Shown: one piece after another, positions 1 through 64,000 of the stretch
Position numbering within the stretch: the first letter of the stretch is position 1
How the letters are laid out: each line of letters begins with the position of its first letter
From: a virus
Strand: one strand, 5' to 3'
Virus record (IMG/VR): IMGVR_UViG_3300029822_000001
Location: 58,968 to 122,967 of that record
DNA length: 64,000 bases
Translations under genes and position numbers: made by a program
The notes under the pieces: generated by a model
Told to the model about the DNA's origin: nothing
Databases searched by the model: none
Seen by the model: the letters and a program-made list of their open reading frames with translations, nothing else

Positions 1-287
1 CCATTATTAGCTTCCCTTAATGCAGGGTCTGATACAAACTTATTATACAACTGTCCATGACGATGGTCAACATCCTGCTTAGCATTTTCTAACCGGTAAT
101 TAGCCCGCTCTGCCAATTCAGCTATCTGGTAGTAGTTAATAGCCTGTGTCTCAAAAGGAATATTGTTAGAATCAAACGATAGTAGTTCCTGAGGAGTAAT
201 CTCTCGATACTTACCCGTAATAGAACTGTATATATTAACAGAACGTAACCGTCCTAGAGAAGAAGTATCAATTGTGTAATCTGCCAT
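1..287 (-). CDS. hypothetical phage protein, 3'-truncated by window edge
   Basis: Not in ORF track; manual translation from ATG at 287 (MADYTIDTSSLGRLRSVNIY...) stays open to position 1; purine-rich RBS (AAAGGGGAAGAG) upstream. Confidence 0.7.
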   Translation of the reverse strand, partial: MADYTIDTSSLGRLRSVNIYSSITGKYREITPQELLSFDSNNIPFETQAINYYQIAELAERANYRLENAKQDVDHRHGQLYNKFVSDPALREANN

Positions 288-308
288 ATACTATCTCTTC
301 CCCTTTAT

Positions 309-842
309 CTATACAATTTCGATAGAAGCCTTTTCATCCTCTTGACGAGGATTAACACTAACTTTTACCTTAGTATCCACTTTGTTAATAAGGTACTTTC
401 CTAAAAATAAGCTACCGTTAACCATTGCATAATGAGGGGCACTATCAGAAGCACCTACATCCGCGGCAATGTCTGACAAGCGACTGTACTTACTGTGGCT
501 GCCATCATTAATATTTTCTACGTCATAATAGTATAAGTGCTTGTACACAGGTTTTTCAGGAGACTTGTAGTCTTCCTGCTGGTCTTCCTCTTCCTCTTGT
601 GACTGTACACTTACACCATGTAAGGGTCTATCTTTAATATCAATATGCTGAGTAGTCTTCTTGTTACTATCTTTAACCTCTTGAAGTAACCCAATTAAGG
701 TAGTTAAATGGTTGTCGATGTCTGACAACTTTTTCACCATCTCGTCACTATGCAGTTCTTCTTTATATGATGCTTGGTTTACTGCCCCTTGTACATCGCT
801 GATACTACTAACTAACTCTTTATGTTTGCTTGAACTATACAT
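309..842 (-). CDS. hypothetical protein; C-terminus weakly resembles a NUMOD1-type HTH DNA-binding domain
   Basis: ORF with AAAGGA RBS and own promoter; YSRLSDIAADVG helix pattern. Confidence 0.55.
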   Translation of the reverse strand: MYSSSKHKELVSSISDVQGAVNQASYKEELHSDEMVKKLSDIDNHLTTLIGLLQEVKDSNKKTTQHIDIKDRPLHGVSVQSQEEEEDQQEDYKSPEKPVYKHLYYYDVENINDGSHSKYSRLSDIAADVGASDSAPHYAMVNGSLFLGKYLINKVDTKVKVSVNPRQEDEKASIEIV

Positions 843-870
843 GATTATACACCTGTCCTTTCAATACAAG

Positions 871-901
871 TAGAGTACCACAAAAGTACTCTATTTGTCA
901 A
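871..901 (-). promoter_or_regulatory. sigma-A-like promoter overlapping an 8-bp inverted repeat
   Basis: TTGACA-18nt-TACTCT with TG extension; TAGAGTAC/GTACTCTA arms. Confidence 0.5.
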
Positions 902-902
902 G

Positions 903-1655
903 CTATTTAATTAAGAACTGATTTTTCTTAGATTCAAGCTTATCGTACATTGGTTTAACCTCTTCCTCAGTTTTTACTTTAAACTCAACTAGTTCATCTA
1001 ACTGTACCTTAAAGTACTTGTACATGCAATAAGCTTGAGGACTCTTGTACTTAGGTAACTCATCCATATCTAGGGCTACATCATCATTATAATTAATTCC
1101 AATTTCTAGTTCACCTCTTAAAGGAAATCTGAAAGTTGTATCGCTCATACTAAACTTATCGGGTACCTCTAAGTCATTCTTTGGAATATTGATAAGCTCT
1201 GGAATAGTTAACTGTTCCATAGCATAGTGCATCATCTTAGTAACCACTTTAATTTCTTCTGGGGCACAATCTACAACGATACTATCATGTACCGTTAAAG
1301 CAACTTTAGAACGTAAATGGTACTTACGGAATAAATTAACTAGTACAATTAAAGCATTATTTGTACAATAAGCACCCGAGCCTTGTACAATAGCATTAAC
1401 TGACTGCTTTAAAGCACGAGATACCCGCTTACTATCCTTACTTTTAACAGTATCTAACCTTCTATAGTTACCAGCAATAGTCTCCACATGATGTGTATGC
1501 ATTACTTGGTCATGTATCATTTCAATGTAGTGCTTAATACCTGGCTTAGAATCCAGTACCTTCTTTTGAATATCCTTGGCATCGTCCAAAGTCATATCAG
1601 GCATAATTGGTCTAAGCTTTTCGTACAATCCATATTCTGTTTGGCCGTAAATTGC
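903..1655 (-). CDS. polA: DNA polymerase family A, exon 2 (end of motif B, motif C)
   Basis: Frame open from 1655: AIYGQTEYGLYEK...; NAIVQGSGA and motif C TVHDSI. Confidence 0.9.
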   Translation of the reverse strand, partial: AIYGQTEYGLYEKLRPIMPDMTLDDAKDIQKKVLDSKPGIKHYIEMIHDQVMHTHHVETIAGNYRRLDTVKSKDSKRVSRALKQSVNAIVQGSGAYCTNNALIVLVNLFRKYHLRSKVALTVHDSIVVDCAPEEIKVVTKMMHYAMEQLTIPELINIPKNDLEVPDKFSMSDTTFRFPLRGELEIGINYNDDVALDMDELPKYKSPQAYCMYKYFKVQLDELVEFKVKTEEEVKPMYDKLESKKNQFLIK

Positions 1656-2009
1656 TATTACCTACCCTCGGTTTCCCGATATTTATTAGGGGATTAGACT
1701 AAATCATCTTCTCATACTGCTGAGAAGTCTCTGCATTTCTTCCTCATCACTGAGGCTTTACTCTACTAGTTTCTTCCACAAGTCTTGACAACTTGTATCT
1801 ACGTTCGATAGTCGTTGGGCATTTATCAGTAAATTATAACATTATACTGAATTTAGCAACGGATTACCGCTAGCCCTATCCAGGGCCGTAGGCTTTCTTA
1901 CTGGCTTTCTCGTCCTAGAAGTCCTAGGTTGGTTATTTTTACCTTACTTTAGCCATACCGTTTTAACAGAGATTCAATTGCATGTCACCATGCAAAGGGG
2001 CACAATTTT
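1656..2009 (-). ncRNA. group I self-splicing intron (IA2-like, no homing endonuclease ORF), ~354 nt
   Basis: Interrupts motif B (KAVIFG|AIYG); P1 GGU/GCC with U.G pair; P2 UUGCAUG-GUGA-CAUGCAA; P3 UCUCUG/CAGAGA; UGCUAAAU element; P7 GACUA/UAGUC; layout resembles T4 td intron. Confidence 0.9.
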
Positions 2010-4214
2010 ACCAAAAATAACGGCCTTACTTGCTTTACGTTGTTCTGAAGTTACTTCCTCCAGACTAATATCATACGCTTTAGTAGCAGTATCCTTATGA
2101 ACATCAACATTGTTTAACAAAGCTTGTACCAAACTAGTATCTTTTGGATAGTACAGGTAGGCAAGCAAAGCAACAATGTAAACTTCCAAGGATTTGTAGT
2201 CAATGTTAATCATGACCCCGCCCTTAAAGCGAGATTTGAACATACTCTTTACCCCATATTTGTATCTAAAGGAATGAGGGTCAGCAATTCTTCTCGGGAG
2301 TTGTTGAAAATTTGGGTCGCTGCTATTTAATCGACCGGTTACAGTTCCGGTTGGAGAAAACTTACAATGAATAAGTCCCTTGCTATCTTGTTTCTTAGGC
2401 AATGGTTCCAAGAAAGAACTTACTGCCTTGTCCAAAGCAGAGTAATTAAGTAATTCCTTAGCAATAGGTTCATCATACTTCTCTATCAAATAAGGTAATG
2501 CAGCTTTAGCATCACATTTATAATCCGTGTACTTAAGTTTCTCCTCTGGTACCTTATTTTTCCAGGCAGTATCTGTTATATAATCCTTTTCGTAAGGTAA
2601 CTGATACCCCATCATTTCGTACAAAATGTACTTATTCATATTACCTGAACTAGGAGAGTAGTAGTACTTAGGCATCCCAGTTTTTTCGTTAGTACCAGTG
2701 TACTTAGTGTACTCTTTGAACTTCTTTTGTTGCTCTGCTGTTCGGTCAGCCTTCTTAATGGCTTTAATAGCTTGACGTTCCTTAACCTTAGCTAATCGTT
2801 CCTCTTCAAATTGCTTAATATCTGGTATTTTTCTAAGAGCCTCCGATGCTTTATCTAGTTCTCCCTGATAAATGGGTAGTAGCTCTGAAGCACGCTTCAT
2901 ATCAATGTGCAACCCATTATGTTCAACTTGAGCTAGAGCATCAATCAGCTTAGGGTAAAAGTCATAAATAAGATGTTTCCACTTAGGGTTTTCATCAATA
3001 ACCTTACGTTCCCTATTAAATATCCGAAGAGTACAGTCTGTATCCGCCGCAGCATAGGGATAAATGATGTCAATAGGTATCCACTCATAGTTAAAATCGC
3101 CACCATCTACGGTATTAACCGGAGGTACATATGAAGATAAACTAGGCTTTTTACCTGTCTTCTCTTCCTGTTCCTTAAGCCAATTGTCCTTATACCTCTC
3201 TAGGTACTTAACTTTGTATTTATTTAAAGGTTCTTCATACCCACCCATATCTGTAAACTGATAGGATAACACCTTAAGTCCCTTACTAGCGTATTCATTT
3301 TCGTTAAAACCAATGTAGTACATAATAAGAGTATCCACAATATTAGTTGCTTTAGTTAACCCCAAGCAAGACATCATTAGTCGAATATCATACTTACCAT
3401 TGTGAAAAATCTTAATATGGTCTGACTCAACAAATTGGCATATTTTACTATAGATATCCTTAAGCTGCTCAGAAGTCCACCCAGGATTAAATCCATCATG
3501 GTCTAAGGGAATAGCTACCCCTTGACGTTCTTTCCATGATAAAGAAACAAAGATAGGCTTAGAACCCTCTAATTCCGGTACCAAGGTATTACTTTCAAAG
3601 TCCATTGCAATGTACTTGTACTTAGGTAAGATGTCATCAAAAATATGACATACCTCGGCATAATCCGTAACCATCTTATAGGTACCCGTCTTAGGAATAA
3701 AAGCTTTTTCCCCTTGGGTAACAAACTGCTTAGCCAGTTGAATATCAGACTTAAACAGCCCCTCAAGTGCTGGGTCTACCATAATAGAGTCTGTTCCGTA
3801 TAAGGCCAGCATCCAGTAAGAGCTACCCTTAACATCTACCTTCTGTGGGATACCCCGAGCACTCCGTACTTTACTCTTACCTGTCAAAGCTTCCAAGGAT
3901 TGGCTACCAAAAGATAAAATCAAATCAGGGGAACACTCATTTATTTTATCTAGTAACTTATCAGTATATGGCTTAGACTCTTTCTTAGGTATCTTCTTAT
4001 ATGCCCCAGATGGCTGTTTTTCAGGGATACTACTGTAAGCAAAAGATAGGGTATAGTTACTCATCTCTAACCCTAGTCCTGCTCTAGGAGCCGTTAGAGC
4101 CTTTTTAAGGTACTTACCAGGAGCACTGTTCCAGTAGTCCATATAGTACTTACCAGACTCATCTTGTTTAAAGTACTTTTCTCGCCAAAAATCAAGAACC
4201 ACAAATATTTTCAT
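2010..4214 (-). CDS. polA: DNA polymerase family A, exon 1 (N-terminal UDG-like domain, 3'-5' exonuclease, polymerase)
   Basis: Exo I MDFES, Exo II FHNGKYD, Exo III YAAAD, TVTGRLNSSDPNFQQLP, motif A DYKSLE, motif B RKASKAVIFG; ATG 4214 has AAAGGGG RBS. Confidence 0.92.
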
Positions 4215-4259
4215 TATCTTAGCCCCTTTCTTTTTACATTGTACCACATCCATATAAAA

Positions 4260-4285
4260 TAAAAAAGGCTTAATTAAAGCCTTTT
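4260..4285 (-). terminator. intrinsic terminator
   Basis: AAAAGGCTT/AAGCCTTTT hairpin followed by T-run on minus strand. Confidence 0.6.
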
Positions 4286-4292
4286 ATATATA

Positions 4293-4874
4293 CTAGTCTA
4301 AATATTCAGTTTCTTGGTCTTCTGGACGTACCTCATCGCTACTATCCTCATCACTAATAAGGCCATCTTCTTTAGGTCCTTGGGATTCCAACTGCCTACG
4401 ATATGAGATGTCCGAACTAATTTGGTCAGTAACCTTTGCAATATTGGCATCAATGTCATTACTAACATGATTAGGGTACCCTGCTTGTTCAGCAGTCAAT
4501 ACAATATTATTGTACCTGTAGAAGTCCTTTGGTACATCAACAAATAGCTTACCAGTACCAATAAATTCACCAAACTCTAGCAAACTAATGGGACTCTTAG
4601 TGTCTCCCTGGATATGCATGAAAATGTAATCACAGCTGGCTAAACGTTCTTGTTCCCACTTAATCTGTTCCTCTTCCATATCTGGAGTAAAGTCTTCCGT
4701 TCTACGTGGATTGTAGAAGGCAATTGGCTGGTTAGTACGACGAGCAATTTGAGAAGCTACAGCATCTTGCCAAGGCTTAGCTTTTCCCATCTCAATAGAC
4801 CCTGCCAGGAAAATAGAAATCTCATCTGGATTAGGGAAAAGGTCACTTGGTGCTTGAATAACATGGTATATCAT
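4293..4874 (-). CDS. nucleoside 2-deoxyribosyltransferase-like protein
   Basis: IFLAGSI...WQ, YNPRR, QIKWE, SPISLLEFG motifs. Confidence 0.75.
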   Translation of the reverse strand: MIYHVIQAPSDLFPNPDEISIFLAGSIEMGKAKPWQDAVASQIARRTNQPIAFYNPRRTEDFTPDMEEEQIKWEQERLASCDYIFMHIQGDTKSPISLLEFGEFIGTGKLFVDVPKDFYRYNNIVLTAEQAGYPNHVSNDIDANIAKVTDQISSDISYRRQLESQGPKEDGLISDEDSSDEVRPEDQETEYLD

Positions 4875-4884
4875 GTATTATTAT

Positions 4885-5055
4885 CCTTTCTATGGCTTAA
4901 TCACGTGAACTACTCGGTCATGAAGGACCAAGCTTCTGGGAACACTGCTTACTTACACAGTAGTGTCTAGCACTCCATGCAGAGGTTACAGCTATTTACC
5001 ACGGCTCGTTCCGAACCTAGTTAGTCAATTATTTATTAGCTTGGTTTTCGCTAAC
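4885..5055 (-). ncRNA. predicted stand-alone TnpB omega-RNA; scaffold ends ...AGUUCAC, guide GUGAUUAAGCCAUAGAAAGG
   Basis: Homology to the two other right ends stops exactly at TTCAC; promoter directly upstream. Confidence 0.7.
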
Positions 5056-5151
5056 AACTATAGTATATCACATACTATTTATTTGTCAAGATTATACCTT
5101 ATCTCAATGCATCTCGTCACTAAAGTAACAAGCTTTCTCAATTGGCACTGA
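4905..5151 (-). mobile_element. non-autonomous IS200/IS605 mini-element: left-end hairpin, promoter and omega-RNA, no protein gene
   Basis: 4905-5028 aligns with the right ends at 38485 and 61686; hairpin CTCGTCACTAAAGTAACAAG at 5113-5132 nearly identical to that at 61694-61713. Confidence 0.85.
5062..5089 (-). promoter_or_regulatory. sigma-A promoter driving the orphan omega-RNA
   Basis: TTGACA-16nt-TATACT with TG extension. Confidence 0.7.
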
Positions 5152-5494
5152 TTATAACATATACATGTTTAGAGCCATCCTCAACCTGATAGATACGCTT
5201 TTCATGGTCTTCCATATAATCTTTCATATAAGCTAGACTATCAAATTTGATGTATTTATACAAACTTGGATGAATACCACCCTGGTAGTTATTTAACTTC
5301 CTTAGTTGTTCAGCTAAGTCCTGATAAGTGGAAAACACTAAGTATGAATTGTCCTTTACTGATACTTTAATTAAGTAAGCAATAAGATTAGCATAACTAT
5401 TTGAATCAATTCCTTGTGATTCAGAAAATACTTTCCAGTTAACCTTATCTGTTCTCTTTTGTGCATAGGCAATAAACTTATTGTTACTCATCAT
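5138..5494 (-). CDS. hypothetical protein
   Basis: ORF; ATG at 5494 preceded by GAGGA is preferred to TTG 5518, which lies inside the IS end. Confidence 0.65.
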   Translation of the reverse strand: MMSNNKFIAYAQKRTDKVNWKVFSESQGIDSNSYANLIAYLIKVSVKDNSYLVFSTYQDLAEQLRKLNNYQGGIHPSLYKYIKFDSLAYMKDYMEDHEKRIYQVEDGSKHVYVIISAN

Positions 5495-5507
5495 ATCTGC
5501 TATCCTC

Positions 5508-5676
5508 TTGCTTTCCAAATTGTGTAAAAACGTTACTAATAGTTAGATTTTAGTAACTACAATTTAGTCATCACCGTCAACATCAGTATTCTGACTTGGA
5601 AATTTATTCCTTACCACATTGACTGACTCTTGTGACCTTTCATCTGGGTGAAGCCCACCCAGTCATAGTTATAGCA
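5508..5676 (-). ncRNA. probable omega-RNA scaffold of the 5677-6846 TnpB
   Basis: Non-coding, several hairpins (CTGGGTG/CACCCAG, GTTACTAA/TTAGTAAC) directly 3' of tnpB. Confidence 0.55.
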
Positions 5677-6846
5677 TTACGCTACATAATTCTTAATATT
5701 TTCTACTGCGTTCTCATCTCGGTCTAAGATAGCCCCACAATTATAACAGTAATATTTTTGGTGATTGTGGTGAATACTATCTCCAGATAAGGTTTGCTTA
5801 CCTCCGTAACCATCTTTGGTCTTAAGATATCCACAAACACTACATATTTGAGTAGAAGGATATAGTCTGTCGACTAAGACCAGTTTACGATTATTCCATT
5901 CACACTTATAGGTTAAGATTTCCCTAAATTTACCAAATAGAGAACGGTGTAAATTCTTTCCCATTTTTTTACTCATCATCATTCCATGGACATTTAAGTC
6001 CTCAATATGAATTTCGGAATAGGTTGAGACAATCTGACAAGTAAATTGATTTAGAATATCCTTCTGTAAATTAGTAACTTTTTGGTAAACACGTCTAAGT
6101 TTGGTTTTCACTTTCATGTACCTTTTAGTTTTGAAATTACGAGGATTTTCTAATCGCTTTCGAGCCAACATTCGTTGGTAATGAGTAATTCTCTGATAGT
6201 ATCGTTCCAACTTTTTGGGGTAAATAGCTATTTGTTGACCATCATTATAATTAAAATGTCTAACATTAACATCTATCCCAACAATTTCACTGGTCTTAGG
6301 TACTATTTCGTTATGGGATGTATCAAACACTAAACTGGCATAGTAGCCGTCTGCCTTTTGAGTAATGGTACATAACTTCAATTTTCCCTCAAACCGAGGG
6401 GTTTCTCGCAGTTTAATCCCATACCAGACTGACTTACTAATCCCTTGAGGCTTGTCTAACGCTAACTTTCCACTGACAAGACGAGCTCTATCAGTAGAAA
6501 AGTTCGGTTTGTAGCTCTTTTTTGATTGAAACCTTGGTTTCCCCTGGTTAAGCATGTTTGGATTCCAAAAGCTCTTCCAAGCTTTCTCTAAACTACTTAC
6601 AGCTTGCTGAAGAACTCTAGGCGAGCGAGAATACTGCCAATCTTGCTTATTACTAACTAGTTCATTTCTAACTTTGCTGTTGTTGGGTCTTAAAGCTTTA
6701 TCACCTAAAATGCTTGATTCGTCATACATATCGTTCCAAGTAGCTAAGGCCTGATTCCAACAGTATCTTCGATAATTGAATAAGTCTTCAATTACCCTAG
6801 TCATATGAGCATTGGGCTCAATTTTAACTTGATGAGTTTTTATCAT
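5677..6846 (-). CDS. tnpB: RNA-guided endonuclease TnpB
   Basis: RuvC I GIDVN, II IEDL, III DRDENA; Zn finger CSVC...CYNC. Confidence 0.93.
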   Translation of the reverse strand: MIKTHQVKIEPNAHMTRVIEDLFNYRRYCWNQALATWNDMYDESSILGDKALRPNNSKVRNELVSNKQDWQYSRSPRVLQQAVSSLEKAWKSFWNPNMLNQGKPRFQSKKSYKPNFSTDRARLVSGKLALDKPQGISKSVWYGIKLRETPRFEGKLKLCTITQKADGYYASLVFDTSHNEIVPKTSEIVGIDVNVRHFNYNDGQQIAIYPKKLERYYQRITHYQRMLARKRLENPRNFKTKRYMKVKTKLRRVYQKVTNLQKDILNQFTCQIVSTYSEIHIEDLNVHGMMMSKKMGKNLHRSLFGKFREILTYKCEWNNRKLVLVDRLYPSTQICSVCGYLKTKDGYGGKQTLSGDSIHHNHQKYYCYNCGAILDRDENAVENIKNYVA

Positions 6847-6884
6847 CTTTATCTATGTTCACTTCCTTTATAGGTTATGAACAT

Positions 6885-6913
6885 AGTTTACCACTTTTGA
6901 GTATACGTGTCAA
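6885..6913 (-). promoter_or_regulatory. sigma-A promoter for tnpB
   Basis: TTGACA-17nt-TAAACT with TG extension; -35 overlaps the HU stop codon. Confidence 0.65.
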
Positions 6914-7221
6914 TGATTTGTATCCCTACTATTATCCTCCATATCCTTAATCAACTTAAGGGATTTGTACTTCACATGTACCCGTTTAGGTACCTTGACC
7001 ATTGTTTTAGTTTTAATACCATCATAATGGTACCCAGCACTTTTAGTTACTGGTTCCATTAGTACCAGTTTCATCAGCTTTACTCGATTACCAGATTCCA
7101 GCTCATCCATGATAACATCTTGTAAAGAACTAAGTACCTTATCAATATCTTTACAGTACATTTCTGGATTACGCTCCTGTACCTTATAAATTAACTCTGA
7201 CTTATTAACTGAACGTGACAT
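6910..7221 (-). CDS. HU/IHF-like DNA-binding protein
   Basis: NKSELI...L..G..V.L pattern, beta-arm with VPKR; position before polA as in Twort-like phages. Confidence 0.8.
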   Translation of the reverse strand: MSRSVNKSELIYKVQERNPEMYCKDIDKVLSSLQDVIMDELESGNRVKLMKLVLMEPVTKSAGYHYDGIKTKTMVKVPKRVHVKYKSLKLIKDMEDNSRDTNH

Positions 7222-7888
7222 ATGTTTCCACCTCCTTGTTGATTAGTTCCTTCTTATCTTCATCACATAGAAGTTTCAATTGCATGAGAATACGTGCCAT
7301 AAATTCATGTAGTTGTAAATAGTACCTGGATTGTACCTGTAATGTATCACTGTACTCTTCATCATGGTATTCTTTCTGTACCTTACTAGAAAAAGAAAGT
7401 ACAACCATATCTGTTAAGTATCGCAAAGGGTACAAAGCCTTAATTAAAGCCTCAGGACTGTCTTCCTTACTTGTGATAGGACAGTAAATAACAACTTTTA
7501 CTCCATTACAGTGATTGGCAGCATCAATATTTTCTATGTCTGAAATAGAGTACTCTTTTCTAACTAGGTAAACAACCTCTGCTCGTTTATTACCTTGAAG
7601 CTTGAGCAAAATGCCAATTGGCACAGTTGAGTTAGTATAATAGCTTACTCTGGCACTAGACTTAAAGATGCGACTATTCAAACTATCCATTTCAGAGCTG
7701 TCATGCCAAATAATAAAGTGATATTCTATCTGCTTTTCTGGCGGTAGCTTTAGTACCCGATTAACTTCTTTCTCATTAGTACGAGTAACCTTAACAACAC
7801 CTTTTTCAAAGTCTGTGTAGGACTCTAACTGATAGTTAGCCGAAGCATAACTATTATTTACATTTAAGTGCTTAATTCGTCTCATCAT
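7205..7888 (-). CDS. conserved phage hypothetical protein
   Basis: ORF overlapping both neighbours. Confidence 0.65.
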   Translation of the reverse strand: MMRRIKHLNVNNSYASANYQLESYTDFEKGVVKVTRTNEKEVNRVLKLPPEKQIEYHFIIWHDSSEMDSLNSRIFKSSARVSYYTNSTVPIGILLKLQGNKRAEVVYLVRKEYSISDIENIDAANHCNGVKVVIYCPITSKEDSPEALIKALYPLRYLTDMVVLSFSSKVQKEYHDEEYSDTLQVQSRYYLQLHEFMARILMQLKLLCDEDKKELINKEVETYVTFS

Positions 7889-8552
7889 TATTACCTTCTA
7901 AATTCGTCTCAATTATGTTACTTGTTTGTTCTGATACAGCATTCCACTCATCCTCTCCTTTACTTGCAGTACTCGTAACACGCTCCCACCAGTAAGCTCC
8001 CATCTCTCGTTGAATAGCACTATAGGTGCTAAAAACCTCTGTACAGTTTAAGCTGGTTAAGTCGTCCATAGTGGTTACTAACCAGTCTACGCCTGTAATT
8101 TGTTCTAAACGTTTATCTTGATAGGTATTATAAGTTCTAAAAGTCACCTTACTCTTAGTATACAAAGAATGGTACAATCTATTGCTATAAGGCAGCATAA
8201 CATAATCTGCTTCTCGATTAATGTGCATAATTAGTACTGGAATTGTATCCGCCCGATGAGCATCAGTAATAACCTGCTCCATAAATTGTTTTAGTTCCCC
8301 AGTACCCCAAACAATGTTTTTTAGAGTGATATCTCCATGATTTTTGCATTCATAATTAAACGGGTCAGGGTATCCAATAGGAGAGAATATATCTCCAATT
8401 AAACGAGCATCACTTCCATGTTCGCTACCAGCAGCACCGGAAGCCATAGTTCGACTATAGCTAACCCCAGTCCATTTAGTTAAGATTTTAGCAATAGTTC
8501 TCTCGTATCCAGAGCCTTTTACATGTCGATTATGACCATTAATTGCTGCCAT
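7872..8552 (-). CDS. Holliday junction resolvase (PD-(D/E)xK)
   Basis: KGSGYER...SGA...GDI...YECKN. Confidence 0.8.
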   Translation of the reverse strand: MAAINGHNRHVKGSGYERTIAKILTKWTGVSYSRTMASGAAGSEHGSDARLIGDIFSPIGYPDPFNYECKNHGDITLKNIVWGTGELKQFMEQVITDAHRADTIPVLIMHINREADYVMLPYSNRLYHSLYTKSKVTFRTYNTYQDKRLEQITGVDWLVTTMDDLTSLNCTEVFSTYSAIQREMGAYWWERVTSTASKGEDEWNAVSEQTSNIIETNLEGNNDETN

Positions 8553-9307
8553 TAGTGAATCATCCCTTGCGCGTTTAATGTCATGTAAATCTTGTTCAAC
8601 CGGTCTACATGTCGAATAACCTTAGCAAAATTAGTATCCAAAGGAAGTACCTTTTGAAGAGTACCACTAGCTACAGAAGGAATAGTTGATACATCATGTT
8701 TTACTTTTTTAACTACCTCTGGTGTAAACATCTTTTTAAACTCATCAAGTGTCAGTTGACCCTTTAGAGACAGGTATAATTCATCTACTTCAGCAAAGGA
8801 TAAAAGGGCACCTGGATTATGATACATAATAATGGCGAAGCTGCCGTCAGTTAAGTAAATATAAGATACTTTTACTGTACCTAAACCAATTAGTTCCGCT
8901 AATAGGTGGTCATAATTGATACTGTCAAGTACTAGCTTGTTACTATCATCTACATTAGCAATATTCTTAACAAAGGATACTACTTGCTGATAAAACAGGT
9001 CAGCGTTAGTGCTACCACTATGGTACATAACATAGGGTGCCACTGTACTTCCATCAGGAGTTATTAAGGATACACCTAAGGAATTAATAACAGCAGATAG
9101 ATTGGAATCCATAGCATCGGCAGTATCTTCAACAACAGTACCTAATGATAAGCTGCTTGAAAACTTTGCTAGGCTAACAGGATTAACACGGGAAGAAGCA
9201 ATAACACTAATAGTTTCCTTTAGACTATAAGGAGCTCCTTCCATAAAGTCTGTATATTTTTTCTTAGCTACCTTCAATTTATTCACTATCCTTTTTATCC
9301 ATACCAC
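8552..9307 (-). CDS. hypothetical protein
   Basis: 251-aa ORF coupled to neighbours. Confidence 0.65.
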   Translation of the reverse strand: MVWIKRIVNKLKVAKKKYTDFMEGAPYSLKETISVIASSRVNPVSLAKFSSSLSLGTVVEDTADAMDSNLSAVINSLGVSLITPDGSTVAPYVMYHSGSTNADLFYQQVVSFVKNIANVDDSNKLVLDSINYDHLLAELIGLGTVKVSYIYLTDGSFAIIMYHNPGALLSFAEVDELYLSLKGQLTLDEFKKMFTPEVVKKVKHDVSTIPSVASGTLQKVLPLDTNFAKVIRHVDRLNKIYMTLNAQGMIH

Positions 9308-9695
9308 TCAGAGAAGTTTCATCAGAATTTTTATCTTTTTCTAGTTCACCAAGCTTTTCCTTAAGTTCCTTCTTGGCCTTTTCCATAAGAGCCTTGCGTG
9401 AATTCTTAACTTCTTTTTCTGCTTCTTTCCATTGTTCTTCAGTAGCACCAAGCTTGTTAAGAAGCACTTGCATGATTTCGTCATCTTCTGCAACTTTATT
9501 GTACTGTTTTACTAATGGGTACGTAAGGATTTCATTTAATTCCATAATTTCCTTTAAGCTTACACGCTTATCTAAGTCTTTAATAGCTTTATCCTTTAAC
9601 GACTTGTCCGCATTAGGTACCTTGATGTATTCTCTGTAGGCATTAAGAAGTTCTTCTTTGCTCATTTTGTTTTGTGTACTCATATTATTAATCAT
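9279..9695 (-). CDS. hypothetical coiled-coil protein
   Basis: ORF with AAGGAG RBS, ATGA overlap. Confidence 0.65.
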   Translation of the reverse strand: MINNMSTQNKMSKEELLNAYREYIKVPNADKSLKDKAIKDLDKRVSLKEIMELNEILTYPLVKQYNKVAEDDEIMQVLLNKLGATEEQWKEAEKEVKNSRKALMEKAKKELKEKLGELEKDKNSDETSLSGMDKKDSE

Positions 9696-10015
9696 TCTCC
9701 TTCAGTTTTTTCTTTAGCTAATTCTGTGATTCTTTGTTGAATGTACTCTGCATCTTTCATACTTAGTACACCCTTTCCCACAAGGGTTGCTACTATTTCA
9801 CCGATGCTATCCATTGTGATTGACACACAGTCTTGAGTAAATTTACTCTGTTGAGACATTAACTCAGATAATAAAAGGTAGGCTTCATCATAAGTTACCT
9901 TATCACTGTTATGTTGTGTAATTTCTTCATGTGGTAAATTTCCCTTAAGTTCTACCTTACGTCTAATACGATAGTAGTCAGCAAACCCGACTGCTGAGGC
10001 GTGGTTGATATCCAA
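9692..10015 (-). CDS. hypothetical protein
   Basis: TTG start with AAGGGGG RBS. Confidence 0.6.
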   Translation of the reverse strand: MDINHASAVGFADYYRIRRKVELKGNLPHEEITQHNSDKVTYDEAYLLLSELMSQQSKFTQDCVSITMDSIGEIVATLVGKGVLSMKDAEYIQQRITELAKEKTEGE

Positions 10016-10093
10016 AGTGAACCCCCCTTATATCAGTTTATATTTATATTTTACCACATCCTTGTGCTAATTTTGGGTTTCTCTAGTTGGACT

Positions 10094-10128
10094 AAAAAAA
10101 GGTAGGTGCCTTTAAGCACTTACCTTTT
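10094..10128 (-). terminator. intrinsic terminator
   Basis: AAAAGGTAAGTGC/GCACCTACCTTTTTTT hairpin. Confidence 0.7.
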
Positions 10129-10146
10129 AATTTATTACCTTATATC

Positions 10147-10356
10147 TTATGAAATCAACTTACGATAATCGCTAAGTCCCTTTAACAGGCCAATGAGTAC
10201 TGAAGCGGTTTTCCGGTCAATATCTTCATAGGTGTCAATACCCAGTGCTGGTAACAAAACAGACAAAGGAGATGATTCTGGTAATACAACTTGTTTGTAA
10301 TCTTCGTTAAGACTATTAAGAAAGTCTAATTGCTTTTCACTTGCTTTATTATTCAT
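10147..10356 (-). CDS. small hypothetical protein
   Basis: AAGGGGA RBS; ASEKQLDFL motif. Confidence 0.6.
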   Translation of the reverse strand: MNNKASEKQLDFLNSLNEDYKQVVLPESSPLSVLLPALGIDTYEDIDRKTASVLIGLLKGLSDYRKLIS

Positions 10357-10368
10357 GCTTTTATCCCC

Positions 10369-11163
10369 TTACTTTGAAAAGATTGATTTAATGTCTGACC
10401 ACAACTTAGGTTCAGCTCCACTAACGCTGGTATGCCATACTGAGTAAAAACGACCATAAATAGCAGAAGCAAAGTACATAAGAGTACTTACTAACATAGC
10501 AGGAGCAGCTGCACTGTATCCTTGACGTAAAGCCCAAGCCCAAAGAACTACATTAGCGATATCTTCAAGGAACCATAGCGTATACGTTTGGGTATAGTGT
10601 TTAAAGCAAAGGAAGGAAGCTGTAGCACCTAAAGCAAGAACTAAGGCATCTGGAACTGGAGCAGGGTCTTGCATGACTTTAATGCTTAAAATTTCGTACA
10701 GGACAAACCATGAAGCTAGTACTGTAACTGTAACTAACAACCAGCCCTTAAGTCCCATAGTACGTACCTTGGTATTCATATTCTGTCCCCAAGTACGCCA
10801 AGTCATCATCAAAGGTAAATCAATCAAGGCTACAAAAATAACTTGGTCAAGACAACTTGCCCAGTGTCCCACAGAGGCGTTTACCCAAATAAAACCAATT
10901 GCAGACACCAATCCTAGTAATCCATTAACTGTCTTACCTACCGCCATAGCAGAACAACATAGCAACCCAATCAATGTTGCCAATAAAGTAACCGTAGATA
11001 AAACAGTCACAGCACCTGTTGCTAAGTACACATGTAGTTGCCACCCTAATCCAAAGAACCAGATTGCCCATGGAGCTAAGGACCAACCCTTAAACTCACT
11101 CTTTAACCATTGCCAATAGGTTCCTGTAAACTTACTTGCTTCTGTTAACTTATTACTATCCAT
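10369..11163 (-). CDS. pnuC: PnuC-family nucleoside (nicotinamide riboside-type) transporter
   Basis: Multiple TM helices, PVPDAL...LWFLEDIANVVLW...YG; start at ATG 11163 inferred from RBS and promoter position. Confidence 0.8.
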   Translation of the reverse strand: MDSNKLTEASKFTGTYWQWLKSEFKGWSLAPWAIWFFGLGWQLHVYLATGAVTVLSTVTLLATLIGLLCCSAMAVGKTVNGLLGLVSAIGFIWVNASVGHWASCLDQVIFVALIDLPLMMTWRTWGQNMNTKVRTMGLKGWLLVTVTVLASWFVLYEILSIKVMQDPAPVPDALVLALGATASFLCFKHYTQTYTLWFLEDIANVVLWAWALRQGYSAAAPAMLVSTLMYFASAIYGRFYSVWHTSVSGAEPKLWSDIKSIFSK

Positions 11164-11204
11164 TACAATTATGACTTCCTTTTTCTTTATTTGGTACATT
11201 AGTT

Positions 11205-11233
11205 ATATTACTACTTAATCCTAAGAGTGTCAA
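11205..11233 (-). promoter_or_regulatory. sigma-A promoter for pnuC
   Basis: TTGACA-17nt-TAATAT. Confidence 0.55.
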
Positions 11234-11235
11234 GA

Positions 11236-11979
11236 CTAAATAATAGCCTTCAATGGTAATTCAGTTTGCCCTTCAGTTACCTCTCGTTTACCTTTTAATT
11301 CTAGTACTTCATCTGGATGTAGTAACCCAATTTGTCTCATCTTTTCCTCAACTAAGTCAAAAACAGTATTACGGTCACTCTCTGAATTAACAAAATCGTA
11401 CATATCTCGGTCAATGCGCAGTACCTGTGCCTGTGGGTGCCCTTGATACCAATCCTTGTACGTTTTGTTAACTGAGTTATAGTAGTCAACTAATCCAGAA
11501 TCCTTAGTTACATCTTCCATTCCTCTACCCCGACTTTGAATCTCTTCAATTTCATGCTGTGGGTCAATATCAAGGTAGATAATTAAATCCGGGTAGGCAG
11601 TATCAGGAGTACCATTAACATTAGACTGCATTTCATTGTTCAAAGCCAAGTACACATTATAAGATGATTCATCCATTTCACCCCGTCGGTACAAATTAGA
11701 AGCCATCAAATAATCTGAAAGTAGGTTGGAGTCTAGCAGAGCGTTACGCTGAGTAACTGCTTTCTTAAGCTGCTTGTACCGTACAGTTAAAAAAGCCACT
11801 TGTAACATAGCAGACACTTGCTTACGACTATCGGCACCTGCATGATAAAAAGTTTGCAACATATTACTTACTAACCCATTATCAATATCTTCTAAGTAAT
11901 AAGGTGTACCAAGTTCCCCTGCTAACATCTTAGTTAGTGTTGTTTTACCCGCCGAAATTGACCCAATAATATAAATCAT
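11236..11979 (-). CDS. deoxynucleoside kinase
   Basis: P-loop GSISAGKTT, LQVAFL..R, PDLIIYLD, lid IQSRGRGME. Confidence 0.88.
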   Translation of the reverse strand: MIYIIGSISAGKTTLTKMLAGELGTPYYLEDIDNGLVSNMLQTFYHAGADSRKQVSAMLQVAFLTVRYKQLKKAVTQRNALLDSNLLSDYLMASNLYRRGEMDESSYNVYLALNNEMQSNVNGTPDTAYPDLIIYLDIDPQHEIEEIQSRGRGMEDVTKDSGLVDYYNSVNKTYKDWYQGHPQAQVLRIDRDMYDFVNSESDRNTVFDLVEEKMRQIGLLHPDEVLELKGKREVTEGQTELPLKAII

Positions 11980-12073
11980 ACTTTTCCTTCTTTTCTATTT
12001 TCTATTTTCTTTTGTTATTATATCATACCAGGTATTGTGTCTTGCCTATACGTTAGCTACCTATAGTTGTGTC

Positions 12074-13135
12074 TTATACGGATAACAACTTGTTTCTAAT
12101 CTGATTATACATAGTTAAAGGTTGACGAGTATCTAGCAAGCTACGGCTACCAGACACTCCCAAGTCATTAATGTCTTTACCATCTTTTTCCTTGTACACT
12201 ATAGATAGCTTAGCATCTGGTACCCCACTACTCTTTAATCGGTAGTAAAGCTTAGTTGCTTCTTCATCTGCGTCATCGTCCAAAAATACGATTATCTCTT
12301 TAACTTTGTCAACGTACTCTGCTATTAAATGTACTTGGGTATCAGTAATCTGTTTCCCATACGTGGCAACTCCAGAGTACCCATCAACCTGGTCGATTGT
12401 TAGAGCATTAAATACACCTTCACAAATAACTAGATTCTTATCTACTACTCTACCATTTAGATTAAAGACAACATTCTTTTTAGAGTACTCTGTTTCACTC
12501 CCAGAGGCATTAAAAGTTTTGATATAGGGGTTTCTCTCAATACTTCTGGTGTTCCAGTATAAAGGAACATGGTAGTCGTTAAAGGTAAAGAACACTAGAC
12601 TATTCTCTAAACGAATAGTAGTACCTGTAGAAGTAACGGCTACTCCCTCGGTAACATAACTAATTACATTTTCTTCAATCTGTTCAAGACTAACCCCACG
12701 ACCTTTCAGGTAGTTAAAAAAGGGTATCGCTTCAGGATTACTATAATTAGCCATTAAAGGATGTACATTAGAAGGAACCGGAGGCATTGTATAATGAATT
12801 GGTACAACTTTCTTACTTTGCTCTAAGGATACTAATTTTTCCATTAGTAAGTCCTTGGTAACCATAATATCTGAATTTAACTCATAGTTACCGTCTCGAA
12901 TAACCTCTTGTGCTTCTCTAGTAGAACAGTGGTACAAATCACATACTAAATCAATAACTGACTTGCCATGGATAGAACAGTGCTGGCAATAATACTTACC
13001 CTCTCTACTAACGTATAACTTTTGCTTAGTTTCTCCACAAGAAAAGCAGTTAAAACGAACGTCTCCTCTAGTCCCCGGCTTGCAACGCTGGTTAAGAAGA
13101 GACTGAACGGTCTTTTGAGTACTACTTAGGGACAT
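12074..13135 (-). CDS. DNA primase
   Basis: Zn finger CFSC...CQHC; TOPRIM ICEGVFNA and FLDDDA; KDIND. Confidence 0.9.
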   Translation of the reverse strand: MSLSSTQKTVQSLLNQRCKPGTRGDVRFNCFSCGETKQKLYVSREGKYYCQHCSIHGKSVIDLVCDLYHCSTREAQEVIRDGNYELNSDIMVTKDLLMEKLVSLEQSKKVVPIHYTMPPVPSNVHPLMANYSNPEAIPFFNYLKGRGVSLEQIEENVISYVTEGVAVTSTGTTIRLENSLVFFTFNDYHVPLYWNTRSIERNPYIKTFNASGSETEYSKKNVVFNLNGRVVDKNLVICEGVFNALTIDQVDGYSGVATYGKQITDTQVHLIAEYVDKVKEIIVFLDDDADEEATKLYYRLKSSGVPDAKLSIVYKEKDGKDINDLGVSGSRSLLDTRQPLTMYNQIRNKLLSV

Positions 13136-13145
13136 GCAATAATCG

Positions 13146-13305
13146 CTGCTACAATAAACTTATAAAATATTACTAATATAAGTCTAATTTCCTGTTTCTT
13201 CCTGTCCCCGTTCTACTATTAGATTAGTAATAGCTACTTAGGTTTGTATGACAGTCCACAAGCGTAAATTCCTGTCTAGCCAACAGTACATATTTAAGCA
13301 GTAGT
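13146..13305 (-). ncRNA. probable omega-RNA scaffold of the 13306-14517 TnpB
   Basis: 160-nt non-coding structured region directly 3' of tnpB. Confidence 0.55.
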
Positions 13306-14517
13306 TTAATAGGCTAACTTAAATTTGGAAGTAATACAAATATTCTCACTAGCATTAATGTCTCTATCTAAAACAGACCCACAATTGGGACAAGCCCACT
13401 TTCTTACTTTAAGAAACTTTTGGCCCATATTCCTAAACTCTTCATTGTAGAATCCACATTGAGAACATGTCTTAGAGCTAGGATAAAATCTATCTACCAA
13501 GTGTACTGGTATTCCTAACCATTGACACTTATTAACTAGTCTAACCCGAAATCTGTAGAACTTCTGTTGCTGAACTTGCTTAGCTAAATGGTGATTTTTA
13601 AGCATTCCACTAACGTTTAAATCCTCTATTGCTATATATTGTGGCTTGGTTCTCACCACATCGGCAATAATTTTATCCTGATAATCGTTTAAGACATTAG
13701 CGATTCTTCCATTTAGCTTAAGAATTTTATCTTGTGTATCTGACAGGTTGAAATCAGTAGTAGCTCTCCTCTCATATTTGTTTTCTTTCAGTCTTTGTTT
13801 ATAGTCCTGATACTGACGGGACTCTTTTCTTTGTAATCTTCTTAACCTTTTCCTAAGCCTTTTTAATCTAGCAGACTTGTTAAGGTTCTTATAGACTGTA
13901 CCCTTATTTAATATGGCAAAGTCTTTAATACCCAAATCTACTCCAATAGCTTCTCCAGTAAGGTTAAGTTTACTAAAATCTGGTTGCTCTACTAGAGCAG
14001 TTAAATAGTATCTACCCGCTCTCTCTTTTATTCTACCAGAAATAATTCTAAAATCGTCACCTACTGGAATATACCCCTGCTCTTTATATCTAACAAACCC
14101 TATCTTAGGCAACTTTATTCGATATTTATCGTACCTAACAGGTTGAGACTTACTATTAGCACAAAAGTAATAAGAACCTTGATGCTTTCTAAGACTTCTA
14201 AATTTAGGTTTTCCTCTTATGTGCCTAAAGAATGCTTTCATGTTGGTATCAGCATCTATCATAGCTTGCTTAACATGTTTAGCATAATAATCCTTTATCC
14301 ATAAATCACTAGGATTATCCTTTAAGTATTGATTATTAAACCAAGTAGAAAAAGTGTAAGCACTCATATATGATTTGGAATCATGCGTTTCTCGGTAGTT
14401 TTTATTGTTTACTTCGAGAAACTTATTGTAAACCCAACGACTAACACCGATATAAGAATTAATCTGCCACTTTTGAGCCTTATTTAGTTTTAATTCAACT
14501 TTATAGGTTATTTGCAT
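13306..14517 (-). CDS. tnpB: RNA-guided endonuclease TnpB
   Basis: GVDLG, IEDL, CSQC...CPNC, DRDINAS. Confidence 0.93.
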   Translation of the reverse strand: MQITYKVELKLNKAQKWQINSYIGVSRWVYNKFLEVNNKNYRETHDSKSYMSAYTFSTWFNNQYLKDNPSDLWIKDYYAKHVKQAMIDADTNMKAFFRHIRGKPKFRSLRKHQGSYYFCANSKSQPVRYDKYRIKLPKIGFVRYKEQGYIPVGDDFRIISGRIKERAGRYYLTALVEQPDFSKLNLTGEAIGVDLGIKDFAILNKGTVYKNLNKSARLKRLRKRLRRLQRKESRQYQDYKQRLKENKYERRATTDFNLSDTQDKILKLNGRIANVLNDYQDKIIADVVRTKPQYIAIEDLNVSGMLKNHHLAKQVQQQKFYRFRVRLVNKCQWLGIPVHLVDRFYPSSKTCSQCGFYNEEFRNMGQKFLKVRKWACPNCGSVLDRDINASENICITSKFKLAY

Positions 14518-14566
14518 TTAAAAGCATCCCTAACCTTTTTCTTATGGTAAACTCTACTGGTTTCAT
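14509..14566 (-). pseudogene. probable relic of IS607 serine-recombinase tnpA (start joined to end)
   Basis: GAGGTGA RBS + ATG MKPVEF joined out of frame to KKKVRDAFKCK* overlapping the tnpB start. Confidence 0.4.
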
Positions 14567-14580
14567 TCTATCACCTCACC

Positions 14581-14599
14581 TATATATATATATATATAT
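14581..14599. repeat. (TA)9 microsatellite
   Basis: tatatatatatatatatat between promoter and RBS. Confidence 0.9.
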
Positions 14600-14613
14600 T
14601 ATAACATAACAAT

Positions 14614-14642
14614 ATTATATAATATATCGCAGAATCTGTCAA
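14614..14642 (-). promoter_or_regulatory. consensus sigma-A promoter
   Basis: TTGACA-17nt-TATAAT. Confidence 0.8.
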
Positions 14643-14660
14643 ATTTTTATAGGTAATTAG

Positions 14661-15344
14661 TTACTGTTGCTTATCTCTTTCTTTCAACACTTTTTCTTTA
14701 TAGAAGTCCATTCGGTAAACCGTACCAAAAACAGGTAACATCCGGCTATCTTCTTCAGATAACCCATAAAGAACCTCATTACGCATCAAAGAGTTCATTG
14801 GCTCATACATACTAATACCCTTATCTTGACGATACTTCAAGTATTTTGTTTCCCAGAATTGACTGATAAGTCCTTCATTGAATTTAATATCTTCCATTGA
14901 GAAACTTGGGTTTAACCAGGTATGAAATCCTAGCTTCTCCATTGTATCACAAGCTGCATAATTATACTCACCCATAAGGGTAAATGTAGATTCATCTGTA
15001 ACTGGATTGTACAACTCCTTGAGAAAAATTGGAGCTCCTTCTTTAAGGCTTTTAAATGAATCGGCTACCTTCTTAGGAGCCAAGGGGTCTATCTTTAACG
15101 CTAGGGTAGAATAGTTGGTTAAAAAGGAGTAATCCAGGTACATGTACAAAGGGTACCAATAAATTGCTGAAGATACCGCTGCTGGTAAAAATTCAGTGCC
15201 ACTGTTTTCCGGTGTCCGACAGGTTAAAGCAATCTTTTCTACACCATCCTCAATGTATGCAGTAGTTTTCATATTGTTGGTTGCTCCTGGGTCTACTTCT
15301 TGATTCTTTCTGATATAAATATTATCTAACACTTGTAATACCAT
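14661..15344 (-). CDS. hypothetical protein between SbcC and primase
   Basis: ORF overlapping sbcC stop; position conserved in Twort-like phages. Confidence 0.65.
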   Translation of the reverse strand: MVLQVLDNIYIRKNQEVDPGATNNMKTTAYIEDGVEKIALTCRTPENSGTEFLPAAVSSAIYWYPLYMYLDYSFLTNYSTLALKIDPLAPKKVADSFKSLKEGAPIFLKELYNPVTDESTFTLMGEYNYAACDTMEKLGFHTWLNPSFSMEDIKFNEGLISQFWETKYLKYRQDKGISMYEPMNSLMRNEVLYGLSEEDSRMLPVFGTVYRMDFYKEKVLKERDKQQ

Positions 15345-17211
15345 CCTTTTTTTCTAGTACTAAGGACTTTTCAAATAGTCCTTTAAGTTCTTCGCTATGA
15401 GAAACAACAAAAATTGTTCCTACTTTTTTTACCCGCTTATTAAGCAACGACATAACGGCTTCACAACCTTCTTCATCTAAGTTTTCAAACACTTCATCGT
15501 AAAAAAGTACATTAACATATGTTGACTTACTTAGCACATAGTCTTGCAAAGCTAAAGAGATAGCTAAATTAATCCGTTTCTTTTCACCAGAACTATTCAA
15601 GTCATACTTTCCACCACCAATAGTATTATCAACATTAACTGTCATTGTATCGGATACGGTACCCTTTTTAGTAGTCGTCGTTGTACTAATGTTTGCATTT
15701 ACAGTACCATTAGATAGCACTGATAAATAATCTGCAATGTGTTCATTTAAGAAAGGTACAATCAAGTCCATAACATGACTTTTAACTCCTTTGTTACTAA
15801 ATACATCACTTACTTCCTTTAATACCTGATACTGACTTTTAACCTTAAGATACTCCTTATTAACGGTAGCCAGTTCCTCTTTAGCTTGTTTAATACTAGC
15901 TACTATCTCTCTGTCATCAAGATACGTACTGTAAGATTCAATTGTACCTTGCAGGTTATCCCGTCTCCGAATTAATTCCTTATGCTTATTTAAATCAGAA
16001 GTCAATTCATCAATCTTGTCAGTTACCTCTTGTACCTTTTTGAGTACTTCTTGATTTTTACTTTGAAGTTCTTGGTTATGCTGCTTGGCTTCCTCCAAAG
16101 ACTTCTTAGCTGGAAGATACTTTTCTTTTATCTGTCCAAGTTCCTGCTTAGCTTGATTAATTAAATCTAATTCCTGTTGTCCCTGTTGCTTAAGATGTTC
16201 TAATTCAACCTTCTTATGTTTCTCGTCTAGTACCTGTCCACATAAGGAACATATCCCGTGTTTCTCGTTTATAATCTGCTGATAAGTATTTAGTAATTCT
16301 TTGTACTTTGAAATGTACGAATTTAACATACTCTTAGTACTCATAGCATTACTCTTATAGTCATTAACTTGGGTATCCATTAGATAAGTATCTACTAGAG
16401 ATACCTTGGTATGAGATAGTGTATTACGAGTGTTTACTAAGTCTTGTATTACACTCTCATAGTTACCGTAGTCATGTTCTTTACTATCTGCTTCTATTTG
16501 CTTATTAAGGGACTCTTTAAGTGCCTTCGCTTCATCAGCCTTAGCTTTGTTCTGTTTATTTTTCTCCCGGGTACGAGCTAAGTTTCCTGTTTGTACCTCA
16601 ATAGTAGTCTCCAAAGGTGATTGCTGAAGCTTAATATCTGATAACTTCTTTTCTAGCTCTTGTATCTTATCCTTAGCAATATCATGAGCTTGCTGGTATA
16701 CAGAAATATTAGTAATATCCTCTAGTAACTCCTTACGTTCCTTATCAGTTGCACTAGAGAAACGATTAACAGCTTGACCCCCAAAGAAAATTGAGTTCAT
16801 ATAAGATTGAAAACTAATCCCTACAATACTCTCAATCAGAGTGTCATTATCCTTATTAGTAGGCTTACTAATTTCTTCTCCATCTACATAAACAAGTACT
16901 TTATTTTTGTACTTTTTATCCTTACGATACCGTGCAACCTTATAGCTATGACCTTCCTTGTCAAAAGTTAAGATAACACTGGTATCCTTACCTACTTTGT
17001 TATTAACAACATCGTCAGAAGAGTGGCCTTCTGCATTTTTACCATATAAGGCATAAGCAATAGCACCTAAAAAACTACTTTTTCCTGCACCATTGTTACC
17101 ACCTGTATCTAAATTTTTACCAACGACCAGTACAACGCCTTGGTTACTTAGGTTATACTCAATATGTCCAATACTTTGATAGTTGTTTATCTCCAGCGTC
17201 TTAAAATCCAA
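15322..17211 (-). CDS. sbcC: SbcC/Rad50-like recombination ATPase
   Basis: Walker A NGAGKS, coiled coil, Zn hook CSLC, signature SSGEKKR, Walker B FYDE, VSH. Confidence 0.92.
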   Translation of the reverse strand: MDFKTLEINNYQSIGHIEYNLSNQGVVLVVGKNLDTGGNNGAGKSSFLGAIAYALYGKNAEGHSSDDVVNNKVGKDTSVILTFDKEGHSYKVARYRKDKKYKNKVLVYVDGEEISKPTNKDNDTLIESIVGISFQSYMNSIFFGGQAVNRFSSATDKERKELLEDITNISVYQQAHDIAKDKIQELEKKLSDIKLQQSPLETTIEVQTGNLARTREKNKQNKAKADEAKALKESLNKQIEADSKEHDYGNYESVIQDLVNTRNTLSHTKVSLVDTYLMDTQVNDYKSNAMSTKSMLNSYISKYKELLNTYQQIINEKHGICSLCGQVLDEKHKKVELEHLKQQGQQELDLINQAKQELGQIKEKYLPAKKSLEEAKQHNQELQSKNQEVLKKVQEVTDKIDELTSDLNKHKELIRRRDNLQGTIESYSTYLDDREIVASIKQAKEELATVNKEYLKVKSQYQVLKEVSDVFSNKGVKSHVMDLIVPFLNEHIADYLSVLSNGTVNANISTTTTTKKGTVSDTMTVNVDNTIGGGKYDLNSSGEKKRINLAISLALQDYVLSKSTYVNVLFYDEVFENLDEEGCEAVMSLLNKRVKKVGTIFVVSHSEELKGLFEKSLVLEKKDGITSVR

Positions 17212-17233
17212 GATTGTCCCTCCTTTGTATGAG

Positions 17234-17266
17234 AAAAGGATACCACAATAGGTATCCTTTTGTCAA
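17234..17266 (-). promoter_or_regulatory. hairpin (terminator-like) superimposed on a promoter-like sequence
   Basis: 11-bp arms AAAAGGATACC/GGTATCCTTTT; TTGACA-18nt-TATCCT. Confidence 0.5.
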
Positions 17267-17271
17267 CTATA

Positions 17272-18399
17272 TTATTGTTCCAATGCCTGGTGTAATACTT
17301 CTATCGCCTTTTTTGTCACTTCTTCAGATAACTCTTCATGCTTACAGTAAGCTGTAACTATTTCTTGCTCGCTAGCAGTACTTTTTATACCCAGTCTACT
17401 TTTAGTTTCCTGCTTTGGTTTATAATCAAAAGAGATATTATCCGCATTTTCTACCTCTTTAAAATCATCCATAACTTCCTTTTTACTAGTAACAATCCGT
17501 ACATAGTTATCCTTTTGAATATTCATTATTTCGTCACTACTCTTACTAGTTGTATCTAAGTTAATGACAATAAATTTAGGGGTTTCAATTGGTACAAATT
17601 CTTGTTCACCTGTAACTGTATCAACAATATCCATTCCTCGGTCAGCACCCCAACCATTGTCATCAATATCATTAAAGTTTAATTCAGTTAAGTCACCAGT
17701 GTACCGAGCAATCTTATTTCCTTCTTGTTTTAACACCTGACGTGTATGATAATGTCCTGCTAAGATACCAACAGTATTTGGATTATCCCATCCTAAATCA
17801 GTTAGATTAAAAGCTCCATCCAAACGATGACTCCATCGTCCTGATACTGAACCCTCTATACCTAAATGAGCAAATACTGTTAAAGGTTTACTAACATGTA
17901 CTAGCTTATCTTGAATATTCTGCTTAATCCCTTCAGTATCCTCTGAAAAAGGTACAAACATTAACTGACTATCTGGTAAGTCCTTTAAGGTAACTTCACT
18001 GTATACATGTATTGGATGGTCAGCAGTACCAAAATGATTAAAAATATCCACACTATTAGGCTCTGTGTACCGTCCTTGTTCATCATGGTTACCTACTACG
18101 ATGTACGTATTAAATCCCGCAGGCGTACCCTTAATAGCCTCTAACAAGCAGTTAATACCTTCCTGGTAAATAGTGGGACTCATAGAAGAACGACGATTAA
18201 AATAGTCCCCATTAATCACCATACCAGAACAGCCTTTAGTAACAGCTACTTGATACGCTTTACGGATACTGTCTAGTATAATCTGCATACGGGAACCATA
18301 GGACTTTCCCGGTACTGGCTTAGCATAATCAGCATAATCATCAATGTGCACATCAGCAATAACTGCTAATTTACTCATAATATACCCCTCCTTAGACAA
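17272..18399 (-). CDS. sbcD: SbcD/Mre11-like metallophosphoesterase nuclease
   Basis: ADVH, NGDYF, VGNHD, AH, GHYH motifs. Confidence 0.92.
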   Translation of the reverse strand: MSKEGYIMSKLAVIADVHIDDYADYAKPVPGKSYGSRMQIILDSIRKAYQVAVTKGCSGMVINGDYFNRRSSMSPTIYQEGINCLLEAIKGTPAGFNTYIVVGNHDEQGRYTEPNSVDIFNHFGTADHPIHVYSEVTLKDLPDSQLMFVPFSEDTEGIKQNIQDKLVHVSKPLTVFAHLGIEGSVSGRWSHRLDGAFNLTDLGWDNPNTVGILAGHYHTRQVLKQEGNKIARYTGDLTELNFNDIDDNGWGADRGMDIVDTVTGEQEFVPIETPKFIVINLDTTSKSSDEIMNIQKDNYVRIVTSKKEVMDDFKEVENADNISFDYKPKQETKSRLGIKSTASEQEIVTAYCKHEELSEEVTKKAIEVLHQALEQ

Positions 18400-19849
18400 A
18401 ATTGGTCATGATATTCTCTCGCTTACTAGTCGCTTTACTCTGCTTTTGCTTGTACTCTTCTTTAGTGCTATTATACGTGTCGTCTACCAATTGATGATGT
18501 TCTGCCTCCTGCTTATCATCTTCCATGCCATAGCGAAGGTTCTCCTTGTTGAAGGAGAAGTAAAGAAATTTATCTTTAACTAACTCCCGGTCACGCATTT
18601 TATCTAAATAGAGTCTAGCATACCCTTCCTTACGTTCTTCTGCATTAATGTTTAATGTGGCAACAAAGCTACAGATGTTTTGCTTACGATAACTTCCTTC
18701 AACATCGCTAAAACTCATAATTTCTTTGCTATTAGCCCCACGTCCTAATTGAGAACCGGTAATTAATAGTACATCATTTTCTTGAGCAATCTTAGATAGT
18801 CCCTGATAAATAACTTCTCCATCCATAGAGTCGTTACCAGTTTTATGAGCACCTGCCATCAATTCTGGGTAGTCTAATACAACTACATCAATTGTATCGC
18901 CATTAAGCTTACGATTAGCGGAAACAATCATCTGGTTAACATCATCTAATCCACAAGTACCTGGCATTTTTGCAACGTATAATAGATTCTTAGTATCCTC
19001 ATACCGATTATAATTATTATACACTGAACGAAGCCCTTCATTAGTACTATCAAGACCTTTTAAGATGTCCTTTCCACTCATTCCAGACATAATCTTATCA
19101 AAACGTAGCATCTGTTCAGCATCAATTTCTTCCAAAGAAATATGAAGAACATTATATCCTTCTCGTACCATGTTACTAGATAAATTAGTCAGCATTGTCG
19201 TTTTACCATAACCAGATAAAGCAGCAATTAAAGCAATCTTTTTCTTAGCTAAGCCACCTTTTAACACATAGTCCAAATTAGAAAAACCTGTTGGAATCTT
19301 TTTTTCAAATAGCTTCTTGTACAGCTCAATTCGACCAGCAAAGTTTCCAGTGACATCTTCAAATTCATCATTGTTACCCATAAGGTTAATAGATTTAATA
19401 TCATCTAATCGTTTTCCTAAGGTCTCTTCAATGTTCTCTGGCTCTTTACTTACTTCATCATAAATAGCAGCTTCTGATAAGTTCTTCTTAACGTACTTAT
19501 TCAATTCACTTAACATTTCATCAGAAGTATCCTGATTGGTATCATACAAAGAATCAACATAATTGTACCAGTTTGAAAGTTCGGCGTCACTCATAGGGGA
19601 CTCACCATTTTTAACTTTTTGTTGTTCCCTACGTGATAGAGAGTCTTCTAACCGAGACTTCATTACGTCAATAGTCATTAAGTCATTATTACTGTAATAG
19701 TATCGACTAATGATTTTAGAGATAGTTAAAGCGGGGTCTTCAGAGAATAGCTGTAATGGTGCCTTCGAGAAAATTGTTTTGGCTACTACAGGACGATTTA
19801 AGCCACAAATTAATAACTGCTGTTGGATGGTACTATTAGTGTGAATCAC
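18392..19849 (-). CDS. DnaB-like replicative helicase
   Basis: IPTGF..LD, Walker A SGYGKT, SLEE, VVLDY, SQL. Confidence 0.9.
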   Translation of the reverse strand: MIHTNSTIQQQLLICGLNRPVVAKTIFSKAPLQLFSEDPALTISKIISRYYYSNNDLMTIDVMKSRLEDSLSRREQQKVKNGESPMSDAELSNWYNYVDSLYDTNQDTSDEMLSELNKYVKKNLSEAAIYDEVSKEPENIEETLGKRLDDIKSINLMGNNDEFEDVTGNFAGRIELYKKLFEKKIPTGFSNLDYVLKGGLAKKKIALIAALSGYGKTTMLTNLSSNMVREGYNVLHISLEEIDAEQMLRFDKIMSGMSGKDILKGLDSTNEGLRSVYNNYNRYEDTKNLLYVAKMPGTCGLDDVNQMIVSANRKLNGDTIDVVVLDYPELMAGAHKTGNDSMDGEVIYQGLSKIAQENDVLLITGSQLGRGANSKEIMSFSDVEGSYRKQNICSFVATLNINAEERKEGYARLYLDKMRDRELVKDKFLYFSFNKENLRYGMEDDKQEAEHHQLVDDTYNSTKEEYKQKQSKATSKRENIMTNFV

Positions 19850-21150
19850 ATTAAACCTTCTTTCATTTTGTTCAGGTCTGGCAGAATACTGTTATATCGT
19901 AATGGGATAATATCTGGCATATTACTGATGATATCAGAGAATGAATAATACCGATTATCTTGAACCTGCTTGGATAGTGAAATAAAGTCACCTGTTATAC
20001 GCGTATTCATCTTAGTGAATGCCTCTGATTTGTCTGAATCAGATAGTGTATCGGCGTCTTTTTGGCCTACCCAACCAGCAATAACTTCATCAATATTACT
20101 ACTACTTACCATATCTGTCAATGAAGGATTAAATACAGCACTAATTCGAGAGCCCCGACCATTAAAGACAACAGACAAGTACTTAATCAATGAAGTGTAT
20201 AACTTTTTATCATCTTTAAACTGTAACAAAAACTTGTACAAGTACTCATTATCTGGATTGGTTAGAAAAGCTACTTCTTTACTATCTATTTCTGAGGCTG
20301 AATCTACAATGGTACCCCAGTCTTGATGCTCAACACAAATCTTTGTTAACATGTAGTTTAAGGCAGAAATATTAGTATCTCTACCAAACTTAATACTTTG
20401 ATGTCCCTCTGTTGCGTAGTATTTATTCTCATCAAATGCTTTACGGTCATATTCTATCTGGTTATTATAGGCTTGTACTGCTTTCTCACCAAATACTGCA
20501 TTAGGATAAGGAATACTATTACCATTACTTACATGTTGATAGTATCCAAATACTGAAGACATATAGTAAACAGGATTGATTTTATTGTCATAACAAAAAG
20601 TAAATAACTCAGAAAAGGTAATTCTTGATGACTCTAGGTAAAAGGAATCTAAAGCCCTTTGAGAATTATTGTATAATTTGCTGTACCGATTGTATACATC
20701 TGCTAGTAATTTGACATAAAAATCTTGTAATCCTGCTCTATTGTCCTTACGTACCTTTTGAAAAGCAGATAATTGATAGTGATTCTCCTGTAGATACTGG
20801 TCTGCTCTACTCTTTGATGAACGACTCTTTAACTCTTCTGGTAAAGAAAACTTACTTACCTTTACTTTTTTAGGAACTCTCTTAGGAGATTTTTCTTTAG
20901 GTGTGTTGTCAAACTTGTGATAGTCACCTGCAAAAGATATAATAACTCCACCAGAGCGTCCTCGCTTGGATTCTACACTAATTCTACCTTCTGCTGCTAA
21001 TTCTTTGATAATTCTTGTTGTTTGCCTTACTGACTTTTCAATCTTACTTGCTATATCTGTGTATGTAGCTTTTACGCTACCGCCTTCTAAGCCTAGATAT
21101 AGGTACAGTTTTTCCAATACCGTCTGCTGTTTAATAATAGCTGCATCCAT
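19846..21150 (-). CDS. Rep-like protein with N-terminal winged HTH
   Basis: TYTDIAS...SVRQ...L...G.I...RGRSGG; position before DnaB as in Twort-like phages. Confidence 0.65.
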   Translation of the reverse strand: MDAAIIKQQTVLEKLYLYLGLEGGSVKATYTDIASKIEKSVRQTTRIIKELAAEGRISVESKRGRSGGVIISFAGDYHKFDNTPKEKSPKRVPKKVKVSKFSLPEELKSRSSKSRADQYLQENHYQLSAFQKVRKDNRAGLQDFYVKLLADVYNRYSKLYNNSQRALDSFYLESSRITFSELFTFCYDNKINPVYYMSSVFGYYQHVSNGNSIPYPNAVFGEKAVQAYNNQIEYDRKAFDENKYYATEGHQSIKFGRDTNISALNYMLTKICVEHQDWGTIVDSASEIDSKEVAFLTNPDNEYLYKFLLQFKDDKKLYTSLIKYLSVVFNGRGSRISAVFNPSLTDMVSSSNIDEVIAGWVGQKDADTLSDSDKSEAFTKMNTRITGDFISLSKQVQDNRYYSFSDIISNMPDIIPLRYNSILPDLNKMKEGLM

Positions 21151-21184
21151 CTAGTCAATCCCCCTCTTTTTATTTTCTGTAATA

Positions 21185-21213
21185 AGTATACCACAGTCTA
21201 ATTTAAAACGCAA
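21185..21213 (-). promoter_or_regulatory. promoter of the replication module
   Basis: TTGCGT-17nt-TATACT with TGTG extension. Confidence 0.55.
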
Positions 21214-21247
21214 AAAAAGGTAGATTACAGATTAGTGTAATCTACCT
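21212..21247 (-). terminator. intrinsic terminator after lysis cassette
   Basis: AGGTAGATTACA/TGTAATCTACCT stem then T-run. Confidence 0.8.
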
Positions 21248-21274
21248 ACGACATATGAGGGTTTAATTAAATAT

Positions 21275-22624
21275 CTACTTGATTAGCAAGCGCTGGCCTG
21301 GATAGATAGTACTATTTGTACTTAGACCATTTTTACTTGCCAAACCATTCATGGATACATGGTACTTTTGACTGATTGACCAGAAGGAATCCCCTGAATG
21401 AATAGTATAATACGTATGCTTAGTCGTCTTTTTGGCAGAAGAGTTCTTAGCATTAGTATTACTTACCATCTTTACAAAGTTTTTGTTTGCCGTAAACGTT
21501 GTTGTATGTCCCTTGTGTATAAACTTCGGAACACCATTACGAGTAGTATAGCCACTTACCTTAAGAATAGCACCCTTTTTATAGGTGTTAACTTTTTTAT
21601 TGCCTAGATAAGTTGCAATACCCTTCTTGTTAATTACCTTGACCGCTTTAACTTTGGATGATGAGTAGTAGGCAGTTAAATGTTCGGCAAGCATCCATCC
21701 CATTGGTTGTCCTTTATAGTACAAAAGAACTTCTTGGTTTGAGTGCCCCTTAGTAACTGCTTTAACTTGCTTAATAGTATAATTTTGGTGTAGTACAGTA
21801 CTATCCACCTTAGAATTTTTACTATTTCCTTCATCCCATGAAGCTACTCCAGAGTTAATTCTAACCTTTTCACCTGCAAAGAGTCCACCAGAATAGTACT
21901 TACTTGTACTACTAGTCCTTGCACTCTTATTACCAATCCACCAACTTACAGGATGTACACTAGTAATAATCTTAGAGTGGTCTACTGATAAGCCTAGGCT
22001 ACGACTATAGTAATTATCTTTATCCTGCCATAATGCATAATTATATGGTGATGGTCGATAAGAACTATATCCTGCAAGCCAATAGGCATCATAACTCTTA
22101 TAAGCTGTTGGTGCATAGGTTTGTTGAAAATTGCGGTAACTATAAAATACAACAGGCTTTTTGGTTAACTTCTTCATTTCTGTGTACCATGCTTTAGTAG
22201 CTGCATTAGGACTACCAGATAGTACTGAGTTAACTTCAAAGTCATTTACATAAAACTTTGCATTAGGAGCCCTGTTATATAGCACTCTAGCTTCATTCTT
22301 AGCGTCGCTTACAGAAACGTAACGACTGAAGGAGTAAGCACCATAAGGTACTCCATATTTAGATAGTAAAGATGCATTATGTTTAAAGGTTGCATCTTCT
22401 CGTGCGGAACCATACTGTACCCGCAAAATCATAAAGGAAGTTTCTCCTTTAAGTGCTTTTGCTTGGCTATCTGTAAAGTATCCTTGCCATTCAGAGGTAT
22501 CCAAAACTGGTTTAACGACAGTAGAGGCATTAGCTTTTGACTGTCCTACTAGAAACAGTCCTAATAGTACTCCTAAGATAGCGAGTAGTAAAACGTATCC
22601 GGTATTTTTCCAGCTTTTATTCAA
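21275..22624 (-). CDS. endolysin: signal peptide, GH25 muramidase, cell-wall-binding domains with C-terminal LysM
   Basis: Hydrophobic N-terminus ending ANA; LDTSEWQG, NDFE, YWLAGY, LWQ; YTIHSGDSFWSIS...IYPGQRL. Confidence 0.92.
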   Translation of the reverse strand: MNKSWKNTGYVLLLAILGVLLGLFLVGQSKANASTVVKPVLDTSEWQGYFTDSQAKALKGETSFMILRVQYGSAREDATFKHNASLLSKYGVPYGAYSFSRYVSVSDAKNEARVLYNRAPNAKFYVNDFEVNSVLSGSPNAATKAWYTEMKKLTKKPVVFYSYRNFQQTYAPTAYKSYDAYWLAGYSSYRPSPYNYALWQDKDNYYSRSLGLSVDHSKIITSVHPVSWWIGNKSARTSSTSKYYSGGLFAGEKVRINSGVASWDEGNSKNSKVDSTVLHQNYTIKQVKAVTKGHSNQEVLLYYKGQPMGWMLAEHLTAYYSSSKVKAVKVINKKGIATYLGNKKVNTYKKGAILKVSGYTTRNGVPKFIHKGHTTTFTANKNFVKMVSNTNAKNSSAKKTTKHTYYTIHSGDSFWSISQKYHVSMNGLASKNGLSTNSTIYPGQRLLIK

Positions 22625-22645
22625 TTGATAAACCCCCGTGTAAAA

Positions 22646-23209
22646 CTAGTTACTTTTTGTAGTATTTGTATCTGTTGCTACAGGTTGTACCTGTGAAGCA
22701 GCACTTGGTTCTGATGAAACTGCTGGGGTTGCTGAAGCAATAGCTTTTTGAACCGCTTCATTAATTGCCTGAGCTTTAGCAACTTGAGCTTTAGCATCTG
22801 CCAACTTTTCGTCTGCTTGTACCAACTTTTCGTCAGTAGCTTTAGAAGCACTTTTACCATAAGTACTATCCAAAGTATCCTTAAGAGTAGCCCAAGCGTG
22901 TTCAACAGCGTTAGCAATAGTTGCTTGGTCCGCAGTGGAAAATCCAAGGTTGGTTAAAGACTTAGCTGCAATTTCGTTAGCAAAGTCACGTTCCTTGGCA
23001 CCGGTCCAACCATTTAAAGCGCCTTGTTTCTCAGCAACTGTAACCGCATCCTTGGCAATTGGAGCTAAAGCTTCTACTAGAGACACCGCCTTATTGACCT
23101 TAACTGCATTCTTAGAAGTATCCGTAGCTAACTTACCTACGTAACCAACTACAATAACTAATAGTGCATTAATGACTGAAACAACAATAGTAGTAATCGT
23201 ATCTTGCAA
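22646..23209 (-). CDS. holin (LL-H family-like)
   Basis: Single N-terminal TM, AV..AE.Q...G..K, I.NAVE.A; adjacent to endolysin. Confidence 0.75.
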   Translation of the reverse strand: MQDTITTIVVSVINALLVIVVGYVGKLATDTSKNAVKVNKAVSLVEALAPIAKDAVTVAEKQGALNGWTGAKERDFANEIAAKSLTNLGFSTADQATIANAVEHAWATLKDTLDSTYGKSASKATDEKLVQADEKLADAKAQVAKAQAINEAVQKAIASATPAVSSEPSAASQVQPVATDTNTTKSN

Positions 23210-23273
23210 GATATATACCTTCTTTCTTTTTCATATGTAATATAAGGAGATTTCGCTCTCCTATATTTATTTG

Positions 23274-26200
23274 TTATTGCTGTGACAAAATTGAAACTAA
23301 CTGTGCCGCTCGGGGAAGTACATACTGAGATGGAGCAGACATTGCAATCTTGTACTTAACTTGTGTAGCCAAGTGGTTAACATCAGTTGCTGTAGGTACC
23401 GTTGCATTATAAACATAACGATTCATTAATGCGGATATTGGTTGGACACTCTCTGGAACAGCTTCACTCTTACCGTCAGTACTGAAAGTATACCAGGTAC
23501 TCCCCCCGTCAGTACTGTAGTAAGGAACTACTGAAGAACCTGATGGTATATAGGCGTCATACTGTAAGTTAACATGGTTATACGCCGCAGTACCTTGTTC
23601 AGCAAGACCTATACTGATATAGTTACCCTTTGTGTCATTTAAGATACCTGCAAGAGTTAAACAAGAAAGTGCCAGCTTTGGTGAGACGTACTCCGTGGCT
23701 GTTATTTTAGCCATTAATTGTATCTGTCTTGTGTCACTTAAGAAAGTTATCTCGTCAGCATAAGGATTACCATTATCACTAAGAACAGTTGAGTTAGAAT
23801 TCCCATTGATGGCATTAATGGCTTCCCAAGGCTTAGATTCAATAGATGCATCAACATCGTCAGTGTTAGACACGTACCGAATGTACCAACTCATGTTAGT
23901 ATTATCTGGTGTTAAATAGGCAGTTAATAAAGCAAGTCGATTAATACTTACTGGTGACAAGCTAGTATCTCCATCAGTAAATGATTGGTTTTTAAGTGTT
24001 AATGGAGTAAAGGCAATATTTGATGATTCTGAGAATCTTGCCGTATAAATATTGTACTTCAAAGAAGAGGATGGGTCTACTAGCCAACTCTGTGAATTAG
24101 ATGAAGTAAATAAGTTACCATTGTCTGAAGGCCTACCAAGTAATTTAGTATCACTACCAACGATAGTCTCCCCTTTGGTAGCCTTAAATAAGAAATAGTC
24201 ATCCGAGTCTGTAACAAGTACTATACAGTAAGCTTGATTAGCATCAAGTTGTACAATATCATTAAAGTAAATGCGAGTTTCCAGTGATGCATCTTTACTT
24301 ACATTAATGTTATCTGGACTTAAAGTAGTATGTGCTACAATTGTATTTCCTGGAGTTTGACCATCATCACTTAATTTACGAATTTGAACCTCTAATTGTG
24401 GATGTGCCTTTCCAGCAGTACTATCATTACCTGAGTTACTGTTTGGTGTACGATTGAAGTATAAGCCAATGCTTGTTAAGAATCGTAAGTCATTGTAGGT
24501 GAAGCTCTGTGCTACAGGGTCGTAAACATCTAGTGTAACTTGTTGTACATTAACAACAGAAGTAACTGTTTCCTGGGTACCATAAGCTGTATACGTTGTA
24601 GAAGCCACTGAAGTATCATTATATACCTTAATCGTTCTAGTACCACACTTAATTCCACTAGGAATAATAAAAGTTCCTTTAACGTTACCTTCACCATCAG
24701 CTTTAAAAGTATTAGCAGTTGTTCCCTTATAAAGGTCACTGCTTGGTGTTGGATTAAGGACAGGTTTTCCATCAATAGTTACCTGTAAGTTATCCTCATT
24801 AGGCAAGAAGTTTGAAGCATTTAGCGTGATACTACGACTGCGCATGTACTCTTCAGCAGAGCTTAGGGAACTAGAACCACCACTAGACGTGATAGTACCT
24901 GTTCTCTCATGCTTATTAGCCTGATTCCATGAGCCACCGTTAGACAACGTAACATTACTTGTAACGTAAGAAGTATCCCCGGTCATCCTGCCCCTATGGT
25001 CCCAGTAACGGTCAACATGATAGGTTACAGGAGATGACGAATAGTTATAAGATACTACATTTTGATAATCAATCCAGTTATCAGAAGATGGGTTAACAGT
25101 TAAGCTACCAACAATGGTATATGCATCATATGGATTGACATTAATAGCACCGGTAGCTACATTTTGAGAAATATCTGCAACTTCTGTGTAGGAGCTAGTA
25201 ATAAACTGTCCCGTTTGCTCCGCTGTAGTAGAGCTAGGGTCAATGTCTGGTGTAATTGCCATAGATGATTTAATTTTAGGTGTTACTTCTCCTCGCTGTA
25301 AATCGTAACCAACAGTGAACTCTGGATTGCTCGTATCACCCCGTAGTGGCGTGTTGAAGGCATCTGAGAAGACGTCCTTATAAGTTAATGGGTCAACTGA
25401 TGAAGAGGCGTCAGACTCCATATTTGACAACGCTGAGTTATACTCAAGAACACTAATTCTATCCTGTTGCTTTTGTAATTCACTAAATGGAATATTCTTA
25501 ACCGTTTGTGATACAAAAATAGCATTAGTGGAGTCAGGGTAAATAATAATGTACCCTAGTTCCAAACTATAAGGGTCATTCATAGAAGGAGGTGTAGCAG
25601 TAGAAAGAGGTGCAGGGGTACCTTCAATAACATTAAAAGGAGAAGTATCCGAACTCGTTACATTTTTAATAGTTACCATATCAATTCTTGCATAGAAGAA
25701 TGAATAGTCAACATTTACTAATGAACCAGAAATCGGCTTAACTCCAGACATACCATCAAAAACAATGCTAGTTGCATTAGTACTACTATCAACTACTAAC
25801 TTATAGTCAGTACCCTCAATAAGAACATTAGTTGAATTATACACAACAACATAGCTAGAGTTTGATGAAGGAACATTAGCCTTAGGTAATGAATTACCTT
25901 CAGCATCTCGTCCCCAAGTAATTACATTCTGACTATAAGAAAAATCTGTTCCCTGTACATATGTTGTATCTCCTTGTTTAACAGAAACTACTTGGTAAAC
26001 TTCTGGGTTTGTTGAAAAAGTATCTGTGATACCTGAAGAACTTCTTGTAACGCTAGAATTAGTATTTTGTACAGATGCCACAATTTTATTTATCTTCTGC
26101 ACTGGTTGGTTAGACAACTTGTACCTGGAACTGTACAAATATTGCTCAGAGGTACTGTTTGAAGAATCCGTAGCCTTATCTATGGACACTGGAATAGTTT

Positions 26201-27491
26201 CACTAGTAACCACTTGGTATCCATTAACATATGCTGTACCTGCATCTACCTTTAGAAGTAACTTAGAACTATCTAAAGTGTCAGGAACAACACTAGCATT
26301 GAATCCAGAAACCACATAAGAACCAGATTCATCAGCAGTACGCTTAGCTAGTATCTGATTAATCACTGTATAATCAGGTTTGCTAGAACTTATATTTAAC
26401 TTGTTATTACTGAAGGTAAATAACGTAACCGCATCTGGGTCATTGTAAGTTAAATTTACCGTGTACTTCTTTCTATCTGCTCCTTCTTCTCCAAAAGTTG
26501 TAGAGTTCTCTGCAGCGCTTGTATGGTCCAATAAGTCAGGGTCTTGTAAGTAAGTCACCTTTTCAGTATCTAAAGTAACCCCAATGCTTTCTGTTCCTAC
26601 TCCTGTAATAGAGATGTCCTGACCTGAAAATTCTCTAACTGCTCCTTGAAGCCATATTTGACCAGATTTTACAGTATAGTTTTTACTCCGTGTCTCCGAG
26701 TTAGGAGTTGTATCATCCGCAGTGTTTAATACCCAGTCAGTAGCATCATATCCATCTTCTACTTTTAGTTCATTCAAGTTTAACTTAATGGCTCCGCCAG
26801 CAACTGCATCGTATCCTGAGTTTAAGATAACTTGAAAAGTACTAGTCCCTGTTACATTTGTGTCCAAAGACAATGTTACTTGGTGAGAAACACCATCATC
26901 TAAGTTAATGATATTTCCATTAACATCAACCAATGGAGTACCAGTAGTATCTGTAGGGCTAGTTGCTACTTCTACCCCATCAATCTCAAAGGTCTTAACA
27001 GCTAACTTGTCACTATCTAAAGAGAAATTAAGCTTATGAATAGTCCCAGCTACTTTAGTAAGCATAAAACTAACAGTAGTCCCTACCCCTTTATTAGTGA
27101 TACCTTTAAATTGTATACCCGGATAGTCTGTTGTTAAGTTAGCTTCAGTAGTAATAGGTAAACTACCATCTGAAGTATATGAGGTTGTATCAATTCGGTC
27201 ATTAATCGCCATAAGAGTGGCTAAACTAAAGTTGTTAGCGTTAATGCCATCAGGTAAAGGAACAGTACCACTACCTGTTGCATTAGGTACCACGTCCATG
27301 CCAGAGATAATAGCACCTTCTTGGAAAATAGTGTCTCCAATTAGTTGCATCTGATGGTCTTGCATAGATTGCATCTCTAGCATTTCCCAATTAAAAGCAC
27401 TTTTACCAGGCTTAAACAATATTTCACTATATCTTTTTGATGCCTCATAGGGGTTATTGTATGGTGATGTACTATCATCAAATGTGCTCAA
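23274..27491 (-). CDS. large adsorption/baseplate tail protein (DUF4815-like), paralog B
   Basis: PYNNPY...ILFKPG...EMLEMQS, LAKRTADESGSY, DPVAQSF; TTG 27491 start aligns with paralog A. Confidence 0.8.
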   Translation of the reverse strand: MSTFDDSTSPYNNPYEASKRYSEILFKPGKSAFNWEMLEMQSMQDHQMQLIGDTIFQEGAIISGMDVVPNATGSGTVPLPDGINANNFSLATLMAINDRIDTTSYTSDGSLPITTEANLTTDYPGIQFKGITNKGVGTTVSFMLTKVAGTIHKLNFSLDSDKLAVKTFEIDGVEVATSPTDTTGTPLVDVNGNIINLDDGVSHQVTLSLDTNVTGTSTFQVILNSGYDAVAGGAIKLNLNELKVEDGYDATDWVLNTADDTTPNSETRSKNYTVKSGQIWLQGAVREFSGQDISITGVGTESIGVTLDTEKVTYLQDPDLLDHTSAAENSTTFGEEGADRKKYTVNLTYNDPDAVTLFTFSNNKLNISSSKPDYTVINQILAKRTADESGSYVVSGFNASVVPDTLDSSKLLLKVDAGTAYVNGYQVVTSETIPVSIDKATDSSNSTSEQYLYSSRYKLSNQPVQKINKIVASVQNTNSSVTRSSSGITDTFSTNPEVYQVVSVKQGDTTYVQGTDFSYSQNVITWGRDAEGNSLPKANVPSSNSSYVVVYNSTNVLIEGTDYKLVVDSSTNATSIVFDGMSGVKPISGSLVNVDYSFFYARIDMVTIKNVTSSDTSPFNVIEGTPAPLSTATPPSMNDPYSLELGYIIIYPDSTNAIFVSQTVKNIPFSELQKQQDRISVLEYNSALSNMESDASSSVDPLTYKDVFSDAFNTPLRGDTSNPEFTVGYDLQRGEVTPKIKSSMAITPDIDPSSTTAEQTGQFITSSYTEVADISQNVATGAINVNPYDAYTIVGSLTVNPSSDNWIDYQNVVSYNYSSSPVTYHVDRYWDHRGRMTGDTSYVTSNVTLSNGGSWNQANKHERTGTITSSGGSSSLSSAEEYMRSRSITLNASNFLPNEDNLQVTIDGKPVLNPTPSSDLYKGTTANTFKADGEGNVKGTFIIPSGIKCGTRTIKVYNDTSVASTTYTAYGTQETVTSVVNVQQVTLDVYDPVAQSFTYNDLRFLTSIGLYFNRTPNSNSGNDSTAGKAHPQLEVQIRKLSDDGQTPGNTIVAHTTLSPDNINVSKDASLETRIYFNDIVQLDANQAYCIVLVTDSDDYFLFKATKGETIVGSDTKLLGRPSDNGNLFTSSNSQSWLVDPSSSLKYNIYTARFSESSNIAFTPLTLKNQSFTDGDTSLSPVSINRLALLTAYLTPDNTNMSWYIRYVSNTDDVDASIESKPWEAINAINGNSNSTVLSDNGNPYADEITFLSDTRQIQLMAKITATEYVSPKLALSCLTLAGILNDTKGNYISIGLAEQGTAAYNHVNLQYDAYIPSGSSVVPYYSTDGGSTWYTFSTDGKSEAVPESVQPISALMNRYVYNATVPTATDVNHLATQVKYKIAMSAPSQYVLPRAAQLVSILSQQ

Positions 27492-27561
27492 TTTCTCAGC
27501 TTCTTTCTTTTTTTTTAGCATACAATTTGTATGTATCCCCCTTATAGTAGGGGGAGTTAAA

Positions 27562-30500
27562 CTATTCGTTAGTAAGAACAACCGTAAAGGAACCTGCTTG
27601 TGGCTTATGATACTGGTCTGGTCCTTTAATGCTTACTTTGTACTTAACCTGTGTAGCTAAGGAGCTACCAGGAACCTTACCAACAAAGGTATATTTATTA
27701 TCCATAGGATTTACTGCTTTAATACTCGTAGGTACACTAGGGGAAGTACCATTATTACTGAAAGTATTCCAAGTGCTACCACCATCAATACTATACTGTA
27801 AATCAATAGTTCCTGAAGTTGGTACATGAGCATTGATTTGAGCTTTCAAAGTATTAAAGGCAGCATCATCACTTTCATCTACATTCTCTGATAGGTAGGT
27901 TGCAGAAGTATTATCCACAATACCAACTAAATGTAAAGCGTCCAAAGATATCTTTGGAGACACATTAGAAGTTGCTGACATCTTTGCCATTAACTGAACT
28001 TGACGAACGTTACCTTCAAAGTTTAGTTGACCTCTATATGGAGAGTTACCAGACTCATTAATAGAGCTAGTAGATACCCCGTTTACAGCATTCATTGGTA
28101 ACCAGTTACGGTCAGATAACTTAGCTGAAGCATCATCACTACTCATTAAGTAACGAACGTACCAGTCAATATTAGTGTTACCTGCAGTTGTGTATGCAGT
28201 CAATAAAGCCATTCGATTAATCTGGTCTGGTGTAATGGTAGTATCTCCATCAGTGAAAGATAGATTACTTAAAGTATTAGGAGTAAATACTAGTGACGCC
28301 TCAGTGTTGAATGACGCAGTATATACATTATACTTCAAAGAAGAAGATGGGTCATCTACCCAACTTTGTGCATTGGAAGAAGTAAATAAGTTACCATTAT
28401 CTGACGGTCTGCCTGTAAGATACGTACTTTCATCGCCCAACAAATGCTTACCTTTAGTAGCCTTGTATAACCAGTAGTTATCAGAGTCAGTTACAACTAC
28501 AAAACAGTAACCTTGGTTAGCATTCAAAGGAATTATATCGTCAAAGTAAACTCTAGTTTCTGCTGAAGCATCATTACTGGTTTTAATGGTGTCAGAGGCA
28601 ATAGTAGCAGTTCCTAGAACTTCATTACTTGGTCCGCTACCATCTGAGTTAAGAGTTCTAACTTGTACCGAAATAGATGGATGAGCAGTAACATTATTAG
28701 TACTTGGTGTTCTGTAGAAGTACATACCAATACTAGTAAGGTACTTATTATCTGATAGTGTAAAACTCTGAGCTACTGGGTCATACAAATAAACGGTAAC
28801 AGCTACTTTGTTAACTATCTTCTGAACATCCTCTGTAGTTCCATAAGCAGTGTATGAAGTAAATGCCATATTGTCCCCATTAGCAACTTTAACGTTACGA
28901 GAACCACATTGAATACCAATAGGAATCTTAAAAGTACCTTTAACTTCTCCATTAGAGTCTGCCTTAAAAGTACCTTCTTGTGTTCCTTGATAAGAAGATG
29001 ATGCTGCTTTAGGTGTATCTACTGGTACATCATCAATAGTTACCTGTAAATTATCTGCATCTGGTAAAAGATTTGTTGCATCAAAAGTTACTTCCGTTTG
29101 TCGCATAAACTGAATAGCACTGTTGACTGTTTTAGAACCAATCTCTTTAGTTGTATCAATGGTGTACTTTCCCCAAGCATCAGAGCGTTCATAATCCCAG
29201 TAATGATTAAAGTTACCAACCATTTCTGCGTTAGTAGCATCAAAATCACCGTAAGATAAATGGGCATTATCAATATTAAGACCTAATGAGTTTAGATAAT
29301 CAGAAGCATTGTAAGTTCCAATAGTAGATACAGACTTCTGTACCTTCTTATTATAGATAGTAGTGTGCTGTTGGTCAACCCAGTTATCTACCGCTGGAGA
29401 TAGAGACAAAGAGCCATTAATAGAATAAACATCATAAGGATTAACATTGATAGTATCTGTAACAGAAGTTTGAGATATTGTGTTGGTCTCGGTATAGTTG
29501 GCTGTTACAAAAGAACCAGTAGTTCTTGTGGTACTAGAGGTACTATCAATAGTAGGAGTATATGATATGGAAGACCTAATAGACGGAACAATGTATCCAT
29601 CAGAAAAATCATAAGCCGCTGTAAAGTCCTTATTAGAAGTATCAGCAACGTCCAGACTAACAAAGTTATCTGCAAAAACATCCTTGTAAGTTAAAGGATT
29701 AACAGTACTCGTAGCCGCTTGAGTAGCACTTGAAATAGCCGAATTATACTGCAAATTATCCACTTGAGTTGCTCGTTTTTGTAACTCACTAAATGGCATG
29801 TTCTTAACAGTATCCATAACAAATATTGCTTTATCTGAGTTAGGTAAGATGGTAACATAACCTAGTTCCAAACTGTAAGCATCATCTAATACAGGAGGCT
29901 TAACCGAACTTAAGCTGTTAGGACTACCTTTAATAACAGTAAAAGGATTATTGTCGGAACTCGATGGGTTCTTAATAGTAATCATATCCATTCTTGCATA
30001 GAAGAATGAATAGTCAACATTTACTAGAGAGTTAGAAATAGGGGTTAATCCAGACATACCTGTAAAACTGATAGAGGTATTCTGATTATCATCAATCACT
30101 AACTTATAATCAGTACCTTCAGTTAACACAGCCGTATAATTATAAACAACAATGTAACTAGACCCAGCTGATGGCACTTTTGCACCATTAAGGGAGTTAC
30201 CGTTAGAATCGCGTCCCCAGGTAATCACATTAGCAGAATAACTAAAGTCGGTCCCTTGTGTATAAGTAGTACTTCCTTGTACAACAGATACAATCTGATA
30301 TACTTCAGTAGTACTTGCAAAGGTATCTGTAATACCAGAAGAACTTCGTACAACATTCTGGTTTTTCCCTTGGACAGAGGCAACTACTTTGTTAACTTGC
30401 TGTACTGGCTGGTTAACTAGCTGGTAACTTGGCTGATAGACATATTGTTCAGAAGTACTACCAGAAGAAGTTACTGACTTGTCTAATGAAACTGGAGTCG

Positions 30501-31782
30501 TTGTAGAAGTAATTACCTGGTAACCATTAACATAGGCAGTACCTGCATCAATATTAAGTCTAATTTTAGTACTGTCCAAAGGGTCTGGAGAAGTAGTACC
30601 ATTAAAACCAGAAACTACATAAGAACCAGACTCGTCAGCAGTACGCTTAGCTAGTATCTGATTAATAGCAGAATATACTGGCTTACTTGAACTAGTCCTT
30701 AACTGGTTATCTACAAAAGTATAAATAGGAATACTGCTATCATCATTATAAGTTAAGTTAACTGTATACTGTACCCGGTTAGCTCCTACCTTACCAGTAG
30801 TTAAGGAACCATCACTAGCTGTCGTATGGTCAATTAAACTACTATCCTGGTCAGCAGTAATTAAAGATTCATTAACAGTTACCCCAATATTTTCTGTTCC
30901 AGTACCCGTTAAGGTAATATCCTGCTGAACAAAATCTCGTACTGCGCCCTGTAACCAAATAGTTCCATCATTAACGGTGTATGTTTTACTGCGTTCTGTA
31001 TTATTACTATCAGCAAAACTTAGTACCCAAGCTGTTACAGAGTTACCATCTTCAGCCTTTAAGCTACTGATAGAAAAACCAACCTGACCTACAGTTAAAG
31101 CATTATAGCCATAGTTTCCTAGTAAGCTAAATGAAACTAAACCAGACGTATTTGTAGTAAAAGTTGCTACTACCTTATGACTAGTACCATCATTTAGATT
31201 AATTGTTTTTCCAGTAGTATCACTAGTTGGAACACCATTAGGAAGAGTAGTGCTAATAGAGGTACCATCAATGGTATAACTACTAAGAGATACCTTAGTA
31301 TTGTCATATACCAGTCCTAGGTTATTAAGAGTCCCAGAAGTTTTCTTTAGTGAAAAACTAATAGTAGTTGATAGTCCCTTCGTAACTACAGAAGAGAAGG
31401 ACAATCCTGGATAGTCAGAAGATACTTGAGAAGCAGAAGCTACTGAAATAACTCCTTGAGATAGATATGTTGAAGTGTTTAAAGTGGAGCTAACAGAGGA
31501 TAGACTTGATTGGCTAAAATTGTTAGCATTAACTCCACTTGGCAGATTTGAGTTATTATTAGAATTAGTTACCTTGGGTACAATATCCATGCCAGAGATA
31601 ATAGCACCTTCTTGAAACAGGGAATCACCTAACAATTCCATTTGATGGTTTTGCATAGACTGCATCTCTAGCATTTCCCAGTTAAATGCATTACGACCAG
31701 GATAAAACAGAATCTTACTATAACGCTTGTCGGCATTATAAGGATTATTGTAGGGTGGTTTACTATCGTCGTATAAAGTCAA
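27562..31782 (-). CDS. large adsorption/baseplate tail protein (DUF4815-like), paralog A
   Basis: Same motifs, colinear with paralog B. Confidence 0.8.
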   Translation of the reverse strand: MTLYDDSKPPYNNPYNADKRYSKILFYPGRNAFNWEMLEMQSMQNHQMELLGDSLFQEGAIISGMDIVPKVTNSNNNSNLPSGVNANNFSQSSLSSVSSTLNTSTYLSQGVISVASASQVSSDYPGLSFSSVVTKGLSTTISFSLKKTSGTLNNLGLVYDNTKVSLSSYTIDGTSISTTLPNGVPTSDTTGKTINLNDGTSHKVVATFTTNTSGLVSFSLLGNYGYNALTVGQVGFSISSLKAEDGNSVTAWVLSFADSNNTERSKTYTVNDGTIWLQGAVRDFVQQDITLTGTGTENIGVTVNESLITADQDSSLIDHTTASDGSLTTGKVGANRVQYTVNLTYNDDSSIPIYTFVDNQLRTSSSKPVYSAINQILAKRTADESGSYVVSGFNGTTSPDPLDSTKIRLNIDAGTAYVNGYQVITSTTTPVSLDKSVTSSGSTSEQYVYQPSYQLVNQPVQQVNKVVASVQGKNQNVVRSSSGITDTFASTTEVYQIVSVVQGSTTYTQGTDFSYSANVITWGRDSNGNSLNGAKVPSAGSSYIVVYNYTAVLTEGTDYKLVIDDNQNTSISFTGMSGLTPISNSLVNVDYSFFYARMDMITIKNPSSSDNNPFTVIKGSPNSLSSVKPPVLDDAYSLELGYVTILPNSDKAIFVMDTVKNMPFSELQKRATQVDNLQYNSAISSATQAATSTVNPLTYKDVFADNFVSLDVADTSNKDFTAAYDFSDGYIVPSIRSSISYTPTIDSTSSTTRTTGSFVTANYTETNTISQTSVTDTINVNPYDVYSINGSLSLSPAVDNWVDQQHTTIYNKKVQKSVSTIGTYNASDYLNSLGLNIDNAHLSYGDFDATNAEMVGNFNHYWDYERSDAWGKYTIDTTKEIGSKTVNSAIQFMRQTEVTFDATNLLPDADNLQVTIDDVPVDTPKAASSSYQGTQEGTFKADSNGEVKGTFKIPIGIQCGSRNVKVANGDNMAFTSYTAYGTTEDVQKIVNKVAVTVYLYDPVAQSFTLSDNKYLTSIGMYFYRTPSTNNVTAHPSISVQVRTLNSDGSGPSNEVLGTATIASDTIKTSNDASAETRVYFDDIIPLNANQGYCFVVVTDSDNYWLYKATKGKHLLGDESTYLTGRPSDNGNLFTSSNAQSWVDDPSSSLKYNVYTASFNTEASLVFTPNTLSNLSFTDGDTTITPDQINRMALLTAYTTAGNTNIDWYVRYLMSSDDASAKLSDRNWLPMNAVNGVSTSSINESGNSPYRGQLNFEGNVRQVQLMAKMSATSNVSPKISLDALHLVGIVDNTSATYLSENVDESDDAAFNTLKAQINAHVPTSGTIDLQYSIDGGSTWNTFSNNGTSPSVPTSIKAVNPMDNKYTFVGKVPGSSLATQVKYKVSIKGPDQYHKPQAGSFTVVLTNE

Positions 31783-31800
31783 TTTATATCTTCATCCTTT

Positions 31801-32358
31801 CTACAATGCCACAATGTATCCAACAACATATCTTGAATACGTTGAATCGTAGCTTTTTACTAATTCGTTGGTATACCCAAGTAAAGTTCCTTGGTTACTA
31901 ATTTCAGAAGCCTTTCCATAGCTTTTACCACTAGTAACAGTAGGAGAACTAACAATTCCAACCTGACGATACTGACCATATGGTAGAGTATCAGGGTCAA
32001 TTTCAGACTCTAGGTAAACATATCTAGCATTATTAGCAATAGCATCATCGCTACTCTGTGCAACTTCCCAGTACGTATTTTTATAACTAATTGTTGTACT
32101 AGAAGCAGTTGTTACTGGATAAACCAGCTTTCCAGTAGTAACCTTGTAGATACCTAACAAGTCGCTTAGACTCGTTGTTGTTTTAACTTCTGCATCAGGA
32201 GAACTTTCGTTATCCCAAGCAGTAGTTTTAGCAAATAAAAACCAGTAATTATTCAAGTTAGCTAAAAAGTTCTGGGCCATAACTGTATGACCAACATTTG
32301 TTTCAATTGCCAAATTTACACCCCACTTATTCTGTAATGATGTCTGCGCCATAGTCAT
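31801..32358 (-). CDS. baseplate structural protein
   Basis: KTTAWDNESSP, ARYVYLE, YRQVGI; synteny. Confidence 0.75.
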   Translation of the reverse strand: MTMAQTSLQNKWGVNLAIETNVGHTVMAQNFLANLNNYWFLFAKTTAWDNESSPDAEVKTTTSLSDLLGIYKVTTGKLVYPVTTASSTTISYKNTYWEVAQSSDDAIANNARYVYLESEIDPDTLPYGQYRQVGIVSSPTVTSGKSYGKASEISNQGTLLGYTNELVKSYDSTYSRYVVGYIVAL

Positions 32359-35300
32359 AGTTGCTACTGTATAAATTAGTTCCTAAACTATCACCAACAG
32401 TATTAATTACAACGTACATATTACTTAATGTTTCATCTTTATCTAATATAATTCGGTAGTACATAACTCCATCGTCATTTAAGTAACTAACTAGGTCACT
32501 TATAGCAATACTTTGCTCGTTAGATGATAGTACTAATAAATTTTCCCATGAATTAGTATCCTGGTTATACCCTTGTATTGTGTTTCCACTAGCATCATTA
32601 TCGACAACCAAAGTACTGCTTTCAATCTTGGACTGTAACTCTTTACGATAGTTACTTGTTTTCAATTGATTACCTTGGTCAAGATAACTTTGTACTACAT
32701 TAATAGTACCATACACATACTGAGAATTGGTCGATTCTGAGCTATCATGGGTAACTTTAATTGGTGTAAGGCCAAGAAGACTAATATCAATAGGTGTACC
32801 AACGTTAGGAACACTGTCTGCACCTTCTGGTGAGTAATCACCACTATACTTAGTTAAGTAATAGTATTGATAGCCATATGGATATGAACCAGTATACGAA
32901 TTAGTACCGTTCCAGGTACTACTACTATTCCATGAAAAAGAAGAACCCAAAGAAGTACTACCTTGACTTACCTCAATTCTAGTATAATCATTTATACCAT
33001 ACTGCTCATTAAGAATCTTAGCTAATTCAGTTATTAAGTCAGCACCGTAGTCAGTATTATCACTACTCAAGTTAATACCATAACCATCACTTGCATTAAT
33101 CAGGTCTAGGGACAGTTGTGACAAGCTAATACTACTGTTTGTATCAAGTACAATACGAGTGTATACGACCCCATTATTAGATAAGTAACTATTATAGTTT
33201 GCTAGTCGCCAACTAAAAGTTGTACCAGACAAGGAATTAATACTATCCCAGGATTTAGTACCAAAGTTGTAAACCTCAAAAGTACTATTTCCAGTTAACG
33301 AATAATTCATACCAAGTAACGTTCCATTGTACAAATTACTAAATAAATCAGCGTAACTATTAATAGTAGTTGTCCCATATTTATTCAAATAATAGTTGGC
33401 TAGGTCATAAGTTTGATAGACATACTTATTAGGTAACGTTGTTAGATAGTGGGTATTACTACCGTCCATCATAAAGTACTTAAGTGTACCTGAGGTACCA
33501 TTAGGCATACTTACTGTAAAGGTAATGCCCTCTGATGGAATAACATCACTGCTGTTAAAAGGTACTGAAATATAATGCCACTGGTAGCTACCGTGGTACT
33601 CTGATGAAAGCAGAACTGGGTCTCTACCTTCGGAGTAAGAAACTAATACAGAGCTATTAGTAGGAAGGTTAGCATAACACCCAATGTTATACATTCCTGT
33701 AGAAGTACTTCCTGAAATTGGTACGGAAATAGAGCTACCGTTAGATACTGATACTTCACCCTGATTAAATAGTAAATTAGTAGTACTTTCTGCATAAGCT
33801 TCGGCACCTGTGTTATTAGTTACGTTACTATCATCAGCTTTATCTTCTGGAGCGGGTGTCCAATCTGTTGCAATACTACCTTTTTCCAGCTTGAGCTTAC
33901 TGATATATCCCGTCCCAGAGATTGAGTCTTTTGAACCGTCTCCATTAGGATGAGATAGATAAACGTTTATACCTGAACTAAATTGTCCTCCACTTGGAGT
34001 AGTAAATGTTACCTTGTTGTACTTTTTAGTTAAAGATTCATCAATATTTAGCCAGGCAGACCAAGACCAATCGCTTGTGTAGGCACAGAAAAAGACATTT
34101 TGCTGATTATCCGTTGATTTCTGGTCGACTCGTGCCCACCCAGAAAGTGTATAAGTAGTTCCGGGTTGCAAGCCACCAGAAATTTGATAACTAGCAATAT
34201 AATAAGACTTTCCTGATAGTTCATCCTCACTAGTTCCAATTAGCAAGTTTCTGCCGCCAAGAGCATACGGAATACTCTCTTCCTTACTACCTAACTTTTG
34301 CATATCCTCTAAACTGGTTGGTGTACCAAAAAATAATTTATAAGCACCTAGGTAGTTATCTGGGTCATAGTCAGTACCACTTTGAGAAGACTCAATATAG
34401 GGAAGTCCACTATTTGATTGTCCTAACCATACAGAACCGTCACTCCATGCTGAGTTGTTCCAAGACAATGTCTGAGCTTCCGTTGCATCTTCAATTGTAT
34501 CCCCAGGAATGATTGAGTCCTTATTGAATAAGTTATATCCGTAAAGAAGCCTTAAGTATCCAACCAGAGTTACATCAATATCAGCACCATAGTTACTATT
34601 GTCAGAGTACAACTTAACACCGTACCCCTCAGTTCTTTTTGATACATCTAAACCTACCCAGTTTAATTTTAGTACCCTATTTATAGAGTTTGTTAAATTC
34701 AACCTACTGTACACATAACCATTAGTATTTACATAAGGAGAAATATCATTCATACTGTATGAATAAAAAGTATCTTCTAATGTTCCTACAGTTACCCAAA
34801 GCTTTAGATTCCAATTGTACAACTGAACACTAGGGTATCCACTAGCATTCGTTGAAGTACTAATCTGGTTAAAAGCATAACTAATTAGCTTGTTACTATA
34901 AAGACTATTAAGTTCAGTACCATAGTCACTACCGGATAGTTCCCCAATGTACTTATTATAGAATCCTACTAAGTTAAAAGTACTATATACGTAGTTACCT
35001 GATAGTTCATTATCTGTGTACTGCTCGTTACTTCCTAAGTAAAATAGTCCAATGTAGTTATCATCATCTTTAAAAGGACCACTAACAATAAATTGTATTC
35101 CTTCATCAGGCATCTGGAAGTTATCATCTATTGTAATTTTAATGGTATTCCAAGTGTACTTCCCATTGTATGAGGAAGATAATAATACGGGTTCCTCATT
35201 CTTACTATACCTAATTTGTACAGAAGCGGTACTTGATAGCTTAGCATAGCAACCAATGTAGTAGTCTCCCTTAGGTAAAGTATCTAAATTACTACTAGAG

Positions 35301-36334
35301 ATAGTTACTCCGTTAGTAACGTGGTACATCTTATAATTACCAAAGTTTTCTTTAGCTGTTAAAGGAGCTGAAAAGTTCTTTAGATTAGCAGAATTCAAAA
35401 ACTTATTGTTGTCTCCATCTTCATAGCTACTGCTAAAAGGTACATATTTAGTATCATTTGCTAATAGAGCAGTATAGTCAGTATCTTCTAAAGTACTTCC
35501 AAAAAACAATTGAGTATCACTATTATATAAAGTGCTTGGAATGTAATCAAGTGACGACTGAGACAACTCTACATATGGCGTAATTTCAGATTCTTGACCA
35601 AGCCAACTATCACCAGAGTTCCAAGCTGACTTGTTCCAGATAAATTCACTAATAGCTGCTGAAGGCTCACTATAGATGCCAGGAGTCAATCTAAATGAAT
35701 CATAGATACTGTAACCATATAAGAATTGCAACTCATTAATAAATAGTAAATTATCCTCAGAACTAAAATCAAAAATAGGAGCGTTTACATCATGTGCTGA
35801 CCCGTTGTAACTAACAACCCAAAGGACCCCAGCCATTCTAAACCAATTTAATAAGTCCTGAATAGAAGAAGGCACATTTTTTCCTAGCTGAATATCAATG
35901 ACAGCAGTATCATAATAGGTACTATGAAGCTTATAGCTACTATTCCATTTACCCCTATTCCACCGAAAGATATCTCTAAAGGGCTCATAAATGTAAACAT
36001 CTGACATGTTTAAATCAAAGTAGTTAACAATAGCTTGACGGATACCTTCAACGGTACTCCTAGGATGTGTAACATGCGACTTGATTGCTGCTCTATACGT
36101 ATCGTCACTCCATCCATCCTTACGATTAAGACCAAACCAGGAACCCCAGTAGTCTAAAAAAGGCCCTTCAGCTTCATTTAATAAACTCTCTTGCTTTGAC
36201 ATAATAGTGTCGTCTTTAACTTGAGATAATGTGTAATCAATAGCTCCAATAATTGCATCGTGCACTGAATACATATCATGATTATTGCTAATCTTTTTAC
36301 GCCAAACTGGTGGTAAAAAACGTGTAAATGACAT
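32327..36334 (-). CDS. baseplate wedge/tail morphogenesis protein with internal repeats and a carbohydrate-binding-like insert
   Basis: FLDYWGSWFG..R...SDD.YR, IYEPF, AGV N-terminal wedge domain; follows baseplate J. Confidence 0.75.
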   Translation of the reverse strand: MSFTRFLPPVWRKKISNNHDMYSVHDAIIGAIDYTLSQVKDDTIMSKQESLLNEAEGPFLDYWGSWFGLNRKDGWSDDTYRAAIKSHVTHPRSTVEGIRQAIVNYFDLNMSDVYIYEPFRDIFRWNRGKWNSSYKLHSTYYDTAVIDIQLGKNVPSSIQDLLNWFRMAGVLWVVSYNGSAHDVNAPIFDFSSEDNLLFINELQFLYGYSIYDSFRLTPGIYSEPSAAISEFIWNKSAWNSGDSWLGQESEITPYVELSQSSLDYIPSTLYNSDTQLFFGSTLEDTDYTALLANDTKYVPFSSSYEDGDNNKFLNSANLKNFSAPLTAKENFGNYKMYHVTNGVTISSSNLDTLPKGDYYIGCYAKLSSTASVQIRYSKNEEPVLLSSSYNGKYTWNTIKITIDDNFQMPDEGIQFIVSGPFKDDDNYIGLFYLGSNEQYTDNELSGNYVYSTFNLVGFYNKYIGELSGSDYGTELNSLYSNKLISYAFNQISTSTNASGYPSVQLYNWNLKLWVTVGTLEDTFYSYSMNDISPYVNTNGYVYSRLNLTNSINRVLKLNWVGLDVSKRTEGYGVKLYSDNSNYGADIDVTLVGYLRLLYGYNLFNKDSIIPGDTIEDATEAQTLSWNNSAWSDGSVWLGQSNSGLPYIESSQSGTDYDPDNYLGAYKLFFGTPTSLEDMQKLGSKEESIPYALGGRNLLIGTSEDELSGKSYYIASYQISGGLQPGTTYTLSGWARVDQKSTDNQQNVFFCAYTSDWSWSAWLNIDESLTKKYNKVTFTTPSGGQFSSGINVYLSHPNGDGSKDSISGTGYISKLKLEKGSIATDWTPAPEDKADDSNVTNNTGAEAYAESTTNLLFNQGEVSVSNGSSISVPISGSTSTGMYNIGCYANLPTNSSVLVSYSEGRDPVLLSSEYHGSYQWHYISVPFNSSDVIPSEGITFTVSMPNGTSGTLKYFMMDGSNTHYLTTLPNKYVYQTYDLANYYLNKYGTTTINSYADLFSNLYNGTLLGMNYSLTGNSTFEVYNFGTKSWDSINSLSGTTFSWRLANYNSYLSNNGVVYTRIVLDTNSSISLSQLSLDLINASDGYGINLSSDNTDYGADLITELAKILNEQYGINDYTRIEVSQGSTSLGSSFSWNSSSTWNGTNSYTGSYPYGYQYYYLTKYSGDYSPEGADSVPNVGTPIDISLLGLTPIKVTHDSSESTNSQYVYGTINVVQSYLDQGNQLKTSNYRKELQSKIESSTLVVDNDASGNTIQGYNQDTNSWENLLVLSSNEQSIAISDLVSYLNDDGVMYYRIILDKDETLSNMYVVINTVGDSLGTNLYSSNYDYGADIITE

Positions 36335-36359
36335 ATGGTACGTACCTCCTTTCTACTAT

Positions 36360-37667
36360 CTACTCTTCACTGAAGTAAACATTGATTGTTCCTGCTTTAA
36401 GTATCTCATTGTTTGCTGAGATATAGCGTGATTCAATATCAAGCTCATCATAACTTCCGTCACTATTTTGTACTGTACTTGCATCTGTAGCACTAACAGA
36501 ATCTACATTTTCTACCTTTGTAACTTTACCAGAGGGTACTAATGAAGCTAGTAAGCTCGTGTCATCTTTAGTAAATCTGTCCTTAGGCTGGTAGTAATCG
36601 GGTGCTACATGATAAGCCCCAATGTAAATATCATTGGTATCTTTTATATCTGTACCTCCCCTAAGAACAATATCTGGATTAGCACTAATGTCAAGTTCAC
36701 AATCTGTTACGCCATAAACGTCCAAGTCCATGATTACCTTTATTAAGTCTTTAATAGTGAGACTTTGACCAACAGTATAGTTGTTCAGTGCATTACTAAG
36801 TCTCTGCTTAAGAACATCTAATAATCCACTAATTGCTAAGGAATCATCAGATACTGTTATTCCAACATAAGCGTCTATCGTTGTTTTATGAATAGGCAAA
36901 ATAGTTACATTTATCCCGCCACCCCGATAAGGTTCTACTGCCTTAGCTACTTGTTCCTTAAGTTCTTCGCTTAAGTCCCCATTGGTATCCGCACAGTAAC
37001 AATATAAAAATCCAGGAATAGGGTCATATGCTCTAACTGAAGATATACCTGTAACGGTAGATGCTGCATAAGCAATAGCTTGTGGTGTTCCTCTTTGTAT
37101 CGACTGAACAAACTCGTTAAACCTGGTCTTAAGGTGCGACATAGTCTCTTCTTCTTGACCTGTTTGAAAATCTTCATCGTTACTTATGATATAATTACTT
37201 AGTAACTGATTACATGTATCAATAGTACCAGATGGAACATTACCGTATGTTCCTGATTCTGTACAGTAAACTGGAACTGTAGCTACAGTTGTTCCCTTTG
37301 GATAACTGTACTCAGAAATTGTCTGGTATGCCTGTGGATAGTTACTGTTAGAAGAGGTAAAAGTTGTCCCTTTGAAAATGGTCAAAGGTGCCTCAAGTGC
37401 TGGAGAAATAGAGATTGTTATGTTTCCAAAAGCGGGAGAAGCTTCAATTCGTTCAAAGCCAAAAGCCTCAAATACAGAATCTTGTACGCCTTGTTTTATA
37501 TTCTCAATAGTTAAGTAGTAATACTCTTCTAACTCTTGTGATATACTCTCATCAATACTTTCAATTGCTGACCCTGTAGTGAAATCATTAATTGTATCTG
37601 TATGGGTTAGAATATAGTCGGTCATAGAAGATAATATCTGTGACCTTGTTTTGTATCTAATAGCCAT
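36360..37667 (-). CDS. baseplate J-like protein
   Basis: DFTTGS, C...G..GNV, GQEEET, RGT..AI, YRGGGI. Confidence 0.88.
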   Translation of the reverse strand: MAIRYKTRSQILSSMTDYILTHTDTINDFTTGSAIESIDESISQELEEYYYLTIENIKQGVQDSVFEAFGFERIEASPAFGNITISISPALEAPLTIFKGTTFTSSNSNYPQAYQTISEYSYPKGTTVATVPVYCTESGTYGNVPSGTIDTCNQLLSNYIISNDEDFQTGQEEETMSHLKTRFNEFVQSIQRGTPQAIAYAASTVTGISSVRAYDPIPGFLYCYCADTNGDLSEELKEQVAKAVEPYRGGGINVTILPIHKTTIDAYVGITVSDDSLAISGLLDVLKQRLSNALNNYTVGQSLTIKDLIKVIMDLDVYGVTDCELDISANPDIVLRGGTDIKDTNDIYIGAYHVAPDYYQPKDRFTKDDTSLLASLVPSGKVTKVENVDSVSATDASTVQNSDGSYDELDIESRYISANNEILKAGTINVYFSEE

Positions 37668-37690
37668 CTAATTCGTCCCTTTCCTATATA

Positions 37691-38392
37691 TTATAGTACT
37701 TCTAAGTCACCACCAGATACTTTTGTTAGAAACAAGGTTAAAGCATCATCAAAATCTAAGGCTTCTATTTTAACTGCAATATATAAACTTCCTCCGTCAA
37801 TATTAGCGTTAGTAATTGTAGCTTTCTTAACTCGATTATCTGTAGTAATTGTTCTTAGTACTTCCGTAGTTATCTCTTGTAATGAACTTTTATTTACATT
37901 TTTACCTAGGTAGTCATAAAGGTATGTTCCATAATCTGGGTGATTCAGATAAGTACCATGTCTCGTTAATAGACGCATCTCAATAGATTGCCTTAGGTTT
38001 TCTATACCAGATACTACAGCTAAATCCCTTTTACTAGCAGAGGGGGTTAAGAAAGATACTTCTTCATTCAAATTTCGTCCCTGTTGATAGGTCAATCTAA
38101 GGTCCATCCCTAGAGTAGTATCATAAATAGAATCTTTTTCGTATGAAGTTAAAGTATCCTCCTTGATGCTATCTAAACTGTCTGTACTGGTTGGAAGTTT
38201 AATACTGTCCCCTGGAGCTACTAGATGTAAAGGATTTTCCATTTTGTCCTTATTAGTATCAACGATATAAGGGTACTTCAAGTTATTCAAAGAAGCCAAG
38301 GAATACCAATCATCAGTACTACCTAACTTCTGAAATGCTATCATTTGAAGAGTATCCCCTAAACGTATTGTGTATTTATCATAATATGCCAA
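37691..38392 (-). CDS. baseplate wedge subunit (LysM + gp25-like)
   Basis: GDTLQ.IA...LG...W..LA.LN; GIENLRQSI..RLLT..G...HPDYG; DNRV. Confidence 0.85.
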   Translation of the reverse strand: MAYYDKYTIRLGDTLQMIAFQKLGSTDDWYSLASLNNLKYPYIVDTNKDKMENPLHLVAPGDSIKLPTSTDSLDSIKEDTLTSYEKDSIYDTTLGMDLRLTYQQGRNLNEEVSFLTPSASKRDLAVVSGIENLRQSIEMRLLTRHGTYLNHPDYGTYLYDYLGKNVNKSSLQEITTEVLRTITTDNRVKKATITNANIDGGSLYIAVKIEALDFDDALTLFLTKVSGGDLEVL

Positions 38393-38411
38393 AGTATCAC
38401 CTACTTTCTTC

Positions 38412-38480
38412 CCTAATATATAACGACTAACCCTTAGTGGTTAGTCGCTACTACTTAAATCACTCTGAACTTTAGCTTGA
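38412..38480 (-). repeat. diverged direct repeat of 39806-39875 (gene 3' end plus hairpin)
   Basis: 38442-38480 vs 39837-39875: 38 of 39 nt identical. Confidence 0.92.
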
Positions 38481-38608
38481 TTGAGTGAACTACTCGGCCA
38501 TGAATGACCGAGCTTCTAGGAACACTGCATACTTACACATTAGTGGCTAGCACTACGTGCAGAGGTTACAGCTATTTACTAGGGCTCGTTCCGAGCCTGA
38601 TTAGTCGG
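38465..38608 (-). ncRNA. predicted omega-RNA of intact IS605-type TnpB; guide UCAAUCAAGCUAAAGUUCAG
   Basis: Right end homologous to 4905 and 61686, ends TTCAC at 38485. Confidence 0.75.
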
Positions 38609-39745
38609 TTAAGCGCTTAAGATATTTTTTGCAGCATTAATGTCTCTATCATGATGTATACCACAATTAGGGCATGTCCACTGACGAACATCTAAAGTAT
38701 GTTTACCGTCGTCATAGCCACAGTTAGAACAAATCTGACTGGTTTTTCTAGGATTAACGGTGACTAACTGTTTCCCATACCAAGTGCATTTATATTCTAA
38801 CTGTCTTCTAATTTCTCGCCATGACTGATTAGCAATTGCTCGAGCAAGTTTATGATTCTTAAGAAGATTTTTGATTTTCAAATCTTCGATTTTAATCACG
38901 TCATATTTCTCGACTAACTGCTTGGTTAGGTTATGCAGGTAATTACTCCTTTGGTTAGCTACCTTTTCACTATATTTAGCTACCATATGTTTTGCTTTAA
39001 GGTAGTTATTGAAGTCAGATAGCTCTCGTGGCTCCATTACTTTATTGTGGTGGTCCCAAGCAATTTCTTTCATAGCTTGTAGTCTTCTACGAGCTAACCG
39101 TTTCTCCCAGTAATGCTTCTTTTTAGCAAGAAGTTTATCAAACCTAATAGTCGGATACTTAATACCATCACTAGTAATCATTAAATCAGCAACTCCCATA
39201 TCAATCCCTACGGATGTACCGGTACTTTCCAACCTATTGCATTCAGTATCAACCAAAACAATAGCATAGAACTTTCCAGTAGAAGACAACCTAATAGTTA
39301 CATTCTTAATTTTACCAGTAATCTGATGACCTGACCTAAAATAAACAGTTCCTAACTTAGGCAACTTAAGTCGATGTTCACCAACCTGACAAATATTTTT
39401 GTTGTAGGTTGATTGATAACTTTGTTTAGGAAACTTACGGGATTTAAACTTAGGGTACCCTGAGTGCTCCTTAAATAGCTTCTGGAAAGAACTATTTAAG
39501 TCTCTACTAACATGTTGTAAACTACTTGACTCTGCCATCTTAAGAAAAGGGTATTCCTGTTTTAAACACTTAATCAGGTAGTTCATACCAAACTCATTTA
39601 CGTACGAACCACCATTTTTATATCGTTCAATCTGCATGTTAAGCAATTGATTCCACACAAATCTACAGCATCCAAAAGTATTAACTATTTTGTACTGTTG
39701 CTCAACATTAGGATATATTCTAGTTTTGACAGCTTTTAACGTCAT
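38609..39745 (-). CDS. tnpB: RNA-guided endonuclease TnpB (IS200/IS605 type), intact
   Basis: K.RIYP, FGCCRFVWN, GIDMG, IEDL, CSNC...CPNC, DRDINAA; ATG 39745. Confidence 0.95.
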   Translation of the reverse strand: MTLKAVKTRIYPNVEQQYKIVNTFGCCRFVWNQLLNMQIERYKNGGSYVNEFGMNYLIKCLKQEYPFLKMAESSSLQHVSRDLNSSFQKLFKEHSGYPKFKSRKFPKQSYQSTYNKNICQVGEHRLKLPKLGTVYFRSGHQITGKIKNVTIRLSSTGKFYAIVLVDTECNRLESTGTSVGIDMGVADLMITSDGIKYPTIRFDKLLAKKKHYWEKRLARRRLQAMKEIAWDHHNKVMEPRELSDFNNYLKAKHMVAKYSEKVANQRSNYLHNLTKQLVEKYDVIKIEDLKIKNLLKNHKLARAIANQSWREIRRQLEYKCTWYGKQLVTVNPRKTSQICSNCGYDDGKHTLDVRQWTCPNCGIHHDRDINAAKNILSA

Positions 39746-39805
39746 TTTATTCACCACCTTATGATTTAATTATAGCATATTTTCAGAGTAAGGAGTGGAT
39801 TCACT

Positions 39806-39875
39806 CCTAATACAATAGCGACTAGTCGCTAAGGGCTAGTCGCTACTACTTAAATCACTCTGAATTTTAGCTTGA
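39806..39875 (-). repeat. second copy of the repeat, forming the current 3' end of gene 39836-40414
   Basis: See 38412-38480. Confidence 0.92.
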
Positions 39876-40414
39876 TTAAACAGAACAGTAACAAAGTTTT
39901 CAATAAAGCCTAAATCTATCTCTGCACGTCGTAAGTACCTTACAAGGTATCTGTACTCTTGAATTGAGCTACACCAATCAGCAACAAAGGATAAATTATC
40001 TCTTACTCGTTTAACATCATGGGATGATAAATATTCAAAGTAGGACATATCATTATTCATACAAAACATAATCGAAGTTATTTCTAAACAAACTCCTTGA
40101 AGTATTTTATACGTGGCTGGGTTATTGATTTTCATATTACTCTTCATTATTGCTGTAATCATTTTGTCAGATACATCTGTGTCATAATCAGGAAAACACT
40201 GATTAAGCTTACTTGTGTACAAAGTATAGGAACAATCTGATATAGCTAAGTTATACCCTTTTTCACTTCCATAGTCTCTGACTAGTTCATTAGTAGGAAT
40301 ATCTAAAGTACTACCATTGTACATAGGAGTTCCTTTAAGAAAGGTTAAATAACTTGCAGGGAGCATATAGTAGTCAGTATCTAAGTCGTCTGAAGCATCT
40401 ACTAAGTCATTCAT
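39836..40414 (-). CDS. putative baseplate-region structural protein
   Basis: ORF with AGGGGG RBS; synteny. Confidence 0.6.
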   Translation of the reverse strand: MNDLVDASDDLDTDYYMLPASYLTFLKGTPMYNGSTLDIPTNELVRDYGSEKGYNLAISDCSYTLYTSKLNQCFPDYDTDVSDKMITAIMKSNMKINNPATYKILQGVCLEITSIMFCMNNDMSYFEYLSSHDVKRVRDNLSFVADWCSSIQEYRYLVRYLRRAEIDLGFIENFVTVLFNQAKIQSDLSSSD

Positions 40415-40428
40415 TAAATGTCACCCCC

Positions 40429-41232
40429 CTAGAATAGGCCGTTCAAATCTAAAAGACCCAGATATGGTGAAACAGAAGAAGCCTTGGTGTTTACTGTATG
40501 CTTATATTGCTTTCTCTTCCTCTTAGCAATCTCTTTTTGCATCTTCCTAGCACTAATAGAGTTACCTGATAGATAGTTTTTTGGAACTGTATATTGTTTC
40601 CCTGTTTTATCTTTAACTTTCTTCTTAGAATTCTTACCCTGTCCTGATATCTTTTTAGACTTATTAGTGTCAGAGGTACGTCCATTTTGGGTAACACCCT
40701 TGTTTTTTGTACTAGTATTAGATTTGTCAGTATTACTGTTTCCTGGATTAAAATCTGTTTGGTCATTAGAACGTGCTACAGAAGCATCTCCTACTACCAA
40801 AAATATGATATTGTAGTTATGAAGAATTGCACCACTATCTACAGACTGATTGTAACCCAAGCTACTGTTAAGCTCTACATACCAGCTATGACCGTGCGTT
40901 TTATCATGAAATATGAGGTCCTCATTATTTCCTATGTTGTCCTGTGTAGAAGTAATGTGACCTAATAAAAACTTGTAAAGTTCCTGTGCCCTAGTCCACC
41001 CAGCACCGTGAGCCCAACCAGTGTTACCCACAAGAGTAATCGTATGTTGTCCTTCACCAAAGTTCTGTGCAGAACCACTAGAACGGGTAGGAATATAGGT
41101 AGTACGTGGGTCGATACTCTCATCAAAGCTCTGAGGGTTGACATCAAAGGAAAAAGTTGTAGAACCAGATGGGGTTCTTCTTTCTAATTCCATGCGATAA
41201 AAAGTGTTGGAACCATCTGTTAAAACAGTCAT
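40429..41232 (-). CDS. putative tail-tube initiator/baseplate hub protein
   Basis: F.VNPQ, FG.G...ITL.G.TG; synteny. Confidence 0.6.
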   Translation of the reverse strand: MTVLTDGSNTFYRMELERRTPSGSTTFSFDVNPQSFDESIDPRTTYIPTRSSGSAQNFGEGQHTITLVGNTGWAHGAGWTRAQELYKFLLGHITSTQDNIGNNEDLIFHDKTHGHSWYVELNSSLGYNQSVDSGAILHNYNIIFLVVGDASVARSNDQTDFNPGNSNTDKSNTSTKNKGVTQNGRTSDTNKSKKISGQGKNSKKKVKDKTGKQYTVPKNYLSGNSISARKMQKEIAKRKRKQYKHTVNTKASSVSPYLGLLDLNGLF

Positions 41233-41234
41233 AG

Positions 41235-41444
41235 CTATTCCTTCTTATCTTTTTCCTTACCTGCATTCTGCATAGTCCTAATTTGTACCTTTAACATTGA
41301 GATTTCTTGTTGCTTGTTAGCAATCTCAGCAGCAAAATCTGACGACATTTGTTTAATTACTTCACTTGGGTCTAATGTTATTTTGTTGTCCATAGTCACT
41401 AAAAACTCCTTTTTATTTTTCTTTGATGTCCATATGTTCTTCAT
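41235..41444 (-). CDS. small hypothetical protein (possible fibre chaperone)
   Basis: Short coiled-coil ORF after the fibre gene. Confidence 0.5.
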   Translation of the reverse strand: MKNIWTSKKNKKEFLVTMDNKITLDPSEVIKQMSSDFAAEIANKQQEISMLKVQIRTMQNAGKEKDKKE

Positions 41445-44400
41445 CCATTCTTTTAAGCTGCTCTAGGGAAATGTCTGATTTAGGCAAACGGTCTGTTTCA
41501 CTCCCTCTACGGCGTACCTTAACTTCCCATCCAAAAGGAATATTTGGCAAAGAAGATTCCACAACAAAGTGGTCACTTTTTCTTTCAGAAACCCATACAT
41601 TCCCCTTACCATAAGGAGTTATAAATACTTGGTAAGGAAAGCTAGTATTAACAGTATCTCTAAATATAGTATCTATGTTAACTGTTACCTTACAAGTGTC
41701 ATCTGTACTTTCTTCACCAAGGTCTCCAAAGTAACTTTCAGCAGTTTCATATGCGTACAATCCACGAACGCCATCACGAGTAGGTTGGATGCTTTGCTTA
41801 GCTCCTCCTACTGCTAGACTACCAGCAATTTGCACCGAACCGTTTAAGTACATTCCTGCACCATATACTTCAATTATAGGTGCGTCACCAAAAACTGGTG
41901 GGTACTTCTCATAAGATGGTTCATATTTTTTAGGAAGAGTAAAGACCCATGAGCCATATGGATTAATGTCCATATAGGATAATGGATCACTTGATGGAGT
42001 AGAACCTGACGCATAATTTTTAACCAGAAACCCAGCGGGAGAACTCTGTGCAGTTGACTTGGACAAATCGGATACAGTGTTAAACTCAATAAATTCTTTA
42101 CCAAATACAGCGTCACCCGTAGTAGCTGTAACAGTGCTCAACGGAGTGTTCCCATTACCTGGACTTATTACTACCGAATCAGCGGCACTAAGCATAATAC
42201 TAGGATATGTTGCTCCAATGGCAATCTCGTTAAGAGCAATCTGACCTTGCCAAACAGAAGCACTAGTATCCTTCCAATAGCTAATATCGGCATCATTAAT
42301 AGTCATCACCCCAATATCATTACCACTAAGTATTTCACCCTTAGTTACATCAATATTAAAAGTATTAGAACTATTCTTTATATTTCCGGCTTCAAAATTA
42401 ACTTCACCAGTATCCAAGTCAATGCTTAAATCTTTACCAGTAATGTTACCGGATGAGAATTTAACTTCACCAGTATCCAAGTCAATACTTAAGTCTTTAC
42501 CAGAAATAATACCTGCCACAATGTTGTTAGCACTAAAGTTTTCCACGTTAACCTTAGATATATCAAAGGTACCCGTCTTAATTAAGTCAGCGGTTAAAGT
42601 ACCCGCAGTAATATTAGAAGCATTCAACTTAATCACGTTAACAACGCTACCATCTAAGGTACCAGTTATAATCTTACTTGCATCTATGTTGGAAACAGTA
42701 ACCTTACTTGCATCTAAGGTACCAGTAAGAATTGAAGAGGCACTTAGATTGGTAACAACTACTTTACTTGCATCTAAGGTACCAGTAGTCATAAGGTCGG
42801 CATCTAAAGTACCTGTCGTAATTAAACTAGCATTCATATTTCCAGTAGTAATATTAGTAGCATCAATATTAGTACCTTCTATTTTACTAAAGTCTATTGT
42901 ACCAGATGTAATACTATTAGCTGTCAAATCCTTAGCTATAATATGGTTAAAGTCCAGTTCTCCACCAACAATTTTACTTGCCGACATAGTACCTGTAGTA
43001 ATATTAGAAGCATCTAACTTGGTAACTGAAATAACACTTGCATCAATGGTACCAGCAGTCAATTTACTAGCAGTCAAACTATCTATTTTAGCATCAGTTA
43101 TTTGTGCATCACCAATCATAGCTGTTTTTATAATGCCATTATCAATAGTTGTTTCACCAGTAATATGATTCTTAGCACCGTCAATAAGTACCCCGCTGTC
43201 ATCCAAATTTATTTGAGTGATAACGTCACCTTTTTGTACCCTTAAATTGATGTCATCAACTAATTGAGTAATTTGTGATTGACTAACCGTAGACTGGTAC
43301 AAGTTTAACTGTGATAAGAAACTAGCAATATCTCCAGACTGTACATAATAGGTAGAATTACTATCCCCTACACTAAATAGGCTAAATCCTAATAACCAAG
43401 TTTCTGGAGCAAACACCTCATACCAAGCAGCAAACCAGTTATGCTGAACAGTATCTGATGGTTTCCATCCAGGTTGAATATTTGCTTGGTAGGGGGCACT
43501 AGCTGACTGGTCATAAGGAGGTATCCCTAATTCACCAAACATAATAGGTTTATTCCACTTATCATAAAAATTCTTGATTTCCTGATAAATGTTCTGTTCT
43601 CTATCATGAATAGGTACACTATAAATACCGTCTTTAATATCTTGTACCGATGGATTAATCTTGTCAGTAACCTCAAAATAAGCAGCTATAGCAATAACAT
43701 CTACATAGCCAAACAAAGGACTATTTAACTTATTTTGGTAGGCCATCTGCGTATCAGAAGCATCCTTAGAAGTTACCCAATGGGTTGTTTCATAAATAAC
43801 TCTAGTAGTATTCTTACTAGTAGCCGTGTCTAAATAGCTCAAAATGGACCGTACAGAGGTTATAAGGGTATCCCACTTACTACTATAGGATTCCAAACTA
43901 TCTAGCTTAGAACCCACATATAGGCCATATACCTGGTACTTGGCTGCTAGTTGGGCAAGTTTACTCATTACTGAAGTCCAAGAGGTAAACCAAGTATCTA
44001 CACTTGAAGGTTCCCATCCTGAACTACTACTATTACCATTATTGATTAAAGGATAAGGTTCCAAAATTATCTTGGTATTCGTATCATTAGCTTGAACTGC
44101 CTTAATACTAGTTTCTAGCCCTGTTAAGTCAGTATCAGATACTACTGGAGAACTATCTGAAGTATCCGTCGCGGTAACATAAACAGGCAAAGTGATACTA
44201 TTTAGCTTAAGGGTATTAATACTATCAATAATGTTGTTAGTAGCCCCTTGTACTTTATCTGATAAGTTACCACCTTTAATCCGATTAGTATCAACTACTC
44301 CAGTATTCTTAGTAGTCATATCTAAGTCGTACTGCTTTTGCTCAACTTTAGTACTAATTTGATTACTCATTTGTACTGTAGCAGAATCAAAGTCTTTGTC

Positions 44401-46989
44401 TGATACCTTAGTAGCAATCATATCATCTAACTGTACAATCTGAGACTGGGTAACAGACTTTTCATAATAAAAAGTCTTTTTCCAGTACTTGTATACAGAA
44501 GTACTACTATCATAGTTATAACTATCGTATGGGTTACCAATACAATAGGAGTTTATACCCTTAAACCAGTCTAAGTCCTCAAAGGTAACATACCAAGCTT
44601 CTAGCCAAGACTCCTGAATGCTTGATGAAGCTACTTGACTAGACATTGTTGTACCATTATAAGGTGCTTGTGCTGCTCCTGAATAAGCAGGTATTCCTAC
44701 GTCTCCCAGTAAAATAGGCTTCTTCCACTTATCATAAAAATTCTTAATTTCCTGATAAATGTTTTGTCCTCTTTGGTATAACGGAACATTTTTAAAATAT
44801 CCCTCTAAGTCACTAGCAGTTGGTTCAGTATCATCAGTAACCTCAAAGTACGGAGCGATAGCAATAATATCTACCATTCCCCACAAAGGATAAGCTAATT
44901 TTGTTTGGTACTTATTGTTAGAATTAGTATCCCAGGTAGCAGTTGTCCAATAACTTGACATGTACAGCAGCTGTCCCGAAAAAATAGGCTTAATTGTATT
45001 AATTAAACTTGTCCAGTTATCTGTATAACTTTCTAAGTTATCAAAAGCATACCCAATGTATAACCCGTACACATTGTACTGATTGACCATAGTAGCAACA
45101 CTGGATACAATCTTGGTCCAAGAATCAAAAAAGGAAGAAACATCAGTAGGCGTGTAGTTTTTAGGAGAAACATAACCAGAAGATACTATAGGTAATGGTT
45201 CAATTAATACCTTTGGAATAACATCTAAGGTATTAATCTTTTTCAGAAATCCCTCAACTTGAGCATAGTCATTAACGTTAAGCACTGGATTAGAATCTTT
45301 TGCATTGTTGAAATTAACCCTAATCTGAAAAGTTACAGTGTTAACTTGCAGGTCAGATAGTTCCGCATTTAGGTCAGAAAAAGTTATGGTGGAACTAGGA
45401 GATATGGTAACCCCTTTAACTCGATTAGGGTCAACATTTTTGTCACTCTTCGTTGTACTAATGCCTTGGATACCTTCTAATGCATCATTAGCTTTTTCAA
45501 ATGCACTATTAGCCTGTTGAGTTGCACTATTAGCAGTCCGCTGAGCCTCTTTCGTATCGTCACTTAGCCCTGCGATATCCTCGGTATTCTTTTTTGCTTG
45601 TGATGCAACACTATCAGCTGCTTCTTGTGCTTTGTTACCAATAGCTGCTGCACTATCAGCCGCAGCCTTTGCATTATCTGCTGCCCTCTGTGCCTGAGTA
45701 CCTGTATCATAAGCACTGTTTGCCTTAATTAAAGCTGCATTACCAGCAGTTTGAGCTTCACTAGCAATTTCCTGAGCAGTACTTGCTGCTTGCTTAGCAG
45801 CTTCTGCAACTCCAGCAGCTTGGTTGCCTACTTGTTGTGCATTATTTGCAGCGTCCGTTGCTTCTTGAGTAGCCTTTTGTACTTCATCCTGTACCTTACT
45901 AATCTCATCCGCTAAATTTTCAGTCCACTCTTTGGTAATACCAGATACCGCCTTAGTAATATTATCGGCTGTATCTTGGGTATTAGCAATAGGCTTACCA
46001 TTAACACTTACAGCATCTGGAGAAACATCAATAGTACCTGTCTTAGTACCATCACTTGAAATGATAGAAGTTGTCTTATCCTTATCTCCTACAGTTAGCT
46101 TTGTATAAATAGAACTGTCAATTCCATCGTCACCAATACCATCATACTGTTTAGCTAGAGTTATCCCACCATTTTGAGACACTTCTATCATAGAAACTAC
46201 TTGACTACTATCTTTATCTGTAGCAATAATAGCTAAGTTTCCATACCTATTTAAGTACACACGAGTATAGTGATTATTGGTTATATTATCTGTATCTTTC
46301 TCAGTGTTATCCTCGTGAACTAAACTCCAGTCTCCTGCCATAACTGACTCAGAAGTATCAGAGGAATCATCGGAGTAGGTCCCCTGTTGACCCAAACGTT
46401 CAATGCCTCTATTTATTCTGGATGCATACGAACTATTAACAGTAAAGTATGATTTTCCATTAAATAGACGATACAGGTCACCTTTACCAGATTGATAGTA
46501 TACTTGACCAGAGGGATATACTTTTTTAGTTGCTAAATCACTACCAATTTCGTCTGTTGTTTCATCTATATTAGAAGTATCGTCAATTGCTGGACTAATT
46601 AGTTCATAAGAAGATTCAGTATCTGGATAAACTCCAATCACAACGGGAGATGACGTTTTTCCACCAATGTAAGCAACCAATATACGATTTCCCACAGATA
46701 TAGGACGATAACTTCCAAAGGGCTTGCCATCACTGTTATTTCCCCAAAAGTCTACTGGAATCTTAGCTGAACCTGACATAGCGTTATGTTTTTCCGTTGC
46801 TATATAAGAGGAACCCATAAGAGTTGTTTTAAAGTCTAATGTTCCCTTTTTATAGTACACATTAGTAACAATTCCCCAGGATACATATACCTGCTTATTA
46901 GTAGATAAGTCCCGTACTGATACGTTCTTTCCTAGAGCAGACTCTCTTCTGGTAGGCTTATTAAGAGAGCTGATAACCTCATCTGACAT
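41413..46989 (-). CDS. tail spike/fibre: N-terminal OB-like anchor, coiled coil, two GH113-like TIM barrels, 10-aa repeat shaft, C-terminal chaperone-like domain
   Basis: RP..VG..ILVAY......PVVIG; Ala-rich coil; two LEP.P/IAIA.YFE/KPI..G..GIP domains; DASxITTGTL repeats; YETAESYFGDLG...YQVF. Confidence 0.8.
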   Translation of the reverse strand: MSDEVISSLNKPTRRESALGKNVSVRDLSTNKQVYVSWGIVTNVYYKKGTLDFKTTLMGSSYIATEKHNAMSGSAKIPVDFWGNNSDGKPFGSYRPISVGNRILVAYIGGKTSSPVVIGVYPDTESSYELISPAIDDTSNIDETTDEIGSDLATKKVYPSGQVYYQSGKGDLYRLFNGKSYFTVNSSYASRINRGIERLGQQGTYSDDSSDTSESVMAGDWSLVHEDNTEKDTDNITNNHYTRVYLNRYGNLAIIATDKDSSQVVSMIEVSQNGGITLAKQYDGIGDDGIDSSIYTKLTVGDKDKTTSIISSDGTKTGTIDVSPDAVSVNGKPIANTQDTADNITKAVSGITKEWTENLADEISKVQDEVQKATQEATDAANNAQQVGNQAAGVAEAAKQAASTAQEIASEAQTAGNAALIKANSAYDTGTQAQRAADNAKAAADSAAAIGNKAQEAADSVASQAKKNTEDIAGLSDDTKEAQRTANSATQQANSAFEKANDALEGIQGISTTKSDKNVDPNRVKGVTISPSSTITFSDLNAELSDLQVNTVTFQIRVNFNNAKDSNPVLNVNDYAQVEGFLKKINTLDVIPKVLIEPLPIVSSGYVSPKNYTPTDVSSFFDSWTKIVSSVATMVNQYNVYGLYIGYAFDNLESYTDNWTSLINTIKPIFSGQLLYMSSYWTTATWDTNSNNKYQTKLAYPLWGMVDIIAIAPYFEVTDDTEPTASDLEGYFKNVPLYQRGQNIYQEIKNFYDKWKKPILLGDVGIPAYSGAAQAPYNGTTMSSQVASSSIQESWLEAWYVTFEDLDWFKGINSYCIGNPYDSYNYDSSTSVYKYWKKTFYYEKSVTQSQIVQLDDMIATKVSDKDFDSATVQMSNQISTKVEQKQYDLDMTTKNTGVVDTNRIKGGNLSDKVQGATNNIIDSINTLKLNSITLPVYVTATDTSDSSPVVSDTDLTGLETSIKAVQANDTNTKIILEPYPLINNGNSSSSGWEPSSVDTWFTSWTSVMSKLAQLAAKYQVYGLYVGSKLDSLESYSSKWDTLITSVRSILSYLDTATSKNTTRVIYETTHWVTSKDASDTQMAYQNKLNSPLFGYVDVIAIAAYFEVTDKINPSVQDIKDGIYSVPIHDREQNIYQEIKNFYDKWNKPIMFGELGIPPYDQSASAPYQANIQPGWKPSDTVQHNWFAAWYEVFAPETWLLGFSLFSVGDSNSTYYVQSGDIASFLSQLNLYQSTVSQSQITQLVDDINLRVQKGDVITQINLDDSGVLIDGAKNHITGETTIDNGIIKTAMIGDAQITDAKIDSLTASKLTAGTIDASVISVTKLDASNITTGTMSASKIVGGELDFNHIIAKDLTANSITSGTIDFSKIEGTNIDATNITTGNMNASLITTGTLDADLMTTGTLDASKVVVTNLSASSILTGTLDASKVTVSNIDASKIITGTLDGSVVNVIKLNASNITAGTLTADLIKTGTFDISKVNVENFSANNIVAGIISGKDLSIDLDTGEVKFSSGNITGKDLSIDLDTGEVNFEAGNIKNSSNTFNIDVTKGEILSGNDIGVMTINDADISYWKDTSASVWQGQIALNEIAIGATYPSIMLSAADSVVISPGNGNTPLSTVTATTGDAVFGKEFIEFNTVSDLSKSTAQSSPAGFLVKNYASGSTPSSDPLSYMDINPYGSWVFTLPKKYEPSYEKYPPVFGDAPIIEVYGAGMYLNGSVQIAGSLAVGGAKQSIQPTRDGVRGLYAYETAESYFGDLGEESTDDTCKVTVNIDTIFRDTVNTSFPYQVFITPYGKGNVWVSERKSDHFVVESSLPNIPFGWEVKVRRRGSETDRLPKSDISLEQLKRMDEEHMDIKEK
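42397..43130 (-). repeat. 30-nt (10-aa) degenerate tandem repeats of the fibre shaft plus a 63-nt duplication
   Basis: Recurrent cttacttgcatctaaggtaccagt; GKDLSIDLDTGEV twice. Confidence 0.85.
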
Positions 46990-47007
46990 TTATTATTTAC
47001 CTCCAAT

Positions 47008-50000
47008 CTATTTTAACCTAAGAACTGTTACAATCCCCATGTTTTTTCTCCAAAAAGAAACAGTATTAACTTTGGCACCACCACTAGCATCCCAATTAAC
47101 AGCATTACCATTCCAACCGATAGTTTTTCCACCACCAATGTACATAACGATATGTTCAGGATAAGAACGATTACTCCCAAGTTCCAAACAATCACCAATT
47201 AACATTTTACTGGTTGGTATATTACCCATATGCTTAAAATGACTGTCGCTCATGTCTTCCCCAGTATTTGCTCCAATGGTAACTCCTTGCTTTTTGAAGC
47301 ACCAATAAACAAAGCTAGAGCAATCAAGAATAATTTTACTTGACTTTTTATCTAGGGGATTACTACTCCTTGGATACATTCGTCTTGGTTGGGAATAAGC
47401 TTCGTTTTTATATACACTTTTTCGCTTACTGTATCCAAAAGCTGCCGCATCAGCTGCCGCTTTTTTACCTTTTTTGCCCTTAAGGACTGCTCCTCCAGTA
47501 CTACCACCACCATCTGAATCATCTGATGAATCGTCTGAACTAGCATAGGTTGCTTCATCTTGTGCCATAGTAGGTTCACCAAAGTACCCACCTTTAAACT
47601 CAGTATATAGTCCCCAGTAACTCCAAGGATTTGTAAAACGACGGTTGTCATCTAAAGAATCAAGAGCAATTCCCCGAGTTACACCAATATCAGTAGTCCA
47701 CTGTCCAGCACTGTAATCAAAACTATGACTAACACCCTCAATGTAGTATTCCCAATATACATTTAACTTTTTATCATAAAATCTCAATCTCTTACCAATC
47801 TCTACTCCTAGTATACCACTAACTATGATATCACCAGAATGATACTTAGATTCGTCTGCAAACCAGTTAAATAACTTTTCTGTATACTTCCTGAATAAAT
47901 AAGGTACCCCATTAGCAGCACCATTAGAAGTTTCAGGATTAACACCAGCTTCTGTTTCATTATACCCATACTTTTTAAGTATAGCAGCATACTGTTCTGG
48001 CGTTAGCTTGTACCCATTCTTGATGTATGCCTTAATTATCTCATAAGCCTGTTTAGACCCTAAAGTATAGTTGAACAGGGACATTAGTTCTAAGGCAGCC
48101 TTTTTAGGATGTGCTTTAATAGAGGCATTACTCTTGAGGTACTTAGTACTTCTAGCTAAGTTACCATTAGTTGGATTATAATTAGGAGCAATAACACTTA
48201 AATACCCACTAATAGGTAGTTTATCCTTAGTACTTGCTACTTTGTACTTAGAGTACAATAAGTCTGCCATACCCTTACTAATTTTATGCTCATAACCAGA
48301 GCTAGACTTCTGAATATCCTTTAACTTATCTTCTTTGCTTCCAGAACCTTTTAATATGCTAATAACAGCATTGTACTCACCACTGCCTCCGTAGTTACTA
48401 GGAATAGTTAAACTGGCATCTGACTTCTTTTCTGACCTTGTACGCTTTTTCTTACCCTCTTTAGCAGTATTAAAGGCATTTTCTAGGCTTTCATATGGAG
48501 GATAATGTAAAGAAGCTTGCTGTTCAGTAGTCCCCTCACTAGATGGAACAGTACTATTACTGGACCTTTGTGCAGCGTCATCATTCGTAGAACCTAAGTA
48601 ACCCTTAACCTCTAAAGCGTAGTAAAAGTTACCACCATTTTTGTACAGGTATTCCTTACCGTATTTTCTGGATAATGTCGTGATGTACTTACTAGTAACA
48701 GCACTAGGATTACCATGAGTCTTGGCGTATGATTTTGAGTACTCTTCAGCATCATTTAAGGAAAATGATGAATCCTTATTGTTACTTTCCTTATTAAAAA
48801 ATCCATATCCGCCATATTGATAAGAATGAACTACTGACAGTTTATCATCAACTTTTGGTGACAAACTTTTGCCTTTCTTTTCACCCGCTTTTAAGTAATC
48901 TACTAAGTTTTCAATAGATGCTTTCTTAGTTTTGGAGTCCTCACCAAGATTACCCTTAGTATTTGCAATATCATTCTTACCTGCTTGTTTACTTTCCTGC
49001 TGTAGAATAGCCATTACATAAGGTAACCAGTCAGAAGCCTTCTTGTCCTCACATACTTTCTTAGCTAGAGAATAATAAGACTTAACCTTTGAAGATAAAT
49101 TAACATTAGTATTATTTATCTCTTCTGAATCCTTACTAGACTCCCCCTTGTTACCATTGAAGTAATCACAGGATACTTCCATGACCTTATATAAGTATTT
49201 TTGTATTAAATCTAAGTTAGTTAAAGGTGCCAGATGTCCTGACCAACCACCAGAGTAAGTTTCTGACCCATACCCACTATAAGCAAGTAACTTAAATATA
49301 GATGCTTGGTCTTCATCTGTTACATTAGTCTGGTCATTAATAATAGCATCTGGTGACAAACTTACAACATCTAAAGCATTCCAAGCTTCTGGGTCATAAG
49401 GTGTTGGACGATAGTTAAAGGTTGCAACCCCATCCTCATGAGTCCAAAAATACTCGTTAAAAGGCTTAGCAGACAATCCATCAATCATCTTATATACACT
49501 CATGTTAGGGTTCTGATACTGATTATAAGAACCCGTCATCATGGACTCATCTCTGTTTTCCTGCAAATTTAACTTTATTAAGTTAGTAAGCTTATTCATT
49601 AACTGACCATCATAATAGTTGTAATTTACAAAGTCTCCATCTTGATTTAGCACAAACCTATTCCACACCTGTTGAATAATATTAGCAGAGGTTCTTTGAG
49701 AGAATCTAATACCTTTCTTTTCTTCATCAGGTATCATTTGATATCCACTTAAGGAAGAAGTTAGTTCAGAAAAAGTATCCAGGTTAAGATTAAGAGGTAC
49801 CTTAGCCATACCTTGACCAGCAATGGTATATACCCGCTCATTACTACCCGAGGTAGTTGCCTTAGTAATACTACTTATTAACCCTGTCATTAAAGTAGAA
49901 GTTTGTACATCAGAAGAACTCTGATAGCCACTTGCATTTAATTCGGACCATACCTTAGCATCAATTCTAATGTAATCATTAGGAGATAGTACACTGTCCC

Positions 50001-50283
50001 ACTCATACGTGTCATTTAATTCAATAGTGAAAGAAGGGGCATCCCCATTTCCAGCATCGTTCTGTGTCTGAAAGTTTATTAGCCCATTATTAAAAGAGTT
50101 TTGCTCTTGGGTACTAAAGTCGTATGTTGTTCTAGCAATTACGGGGTACACTCCACTAATTGTATAGAAATTAATAGTAAATTCAACATTAGTTCTTGGT
50201 ACCTCTAATTGACTAGTATCTGCTACCTGATTTGATGATGTACTACTTGCCATTATGTGCCTCCCTTTTATTATGTATCCCAA
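47008..50283 (-). CDS. tail-associated lysin/hub protein with lysozyme-like and C-terminal NlpC/P60 domains
   Basis: KPFNE.F, RPTPYD hub motifs; VMAILQQES...GGNFYY; LDCSSFV...HIVMYIG. Confidence 0.82.
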   Translation of the reverse strand: MGYIIKGRHIMASSTSSNQVADTSQLEVPRTNVEFTINFYTISGVYPVIARTTYDFSTQEQNSFNNGLINFQTQNDAGNGDAPSFTIELNDTYEWDSVLSPNDYIRIDAKVWSELNASGYQSSSDVQTSTLMTGLISSITKATTSGSNERVYTIAGQGMAKVPLNLNLDTFSELTSSLSGYQMIPDEEKKGIRFSQRTSANIIQQVWNRFVLNQDGDFVNYNYYDGQLMNKLTNLIKLNLQENRDESMMTGSYNQYQNPNMSVYKMIDGLSAKPFNEYFWTHEDGVATFNYRPTPYDPEAWNALDVVSLSPDAIINDQTNVTDEDQASIFKLLAYSGYGSETYSGGWSGHLAPLTNLDLIQKYLYKVMEVSCDYFNGNKGESSKDSEEINNTNVNLSSKVKSYYSLAKKVCEDKKASDWLPYVMAILQQESKQAGKNDIANTKGNLGEDSKTKKASIENLVDYLKAGEKKGKSLSPKVDDKLSVVHSYQYGGYGFFNKESNNKDSSFSLNDAEEYSKSYAKTHGNPSAVTSKYITTLSRKYGKEYLYKNGGNFYYALEVKGYLGSTNDDAAQRSSNSTVPSSEGTTEQQASLHYPPYESLENAFNTAKEGKKKRTRSEKKSDASLTIPSNYGGSGEYNAVISILKGSGSKEDKLKDIQKSSSGYEHKISKGMADLLYSKYKVASTKDKLPISGYLSVIAPNYNPTNGNLARSTKYLKSNASIKAHPKKAALELMSLFNYTLGSKQAYEIIKAYIKNGYKLTPEQYAAILKKYGYNETEAGVNPETSNGAANGVPYLFRKYTEKLFNWFADESKYHSGDIIVSGILGVEIGKRLRFYDKKLNVYWEYYIEGVSHSFDYSAGQWTTDIGVTRGIALDSLDDNRRFTNPWSYWGLYTEFKGGYFGEPTMAQDEATYASSDDSSDDSDGGGSTGGAVLKGKKGKKAAADAAAFGYSKRKSVYKNEAYSQPRRMYPRSSNPLDKKSSKIILDCSSFVYWCFKKQGVTIGANTGEDMSDSHFKHMGNIPTSKMLIGDCLELGSNRSYPEHIVMYIGGGKTIGWNGNAVNWDASGGAKVNTVSFWRKNMGIVTVLRLK

Positions 50284-50297
50284 GGAGCTCCTTGAGA

Positions 50298-53200
50298 TTA
50301 TTTGTAGCTATTTGAATAGTAATTAAGTAGACTCTGACGGTCTTTTTGTTTCATACTACTTAATAATGTCTTAATTTTTGATACTAACTCATCATCCGTC
50401 TTATTAGCCCCATTAATAACAACACTATTGTTAGGAGAATAATGCCCTATAGAAACTCCTGATGAAGCACCTGATGATTGTTCAGGTGAAGATACCATTT
50501 TCTTACCATAAGTACCTGCCAGGACGTTAAGCATATTTTCGGTATCCCCTTGATGCCCTGCACCTAATGGTACCGCAGCTTCTAACCCATCTTCACCAAC
50601 AACATTGTTACCACCAACATCTGTAGCAGTACTATAAACACCACCAGTAGCATGTTTCTTGTACTTGTTCCAGTATGTTTTCATAAGAGCAGCATACTGT
50701 GATTCAGGAGCTGTATAATATCTGAGCTTTTTAAGCTGTGCTGCGGCACCAGATACACTGTGTATCCCTTTAAGAGACTTGTCTGTTTTTCCATATTGGT
50801 ACTTGGCTTCATAATTAGCAAAATCCTGTAAAGAGTCAAAATGAACATAATTTCCTTTTTCTCCAGGCCCTCTTCTCTCACCTACTGATGTTCCTTTAAT
50901 GCCTTTAAAACCAGGGTTCCAGGTTATTCCAGCTAAATTATTATCTTTCTTGGCAACAGGACTAGTTCCGCCAGCAGATTCTAACATTAGTTGAGAGTAA
51001 ATTATTCTAGGGTCTATACCAGTAGCTTTACCAATTTTAGTAGCCATATCATTGATGCTTCCTGATATCTTCCCTACTTTTCCAGTGCCAGAGCCACCAG
51101 AGCCACTTCCCCCAGACTTTCCTGAACCACTGCCAGCCTTAATTGACTTAGCTGCGGCAACAACCTTCATAGCCTTATCCAACATGTCATTAAATCCTTT
51201 TAATAGGGTCATGGCACTCTGGAACAGGGACTTAGGCTTATTGTTATTATCATTGGAACCGATACCTAAAATAGAACTCTTAGATACATTATATCCTTTT
51301 TTACGGGCCTTTTTAATGTACTCTTGATTTTGCTTTTTGGCTTTGCTTCCTTGCTGATGGAACCAATGTCCAACATTGTACACTCCTGCACCTAGCTTTT
51401 CACCAGCCCATCCACCAGCAACAGCTCCTATAGGACCTCCAAATATACCACCAGCAATTGTACCAGCGATACCCCCAACACCTCTTGAAGCACCCTTAAG
51501 GTGATTTTTATCAGTAACTGCATCTGAAGCGTATCCGGCAATAGCTAGAGGAGTTGCAATCTTACCAAGTACTTTTGAAGCTCCTCCAGCTAGTTTAGAA
51601 ACTCCTCCAAACATCTTGCTACCCTTAGCAGCACTACCCGCAGTCTTCATTCCCTGCATGATAGTACTTCCCTTAAATAGGTCAGACGCTTTTGATGCAT
51701 ACTGTCCAAACTTAGAGCCTTTAACAATATCCCCAAATCCAGATAGTATACTTTTGCCTTTTCCTAATCCGCTCATTACACGGCTACCTGCTTTGGTACC
51801 TTTAAACCAATCAGCAGCACTAGACATAGCACTACCAAGCTTAGTACCCTTTAGTAGTTTAGAAATACCAGATATTCCACCAGCTCCCTTACCAAGTAGT
51901 TTAGCCGTAAGAAAAGTACCAATACCGTTCTTTAAGAAAGCACCTGCAAAACCACCAACAGCACCAGCAGTACCCCAAGCTAGTGCTGGAAGAACCTTAC
52001 CAACCGCATTACCTCCACGACGAGCACCATCGCCTGCATTACTCATAGCAATTTTACCCCGTTGGTCAATAGAAATTCTTAAGTCAATAGTAGAATTACC
52101 TTGAGTACTGTATTGACGACGAATATGTTGGTTTCTGTTTTTACCAGTTTTCCTATCACGATTACGTTGCCGTTCAATATTAGACTTATTTAGCTGACCT
52201 TTTTGTTCCATATTAACATAATTAAGTGCCTGTTTGTAAGATAGCTTACCTCCAGACAACTGAGATAAGTTTGCCGCAGCAGCTTGTTTATCTCCACCAA
52301 AGTTATTAAGGTCATTCTTAATCATACTTCCTAATTTCCAAGGATGACTAGTAGCTTGAGTCATATCCCGGTACAATAAAGCAGAACCATGTACCCCAGC
52401 ATACTTAGGGTTATTTCCCCCAAATAGCATCCGTGATACAGGATTATTAAATCCTTGAGTAGCAATACTAGATAGCCCTGTATATGCAGAACCACCAGCA
52501 GCACCTTGCATAGTAGAACCATACTTAGCCTGCATACCTTGTACCGCAGCTAGGTCTCCAGCTTGTTTAGTAGTTACTCCATTGTTAACCTGACTGTTAA
52601 TAATACTGCTTAAAGCTTGTGCTTGCTGAGGAGACTTACCTGCCATACGTGACGAGTACACTTCTCCGGCAATTGTATTACTTAAATCAGCAGTATTACG
52701 ACCATTACTGATAGCTCCAGAGGTACCCAAAGCACTAATCAACGCATTAGCCTGACTAGTACCCATTCCAGTAAAACGAGCTAACTTACTTGTACTATTA
52801 GCCGCAGATACTCCCGCTGAAGTATTAGTATTGCCCGTAGCATTCGTAAAGTTTCCAGCAAACTGTGCCATCTGTGTACCTGTATAGTCAGTACCATTAT
52901 TAATTCCTTTATTAGATAACTGACTGAGATATCTTACATCTGAACGATGTGCTATATCTCCGGTACCATTAGCAATACTACCTAAGGTATCTGCATTGAC
53001 ACTGTTCTCTGCTTCCATACGGGACTGGTTTCCAGATTGAGAAGCACTTCTCAATCCGCTAATTGCCGTTGCAGTAGCACCAATTACTGTAGAAGGCATT
53101 CTCCGTTGCATCATACCCATAAATGAATTAGGGTCATATCCTACTGAAGTATTTCCACTTTCAGTAGAGGTGTCATACCTAGCTTTAGCTGAATTTAAGT

Positions 53201-54098
53201 TTTGTCTTGACTTTTTTAGTGTATCATTAAAGGCTTTCAAATTAGCAATTGTTTGAGCTAACTCTTTGTCTTCTTGCTCTAGCTTAGTTAAACGGTCAGC
53301 CTCTGCTTGACCATCACCAGAAACCTTTCCCTGACTGATACTCTGACGTAACTGGTCCATTTCAGAACCAATGTCTTGCTTTCGTCCATTAGCCCCTTCT
53401 AATTGAGAGCGAACATTCTCTTGTTGAGAAGTAATTCCTCCTAGAGCACTATTGTACTGCCCATTAAGCTCCTGATTTCGGTTATAAGTTACTTTACCTC
53501 GACTAATTGCAGTATCTACAGAGTCTGAATAATGTGTCGCAGAACGTGAGTAGTGATTAACACCCCTTCGCATCCCACGCTGTTCTTCTTGGACTTTCTT
53601 TTTATCATCAGCCTGTGCATATCGGTCTTCACGACTAGTCCCTTCTAAAAATATCTTACTTGGACGAACATGCATCCCGGATAAGTTTTGGTACATTTGA
53701 CCATATTCACCAACAGGAGACACTCTTCCACTACTACTTATGCCACTAGCATTAGCCTGACTGATACTACTGTGAAGCAAGTCAATTATTTGTTTAAGCT
53801 GATTTAAGTCTGACGGACTTAATGCCCCAGATTCTCTAGCAGAACTATAGGCTCCTTCCAACTGACGAGATTGACTAGATACCTCTTTAGCTGCTTCAGA
53901 AGCAGAACCAGCCCCTCTGATAACCTGTGAGCTTTGACGGGAAGTCAAGGTGTTATGGTTATTAACACCTGCCTTGTTTACTTTATCTACTGTATCGTAT
54001 AAGTCATTTATCTTCTTTTGAAGCTTATCGACATTTTCAATTGCCCGAGTTGTCTCAGCAGAGAAATTAAGTTTGACATCTTTTTCGTCATCTGCCAC
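50298..54098 (-). CDS. tape measure protein with C-terminal glucosaminidase (GH73-like)
   Basis: Long Ala/Gly-rich helical protein; QLMLES...NNLAGI...YYTA; HATGG...VGEDGLEAAVPL. Confidence 0.85.
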   Translation of the reverse strand: MADDEKDVKLNFSAETTRAIENVDKLQKKINDLYDTVDKVNKAGVNNHNTLTSRQSSQVIRGAGSASEAAKEVSSQSRQLEGAYSSARESGALSPSDLNQLKQIIDLLHSSISQANASGISSSGRVSPVGEYGQMYQNLSGMHVRPSKIFLEGTSREDRYAQADDKKKVQEEQRGMRRGVNHYSRSATHYSDSVDTAISRGKVTYNRNQELNGQYNSALGGITSQQENVRSQLEGANGRKQDIGSEMDQLRQSISQGKVSGDGQAEADRLTKLEQEDKELAQTIANLKAFNDTLKKSRQNLNSAKARYDTSTESGNTSVGYDPNSFMGMMQRRMPSTVIGATATAISGLRSASQSGNQSRMEAENSVNADTLGSIANGTGDIAHRSDVRYLSQLSNKGINNGTDYTGTQMAQFAGNFTNATGNTNTSAGVSAANSTSKLARFTGMGTSQANALISALGTSGAISNGRNTADLSNTIAGEVYSSRMAGKSPQQAQALSSIINSQVNNGVTTKQAGDLAAVQGMQAKYGSTMQGAAGGSAYTGLSSIATQGFNNPVSRMLFGGNNPKYAGVHGSALLYRDMTQATSHPWKLGSMIKNDLNNFGGDKQAAAANLSQLSGGKLSYKQALNYVNMEQKGQLNKSNIERQRNRDRKTGKNRNQHIRRQYSTQGNSTIDLRISIDQRGKIAMSNAGDGARRGGNAVGKVLPALAWGTAGAVGGFAGAFLKNGIGTFLTAKLLGKGAGGISGISKLLKGTKLGSAMSSAADWFKGTKAGSRVMSGLGKGKSILSGFGDIVKGSKFGQYASKASDLFKGSTIMQGMKTAGSAAKGSKMFGGVSKLAGGASKVLGKIATPLAIAGYASDAVTDKNHLKGASRGVGGIAGTIAGGIFGGPIGAVAGGWAGEKLGAGVYNVGHWFHQQGSKAKKQNQEYIKKARKKGYNVSKSSILGIGSNDNNNKPKSLFQSAMTLLKGFNDMLDKAMKVVAAAKSIKAGSGSGKSGGSGSGGSGTGKVGKISGSINDMATKIGKATGIDPRIIYSQLMLESAGGTSPVAKKDNNLAGITWNPGFKGIKGTSVGERRGPGEKGNYVHFDSLQDFANYEAKYQYGKTDKSLKGIHSVSGAAAQLKKLRYYTAPESQYAALMKTYWNKYKKHATGGVYSTATDVGGNNVVGEDGLEAAVPLGAGHQGDTENMLNVLAGTYGKKMVSSPEQSSGASSGVSIGHYSPNNSVVINGANKTDDELVSKIKTLLSSMKQKDRQSLLNYYSNSYK

Positions 54099-54118
54099 TT
54101 GTTTATCACCTACCTTAT

Positions 54119-54646
54119 CTACTTGTTAAAATACTTCTCTATTTTTTCTTGACGTTCTTTTTCTTTACGGCGCTTTTCTTCTTCCATGCTACTCTTACTA
54201 TCTTTGTTCTTAATACGACGGTCGTACTCTTTATCAATAATATGCTGTTCTCGTTGAAGTATCTTAGCAACATTTTCATTGCCAGACTCTTGCTCAATCC
54301 AGCTCTTAATATCATCAGAGTCCTGTAGAGAGTTTACAAATTCAGCATTAGAAGACTGCATAACATCTTTTTCATAACTTTCACTATCATCCTGGATATC
54401 AGCAGTAATTTCCTTACCTTCTGCTGCAGCTTTTTGTTCCTTAAAGTCTAGTTCCATGTTTTGGATTACCCATTCCCGTTGAGCGACAGTTAACTTTTGT
54501 ATATGCTCATCATTAGGTAGTAACCCAAACTTGTCACATATTCTCCAAGTATTCCTAGAAGGAATGCTTCTAATTAGTCTTCGCATTCCCCCTGCTAAAT
54601 CTACTTGGATTGGTAAAAACGGATTACTGCGTTTGCTTCTCACGAA
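54119..54646 (-). CDS. tail assembly chaperone, downstream (+1 frame) part
   Basis: Overlaps upstream ORF in +1 frame, no evident RBS; W.I...F..LPND. Confidence 0.7.
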   Translation of the reverse strand, partial: FVRSKRSNPFLPIQVDLAGGMRRLIRSIPSRNTWRICDKFGLLPNDEHIQKLTVAQREWVIQNMELDFKEQKAAAEGKEITADIQDDSESYEKDVMQSSNAEFVNSLQDSDDIKSWIEQESGNENVAKILQREQHIIDKEYDRRIKNKDSKSSMEEEKRRKEKERQEKIEKYFNK

Positions 54647-55235
54647 AGGAGTTGGCCCAGGCCAAGTACTCCTCATATACATATAGTAGAATATCTACAC
54701 GTGAATTTTCTTCAGGGTTCTTTAACCAAGACGGAATTTGTTCAGCTAGTACCCTAAAAGTTGCATAAGCACGTTGAATCTCTAAGTCGTCATCCGTTAA
54801 CCACTTTGCCTGTCCATTGGTTAAAGCAACTAATTCCCCAGCAATTTTACCCTGAGCATCTCCATACCCAAACTTAATAACTACCTTAAAGTTAATTGCC
54901 TCTGGGTTGTCACCAGCAGGAAAAGTATAATTTTTAATGAATTTAGTATGGTCGTTATCGTTTAGAATACTAGTAACAGCTGTCTGCTGCTTCTGAAACT
55001 TTTCTCCATCTTGTTCTGCTTTAAGATGGTCATTTTCATCTGCCAACATGTTGTTAGTACTTCTTAAATCATTTACTTCACTCTGCATATCAGCTAATTG
55101 TTTCATGATAGCTTCTGCATCAATAGTTGTTTCATTTGAAGACTTACCAGATTCTTTACTTGAATCTACACTATTTTGTTCAGCCTGGTGACGCTTTTTT
55201 AGTTCTTCAATTACTTGCTTATTATCTGTAGCCAT
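54624..55235 (-). CDS. tail assembly chaperone
   Basis: Between tube and tape measure; ATG 55235 with AAAGGAG; ends W..SFR. Confidence 0.75.
   Translation of the reverse strand: MATDNKQVIEELKKRHQAEQNSVDSSKESGKSSNETTIDAEAIMKQLADMQSEVNDLRSTNNMLADENDHLKAEQDGEKFQKQQTAVTSILNDNDHTKFIKNYTFPAGDNPEAINFKVVIKFGYGDAQGKIAGELVALTNGQAKWLTDDDLEIQRAYATFRVLAEQIPSWLKNPEENSRVDILLYVYEEYLAWANSFREKQTQ
54642..54650 (-). promoter_or_regulatory. candidate +1 programmed frameshift site UCC UUU CGU
   Basis: In-frame TCC TTT CGT inside the ORF overlap. Confidence 0.7.
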
Positions 55236-55316
55236 TATTAAGTCTCCTTTTTGTGTTATATCTTTATTATACCACGTTTTCTCACCTAATATAGAGTTAC
55301 TAGTTATATGTACCAC

Positions 55317-55342
55317 AAAAAAGCCCCTATCACTAGGGACTT
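55317..55342 (-). terminator. intrinsic terminator after tail tube gene
   Basis: AAGTCCCTAG/TAGGGGCTTTTTT. Confidence 0.65.
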
Positions 55343-55355
55343 AATTGTAGTAAAA

Positions 55356-55814
55356 TTATAATGGGTTAGCTTCCGATATGTTAGCATCTTGACTGGAAGT
55401 ATTAGCGTACAAGTAGTACATCCGTAAATTTTCACCAGTAATTTCATTGGCCCGATAGTTTTCAGTGTAGGTATCTGCTGAACAACCATGATAGGCCATT
55501 GTTAACTTATTCGTTTGCTTATTTGTAACAAAGATGTCTAAGATGTCCATTTGAAGAATATCTGCACCAAAAGCAGCTAACTTTAAGCCAGAGAAATTCT
55601 TACCAATAGCCATACGATAACGTTCAAGAGTTACAGTACCTGTATACTTAAGAAATACATGTTCTTGTGGCATAATGCTATCTAATTCATATACCCCTTG
55701 AGTACCAAAGTCACGTTCACCCGTTAGTGATTGACACCGGCCAATCTTACGGGAAGCAACGCCAATAGTAATCATATTACCAGATTCAACTGTTTGTTTA
55801 TCAATACTAGCCAT
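55356..55814 (-). CDS. tail tube protein
   Basis: QTV.SGN, R.FGT.GVYE..SIMPQEHV.L.Y.G. Confidence 0.9.
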   Translation of the reverse strand: MASIDKQTVESGNMITIGVASRKIGRCQSLTGERDFGTQGVYELDSIMPQEHVFLKYTGTVTLERYRMAIGKNFSGLKLAAFGADILQMDILDIFVTNKQTNKLTMAYHGCSADTYTENYRANEITGENLRMYYLYANTSSQDANISEANPL

Positions 55815-55817
55815 TTA

Positions 55818-57692
55818 CTATCCCTCCTCACTTGATGTAGTTGATACATTATTGGAGGTAGTGGCACTGTACCGATTGTATGTCCCATATACCACTATGT
55901 TATCAATAGTTTGACTAGGGTCAACGGTAAATACAATGTAAACATTATCTCCATCGACACTAACAATAATACTATTTCGGTCATATGTTACAATTAGACC
56001 AGTTGTAATTTGAGTGTCTAAGAAGGATGCGACACCTTCCTTAATTACATCATCAGTAGCTGTTGAAATATTAGCGCCAATATAAGTGGTCTCTAAGTAG
56101 TGACGTAAGTCATCAAATAAGAAGTCTTTAATTTCACCTAAAGAAATTCTCGTTTCATCTAATCGGTCATCTTCATTACTTGTATAAGTAGTGACATCTT
56201 GTACAAACCGATATTGAGCTTCTCCACCACGCCAAGCTACTCGTTCAATGCCAATAACACCATTAATGTTTAAACGGTCTAACTCGTCTTCAGAAAATAC
56301 TTGGTCTAAGTTGTCCAAAGAAATGTACTTGTTGGTTAATGCACCACCAATTTGAAGACTTGATTGTACCCCTGCTGCATAAGCGGCCATTAAATATCCT
56401 GGAATATGAACCGATACACCTTCAATGTTAGTGTAGTAGCCACTGTTAGCAATTAATCCAATTCGTTCACTGCGAAGAGCAACTTCACGAGAAATAGCTT
56501 CGTCAGCGGATTCATTGAATCCCCCACCAACAAAGGAACGATAATGATAGCCATTCATTGATTGTTCATACAAGAATTCCTTTAGCTCTGCATGAACATT
56601 CTGAGCAGCAGTTAATGGTACAATATAATAAGCACCAGAACCTATTACATCTTGGAACTTATCTGCCCAGGATACTGGAACAGACCCATTAGTACCACCA
56701 GTCAATCCCTGGTTAACAAAGCTTGCAGGGAAAGGCTTACTTGCATCAGTAGATACAGTTACATACGTATCGTATTGAAGAGTATTTTGAATATCCGCTA
56801 AATTAGCAGTTACAGTTAATCCATCTGAAGGAATACTAATAGGTGCTACGGAATCTAAAGCTGTTGCTGGCAAACTAGTATTACCCGTGACTACTACTGT
56901 AAATCCAGGTATCAATGATAAGTCTTCCAAAATGTTGTATACATATGGGTAAGCTCCACTATTAATGTTATATACCTTAACAGGTACATATGCAGTTCCA
57001 CCAATAGTTGTCACATTAGCATCTGTATTACCAGATAACGTAACCGTTGCTGTTGTACTTGTAGTAGATACACCATCCACTGTTGGAACTGCTGAACTTG
57101 CACTTTCGTATATTGTTAAAGTAGAAGCTGTACCATCTGTATTTTTATCAATGGAAATAGCTGCAGAACTCTTGCCGATACCATCAGAGTACTTAACAGA
57201 GAAAATCTGTCCTAGTCCATCATATAATCGGTCGTAACCTTCTTTAGGCTGAGATACCTCAATCCGGTATGCACCAGAAATTGGATTCTTATCTAAAGTA
57301 AGGTACACATTGTTAGCAACATCACCATAAGCGGTACTAGTAAAAGTCAAAGCTCCTTGACTTAATGATGCTTGAGTAGCTGTATCAACTCGAAGTCCAT
57401 ATACTGCTCCACCATTTTGGAATGATGCATTTTCAGGGTTCCAAGCTAATTCTGCTGCTTCAACCAATTCACCAGAACCATACCATTGCTTAGCCTCTAA
57501 TAGAGAATTCATCTTATGGATGACATTAGGATTACCATTAGTTGCTGAACCAATTAATGCAATCGGCTTACTTGAGTCGGAAGATTGATTGGACAGCGCG
57601 TCTGGATTATAACTAACTGTTACATGTGGACGGTTGGTGTTATATTGAGGGAATAACCGCTGGAAATCCCCAGAAACGATATTTGCGCTCAT
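55818..57692 (-). CDS. tail sheath protein
   Basis: RPHV, IGSA..G.P, GSGEL..A...AW.P, YYIVPLT, VQDVTTY. Confidence 0.92.
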   Translation of the reverse strand: MSANIVSGDFQRLFPQYNTNRPHVTVSYNPDALSNQSSDSSKPIALIGSATNGNPNVIHKMNSLLEAKQWYGSGELVEAAELAWNPENASFQNGGAVYGLRVDTATQASLSQGALTFTSTAYGDVANNVYLTLDKNPISGAYRIEVSQPKEGYDRLYDGLGQIFSVKYSDGIGKSSAAISIDKNTDGTASTLTIYESASSAVPTVDGVSTTSTTATVTLSGNTDANVTTIGGTAYVPVKVYNINSGAYPYVYNILEDLSLIPGFTVVVTGNTSLPATALDSVAPISIPSDGLTVTANLADIQNTLQYDTYVTVSTDASKPFPASFVNQGLTGGTNGSVPVSWADKFQDVIGSGAYYIVPLTAAQNVHAELKEFLYEQSMNGYHYRSFVGGGFNESADEAISREVALRSERIGLIANSGYYTNIEGVSVHIPGYLMAAYAAGVQSSLQIGGALTNKYISLDNLDQVFSEDELDRLNINGVIGIERVAWRGGEAQYRFVQDVTTYTSNEDDRLDETRISLGEIKDFLFDDLRHYLETTYIGANISTATDDVIKEGVASFLDTQITTGLIVTYDRNSIIVSVDGDNVYIVFTVDPSQTIDNIVVYGTYNRYSATTSNNVSTTSSEEG

Positions 57693-57755
57693 TTATTTAT
57701 CTGCTACATTTTATCCCCTAGCTGACTATTTAAGTAGCAGATATGCCTTCTTTCT
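57693..57755 (-). promoter_or_regulatory. sheath 5' leader: SD separated from ATG by a 10-bp-stem hairpin
   Basis: AGAAAGAAGG-CA-[TATCTGCTAC...GTAGCAGATA]-AATAA-ATG. Confidence 0.55.
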
Positions 57756-57774
57756 ATCTTAGCCTTCAACTAGG

Positions 57775-57966
57775 TTACATACTTGCTGAAAGATATTTGT
57801 CTAACTCAGCAATAAAAACTTTCTCATCACGTACATAGTACATACCTTTGTTCTTCATGTACTGTTCAAAACCTTTTGCTTGTACCGTACTTGTACCTCT
57901 ATATTTAGGAGTACTTAAGGCACTTTTCATAAAAGTACTTGCTGAGTGTAACTGCTTACCTGCCAT
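57775..57966 (-). CDS. small conserved protein before sheath
   Basis: AAGGGGA RBS; GF..YM...YY...F...L.KYL. Confidence 0.65.
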   Translation of the reverse strand: MAGKQLHSASTFMKSALSTPKYRGTSTVQAKGFEQYMKNKGMYYVRDEKVFIAELDKYLSASM

Positions 57967-57980
57967 ATGACTTGTCCCCT

Positions 57981-58871
57981 TTACTTGTACCTAATTGTAC
58001 CATTATTATTAATTTTACTAATAACAGCACCCGCATCAACGTCCACTGACTGTGTTACTTTATAGGCAATTTCTGCTCGTCTATAATATAACTGCTGTCC
58101 AGAAGTAGAGTTAGTTGGACTAGTTATCTCTTCAATTAGGTCAGAACCATTAAACGTAATGTGTGGTAAAATTATATTGGAGTTCTCTGATAATGAGCTT
58201 CTCATACGAATAAATATTGCTTGCATTAAGCTGGTTAAACACCTAAGTATCCCTTGATTACTAGAAACAATGTCTAACGTATAGGTACCAACTAAATTAA
58301 TACCTAATCGACTAGTGTGCTTGTAAGCAGCCTTATTTCCTCCTGTAAGCTCTCTTACTGGATTGTATATAACAGTTACAGTGTGACTACCAGGAAGCGT
58401 ATATGGGGGTATTTTTGGAAGATTAACCCTATTATTCTTAAAACTATATCCGCTAGATAAATACATTACAGATAACAAAGATACAATTGAATTACTTGTT
58501 GTTACATAAGGGTTACCTTGATTATCCAGAAATACCTCTAATTTTTCCTTTAAAGTATCACCTTCAGCGTATTCTCCATAACTCGCTTCGTCCATACCAA
58601 TAGAACCACTCTCGTCGTCTTCATCTGAACCCTTAAACTGTAAGAGAATAAAAGTTCCATTTTCTTTAACGTTGGGAAAAGTAAATACCACTGGTAAAGG
58701 TACTCCTCTATTACTTTTATCCGTACAAAAAGTAGTACAAAATTTATCAACAACTTCTGAAGGTAATTCCCCCAAAATATCATTTTTAACTAAAGTACTA
58801 TTACTTAGTATTGAAGATAAATTGTCACTTATCGTTTTCTCTAGGTAGTACTCTATGTTAACAATTGGCAA
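57981..58871 (-). CDS. neck/tail-terminator-like protein
   Basis: Synteny; V.FTFP, LYYRR. Confidence 0.6.
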   Translation of the reverse strand: MPIVNIEYYLEKTISDNLSSILSNSTLVKNDILGELPSEVVDKFCTTFCTDKSNRGVPLPVVFTFPNVKENGTFILLQFKGSDEDDESGSIGMDEASYGEYAEGDTLKEKLEVFLDNQGNPYVTTSNSIVSLLSVMYLSSGYSFKNNRVNLPKIPPYTLPGSHTVTVIYNPVRELTGGNKAAYKHTSRLGINLVGTYTLDIVSSNQGILRCLTSLMQAIFIRMRSSLSENSNIILPHITFNGSDLIEEITSPTNSTSGQQLYYRRAEIAYKVTQSVDVDAGAVISKINNNGTIRYK

Positions 58872-58887
58872 TAGCTACTCCCTCTTT

Positions 58888-59547
58888 CTATACATGTTTC
58901 ATTGCATCAGTCAGCGCATTAACAATACTACTTCTTATCATATCAATGTTAGGAGAGTCCTCGCTAAATGCCTGTCTACCTACAATCCAAGAACGAGGGT
59001 CAGATTTATCAGATACGGTTCTAAAAGAAATGTAACTTCCGTATTTTCCAGAAGGGCCTTTTTGTATTCTAGTAACATTGGAAGACTTCCATTTATAATT
59101 AAGTTCTGGTATTGTCTGATTACCTTGATTACTCTGAGAACCAAATCCCTGCTCTAAATAGTTGTTTACTTCGTCGGATAACTGACTAGTACTTCCAAAA
59201 GGACTATGTGATACTGTATTCCACAAACTTCTAGGACTAGACGCTTTAAGGTCACTAGCCTTATTACCAATAGGAATGACCATGTACCAGCCACCATTTT
59301 TCTTACGTTTCCGCTTACTACTTTTAGCAAAGTATTGTTTCATATCAATGAACTTTATACCTTGTCTTCGAGCGTAAGCCTGCAAATAAGGCATTGTAAT
59401 CGTTACCTGATTATTGTCTGCTCTAATAGATAAAGAAGGCAATTTATCTTGAAGAGCATTTGCATAATTCTTAGCGTACTCTTTGGTATCCTTTTGTGTA
59501 TCTAAAGATTGCTGAAGAAACCTTTTTACATCTTCTCTATTATCCAT
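58888..59547 (-). CDS. neck/tail completion protein
   Basis: IDMK..F..S.K......GGWY.VIPI, Y.SFRTVSDKS...SWI. Confidence 0.65.
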   Translation of the reverse strand: MDNREDVKRFLQQSLDTQKDTKEYAKNYANALQDKLPSLSIRADNNQVTITMPYLQAYARRQGIKFIDMKQYFAKSSKRKRKKNGGWYMVIPIGNKASDLKASSPRSLWNTVSHSPFGSTSQLSDEVNNYLEQGFGSQSNQGNQTIPELNYKWKSSNVTRIQKGPSGKYGSYISFRTVSDKSDPRSWIVGRQAFSEDSPNIDMIRSSIVNALTDAMKHV

Positions 59548-60445
59548 TAGTATCACCAGCAAAGAAACTGTTATCTACCGTTATCTTGCTATCTTGTACC
59601 TGGTTAGGATTACTATTAGAACCCTCGGTAAAGTTATAGTCAGTAAAGAATAGGTCTTCACGACGAAGTACAAGTTGCTTAGGCATATGCCAAAGAATAC
59701 TACCAGAACCTTTAAGACCACTGTAGTCTGTACCATAAGCTGCAATGTACTTGTCAAGATTAATATTTCCATAAGCAGTAGCCGCTCTTTTTTCCTCCAT
59801 AGAAGACGTTAAAGCATACCTAGTTTCACGAATAATATTAGCTACATAAAAACGAGTAGCCACTGACAGTCTCATAGAGATACTTAGACCAATATAGTCA
59901 CTATTTAGTACTGTTAGAATACTAGAGGTACTATCATATTTATAATCAGTATCCTTCAAGTAAACTAACTTACCATCAGATAAAGTATAAACATCATCAA
60001 ATGAAGTTACCTTGTAAGGAATAAAAATTCCTTTATTATACCTCTCTGTAGTTAAATTAAAGATATATTGTTGGGAACGACTAACATCTGGAACAGTAAT
60101 TCTGTCACGAACACCAATACCATTTTCAATGGCATTCTCTGTCATCTGAGGAGTTGCGTATGTTGTACCTAATGAAGCTAACCCGTAGTTACCTGTATAT
60201 GCTCCTTGATTATCTGATGAGAAACCAAATGCTAAGGTATAAGGGTCTTTAAATATAATTCCTTGACCTTTACAGATTGGACAATTAGGGTCAGCATCAC
60301 CACTAGAATCCCGACATGGACAATAAATAGCTTGTTCCCATAAACAATCACGAGAGTTGACATCTAATGTCTTGTATATAGCAGAGATACTAACAGTTTT
60401 AAAGTGACTAGGATAATACCCTGAACGTAAATCCTTTCCTGCCAT
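59540..60445 (-). CDS. head-closure/connector protein
   Basis: WEQA..CPC......CP.C.G.G, RDRIT. Confidence 0.65.
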   Translation of the reverse strand: MAGKDLRSGYYPSHFKTVSISAIYKTLDVNSRDCLWEQAIYCPCRDSSGDADPNCPICKGQGIIFKDPYTLAFGFSSDNQGAYTGNYGLASLGTTYATPQMTENAIENGIGVRDRITVPDVSRSQQYIFNLTTERYNKGIFIPYKVTSFDDVYTLSDGKLVYLKDTDYKYDSTSSILTVLNSDYIGLSISMRLSVATRFYVANIIRETRYALTSSMEEKRAATAYGNINLDKYIAAYGTDYSGLKGSGSILWHMPKQLVLRREDLFFTDYNFTEGSNSNPNQVQDSKITVDNSFFAGDTNG

Positions 60446-60460
60446 ACTTAGTACCCCCCT

Positions 60461-61402
60461 TTAAGCTATAACTCCAATGTTAGTTCCATAGTATGCCTTC
60501 AATCTTGACTGATTATCCTTCATGTCTGACTTCAACAGATTAATATCAGCGGTTGAAGCTGTATACTCGGCACTTTGAGTAGTTTCAATACGAGAACTCA
60601 TGTTATCAATAGATGCTTCTTCACCAGCAATACCAGGACCTAAAATATTACGTCCCCAACGTTCTAGTACTTGAATAGCACCCTTCTTGGCAATATAAGC
60701 TGCTAAGTCTGGTTGTAGTTGCCAATCGGTATAACGATAGTCCCAGGCACTAGGTAACATACCACAAACATATTGTACCCCAATCATTTGCGGAGCAAAC
60801 TCATGATTGTCTACGGGTGGTGTACCATAAGGGTAACCGGTAACAGCTAAGTATGGTACATTAACTCCACCACCCCAGGAACTAGCAAGTAAACTAGGCT
60901 GTATCTCTAACTGACCAGCCCGTTCATTAACCTTTAACCAGTCCTGTGGATAGTTGAGAATGGTCTGGTTATTAAAATAAAGTTTAACCTGTTCTACATA
61001 CAAAATAGGTCTAAAGTACGTCCTAGTGTACATAAAAGAGTTAAAATCTCCTCTTGAGTAATCTAAGCGGTCAAACTTTTCTCGTGGCAAAATAGTTATA
61101 TCAAATTCCTTTTCTGTGTCTGCAACAGATTGGTCAATCAGACCAATGTAAAAGTCATCAGACCAGGGTTCATCTGTAATAGGGTCGGTTAAAGAGTATT
61201 CCATACCTTTTAACTGGTCCTTAATAGCGGCAGGGGTTAAGCCAAAGTCTTCATAGCTTAAATCAAGGTACGTTTTACCGTTCTTTATTTCCAACAAGTG
61301 GTTTATGTTTCCATCAAAACCACCTTCCAAATAGTTATTCCCAGGTACATCCTGAGAATTTTTGGATACCTTAATAAACTTATTTAAGTTATCTACTGAC
61401 AT
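60461..61402 (-). CDS. head-tail adaptor protein
   Basis: FGLT..AIK, E..FDI.ILPR, RPI, APQ.I.V.Y..G, GIA....ID, ETTQSA. Confidence 0.7.
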   Translation of the reverse strand: MSVDNLNKFIKVSKNSQDVPGNNYLEGGFDGNINHLLEIKNGKTYLDLSYEDFGLTPAAIKDQLKGMEYSLTDPITDEPWSDDFYIGLIDQSVADTEKEFDITILPREKFDRLDYSRGDFNSFMYTRTYFRPILYVEQVKLYFNNQTILNYPQDWLKVNERAGQLEIQPSLLASSWGGGVNVPYLAVTGYPYGTPPVDNHEFAPQMIGVQYVCGMLPSAWDYRYTDWQLQPDLAAYIAKKGAIQVLERWGRNILGPGIAGEEASIDNMSSRIETTQSAEYTASTADINLLKSDMKDNQSRLKAYYGTNIGVIA

Positions 61403-61441
61403 TGAGTATCCTTCTTTCTTGTAGTTATCTGTAGATAATAT

Positions 61442-61467
61442 AAAAGCCCTCTGAAAAGAGAGCTTTT
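61442..61467 (-). terminator. intrinsic terminator
   Basis: AAAAGCTCTCT/AGAGGGCTTTT hairpin. Confidence 0.65.
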
Positions 61468-61478
61468 ACTATCGTATA

Positions 61479-61664
61479 TTATTTAGTTACTGTGGCAGTA
61501 CTTGTATCAATAACAGACGATAAGTCTCTACCGGTAATAGACTTGAACTGTTCTGGAGTTAACCAAATGTTACTCTTGCCCGTTGGATCCGTTTGTTTAA
61601 CCAGTTCATCCAAAGTAATTGTATCCCAATAATTATAGGCATTGTAAAAAACATCGTATAACAT
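61479..61664 (-). CDS. XkdX-like small protein
   Basis: AAGGAGG RBS; WLTPEQFKSITG. Confidence 0.65.
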   Translation of the reverse strand: MLYDVFYNAYNYWDTITLDELVKQTDPTGKSNIWLTPEQFKSITGRDLSSVIDTSTATVTK

Positions 61665-61665
61665 A

Positions 61666-61809
61666 TATATACCTCCTTATTTACTGTGAACTACTCGTCA
61701 CTAAAGTAACGAGCTTCTAGGAACACTGCATACTTACACGACAGTGTCTAGCACTCTGTGCAGAGGTTACAGCTATTTACTAAGGGCCGTTCCGGCCCAA
61801 TTTAGTCGT
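61666..61809 (-). ncRNA. predicted omega-RNA; guide AGUAAAUAAGGAGGUAUAUA
   Basis: Homologous to 38485 and 4905 scaffolds. Confidence 0.7.
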
Positions 61810-63111
61810 TTACGCGTTTAAGATATTGATGGCTGCATTGATATCTCTATCGTGGTGCGTGCCACAATGTGGGCATGTCCACTGCCTAACATCTAAGGTA
61901 TGTTTGCCATCATCATAGCCACAATTAGAACAAATTTGACTAGTTTTTCTAGGATTAACAGTGACTAACTGTTTTCCATACCAAGCACACTTATATTCTA
62001 GTTGAGAATGCAGTTCTCACCAAGCTTGATTAGCAATTGCCCGAGCTAGCTTATGATTCTTAAGAAGATTTTTGGTTTTCAAATCCTCTATTTTAATCAC
62101 ATCATATTGCTCTACTAACTGTTTGGTTAGGATATGCAGGTAGTTACTTCTTTGGTTAGCTACCTTTTCACTGCATTTAGCTACCATATGCTTAGCTTTA
62201 AGGCAATTCTTGAAGTCTGATAGTTCTCTTGGTTCCATTACTTTGTTGTGATGGTCCCAAGCAATCTCTTTAAGTGCTTGTAGTCTTCTACGAGCTAACC
62301 GCTTCTCCCAGTAATGCTTTTTATTAGCTAAAATCTTATCAAACCTAACAGTTGGATACTTAACTCCGTCGCTGGTAATCATTAAATCAGCAACACCCAT
62401 ATCAATGCCAACCTCATCAGCTGTTTTTGGGAGTCTGTTAACTTTAGTATCAACTAAAACAACTGCATAGAACTTACCAGTAGAAGATAACCGAATAGTT
62501 ACATTCTTAATTTTACCAGTAATCTGACGACCTGACTTAAAGTAAACAGCTCCTAACTTAGGCAACTTAAGTCGATGTTCATCAACCTGACAGATATTTT
62601 TGTTGTAACTTACTTGATAACTTTGTTTAGGAAACTTACGCGATTTATACTTTGGATGCCCAGAGTGCTCTTTAAACAGTTTCTGGAAAGCGTTATTTAA
62701 GTTTCTACTAACATGTTGTAAACTAGTTGATTCTGCTTTCTTAAGAAATGGGTACTCTTTCTTCAACTGTACAATCAGGTAGTCCATACCAAACTCACTA
62801 ACAAACTTACCACCATTGTGGTATCTTTCAATCTGCATGTTAAGTAACTGATTCCACACAAATCGGCAACATCCAAAAGTATTAACTATTTTGTACTATT
62901 GTTCAACAGTAGGATATATTCTAGTTTTGATAGCTCTTAATGTCATTTTATTCACCTTCTTTTAAGTTTATTATACTATCTTTTACAACCTAATGCAATT
63001 CATCACGTCCTTAAAAGAACGCGTCTTCTTGCATTAACTAATAAATAAAGGGCCCAATAGTGTCCTATCCATTTCATGACTAAAGTCGCGGGATTTCCGG
63101 CTAATATTATT
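61686..63111 (-). mobile_element. IS200/IS605-type tnpB-only element inserted 3' of TTTAA
   Basis: Left-end hairpin GACTTTAGTC; right end TTCAC; removal restores AGT TTA AAG TAA. Confidence 0.8.
61810..62946 (-). pseudogene. tnpB: tnpB pseudogene with two nonsense codons, frame otherwise intact
   Basis: Same length (1137 nt) as 38609-39745; CAG>TAG at 62896-62898, CGA>TGA at 62017-62019. Confidence 0.9.
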
Positions 63112-63559
63112 TTAAACTAACACTTGCTGAAGTACCTGTTGTATCTATATTGCTTAAAGTGGGAGCTGATTTGACAGACTCACTTGCACTAATAGATGCT
63201 ACTGTAGCGTACAAAGCAGTCAATTGTTGAGATATCTGAGTTAGTGCCATAGTCGCTTGGCTATAACCCATCAACCCCTTAGATGCTACTAAAGCTACTT
63301 CAGTGATACTATCAGTAACCTTACCCATGTTGTTAGATAATGAAGATACTGACTTTGCTACATCATCAATATTGTTTTCTGGAAGATTCCCTGGATTAAG
63401 AATGTGTCCTGAGTTTACATCGTATCTAAATTTAGAAGTATACTTTAACATCTGCTTAGACCAATCAGCATTTGCGTACACCTTTGTGTACCCTTCCTTT
63501 TCTGTGACGGATAAATCAGTTAAATATCCGTCTGAATCATACGTTATATAAATGTACAT
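63107..63559 (-). CDS. putative fibre-associated protein (XkdW-like position)
   Basis: AAGGAGG RBS; lies between repeat protein and XkdX-like gene. Confidence 0.5.
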   Translation of the reverse strand: MYIYITYDSDGYLTDLSVTEKEGYTKVYANADWSKQMLKYTSKFRYDVNSGHILNPGNLPENNIDDVAKSVSSLSNNMGKVTDSITEVALVASKGLMGYSQATMALTQISQQLTALYATVASISASESVKSAPTLSNIDTTGTSASVSLK

Positions 63560-63595
63560 TTTATCCTCCTTCTATACCTTATAAGATACCACTTT

Positions 63596-64000
63596 TTATT
63601 GATAATAGGTATCTGTATTAGAACCTACTGGTGTTAACTTATATACTGAACTGCCGTAGGTACCAGCATAAACATTCCCACTAGTATCTACTGCTACACT
63701 ATTCACATAATTGTCAGCAGTAAACTTCCATACTTGAGAACCAGTACTATTTATCTTATATACTGAACTTCCGTCAGTACCAGCATAAACATTTCCACTA
63801 GTATCTACTGCTACACCATGCACAGCCCTGTCAGCAGTAAACTTCCATACTTGAGAACCAGTACTATTTAGCTTATATACTGAACTGCTATTAGTACCAG
63901 CATAAACATTTCCACTTGAATCAACTGCTACACTATTCACATAATTGTCAGCAGTAAACTTCCATACTTGAGAACCAGTACTATTTAGCTTATATACTGA
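63596..64000 (-). CDS. beta-propeller repeat protein, 5'-truncated by window edge
   Basis: 39-aa blades VAVD.SGNVYAGT...SVYK....G.QVWKFTAD; frame open to edge. Confidence 0.8.
   Translation of the reverse strand, partial: SVYKLNSTGSQVWKFTADNYVNSVAVDSSGNVYAGTNSSSVYKLNSTGSQVWKFTADRAVHGVAVDTSGNVYAGTDGSSVYKINSTGSQVWKFTADNYVNSVAVDTSGNVYAGTYGSSVYKLTPVGSNTDTYYQ
63638..64000. repeat. 117-bp near-identical tandem repeats (more than 3 copies)
   Basis: cttatatactga recurs at 63638, 63755, 63872, 63989. Confidence 0.95.

Follow-up and report, generated by a model that had tools for sequence, protein, structure and literature searches.

A protein-free IS200/IS605-type mini-element in a Lactobacillus phage genome, a putative stand-alone omega-RNA gene

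Introduction

Can an element of 247 bp that codes for no protein act as the gene of a guide RNA for TnpB nucleases made elsewhere in the same phage genome? The question is raised by a small segment of the window (the whole stretch of 64,000 nucleotides analyzed here), which is contained in a 122,967-bp IMG/VR phage contig with a CheckV completeness of 87%. The closest isolate is the Lactobacillus (Levilactobacillus) brevis myophage 3-521 (Herelleviridae, Watanabevirus), with ~94% identity around the mini-element. The genes of this region are on the - strand, and the mini-element is located between a 126-aa ORF (5138-5518) and the nucleoside 2-deoxyribosyltransferase gene ndt (4293-4874, PF15891), with polA downstream. 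The original prediction described here a gene for an omega-RNA, with its own promoter, that would be loaded in trans by an intact TnpB and aimed at the empty allele of the same site. All the sequence features that it listed were recovered in place on the - strand.

Architecture of the mini-element

The segment 4905-5151 (- strand, 247 bp) is a protein-free, non-autonomous mini-element of the IS200/IS605 type, similar to a PATE. Its parts and immediate flanks are as follows:

5152..5156, - strand: TAM TATAA, immediately 5' of the left end
5138..5151, - strand: first 14 nt of the left end, spacing equal to that of the 63-kb element
5113..5137, - strand: GAAA, then the imperfect hairpin of the left end (loop TTTA; stem of 8 bp, two of them G-T)
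5091..5120, - strand: relic of the native tnpB promoter, GTGACG-18-TATAAT (10/12), alignable with the left-end and promoter sequence of the 63-kb element
5062..5089, - strand: main promoter, TTGACA-16-TG-TATACT (11/12)
5034..5056, - strand: 5'-terminal stem-loop, 7-bp stem, loop GAAAACCAA (5049-5041), from covariation
4905..5026, - strand: omega-RNA scaffold, 122 nt, 3' end TTCAC, from homology and alignment
4885..4904, - strand: guide, 20 nt of flanking DNA, overlapping the ribosome-binding site of ndt (4293-4874)

The 14 nt of the left end provide the TGA stop (5140-5138) of the ORF 5138-5518. Imperfect subterminal hairpins are found at both ends (left 5132-5113, right 4933-4912), related to those of tnpA/tnpB elements. 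The predicted left-end hairpin was present and reads CTTGTTAC-TTTA-GTGACGAG (5132-5113); over the 23 nt from 5113 to 5135, 22 (95.7%) are as in the right-end hairpin of the 61.7-kb element, and it aligns as well to the left end of this element (61.7-63 kb). Its fold as bare DNA is weak (z -0.38), so that the hairpin is backed by homology and not by energy. The arms covary across copies, in agreement with the claim that they stay complementary despite substitutions. The left and right hairpins are unlike each other, and for this reason the mini-element is possibly immobile now.

Two TnpB proteins compared by tblastn with the whole genome gave no match inside the mini-element, where the only two ORFs are both antisense and have no Pfam match. 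The earlier statement that no recognizable tnpB sequence is left holds in this sense, with the exception of the loop GAAAACCAA, which equals 9 nt of the RuvC-glutamate segment of tnpB.

Boundaries and the uninterrupted site

In the mini-element and in the copies L015 and L026, 14 nt separate TGTTATAA from GAAA and the hairpin, and the upstream DNA is unrelated. L119, L121 and L122 carry T(T)ATAA before the left end, which together with the others makes 6 independent sites, and many other copies have loose ends exactly at 4905. The putative left boundary after TATAA is supported by this comparison. The equal spacing that had been noticed, 14 nt from TATAA to GAAA here and from TTTAA to GAAA in the 63-kb element, was verified, the boundary of the latter being confirmed by phage 3-521, where TTTAA is joined directly to the flank of this sister element, i.e., the TAM followed by the exact guide of the sister element. 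A left end placed 7 nt earlier (a 254-nt unit after TATAT) is conceivable and was rejected as the main reading; it is disfavored because it would leave L015 and L026 without a TAM-like motif.

Removing 4905-5151 was expected to restore a normal gene end. The removal does give VISD*, but the natural alleles read VIKP* and are without TATAA. The uninterrupted 3-521 allele has the sequence ...TATATGT-A-ATTAAGCC..., and two contigs of the metagenome DNA run X2, in which extra letters between the two sides of the junction are possible, have the same form, the first (a single T between 4901 and 5157) as in 3-521 and the second (4902 joined to 5157) with G replacing A. The product of both natural alleles ends in ...HVYVIKP*, and a synonymous change distinguishes them. 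Compared with them, the filled allele is longer by 254 nt instead of 247, the natural alleles being without 7 nt that include TATAA. The difference fits an insertion that occurred in a lineage whose site had 7 more nt (TATAAGT or equivalent), and it fits also an arrival by recombination with 7 nt of foreign flank. Similar irregularities are found at other sites. At g3574, g5201 and g13578 (genome 3480-4846, 5187-5446 and 13533-13788) the element or solo (i.e., protein-free copy) replaces 125-530 nt of 3-521, including a small gene, suggesting recombination rather than simple transposition.

The idea that the RNA is aimed at the empty allele was weakened by these data. The G allele has a perfect 20-nt guide match, behind TATAT, and the 3-521 allele has an additional mismatch at guide position 3, but neither natural allele has the TATAA TAM, so that the sampled phage population offers no canonical target. 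The predicted empty site (TATAA plus guide, ending in VISD*) was searched for in related phages, viral contigs and metagenome contigs and was not found. The scan of metagenome contigs gave 0 stretches for either the natural or the predicted form, a 17-nt word of the guide matched in viral contigs only in two unrelated contexts (L027 and L028), and a protein search of viral contigs gave no relatives of the ORF 5138-5518.

Two other tnpB insertions of the window can be compared with phage 3-521. A third-type tnpB (5677-6846; window 5540-6900) is inserted at the end of an HU-like gene; in 3-521 this tnpB is missing and the HU gene continues straight into the next ORF. The intact tnpB element at 38412-39880 has ~45 nt of near-identical sequence on both sides, i.e., its flank is duplicated, and 3-521 has a single copy of this flank, with TTCAA instead of TTTAA.

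The omega-RNA scaffold

The match of the scaffold to the right ends of the tnpB copies at 38.5 and 61.7 kb, on which the prediction had been built, was found. The segment 4905-5026 has 88.5% identity over 122 nt (E 7e-41) to 38485-38606 and 82% over 133 nt to 61676-61807. Within it are three hairpins: one with loop GAA, a variable one and, at 4933-4912, that of the right end. In an alignment of 13 copies (6 solos and 7 copies linked to tnpB) RNAalifold predicted 34 pairs, 18 of them with compensatory changes, and 48 columns were invariant across all 13 copies, solos included. Between the scaffolds of the mini-element and the 38.6-kb element we counted 14 differences; 7 fall at paired positions, and 6 of these keep the pair. 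The loop GAA (about -107 to -105) faces UUC (-5 to -3) as a pseudoknot candidate. Both partners are invariant, and covariation for this reason neither supports nor refutes the pairing; the sequence is consistent with a GAA/UUC pseudoknot in the scaffold of the mini-element.

Model R1 placed the same scaffold behind tnpB in Lactobacillaceae loci, with 59 matches at E<=0.001 over 61 sources searched. Rfam, run on the stretch of the mini-element, gave nothing at the gathering score and two chance-level hits (E 3.5 and 4.2).

Promoter and 5' stem-loop

Two tandem sigma-70-type promoters lie upstream of the conserved 5' stem-loop. The one claimed before, TTGACA/TATACT, was found at 5089..5062 (11/12), with TG before the -10 box, and is the best of 10 sites detected in 4300-5700 (shuffled sequences gave a mean of 4.9 sites). 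Its predicted transcription start is near 5055-5059. TTGACA is retained in 8 of the 11 aligned solos, and in the bacterial solos a -10 box is also located just ahead of the stem.

The 5' stem of the solos is preserved as a structure. Over the 11 solos 89% of 73 cells were paired, vs. 18-48% when the partner was slid, and 4 of the 7 pairs were changed on both sides. Among 500 shuffles, which ignore relatedness and were made for the 11-solo set without the solos found later, 0 had a covariation score as high as the real alignment and 1 had as large a part of its cells paired. G-U pairs in the stem fit an RNA rather than a DNA structure. The loop GAAAACCAA was identical in all 11 aligned solos. 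In Firmicutes, 5'-terminal hairpins shield RNAs from 5'-end-dependent decay. Assembled contigs of RNA run X3 included related pieces of scaffold and module, none identical to the mini-element, and one of them spans the promoter.

With a complete scaffold, preserved pairing and a promoter positioned for an RNA start at the 5' stem-loop, the proposal of a stand-alone guide-RNA gene held up, and the reading of the mini-element as a putative stand-alone omega-RNA gene is supported at the level of sequence.

A sequence scan of the interval from guide to ndt found no terminator. Transcription must continue into ndt, and an effect of the promoter on downstream genes is therefore unavoidable; this effect could be the selected trait. 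The element would then be a mobile promoter or 5'-leader module driving the genes behind it (ndt and polA here, tRNA-Gly elsewhere), with the scaffold as a passenger or as a processing signal independent of TnpB. Besides the missing terminator, such a role would suit the overlap of the guide with the ndt ribosome-binding site, the solos that adjoin tRNA-Gly in three phages and the SAC12B solo, which precedes a methyltransferase gene and has no cognate TnpB in its genome. However, the solo g5201 faces convergent genes, the conservation of the whole scaffold structure is left unexplained, and any omega-RNA has to read out into its flank. We consider this explanation quite unlikely.

Cognate tnpB genes and solos in the same genome

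The core word TAAATAGCTGTAACC has 8 copies in the genome, 4 behind tnpB genes of one type and 4 protein-free. The cognate tnpB genes are at genome 3574-4719, genome 10092-11234, window 38609-39757 and, as a broken copy, window 61.8-62.96 kb; 3 of the 4 are intact, with the RuvC D/E/D motifs. Those in the window are:

38609..39757, - strand: intact cognate TnpB, own scaffold at 38485-38606
61676..63110, - strand: sister element, tnpB with two in-frame stops, clean insertion after TTTAA

Judged by its sequence, the TnpB at 38609-39757 is a likely trans partner of the RNA of the mini-element. The four solos are the mini-element, genome 13578-13766, genome 5201-5445 and genome 19746-19854 (given also as 19650-19854). 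All of them have a promoter-like site followed by a stem-loop with the loop GAAAACCAA. Y1 TnpA (PF01797) had no match in this contig (87% complete), nor in the phages G403, Lb338-1 or 521B.

Solos are as many as the intact TnpB genes or more (4 vs. 3 in this genome, 5 vs. 2 in G403), a surplus that would be in place if the solos acted as competitors or regulators, their scaffolds titrating TnpB off the guides of full-length elements or directing it to other phages or host loci and not to their own empty site. On the other side, the guide of the mini-element is unique and matches nothing else in its own genome, and we regard such a function as very improbable.

Three further tnpB genes of the genome are of other types, including the one at 13306-14517. 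Directly behind this unrelated gene, at window 13189-13262, there is a match to Rfam RAGATH-18 (52.5 bits), probably the guide RNA of that tnpB family.

Solos in other phages and in bacteria

Solos with this 5' module number 19 by our count, most of them in Lactobacillus phages and a few in bacteria, at different sites; the exact mini-element occurs once. The IMG/VR search returned 12 stretches, 8 true (among them two duplicate pairs and SAC12B again) and 4 false, and the solos are in 5 distinct IMG/VR contigs. The complete phage G403 (139,820 bp) has four more solos, for a total of five (L119-L122) vs. two intact cognate tnpB genes and one interrupted by TAG. Two of the G403 solos are in tandem, ~480 nt apart (L120 246-406 and 882-1042), with the 5' stem lengthened by a second helix. 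Among 401 Lactobacillaceae genomes searched, 2 contained bacterial solos, three altogether. The TnpB type itself is common in Lactobacillaceae, with 77 loci and up to 82% identity.

The same architecture is found in phages SAC12B (L002 2489-2680) and 3-521. Each of these complete genomes has a single solo; in SAC12B no TnpB was hit at E<=1e-5, and in 3-521 the only TnpB is 43% identical and has no R1 scaffold. These orphans indicate that solos can persist without a partner.

In three phages, nucleotide 1 of a tRNA-Gly(UCC) abuts the TTCAC end of a solo (L008 1401-1609, which is 19650-19854 of our genome, L014 1399-1607 and L016 1258-1447). As the TTCAC end adjoins the first nucleotide of the tRNA, the 'guide' of these solos is the 5' end of the tRNA. 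The promoter would drive the tRNA, and RNase P would cut at the junction of scaffold and guide. L125 (Lb338-1 49221-49374) is a protein-free scaffold with its own TTGACT-17-TATCAT promoter and a different leader without GAAAACCAA; given this case, promoter-driven solos may have arisen more than once.

Origin of the mini-element

In the related full elements of the phages Lbab1 and CL1, a Y1 TnpA adjoins this type of TnpB, which makes the parent a genuine IS605-type element. In the mini-element, the sequence from the left hairpin through TATAAT can be aligned with the left end and the tnpB promoter of the native element. Lbab1 also has a deletion intermediate (L127) that joins 31 aa of TnpB (residues 279-309) to the scaffold. 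In 3 of the 4 resident tnpB copies GAAAACCAA is found as 9 nt of the RuvC glutamate-motif segment (EDLKTKNL; window 62040-62100), flanked by the 5-bp inverted repeat GATTT/AAATC, and the Lbab1 derivative keeps exactly this segment. Local alignment of solos with tnpB gave no register beyond the 9-mer. The sequence hints that the 5' module of the solos might be a remodeled relic of the tnpB ORF.

Are the solos then just decaying deletion derivatives, neither mobile nor used, with a conservation that reflects recent origin and gene conversion by full-length copies? The Lbab1 intermediate would fit such an inert relic, like the decayed solo of 521B, which is without the TTCAC end, the orphan solos of SAC12B and 3-521 and the mismatched left and right hairpins of the mini-element. 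In the case of g5201, which is only 2 nt off the neighboring full-length copy, conversion is suggested. Against this view, the 11 aligned solos share an invariant GAAAACCAA, unlike the tnpB codons that correspond to it, which vary, compensatory changes appear in a stem that is specific to the solos, and the family extends across many sites, phages and bacteria. We find a relic without any use rather unlikely.

A probable guide RNA acting in trans

The reading that we prefer, and hold as fairly probable, is that the RNA of the mini-element would guide, in trans, the TnpB made by sister elements of the same phage. The nuclease gene was lost and the promoter and a well-conserved scaffold were kept, which makes a borrowing of TnpB probable. 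The mini-element would descend from an internal-deletion derivative of the Lactobacillaceae IS605 family (tnpA+tnpB). Transcription from TTGACA/TATACT would start at the 5' stem-loop, a structure that might stabilize the RNA, and the transcript would traverse the scaffold, the flanking 20 nt that serve as guide and then the ndt gene. The scaffold would be bound in trans by the TnpB from 38609-39757, genome 3574-4719 or genome 10092-11234, and the complex would cut DNA with a T(T/A)TAA-type TAM beside a match to the guide. Such a target would exist in sister or co-infecting genomes as the uninterrupted site, and recombinational repair would then retain or spread the mini-element.

Three intact cognate TnpB genes, the conserved structure of the solo scaffolds and the placement of the promoter at the terminal hairpin favor use in trans. 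Counted against it are the TAMs, TTTAA for the resident elements and TATAA for the subfamily of the mini-element, the orphan solos, the natural alleles without TATAA and the lack of a terminator after the guide.

More tentatively, and with considerable doubt, we propose that virulent Lactobacillus myophages might run a multi-guide TnpB system in which few nucleases serve a larger number of promoter-equipped guide genes (4 here, 5 in G403), cutting competitor genomes at uninterrupted sites for marker exclusion or gene conversion. Such a system might stand, as a natural intermediate, between transposon nucleases with one guide per gene and arrays of the CRISPR type, and the GAAAACCAA hairpin might be a new functional module that acts in RNA stability, processing or loading.

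Expression and loading of this RNA would mean that TnpB guides and nucleases are uncoupled in phages, and that guide-only elements could hitch-hike on resident nucleases. This would bear on phage competition in co-infection, as with homing endonucleases, and on how the guide genes of CRISPR-Cas12 separated from the effector gene. At a practical level, a Lactobacillus TnpB would gain a natural scaffold of compact size (~165 nt) that comes with a promoter and a 5' hairpin of its own. If the RNA is not loaded, the mini-element is one more decaying remnant of an insertion sequence.

Comparison with known systems

Altae-Tran et al. reportedly described in 2021 stand-alone omega-RNA loci for IscB/IsrB that are guide-only, with the nuclease encoded elsewhere. 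The nuclease family and the RNA of those loci are said to be others than those of the mini-element.

Closer to our case, the text of the preprint by Meers et al. (2023; PMC10055086) describes PATEs that often encode omega-RNAs for use in trans. Like these PATEs of Geobacillus stearothermophilus (PMC10055086), the mini-element has both ends, no protein gene and an omega-RNA that would need a TnpB from elsewhere, and in both cases, as far as that text goes, they co-exist with many tnpB elements without tnpA. Unlike them as described there, the mini-element resides in virulent Lactobacillus Herelleviridae phages, in a genome without a TnpA match. Where the ORF would be, it has a conserved promoter of the sigma-70 type and a 5' stem-loop whose loop is invariant, a comparison with the PATEs of PMC10055086 that was made by text alone.

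For the omega-RNA of ISDra2 TnpB, the sections of Nakagawa et al. (2023; PMC10097598) used here state that 116 nt suffice and that the 5' part overlapping the ORF is dispensable, and place a 3-bp pseudoknot between -5..-3 and -105..-103. Similarly to the ISDra2 RNA as given in that paper (PMC10097598), the scaffold of the mini-element is ~116-122 nt long and ends at the right end, its guide comes from the flank, and the candidate GAA/UUC pair occupies like positions. The TAM is different, T(T/A)TAA in the family of the mini-element and TTGAT in ISDra2 (PMC10097598), and the two are likened by layout, not by sequence.

The proposed cutting of the element-less allele in a co-infecting genome, followed by gene conversion or marker exclusion, resembles what the text of PMC13565253 presents for free-standing homing endonucleases of T4- and SPO1-type phages. 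Unlike in those enzymes, going by the same text, recognition would depend here on an RNA guide and a TAM, with guide and nuclease encoded by different genes.

No paper on stand-alone omega-RNA genes in phages was among those that the literature searches listed. PATEs with an omega-RNA used in trans are already known from bacteria, and by its sequence the mini-element is a putative member of that kind. What is variant in it, as far as the sequence tells, is the combination of an apparently dedicated promoter, an invariant 5' hairpin, the residence in virulent phages and solos that equal or outnumber the nucleases.

Follow-up and report, generated by a model that had tools for sequence, protein, structure and literature searches.

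The phage analysed here has been colonised by one TnpB-only IS200/IS605-type family plus its protein-free derivatives, and the reading that we consider probable is that these derivatives are guide-only cassettes which would ride on the TnpB of their larger relatives and home between co-infecting phages. The anatomy of the elements, the structure of their RNA and the selection on it, the distribution of the family, the empty sites in relatives and the matches of the guides to those sites are direct observations. The DNA studied in detail, here called the window, is a stretch of 64,000 nucleotides from a 122,967-bp phage record (completeness 87%). The source is a virulent, Watanabevirus-like member of the Herelleviridae with Lactobacillus brevis as host. 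The window is 93–95% identical to phage 3-521 across most of its length, its genes lie on a single strand throughout, and every feature located below is on the minus strand. A preliminary description of the window had reported three homologous scaffolds ending in TTCAC at 4905, 38485 and 61686 and followed by unrelated guides, together with a tnpB that is intact at one site, interrupted by nonsense codons at another and missing from the third. Alignment and a covariance model confirm the former, the reading frames described below confirm the latter, and the idea that the guides derive from the flanks and differ between copies is also supported. Its statement that only one cognate protein is intact holds within the window and fails for the record, which has eight scaffolds and four tnpB genes of the same family (alpha), three of the four intact. 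Besides elements B and C of the window, the record contains two further intact alpha tnpBs (D and E; 85% and 73% identical to B) and five further scaffolds. With three intact alpha TnpBs and three intact TnpBs of other families in the record, the single-effector system once proposed has to be given up. The alpha tnpBs B, C, D and E are mutually divergent (dS 0.7–3.9), and since dS is at least 0.7 among them they are not products of one recent expansion within the genome; they are old, divergent lineages and not decayed copies of one recent burst.

A structured scaffold RNA under selection

Aligning the three window sites gives one common block of about 125 nt, in which every copy terminates in GAGTAGTTCAC and beyond which similarity stops; the 20 nt that follow begin with GTGATTAAGC, TCAATCAAGC and AGTAAATAAG at the three sites and are mutually unrelated. 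A covariance model of the family scores the window scaffolds at 121–133 bits, all on the minus strand: that of cassette A at 4905–5029 (121 bits; genome 63872–63996; TTCAC end at 4909–4905), that of element B at 38485–38609 (127 bits), where it abuts the tnpB stop codon, and that of element C at 61686–61810 (133 bits). The consensus structure has 34 pairs, with compensatory changes at 14. Standard pairs occupy 96.7% of 611 pair cells in 18 family members, compared with 31–47% when the partners are slid, and double changes are seen in 73 cells vs. 22.8 in shuffles, with 0 of 500 shuffles reaching the observed value. Set against the loss of tnpB, scaffold conservation is much the same everywhere: protein-free copies keep 30–34 of the 34 pairs and linked copies 32–34, and within the window element B keeps 34/34 while cassette A and the pseudogene-bearing element C keep 33/34 each, as intact as linked copies. 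The scaffold RNA structure is under selection.

The alpha scaffolds are conserved, structured RNAs abutting the 3′ end of tnpB, with similarity that ceases at TTCAC or TTCAT and gives way to a variable guide, which supports their assignment as omega-RNA-type right ends of TnpB elements. The alpha scaffold has no match in Rfam at the gathering score, nor at E up to 1 on 38400–38800; among the alpha, beta and gamma elements, only the gamma RNA matches an Rfam family (RAGATH-18). Scaffold identity is 89% between A and B and 84% between C and B, and the protein-free subtypes resemble a linked copy of the same genome (A and o13653 to B, 89–91%; o19746 to C, 90%; o5338 to D, 99%), suggesting that protein-free scaffolds are paired with cognate linked copies in one genome.

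An intact nuclease unit and its pseudogene relative

Element B (38485–39805) contains an intact alpha tnpB at 38609–39745, an open frame of 378 codons from its ATG. The Pfam domains HTH_OrfB_IS605, OrfB_IS605 and Cas12f1-like_TNB are all above their curated cut-offs (38612–39757). The RuvC motifs GIDMG, IEDL and HHDRD/NHDRD are present in TnpB B, C, D and E; we take GIDMG, IEDL and HHDRD to carry the catalytic D, E and D residues. TnpB B also aligns over its full length with the solved ISDra2 TnpB (8h1j; 8bf8/8ex9/8exa; residues 4–375 of 378, E 2.7e-62). Domains, structure match and motifs together predict that TnpB B is a RuvC nuclease of the TnpB family, and element B as a whole is predicted to be a working unit of promoter, intact RuvC nuclease gene and omega-RNA. 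The element lacks a left-end hairpin and lies between the two copies of a 74-bp duplication (upstream copy 39806–39879, other copy 38411–38484), visible as two BLAST segments that overlap on 3-521 at 67641–67714; the upstream copy now provides the real 3′ end of a membrane-protein gene.

The tnpB of element C (61686–63111) is a frameshift-free pseudogene at 61810–62946, interrupted by a TAG at 62898–62896 and a TGA at 62019–62017. TnpB C shares 86% identity with B and D, its dN/dS against both (0.11–0.12) equals the value between intact copies, and a metagenome contig (L082) has at the same site an allele, 90.9% identical, whose frame runs uninterrupted for 383 residues. Element C is a B-like unit whose tnpB has recently been knocked out by two nonsense mutations. 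Its left end (62947–63111, with the boundary taken from the empty site of 3-521) has two hairpin+ATGAA(A/T) motifs and a promoter-like site (TTGCAT-17-TATAAT), and comparison with 3-521 identifies the element as a clean insertion after TTTAA with no target duplication.

Protein-free cassettes with a predicted promoter of their own

Cassette A occupies 4905–5153 (249 bp, with the left boundary uncertain by a few nt) and is absent from 3-521, against which whole-genome BLAST leaves a gap at genome positions 63872–64120. Metagenome contigs from runs X5 and X17 span the site without the cassette, omitting 255 and 254 nt. No tnpB-alpha coding sequence adjoins 4905, and no tnpB remnant is found in A from the promoter up to the last ~35 nt, which resemble a tnpB 3′ end. 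Direct reading reveals a left-end-type hairpin, CTTGTTACTTTAGTGACGAG, then ATGCAT (5113–5132), which is similar to the hairpin at the right end of scaffolds C and D; the hairpin recurs with ATGAAT in three further cassettes, o5338 and two from phage record G001. The predicted sigma-70-type promoter at 5062–5089 (TTGACA, 16 nt, TATACT, with TG before the −10) matches at 11 of 12 positions and is the best promoter-like site in 4200–7300. Both hexamers are present at the same place in 7 of 15 orphan cassettes, and a near-consensus −10 in 12 of 15. At 5035–5055 lies a leader hairpin (GTTAGC/GCTAAT) that is specific to protein-free cassettes, its loop GAAAACCAA being invariant in all 11 aligned orphan cassettes and its stem showing both-side changes at five of six pairs (95.5% of cells paired vs. 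17–38% when slid).

The module of A from the −35 hexamer to TTCAC is common to three other protein-free cassettes in the same genome, which measure 254–258 bp or similar, and the promoter and leader recur in protein-free cassettes of other phages; across five Lactobacillus phage records, 11 of 21 covariance-model hits are protein-free. Cassette A and its kin are short, have the ends of the family, lack an ORF and occur in several copies, as PATEs do. We regard A as a probable stand-alone, PATE-type omega-RNA gene with a predicted promoter of its own. Because it is an insertion of 249 bp when compared with 3-521, and because its conserved promoter and leader recur in other protein-free cassettes, cassette A arrived or spread as a mini-element and not by local gene decay. 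In o13653 the conserved module reaches back no further than the −35 hexamer, which means that this copy's left end is not being maintained. Outside the window, two protein-free cassettes stand in place of 390–535 bp of 3-521 sequence; as replacements and not simple insertions, they are at odds with a clean footprint of either homing or transposition. Phage 3-521 itself keeps an alpha-type protein-free cassette, upstream of tRNA-Gly, and has no alpha-family TnpB (best match 38.6% identical), so that such cassettes can persist without their nuclease; the structure of this cassette is the weakest, with 30/34 pairs. In the present record, the gene downstream of A encodes a deoxyribosyltransferase and that downstream of o19746 is tRNA-Gly.

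Guides, empty sites and a model of homing

All three sites (A, B and C) are unoccupied in phage 3-521, and cassette-free versions of site A are also present in metagenome contigs of two studies. The putative guide of cassette A, 16–20 nt of phage DNA directly after TTCAC (4885–4904 for the full 20 nt), lies in the flank upstream of the deoxyribosyltransferase gene and matches the empty site of 3-521 at 19 of 20 positions. That of element B (38465–38484) has a 20/20 match in 3-521, within the 3′ end of its membrane-protein gene and after TTTGT, and that of element C (61666–61685) covers the ribosome-binding site of the next gene and matches 3-521 at 18 of 20; there the empty site reads TTTAA, then AGTAAATAAGGAGGTATA. 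The guides are whatever DNA adjoins each insertion, and the unrelatedness of the three carries no extra meaning. Any simple insertion between 93%-identical genomes will yield a guide that matches the empty site, so such a match is trivial and not by itself evidence of targeting. In 3-521, the matching sites are preceded by the 5-nt sequences TATAT (A), TTTGT (B) and TTTAA (C); they form no single clear motif, so some sites may not be cleavable. At up to four mismatches, and local duplicates aside, the guides match nothing except their own flanks and the corresponding empty sites in relatives. One such duplicate is the window's own copy of the B target (39879–39860), which has two mismatches to the guide, one of them at position 2, and is preceded by TCTGT instead of TTTGT; the first and second of these changes are synonymous. 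Given these changes, self-cutting at B seems to be avoided.

As relatives have empty sites that the guides match, cutting of co-infecting relatives followed by homing is a reasonable model, and RNA-guided homing between co-infecting phages is plausible on this comparative evidence. In this model, every full-length copy that is compatible (element B of the window, and D and E in the rest of the genome) could supply TnpB, which would load the RNA of its own element and, in trans, the RNAs of the pseudogene copy and of the cassettes without a protein. The resulting complexes would each recognise and cut their own locus in a related co-infecting phage where the cassette is missing, and recombinational repair would copy the cassette across, in the manner of the free-standing homing endonuclease genes of T-even phages and with the guide-only cassettes riding on the nuclease of their relatives. 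Transcription, trans loading, the TAM, cleavage and homing are all steps that we infer. Cross-loading is assumed, as the C scaffold is only 84% and TnpB C 86% identical to B. According to one preprint, TnpB is equally active with omega-RNA supplied in trans or in cis (bioRxiv 10.1101/2023.11.20.567912). That omega-RNAs from protein-free IS200/IS605 derivatives are served in trans is an idea already in print for bacteria, where Meers et al. describe PATEs as encoding omega-RNAs that need TnpB in trans (bioRxiv 10.1101/2023.03.14.532601). A phage with full TnpB elements and predicted self-promoted guide-only copies would be a natural set-up for testing RNA-guided gene drive between phages.

Other explanations for the cassettes

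The preliminary description saw three copies of one element, two of which had lost their protein in place while their RNAs were selected, leaving one effector with three guides in an array-free, CRISPR-like arrangement. The three states of tnpB in the window agree with this, as does the RNA structure kept in all three copies, and for C the idea stands, since this copy looks like decay in place that spared the RNA. It fails for A, a mini-element with no tnpB remnant between its promoter and last ~35 nt and with a promoter and leader common to other protein-free cassettes here and elsewhere. The same mini-cassette is already seen at many unrelated sites, the genome has three intact alpha TnpBs, and the dS values separate the lineages, so that as an account of the whole family we find decay in place improbable; the comparison with a multi-guide system lacking CRISPR may still serve as a fair analogy. 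Inert relics in neutral drift are more improbable still: the two nonsense codons of C and the weak structure of the 3-521 cassette would suit them, whereas 11 of the 12 protein-free copies aligned combine compensatory changes with 94–100% pairing, which contradicts the neutral drift of orphan scaffolds that the preliminary description had named as counting against it. The invariant leader loop, covarying stem, conserved promoter and presence of copies at many sites in several phages argue in the same direction.

Peel-and-paste transposition by a Y1 TnpA of the host or another element, with TnpB and omega-RNA only restoring excised copies and no homing from phage to phage, is an account that we consider unlikely without dismissing it. 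IS200/IS605-type left- and right-end hairpins occur in A, o5338, C and D, the insertion of C after TTTAA is clean, and related linked and protein-free copies exist in two Lactobacillaceae genomes. Yet PF01797 gave no Y1 (HUH) TnpA match in the 122,967-bp record, while control genomes did give matches; this favours homing over autonomous transposition, with the proviso that the record is 87% complete and a tnpA could lie in the missing part. Element B, without a left-end hairpin and within its 74-bp duplication, and o13653, with its unmaintained left end, also speak against peel-and-paste, and the exact scaffold core is rare in bacteria (7 matches in 185,579 species genomes, two of them family members, with four of the seven inspected). 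Co-option of the protein-free cassettes as promoter or 5′-leader modules for downstream genes, with the scaffold as a passenger or RNA-stability element, would explain why every cassette points into the next gene, why no terminator-like site follows TTCAC at A, why the promoter hexamers are conserved and why 3-521, with no cognate TnpB, has retained the cassette that precedes tRNA-Gly at an unchanged site. A promoter role requires neither the covariation of the scaffold helices nor their pairing in protein-free copies; site A moreover works without the cassette in 3-521 and metagenomic relatives, and the scaffold subtypes go with the linked TnpB copies present in their own genome, making co-option an improbable explanation. 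Guide-only cassettes that home with the help of their relatives' TnpB remain our preferred reading.

Comparison with known systems

The alpha elements resemble ISDra2-type TnpB and its omega-RNA in their full-length protein family match with the same three Pfam domains, in a structured RNA that starts at or just before the tnpB stop and ends at the right end with the flank as guide, and in the clean insertion at site C, which follows a 5-nt motif. They differ in residing in a virulent phage whose record (87% complete) has no detected tnpA, in a scaffold that matches no Rfam family, and in the 74-bp duplication that flanks element B. PATE-like derivatives of Geobacillus stearothermophilus and C. 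difficile IStrons are, in the sections available of the two preprints cited above (10.1101/2023.03.14.532601; 10.1101/2023.11.20.567912), likewise short, with transposon ends, no ORF and an omega-RNA reliant on a TnpB encoded elsewhere. Compared with what those sections describe, the phage cassettes reside in phage genomes and are as numerous as full elements (11/21); they have a conserved sigma-70-type promoter and a leader hairpin with an invariant loop, and their left end is unconserved in at least one copy.

Like the free-standing homing endonuclease genes of T-even phages, with their intronless homing and marker exclusion, the elements are phage nuclease loci absent from close relatives and are predicted to target the empty allele in a co-infecting phage; at B, the target copy in the carrier itself differs by a few substitutions, as in intronless homing (PMC13565253). 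Recognition here would be by RNA and not by protein, and one nuclease could serve many loci. With CRISPR-Cas12 (type V) they share a RuvC effector of common descent (Pfam Cas12f1-like_TNB), and several guides would share one protein family; in contrast to that system, reading of the loci revealed no repeat-spacer array or adaptation genes, each scaffold stands alone with one guide, set by where it inserted, and no RNA shares its scaffold or promoter with another. TldRs, the nuclease-dead TnpB relatives of prophages, are similar, as published abstracts describe them, in being phage-borne and accompanied by a guide RNA. Unlike TldRs as described there, the phage TnpBs have intact RuvC motifs, and their guides match only their own flank and relatives' empty sites, local duplicates aside.

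TnpB elements of other families in the window

Two intact TnpBs of other families lie between cassette A and element B, both with all three TnpB Pfam domains above curated cut-offs. The beta TnpB (5677–6846) is 30% identical to TnpB B and non-cognate to the alpha scaffolds; it sits within a 1421-bp insertion relative to 3-521, which a contig of run X5 bridges, omitting 1429 nt. The gamma TnpB, of a third family (13306–14517; element segment 13189–14517), has the RAGATH-18 match at 13189–13262, just downstream of its gene, and lies within a 1526-bp insertion relative to 3-521.

Eight scaffolds and four cognate tnpB genes in one phage genome

The window, whose large ORFs all lie on the minus strand, is 93–95% identical across 82–86% of its length to Lactobacillus phage 3-521, a member of the Herelleviridae (genus Watanabevirus) with L. 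brevis as host. Reading and alignment of the minus strand revealed a block of ~125 nt common to three sites, each copy terminating in GAGTAGTTCAC, where the similarity ends. The block at 38485 begins at the stop codon of an open tnpB gene (element B; 38609–39745, minus strand, 378 codons counted from ATG), that at 61686 comes after a tnpB (element C; 61810–62946, minus strand) interrupted by TAG (62898–62896) and TGA (62019–62017) with no frameshift, and adjoining that at 4905 there is no coding sequence for TnpB-alpha, the family cognate to these scaffolds. The intact TnpB of element B carries all three TnpB Pfam domains, aligns with the structurally solved TnpB of ISDra2 across residues 4–375 (E 2.7e-62) and retains the GIDMG, IEDL and HHDRD motifs. 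Alignment and ORF reading therefore bear out, for the window, the preliminary description of three homologous scaffolds with a tnpB that is intact, nonsense-bearing or absent.

The accompanying claim of a single effector is wrong for the genome. The whole virus record (122,967 bp, rated 87% complete, with the window as bases 58968–122967) holds four alpha-family tnpB genes by protein search, namely B, the pseudogene C, and the intact genes D (genome 3574–4719, 85% identical to B) and E (genome 10095–11234, 73% identical to B), so that the impression of a sole intact TnpB results from where the window ends. BLAST with scaffold B and a covariance model (R1) agree on eight scaffolds in the record, four of them protein-free, i.e. 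lacking a tnpB: cassette A in the window and those at genome 5338–5445, 13653–13766 and 19746–19854 (o5338, o13653 and o19746). In whole-genome BLAST against 3-521, elements B, C, D and E are insertions of 1321, 1413, 1366 and 1350 bp, and A is one of 249 bp (genome 63872–64120, window 4905–5153, minus strand). Three TnpBs of other families (beta, gamma and delta) are also present, all intact and 28–30% identical to B, two of them in the window (5677–6846 and 13306–14517); 3-521 lacks these elements as well. No Y1 TnpA was found in the record, which is 87% complete.

Pairwise comparison of tnpB B, C, D and E gave dS values of 0.70–3.9 and dN/dS of 0.06–0.12. Judged by this divergence B, C, D and E are separate, old lineages, and a recent burst within the genome is ruled out. 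The dN/dS of pseudogene C against B and D (0.11–0.12) equals that of the intact B–D pair (0.12), which argues that C was constrained for nearly its whole history and that its inactivation is recent. In a metagenome contig of 1760 nt (L082), an allele of element C with 90.9% identity across 1510 nt occupies the same site; the tnpB of this allele is an uninterrupted frame of 383 residues that seems to begin with TTG.

The scaffold RNA is structured and under selection

An alignment of 18 family members (eight from this genome, one from 3-521 and nine from IMG/VR contigs) yielded an RNAalifold consensus of 34 pairs in six helices, with compensatory changes in 14 of the pairs. Paired cells amount to 96.7% of 611, vs 31–47% with partners slid by 1–3 columns, a figure inflated by deriving the structure from the same 18 sequences. 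The double changes are free of this inflation: there are 73 such cells vs 22.8 in shuffles, and none of 500 shuffles reached the observed covariation score. The scaffold RNA is real and under selection, and it is kept about equally in all classes of copy, with 30–34 of the 34 pairs in protein-free copies, 33 in the pseudogene-linked copy and 32–34 in copies with intact genes. No Rfam family matches the alpha scaffold. Each protein-free scaffold resembles a linked copy of the same genome, A and o13653 matching B (89–91%), o19746 matching C (90%) and o5338 matching D (99%), a pattern that gene conversion among the copies or selection for compatibility could each explain.

Guide-only cassettes have their own promoter and leader hairpin

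In an alignment of the four protein-free cassettes, a common module starts at the -35 hexamer and comprises promoter, leader and scaffold. The promoter of cassette A (TTGACA, 16 nt, TATACT, with TG ahead of the -10) agrees with consensus at 11 of 12 positions and is the top promoter-like site in 4200–7300. A simple promoter scan showed no overall enrichment (15 sites vs 12.2 expected), and the case for a promoter is instead made by conservation across cassettes: the strict pattern TTGAC[A/T]-N15-19-TA[T/A/G]A[C/A]T occurs in 7 of 15 protein-free cassettes, and a near-consensus -10 lies at the same place in 12 of the 15. Ahead of the promoter, both A and o5338 have a hairpin, CTYGTTACTTYAGTGACGAG followed by ATGCAT or ATGAAT, similar to the one at the right end of scaffolds C and D, as IS200/IS605 left ends should be; the end-hairpin sequence given for these elements is CTCGTTACTTTAGTGACGAG. 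For o13653, nothing aligns upstream of the -35 in this four-cassette comparison.

The leader contains a hairpin whose loop, GAAAACCAA (window 5041–5049 in A), is invariant in all 11 aligned protein-free cassettes, which come from four phage records or contigs. Its stem shows changes on both sides at five of six pairs, and 95.5% of cells are paired vs 17–38% when slid. By eye, no part of the scaffold was seen to pair with the loop, and the 3' coding ends of the linked tnpB genes show no equivalent of the hairpin. The leader is similar to the final ~35 nt of tnpB, a likeness that points to an origin by internal deletion and suggests that such a deletion fused a left-end promoter to a tnpB 3' end, founding the protein-free family. 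The copies had been proposed to arise by decay of the protein gene in place. This holds for C, with its nonsense codons, but not for A: as a 249-bp mini-element insertion with its own promoter and leader module, common to the other protein-free cassettes, A is ruled out as a decayed gene.

Guides, empty sites and the footprint of element B

The guide of each copy is the DNA directly past TTCAC. Phage 3-521 is empty at the window's three sites, and each carries a guide-matching sequence: TTTAA then AGTAAATAAGGAGGTATA at site C (18/20), TTTGT then TCAATCAAGCTAAAGTTCAG at site B (20/20) and TATAT then GTAATTAAGCCATAGAAAGG at site A (19/20). With genomes 93% identical, a simple insertion would yield such matches in any case; they establish that targets are present but not that cleavage takes place. 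Cassette A is bridged by contigs of two studies, which skip 255 nt in sequencing run X5 (DNA) and 254 nt in run X17 (an RNA library), and an X5 contig likewise bridges the beta TnpB element, which means that these loci are polymorphic in nature. The 3-521 empty sites, the metagenome joints and the position at which left flanks converge in two cassettes of G001 (an IMG/VR phage record) gave TTTAA, TTTTA, TTTAT/TATAA, TATAT and TTTGT as TAM candidates, all T/A-rich and, with few sites, none decisive.

Element B lies between the two copies of a 74-bp direct duplication (39879–39806 and 38484–38411) that consists of the 3' end of a membrane-protein gene and its downstream hairpin. The B guide is identical to the downstream copy and to the 3-521 sequence. 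The upstream copy, which now codes the C-terminus of the membrane protein, has two mismatches to the guide, at positions 2 and 15, and the motif in front of it is TCTGT vs TTTGT. The changes in the motif and at position 2 (TTG to CTG and TTC to TTT) are synonymous, and the third is Val to Ile; they may be what is expected had the carrier escaped self-cutting at a second target.

Two observations concern other copies and runs. The first 16 nt of the element E guide are matched perfectly 71 nt further on (genome 11367–11453, L013), inside a downstream PemK/MazF-like gene and with GACAT in front; between guide and repeat lies a 36-nt tandem duplication of the start of that gene. RNA-library contigs over window 4200–7200 (X3 and X17) were dropped as evidence of expression, being contigs rather than reads from libraries that may contain DNA; short X3 and X17 contigs span parts of scaffold A (4931–5010 and 4933–5001) but continue into other flanks.

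Distribution across phages, metagenomes and bacteria

R1 identified 21 scaffolds across five phage records, 10 linked to tnpB and 11 protein-free: eight in this genome (four linked, four protein-free), eight in G001 (complete, 139,820 bp; three and five), three in 521B (two full elements and one protein-free), one linked copy in ATCCB and one protein-free copy in 3-521, which has no alpha-family TnpB (its sole TnpB is 38.6% identical). Every deposited phage record looked at lacks annotation of these ~250-bp RNA genes, a caution for annotators. A scan of IMG/VR with the scaffold core gave nine matches at eight loci, all family members and five from the record of G001. The exact core is rare in bacterial species genomes, with seven matches; of the four inspected, two are family members in Lactobacillaceae and two are chance (the others are L034, L037 and L038). 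Metagenomes gave 32 matches at 31 loci, seven with TnpB-alpha upstream, four with the leader motif and no TnpB, one with too little upstream sequence and 20 with neither scaffold end nor tnpB. Over window 4907–5007, the depth of an X5 contig is ~114 on the scaffold vs ~16 to either side, and position 4905 is followed by several distinct sequences, indicating that this food-fermentation metagenome holds many scaffold copies with other guides. One protein-free cassette (genome 19730–19874, L062) abuts nucleotide 1 of a tRNA-Gly, its guide being the tRNA 5' end; the same site is occupied in 3-521 (13575–13718, L044) by a different scaffold subtype.

Proposed homing elements or a possible dispersed guide repertoire

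RNA-guided homing by TnpB has been demonstrated for bacterial chromosomes. The best reading of our data is that these are homing elements served by a nuclease in cis or in trans: TnpB-only elements and their guide-only derivatives would persist and spread among recombining virulent phages by RNA-guided homing. Trans supply is unproblematic in principle: one study reports equal TnpB activity whether the omega-RNA is provided in cis or on its own plasmid (10.1101/2023.11.20.567912). The observation behind the preliminary description is confirmed and its interpretation partly supported: a multi-guide system is a fair description of the network, which is larger than was seen, although the principle is already published for bacteria.

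A further-reaching possibility is that self-promoted omega-RNA genes and a few nuclease genes form a dispersed guide repertoire that cuts many loci of competing relatives while also driving each cassette, which we consider rather unlikely. The omega-RNA genes would then be more than parasites of TnpB, their effect would be RNA-guided marker exclusion, and the invariant GAAAACCAA loop would act as a dedicated signal in trans loading or processing. If true, the repertoire would be an extant halfway stage between a transposon with a single guide and an effector with many.

As for homing, the openly readable literature mentions spread of TnpB to co-infecting phages only as a category, 'transposon non-restorative homing' into co-infected phages, in Table 1 of a 2026 review (PMC13565253). 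Searches of openly readable text, supplements excluded, returned no paper on TnpB/omega-RNA cassettes in Herelleviridae or L. brevis phages, and the 3-521/521B isolation paper (PMC6563214) has no occurrence of transposase, IS605, homing or mobile. The phage setting is new, as is a self-promoted guide-only gene family with a conserved leader hairpin; promoters of PATEs, protein-free IS200/IS605 derivatives, may stand in the Meers/Zedaveinyte supplements. Also new are guide-only cassettes equal in number to full elements, and the existence of cultured carrier and empty-site phages. Cultured carriers (521B) and cultured 3-521, empty at the sites described above and without the cognate nuclease, provide a natural test bed with a guide-only family that has its own promoters and is about as numerous as the full elements. 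In this phage group it is possible to test the drive of guide-only cassettes in trans, the range of cross-loading across diverged scaffold and nuclease subtypes, and the gain or loss to the carrier phage.

Other insertions in the window

The beta TnpB element (window 5495–6925) is a 1421-bp insertion relative to 3-521, and its downstream 155 nt (5509–5663), which share 88% identity with a part of phage Lbab1 that bears no annotation, are presumably its own guide RNA. The gamma TnpB (13306–14517) has an Rfam RAGATH-18 match at 13189–13262 (52.5 bits), exactly at the expected place of a guide RNA; in phage 521B the homologous stretch carries the annotation 'transposase | resolvase', suggestive of an IS607-type relative. 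Finally, ~355 bp at window 1656–2010 with no counterpart in 3-521 interrupt the DNA polymerase gene, giving ORFs 903–1628 and 1974–4253 here vs a single gene of 2958 nt in 3-521. This insert, which has no Rfam match at gathering score, is probably a group I intron, and its positions 1663–1827 match many Bacillus, Staphylococcus and Listeria phages.

Follow-up and report, generated by a model that had tools for sequence, protein, structure and literature searches.

This locus raises the question of why an intact tnpB gene in a phage genome should lie between two copies of the end of the gene that it interrupts, and what an RNA-guided nuclease so placed would recognise. The genome is that of a Lactobacillus phage (IMG/VR virus record IMGVR_UViG_3300029822_000001; 122,967 bp, estimated to be 87% complete), from which a window of 64,000 nt was analysed. 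It is of the virulent type and carries seven tnpB-family genes together with four protein-less omega-RNA genes. Coordinates are window positions and all locus sequences are read on the minus strand.

A nuclease gene between two copies of a gene end

The interrupted gene (39836..40414, from the ORF list) belongs to the baseplate module and encodes 192 aa. It is homologous to UCC3521_0073 of phage 3-521, annotated there as 'membrane protein' along with the empty site, and a Pfam search with its product gave no match. Its last 14 codons and stop fall inside U (39801..39879), the upstream copy of a native 79-nt segment, delimited from the sequence, self-BLAST and allele alignment. U comprises these last codons, the stop, a terminator-like hairpin and a spacer, and it completes the gene together with its terminator. 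Beyond U come a remnant of the left end of the element (39758..39800), tnpB (38609..39745), the omega-RNA scaffold with the right end (38485..38606) and D (38406..38484), the displaced native gene end, which opens with TCAATCAAGC immediately 3' of TTCAC. The cassette is ordered as spare gene end, tnpB, displaced native gene end. Downstream of D, a gp25-like baseplate wedge or sheath-initiator gene (37691..38392; ORF list and Pfam) is undisturbed.

U and D form a 79-nt direct repeat flanking tnpB, recovered by self-BLAST as 72 nt at 84.7% identity (E 7e-16). The original prediction of a near-perfect flanking target copy is borne out, the repeat being about 79 nt long and starting 4 nt further upstream than had been assumed. 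The letters quoted in that prediction are all present: the 192-aa gene end reads ...CTGTTTAA TCAAGCTAAAATTCAGAGTG... and the right end reads ...GAGTAGTTCAC TCAA TCAAGCTAAAGTTCAGAGTG.... Both copies contain a hairpin that folds, at 39813..39848 in U (-17.6 kcal/mol, z -3.5) and at 38420..38451 in D (-19.1 kcal/mol, z -6.0). The U hairpin is a variant of the native terminator with its 3' arm altered to give AGCGACTAGTCGCT, a perfect palindrome, and includes a terminator-like match at 39831-39816. The inverted interior noticed earlier is exact: the inner 10 nt of the D hairpin are the reverse complement of the native 10-mer (CCCTTAGTGG to CCACTAAGGG).

The product of tnpB (378 aa from the ATG at 39745; 382 aa from an upstream GTG), assigned from the ORF list, Pfam and structure alignment, matches HTH_OrfB_IS605 (PF12323), OrfB_IS605 (PF01385) and Cas12f1-like_TNB (PF07282), all above cut-off. 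It aligns with the ISDra2 type (PDB 8H1J, 8BF8) over 372 residues (E 3e-62), the GIDMG, IEDL and HDRD motifs and the CxxC...CxxC ribbon included. By these alignments the protein is an IS200/IS605 TnpB nuclease with its RuvC D-E-D triad and C-terminal zinc ribbon complete, as the earlier description of an intact gene had it.

The scaffold ends in ...GAGTAGTTCAC at 38485 and is common to seven other scaffolds in the genome. Across these eight copies the scaffold is conserved and similarity ceases immediately past TTCAC; the bacterial copies compared in pairs share this boundary, in agreement with the right end as originally placed. The segment folds at -44 kcal/mol (z -3.1), with the right-end hairpin at 38493-38512, and matched none of the Rfam families. 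On the alignment of the copies it is an omega-RNA scaffold at the 3' end of tnpB that closes at the right-end boundary, with a predicted guide drawn from the flank. The suggestion that the protein is free to serve other guides is plausible, since solo omega-RNA genes of this genome have scaffolds 89-91% identical to that of this tnpB.

Of the left end only the remnant ATCCACTCCTTACTCTG... precedes tnpB, with TATAAT at 39769-39774 and a ribosome-binding site at 39751-39760. The left ends of relatives (compared by eye in L031, L026, L023, L036 and copy C) run ...GAGAAAG-hairpin-GAGATGAATCC..., and here only ...GAATCC... onward remains. Motif scans of 39758-39880 found neither type of left-end hairpin, and no tnpA or Y1 transposase gene (PF01797) is present in the 122,967-bp record at its estimated 87% completeness. 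Judged from sequence, the element is neither autonomous nor a TnpA-mobilisable IS605, since its left-end hairpin is missing and the genome has no tnpA; this supports the original view of a tnpB immobilised by loss of its left end.

The possibility of an assembly artefact had been raised. DNA contigs that span both junctions come from the runs of four studies; they are gap-free and differ at 0-2 letters, and outside the likely source run the spanning pieces are 138-455 nt long. The arrangement is therefore not an artefact of assembly. IMG/VR holds no exact copy of the junction between the right end and D and no relative of the 192-aa gene. A second long genome with the cassette was found neither in IMG/VR nor in a metagenome scan, which gave only contigs L039, with an empty site, and L040, with a different tnpB.

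Origin of the repeat

The TCAA that follows the right end was originally explained as a 4-nt duplication produced by slippage. Comparison with relatives does not support this: all three other alleles of the site (phage 3-521 and contigs L039 and L040) read TTCAATCAAGC, so TCAA is native in each of them and D follows the native sequence without a shift from base 1 onward, being identical to 3-521 over its first 42 nt. Over its length D agrees with 3-521 at 75/81 positions and U agrees with L039 at 72/79 (an assignment that turns on few sites: a score of 72 versus 70 of 79, a single diagnostic base within the guide stretch, and the spacer), while U and D agree with each other at 66/80. Upstream of U, the gene has 93.5% identity to L039 and 90.7% to 3-521. 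That U and D are each nearer to a foreign allele than to one another supports the view, already taken in the original prediction, that a relative supplied the restored gene end through recombination, an exchange that also removed the left end. Empty sites occur in 3-521, in L039 and in a contig of run X9 that skips 1420 nt. In L040 an independent 387-aa tnpB sits in the same gene end, joined inside its own left-end hairpin via a shared TTTAAG.

We lean towards reading the locus as an IS605-type tnpB/omega-RNA element that TnpA can no longer move and that now stands as spare gene end, nuclease gene and displaced native gene end, with the history given here and the function given below. An ordinary single-strand transposition would have put the element between TTTGT and TCAATCAAGC in an allele of the 3-521 type, severing the last 14 codons of the 192-aa gene. 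A short-homology crossover between an uninterrupted, L039-like co-infecting genome and the tip of the left end would then have put a complete gene end ahead of tnpB at the cost of the left end itself. The sequence of the native spacer is similar to that tip.

The junction between U and the left-end remnant can be placed only within about 39800-39806, and native alleles (L039 and the X9 contig) already have a spacer that resembles it. Because of this native spacer, and because neither site has a good TAM, two other readings of the left junction were dropped: a canonical boundary of TAM and left end with internal deletion of the hairpin, and two insertions 79 nt apart that recombination within the element then joined. 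A join through microhomology at GTTCA (right end with native GTTCAA) was also rejected; its predicted product (…GTTCAATCAAGC) differs from the observed sequence. The TnpB cut site lies at 15-21 nt, and a duplication limited by that site could account for repeats of 16 nt and 27 nt in relatives, though not for one of 79 nt.

The course of events originally proposed, which we regard as unlikely though deserving of weight, has the element inserting canonically after TT(C/T)AA with a guide beginning TCAAGC; rescue of the gene end would have created a self-target (TTTAA plus 19/20 matches), and a 4-nt slip (TCAA to TCAATCAA) would have broken the register. TTCAA and TTTAA do share an A at position 4 with most inferred target motifs of the family, and copy B of the genome (61.7-63 kb), from which TTTAA had been inferred, proves on comparison with phage 3-521 to be inserted cleanly as TTTAA|...TTCAC|. 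After rescue an in-register guide would face a single mismatch (position 11), so that escape would be selected, and the right-end TCAC beside TCAA is a near-repeat that could favour slippage. Such a slip is nevertheless one event more, and it would have had to recreate exactly the sequence read in the three other alleles. TTTAA, taken as the relevant TAM from copy B, which has a different type of left end, is present only in U, where it is a derived synonymous change (TTC to TTT). The three further relatives with flanking repeats likewise have a D that starts in register where the right end stops. In IS608 the left-end guide bases pair with the target site, and by this rule TCAA fits the bases found here (AAAA/AAAG) worse than does TTGT.

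Somewhat more doubtful is that the whole cassette arrived by homing, U and tnpB coming from a donor phage and D being the recipient's own end. The closeness of U and its upstream gene to L039, and of D to 3-521, is what co-conversion of a left flank would leave; the junctions are identical in four studies, and the account of fungal mitochondrial mobile ORFs in PMC3630166 includes the same order of 'inserted C-terminus, endonuclease, native C-terminus'. No second phage background was recovered, IMG/VR having no other copy of the gene or junction and the run contigs being short. Homing would in any case still require the founding insertion and crossover described above, and so adds to our preferred history without competing with it.

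It is improbable that the locus is an inert scar or artefact, an in-place target duplication or assembly error at which tnpB lies idle. Decay does occur in this genome, as copy B is a pseudogene with 2 stops, and the TAM before naive targets is not the family consensus. Against this reading stand the intact tnpB with its promoter-like TATAAT and ribosome-binding site and the identity of the first 42 nt of D to 3-521; recent duplication in place is opposed by the foreign affinities of U and D, and misassembly by the contigs of four studies that bridge both junctions.

Predicted guide and its putative targets

The predicted 20-nt guide is formed by the first bases of D (38465..38484), as judged from allele alignment and a guide scan. 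It matches the uninterrupted 3-521 allele at 20/20 positions, L039 at 19/20 and U at 18/20, the mismatches in U being at positions 2 and 15 and its match being preceded by TCTGT. At up to three mismatches the window contains only the U and D sites, and two matches were obtained in 0/100 shuffles.

The 5-mer in front of the guide match is TTTGT in 3-521 and CTTGT in L039 and L040. These differ from the motifs at cleaner insertions of relatives (TTTAT, TTGAT and TTTAA), which makes both an ordinary insertion after TTTGT and present-day cutting of naive alleles uncertain predictions. The omega-RNA copies G4691, G5338 and G13653, aligned with 3-521, lie in substituted rather than cleanly interrupted sequence, and none of the three has a clean empty site from which a TAM could be read. 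For copy C the reading is ambiguous by 2-5 nt. The pattern of a spared U and cut naive alleles is a prediction from base matching.

In the reading that we favour, TnpB would continue to be expressed from its own promoter and RNA read through TTCAC would make the displaced gene end the guide. This guide would spare the resident U, owing to the seed mismatch, and fit uninterrupted alleles of related phages. In mixed infections the cassette could cut rivals and then be copied into them by recombination. The solo omega-RNA genes that this genome carries could also make use of TnpB.

It was also suggested that TnpB regulates itself: with its RNA it would bind U, ahead of the tnpB promoter, and thereby control transcription of its own gene. 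U does lie about 30-110 nt upstream of the promoter-like TATAAT of tnpB. A guide that begins at the first base 3' of TTCAC is mismatched to U in the seed, at position 2, and the 5-mer preceding U is different too; nothing suggests binding. Were TTTAA the TAM, pairing would extend over just 4 nt of the guide. The nuclease has kept its catalytic residues, in contrast to domesticated TnpB-derived regulators (PMC10705468). We consider autoregulation highly improbable.

Repeats that start at guide base 1-3 flank 4/22 phage-borne relatives and 0/35 bacterial copies, a modest contrast (one-sided hypergeometric about 0.02); a 10-nt match at L029 (E 0.05) was left out of the count. Each upstream repeat copy is mismatched at one or more of guide positions 1-12. 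The bacterial control comprised 35 loci of 59 ids tried (L041-L099), with exclusion of those under 4500 nt, without an ORF of at least 330 codons or without a right end by pattern. It gave five repeat hits in four loci, none beginning before flank base 19. Three of these loci were inspected: L055 and L060 look like paralogous coding repeats, and L063 has a 57-nt repeat that adjoins the left end and lies 52 nt from the right end.

The layout of a 'home-and-rescue' system or gene hybrid is present, namely a replacement end upstream, a nuclease gene, a displaced end downstream and an uninterrupted allele in relatives. More tentatively, and with less confidence than in the history above, we suggest that the cassette may function in virulent Lactobacillus phages as a naturally occurring gene drive of the 'home-and-rescue' kind, guided by RNA. 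It would cut co-infecting uninterrupted alleles such as that of 3-521, and repair would copy in the nuclease together with the guide-resistant spare end. The guide would renew itself in each recipient, because its template is whatever native end lies behind the right end. With six further tnpB-family genes and four protein-less guide genes, the whole might amount to a multi-guide system of allele exclusion. The locus is directly testable: the isolated relative 3-521 has an empty, perfectly matching site, the resident U differs at two guide positions only, and a second, unrelated tnpB (L040) occupies the same gene end.

Comparison with known systems

The known role of TnpB is to help a transposon hold its place once it has been excised, and it has been reported to carry an insertion sequence from one plasmid copy to another. 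If our reading is correct, a TnpB without transposase occupies a gene of a phage structural module, with a resistant spare end and with the displaced end as its guide. It would parallel, with an RNA guide, both the gene hybrids made by fungal mobile ORFs and engineered home-and-rescue drives, and would mean that in competition between phages RNA-guided nucleases can fill the ecological place of homing endonucleases. A full-text search of the literature found no description of this spare-gene-end layout for TnpB.

The protein resembles the TnpB of ISDra2-type IS200/IS605 elements in its D-E-D RuvC domain, zinc ribbon and scaffold RNA overlapping the 3' end of the gene, and the element shares the right-end hairpin and a predicted guide templated by the flank directly after the right end. 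Unlike that type, the phage cassette has no tnpA in its genome and no left-end hairpin, and its host is a virulent-type phage with seven tnpB-family genes and four protein-less omega-RNA genes. Insertion in the IS200/IS605 family makes no target duplications, according to the passages of PMC13565253 on this family, whereas a 79-nt direct repeat of the target flanks the cassette.

Similar in layout are mobile endonuclease ORFs of fungal mitochondria (Allomyces atp6; Glomus atp6, atp9, cox2 and nad3), in which an inserted C-terminal end, an endonuclease and the displaced native end follow one another and the native copy is nearer to relatives than is the inserted copy, as parts of PMC3630166 describe them; U, tnpB and D have the same pattern. 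The fungal enzymes are protein-guided, of the LAGLIDADG or GIY-YIG kind, whereas here the displaced native end is the predicted template of an RNA guide, so that the position of the cassette sets its target.

'Non-restorative homing' is the TnpA-independent spread, through TnpB, of IS605-type elements between plasmid copies (PMC11870625; PMC13565253). There, TnpB cuts the empty homologous site and recombination copies the element without a transposase; both steps are proposed for our case. Those elements keep both ends at a canonical TAM, and the passages on them describe no spare copy of an interrupted gene.

A comparable ecology is that of the T-even homing endonucleases Seg and Mob, as outlined in part of PMC13565253: a nuclease gene between conserved genes, sparing of the resident through sequence differences, and spread in mixed infections, of which the last two are proposed for the present locus. 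Seg and Mob recognise their targets through protein, whereas here recognition would be by a 20-nt RNA guide and a short motif.

The tnpB locus and its flanking repeat

Most likely, the locus is a TnpB cassette that is independent of TnpA and carries a spare gene end. It lies in a 122,967-bp IMG/VR phage record. The window (bases 58968-122967) is colinear with phage 3-521 of Lactobacillus (Levilactobacillus) brevis (Herelleviridae, Watanabevirus), at an identity of mostly ~80-95%. In minus-strand order, a 192-aa baseplate-module gene (39836-40414) is followed by a hairpin, then by TATAAT and a ribosome-binding site, and by tnpB (ATG 39745, stop 38609). The conserved RNA scaffold 3' of tnpB ends ...GAGTAGTTCAC at 38485; after it come TCAATCAAGCTAAAGTTCAG... 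and a second hairpin, and last a gp25-like baseplate gene (37691-38392). As originally predicted, tnpB is intact: its product has three Pfam domains, all above cut-offs, and it aligns with ISDra2-type structures (E 3e-62), retaining all three acidic RuvC residues and the two CxxC pairs.

Self-BLAST of the window pairs 38412-38482 with 39806-39877 (72 nt, 84.7%, E 7e-16). Aligned with relatives, the repeat is ~79 nt long, with an upstream copy U (39801-39879) and a downstream copy D (38406-38484). The letters quoted earlier for both tnpB junctions are present as written, no left-end hairpin is found upstream of tnpB and the interiors of the two hairpins are inverted relative to each other, all as had been noted. 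In D the inversion spans exactly 10 nt of native sequence (38429-38438 (-)), taking in the hairpin loop and its closing pairs; one contig variant in sequencing run X2 has small indels at this site. The repeat layout is real and not an assembly artefact, since contigs from the likely source run and from three runs of three other studies bridge both the D/right-end and U/element junctions with 0-2 letters differing and no gaps. These runs come from fermentation metagenomes, with dates between 2014 and 2025.

Alleles of the gene end

The uninterrupted site is found in phage 3-521 and metagenome contig L039, and a contig of run X9 jumps 1420 nt between the U and D positions, placing the uninterrupted allele in that run too. 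In contig L040, from a related phage, the same gene end is struck by a different, 387-aa tnpB. U agrees with D at 66/80 positions and with L039 at 72/79; D agrees with 3-521 at 75/81, the first 42 nt being identical; and the gene upstream of U is 93.5% identical to L039 versus 90.7% to 3-521. By these identities, U and D look like different alleles united by phage-phage recombination, unlike a recent in-place duplication, which supports the original prediction that recombination with a relative restored the gene end.

In relatives the left end has the order ...GAGAAAG-hairpin-GAGATGAATCC-...TACTCTGAAAGTATGATATAAT. At this locus U continues into ...GGAGTGAATCCACTCCTTACTCTGAAAATATGCTATAAT, meaning that the left-end hairpin and all that precedes it have been lost. 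Some native spacers (...TATTAAGAGTGAGAG in L039, ...TATTAGGTGAGAAG in the X9 contig) are similar to the junction and also to the tips of left ends in relatives (L031 ...ATAGGAGAGTGGAGAAAG), and the junction can therefore be placed only within 39800-39806. Such likeness is what a short-homology crossover would need. In L040, native GATTTAAG is joined within the left-end hairpin loop via a shared TTTAAG, an event of the same kind. The right end of that element (L040:1-1701) reads ...GGTTCAA then TAGCGAC; ~4 native bases were lost without duplication, and the gene then ends ...SDLRT*.

Guide, insertion point and partner RNAs

The right end stops at TTCAC, where the eight scaffolds of the genome and the compared bacterial copy pairs diverge exactly. 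The predicted 20-nt omega-RNA guide, which starts at the next base, matches the 3-521 allele at 20/20 positions, L039 at 19/20 and U at 18/20 (mismatches at 2 and 15); besides its own source and U, it has no further match in the genome. It had been proposed that a 4-nt slip, adding TCAA, disarmed this guide or, alternatively, that TnpB binds its own upstream region for autoregulation. Neither idea is supported; the recombination part of that interpretation is. All three other sequenced alleles (3-521, L039, L040) read ...TTGTTCAATCAAGC..., so colinearity of D with native sequence begins at its very start, and the "extra TCAA" belongs to a native Phe-Asn codon pair (TTC AAT). The TTTAA in U results from a synonymous substitution (TTC to TTT) absent from every other allele.

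Copy B, at 61.7-63 kb, is a pseudogene interrupted by two stops. It is a clean insertion relative to 3-521 (TTTAA, element, flank), and its left end is of a different type with ~85 nt of additional sequence. At 62995-63113 (-) these ~85 nt, which contain a degenerate second hairpin, separate the TTTAA junction from an inner TTTAT and the left-end hairpin; this end may be nested or composite. Elements with the kind of left end remaining at the tnpB locus have TTTAT (L026/L028 and bacterial copies L055, L056, L060 and L086) or TTGAT (L036 and a solo omega-RNA at about 13.6 kb of the genome). Two candidate sites exist in the naive alleles: one that is in register with the guide (TTTGT or CTTGT) and one, TTCAA, four bases further on. 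Under the IS608 pairing rule, the left-end guide bases AAAA are a better fit for TTGT than for TCAA, and the downstream copies of the three other relatives with flanking repeats also begin in register, behind 5-mers that end in T-A-T. Insertion before TCAATC is on these grounds the somewhat likelier event, and "TTCAA plus slip" the less likely. Cutting of uninterrupted alleles today would depend on the target motif (TAM).

The genome holds seven tnpB-family ORFs, one with stops, and no Y1 transposase. Four of its eight scaffolds of this tnpB's family follow tnpB genes, and four belong to protein-less omega-RNA genes that have promoter-like sequences of their own (window 4905-5151 (-); genome 13653-13766, 19746-19854, 5338-5445 (+)); one of these genes borders directly on base 1 of a tRNA-Gly gene. 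The scaffolds nearest to that of tnpB are those of two protein-less genes (91% and 89%), so TnpB is their likeliest partner, in keeping with the earlier view that the protein is available to other guides. Further tnpB-family ORFs (window 5677-6846 (-), 13306-14517 (-); genome 8201-9343 (+)) are ~27% identical to this tnpB and free of internal stops. An Rfam RAGATH-18 match (52.5 bits, window 13189-13262 (-)) directly 3' of the distant ORF 13306-14517 is probably part of its guide-RNA scaffold. Outside the window, at genome 11234-11480, a ~36-bp tandem duplication lies behind another intact tnpB and re-creates both the ribosome-binding site and the beginning of a mazF/pemK-like gene. The guide of that tnpB has a 16-nt match within the gene. 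The native promoter and initial codons, present in phage 3-521, have been lost, and this element lacks a left end.

Recurrence and comparison with known systems

Twenty-two distinct phage-borne elements, 4 in this genome and 18 from IMG/VR and GenBank (the pairs L018/19, L023/24, L026/27 and L036/37 entered as single elements; L002, whose right end escaped the pattern, and truncated L038 left out), were tested for a repeat shared by the bases that directly follow the right end and the region before tnpB. Such a repeat is present in four: the tnpB of the window, L036/37 (L036:2886-2911 and 4270-4295; 26/26 nt aligned, the sole difference between copies falling at guide position 1), phage ATCCB (L003:1388-1403 and 2738-2753; 15/16 nt) and L034 (L034:2837-2966 and 4269-4396; 101/131 aligned columns), where it is the 3' end of a gene whose product looks LysM-like. 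The repeats of L034, L036 and L003 start with the opening bases of the predicted guide. In all four elements the upstream copy completes or precedes a host gene and is mismatched within the first 12 guide positions. Among bacterial copies, a repeat starting before flank base 19 occurs in 0/35 scored.

The protein and RNA of the locus are ordinary IS605-type parts. Two features distinguish it from a TnpA-mobilisable IS, namely the missing left-end hairpin and the target duplication flanking the element. TnpA-independent spread by TnpB is reported for plasmids (PMC11870625) and discussed in a review as a possibility between co-infecting phages (PMC13565253); among the papers listed on TnpB with phage and homing, none describes a spare gene end. 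The layout matches the gene hybrids of fungal mitochondrial mobile ORFs, in which an inserted C-terminus comes first, then the endonuclease and then the native C-terminus, the native copy being the one nearer to relatives (PMC3630166).
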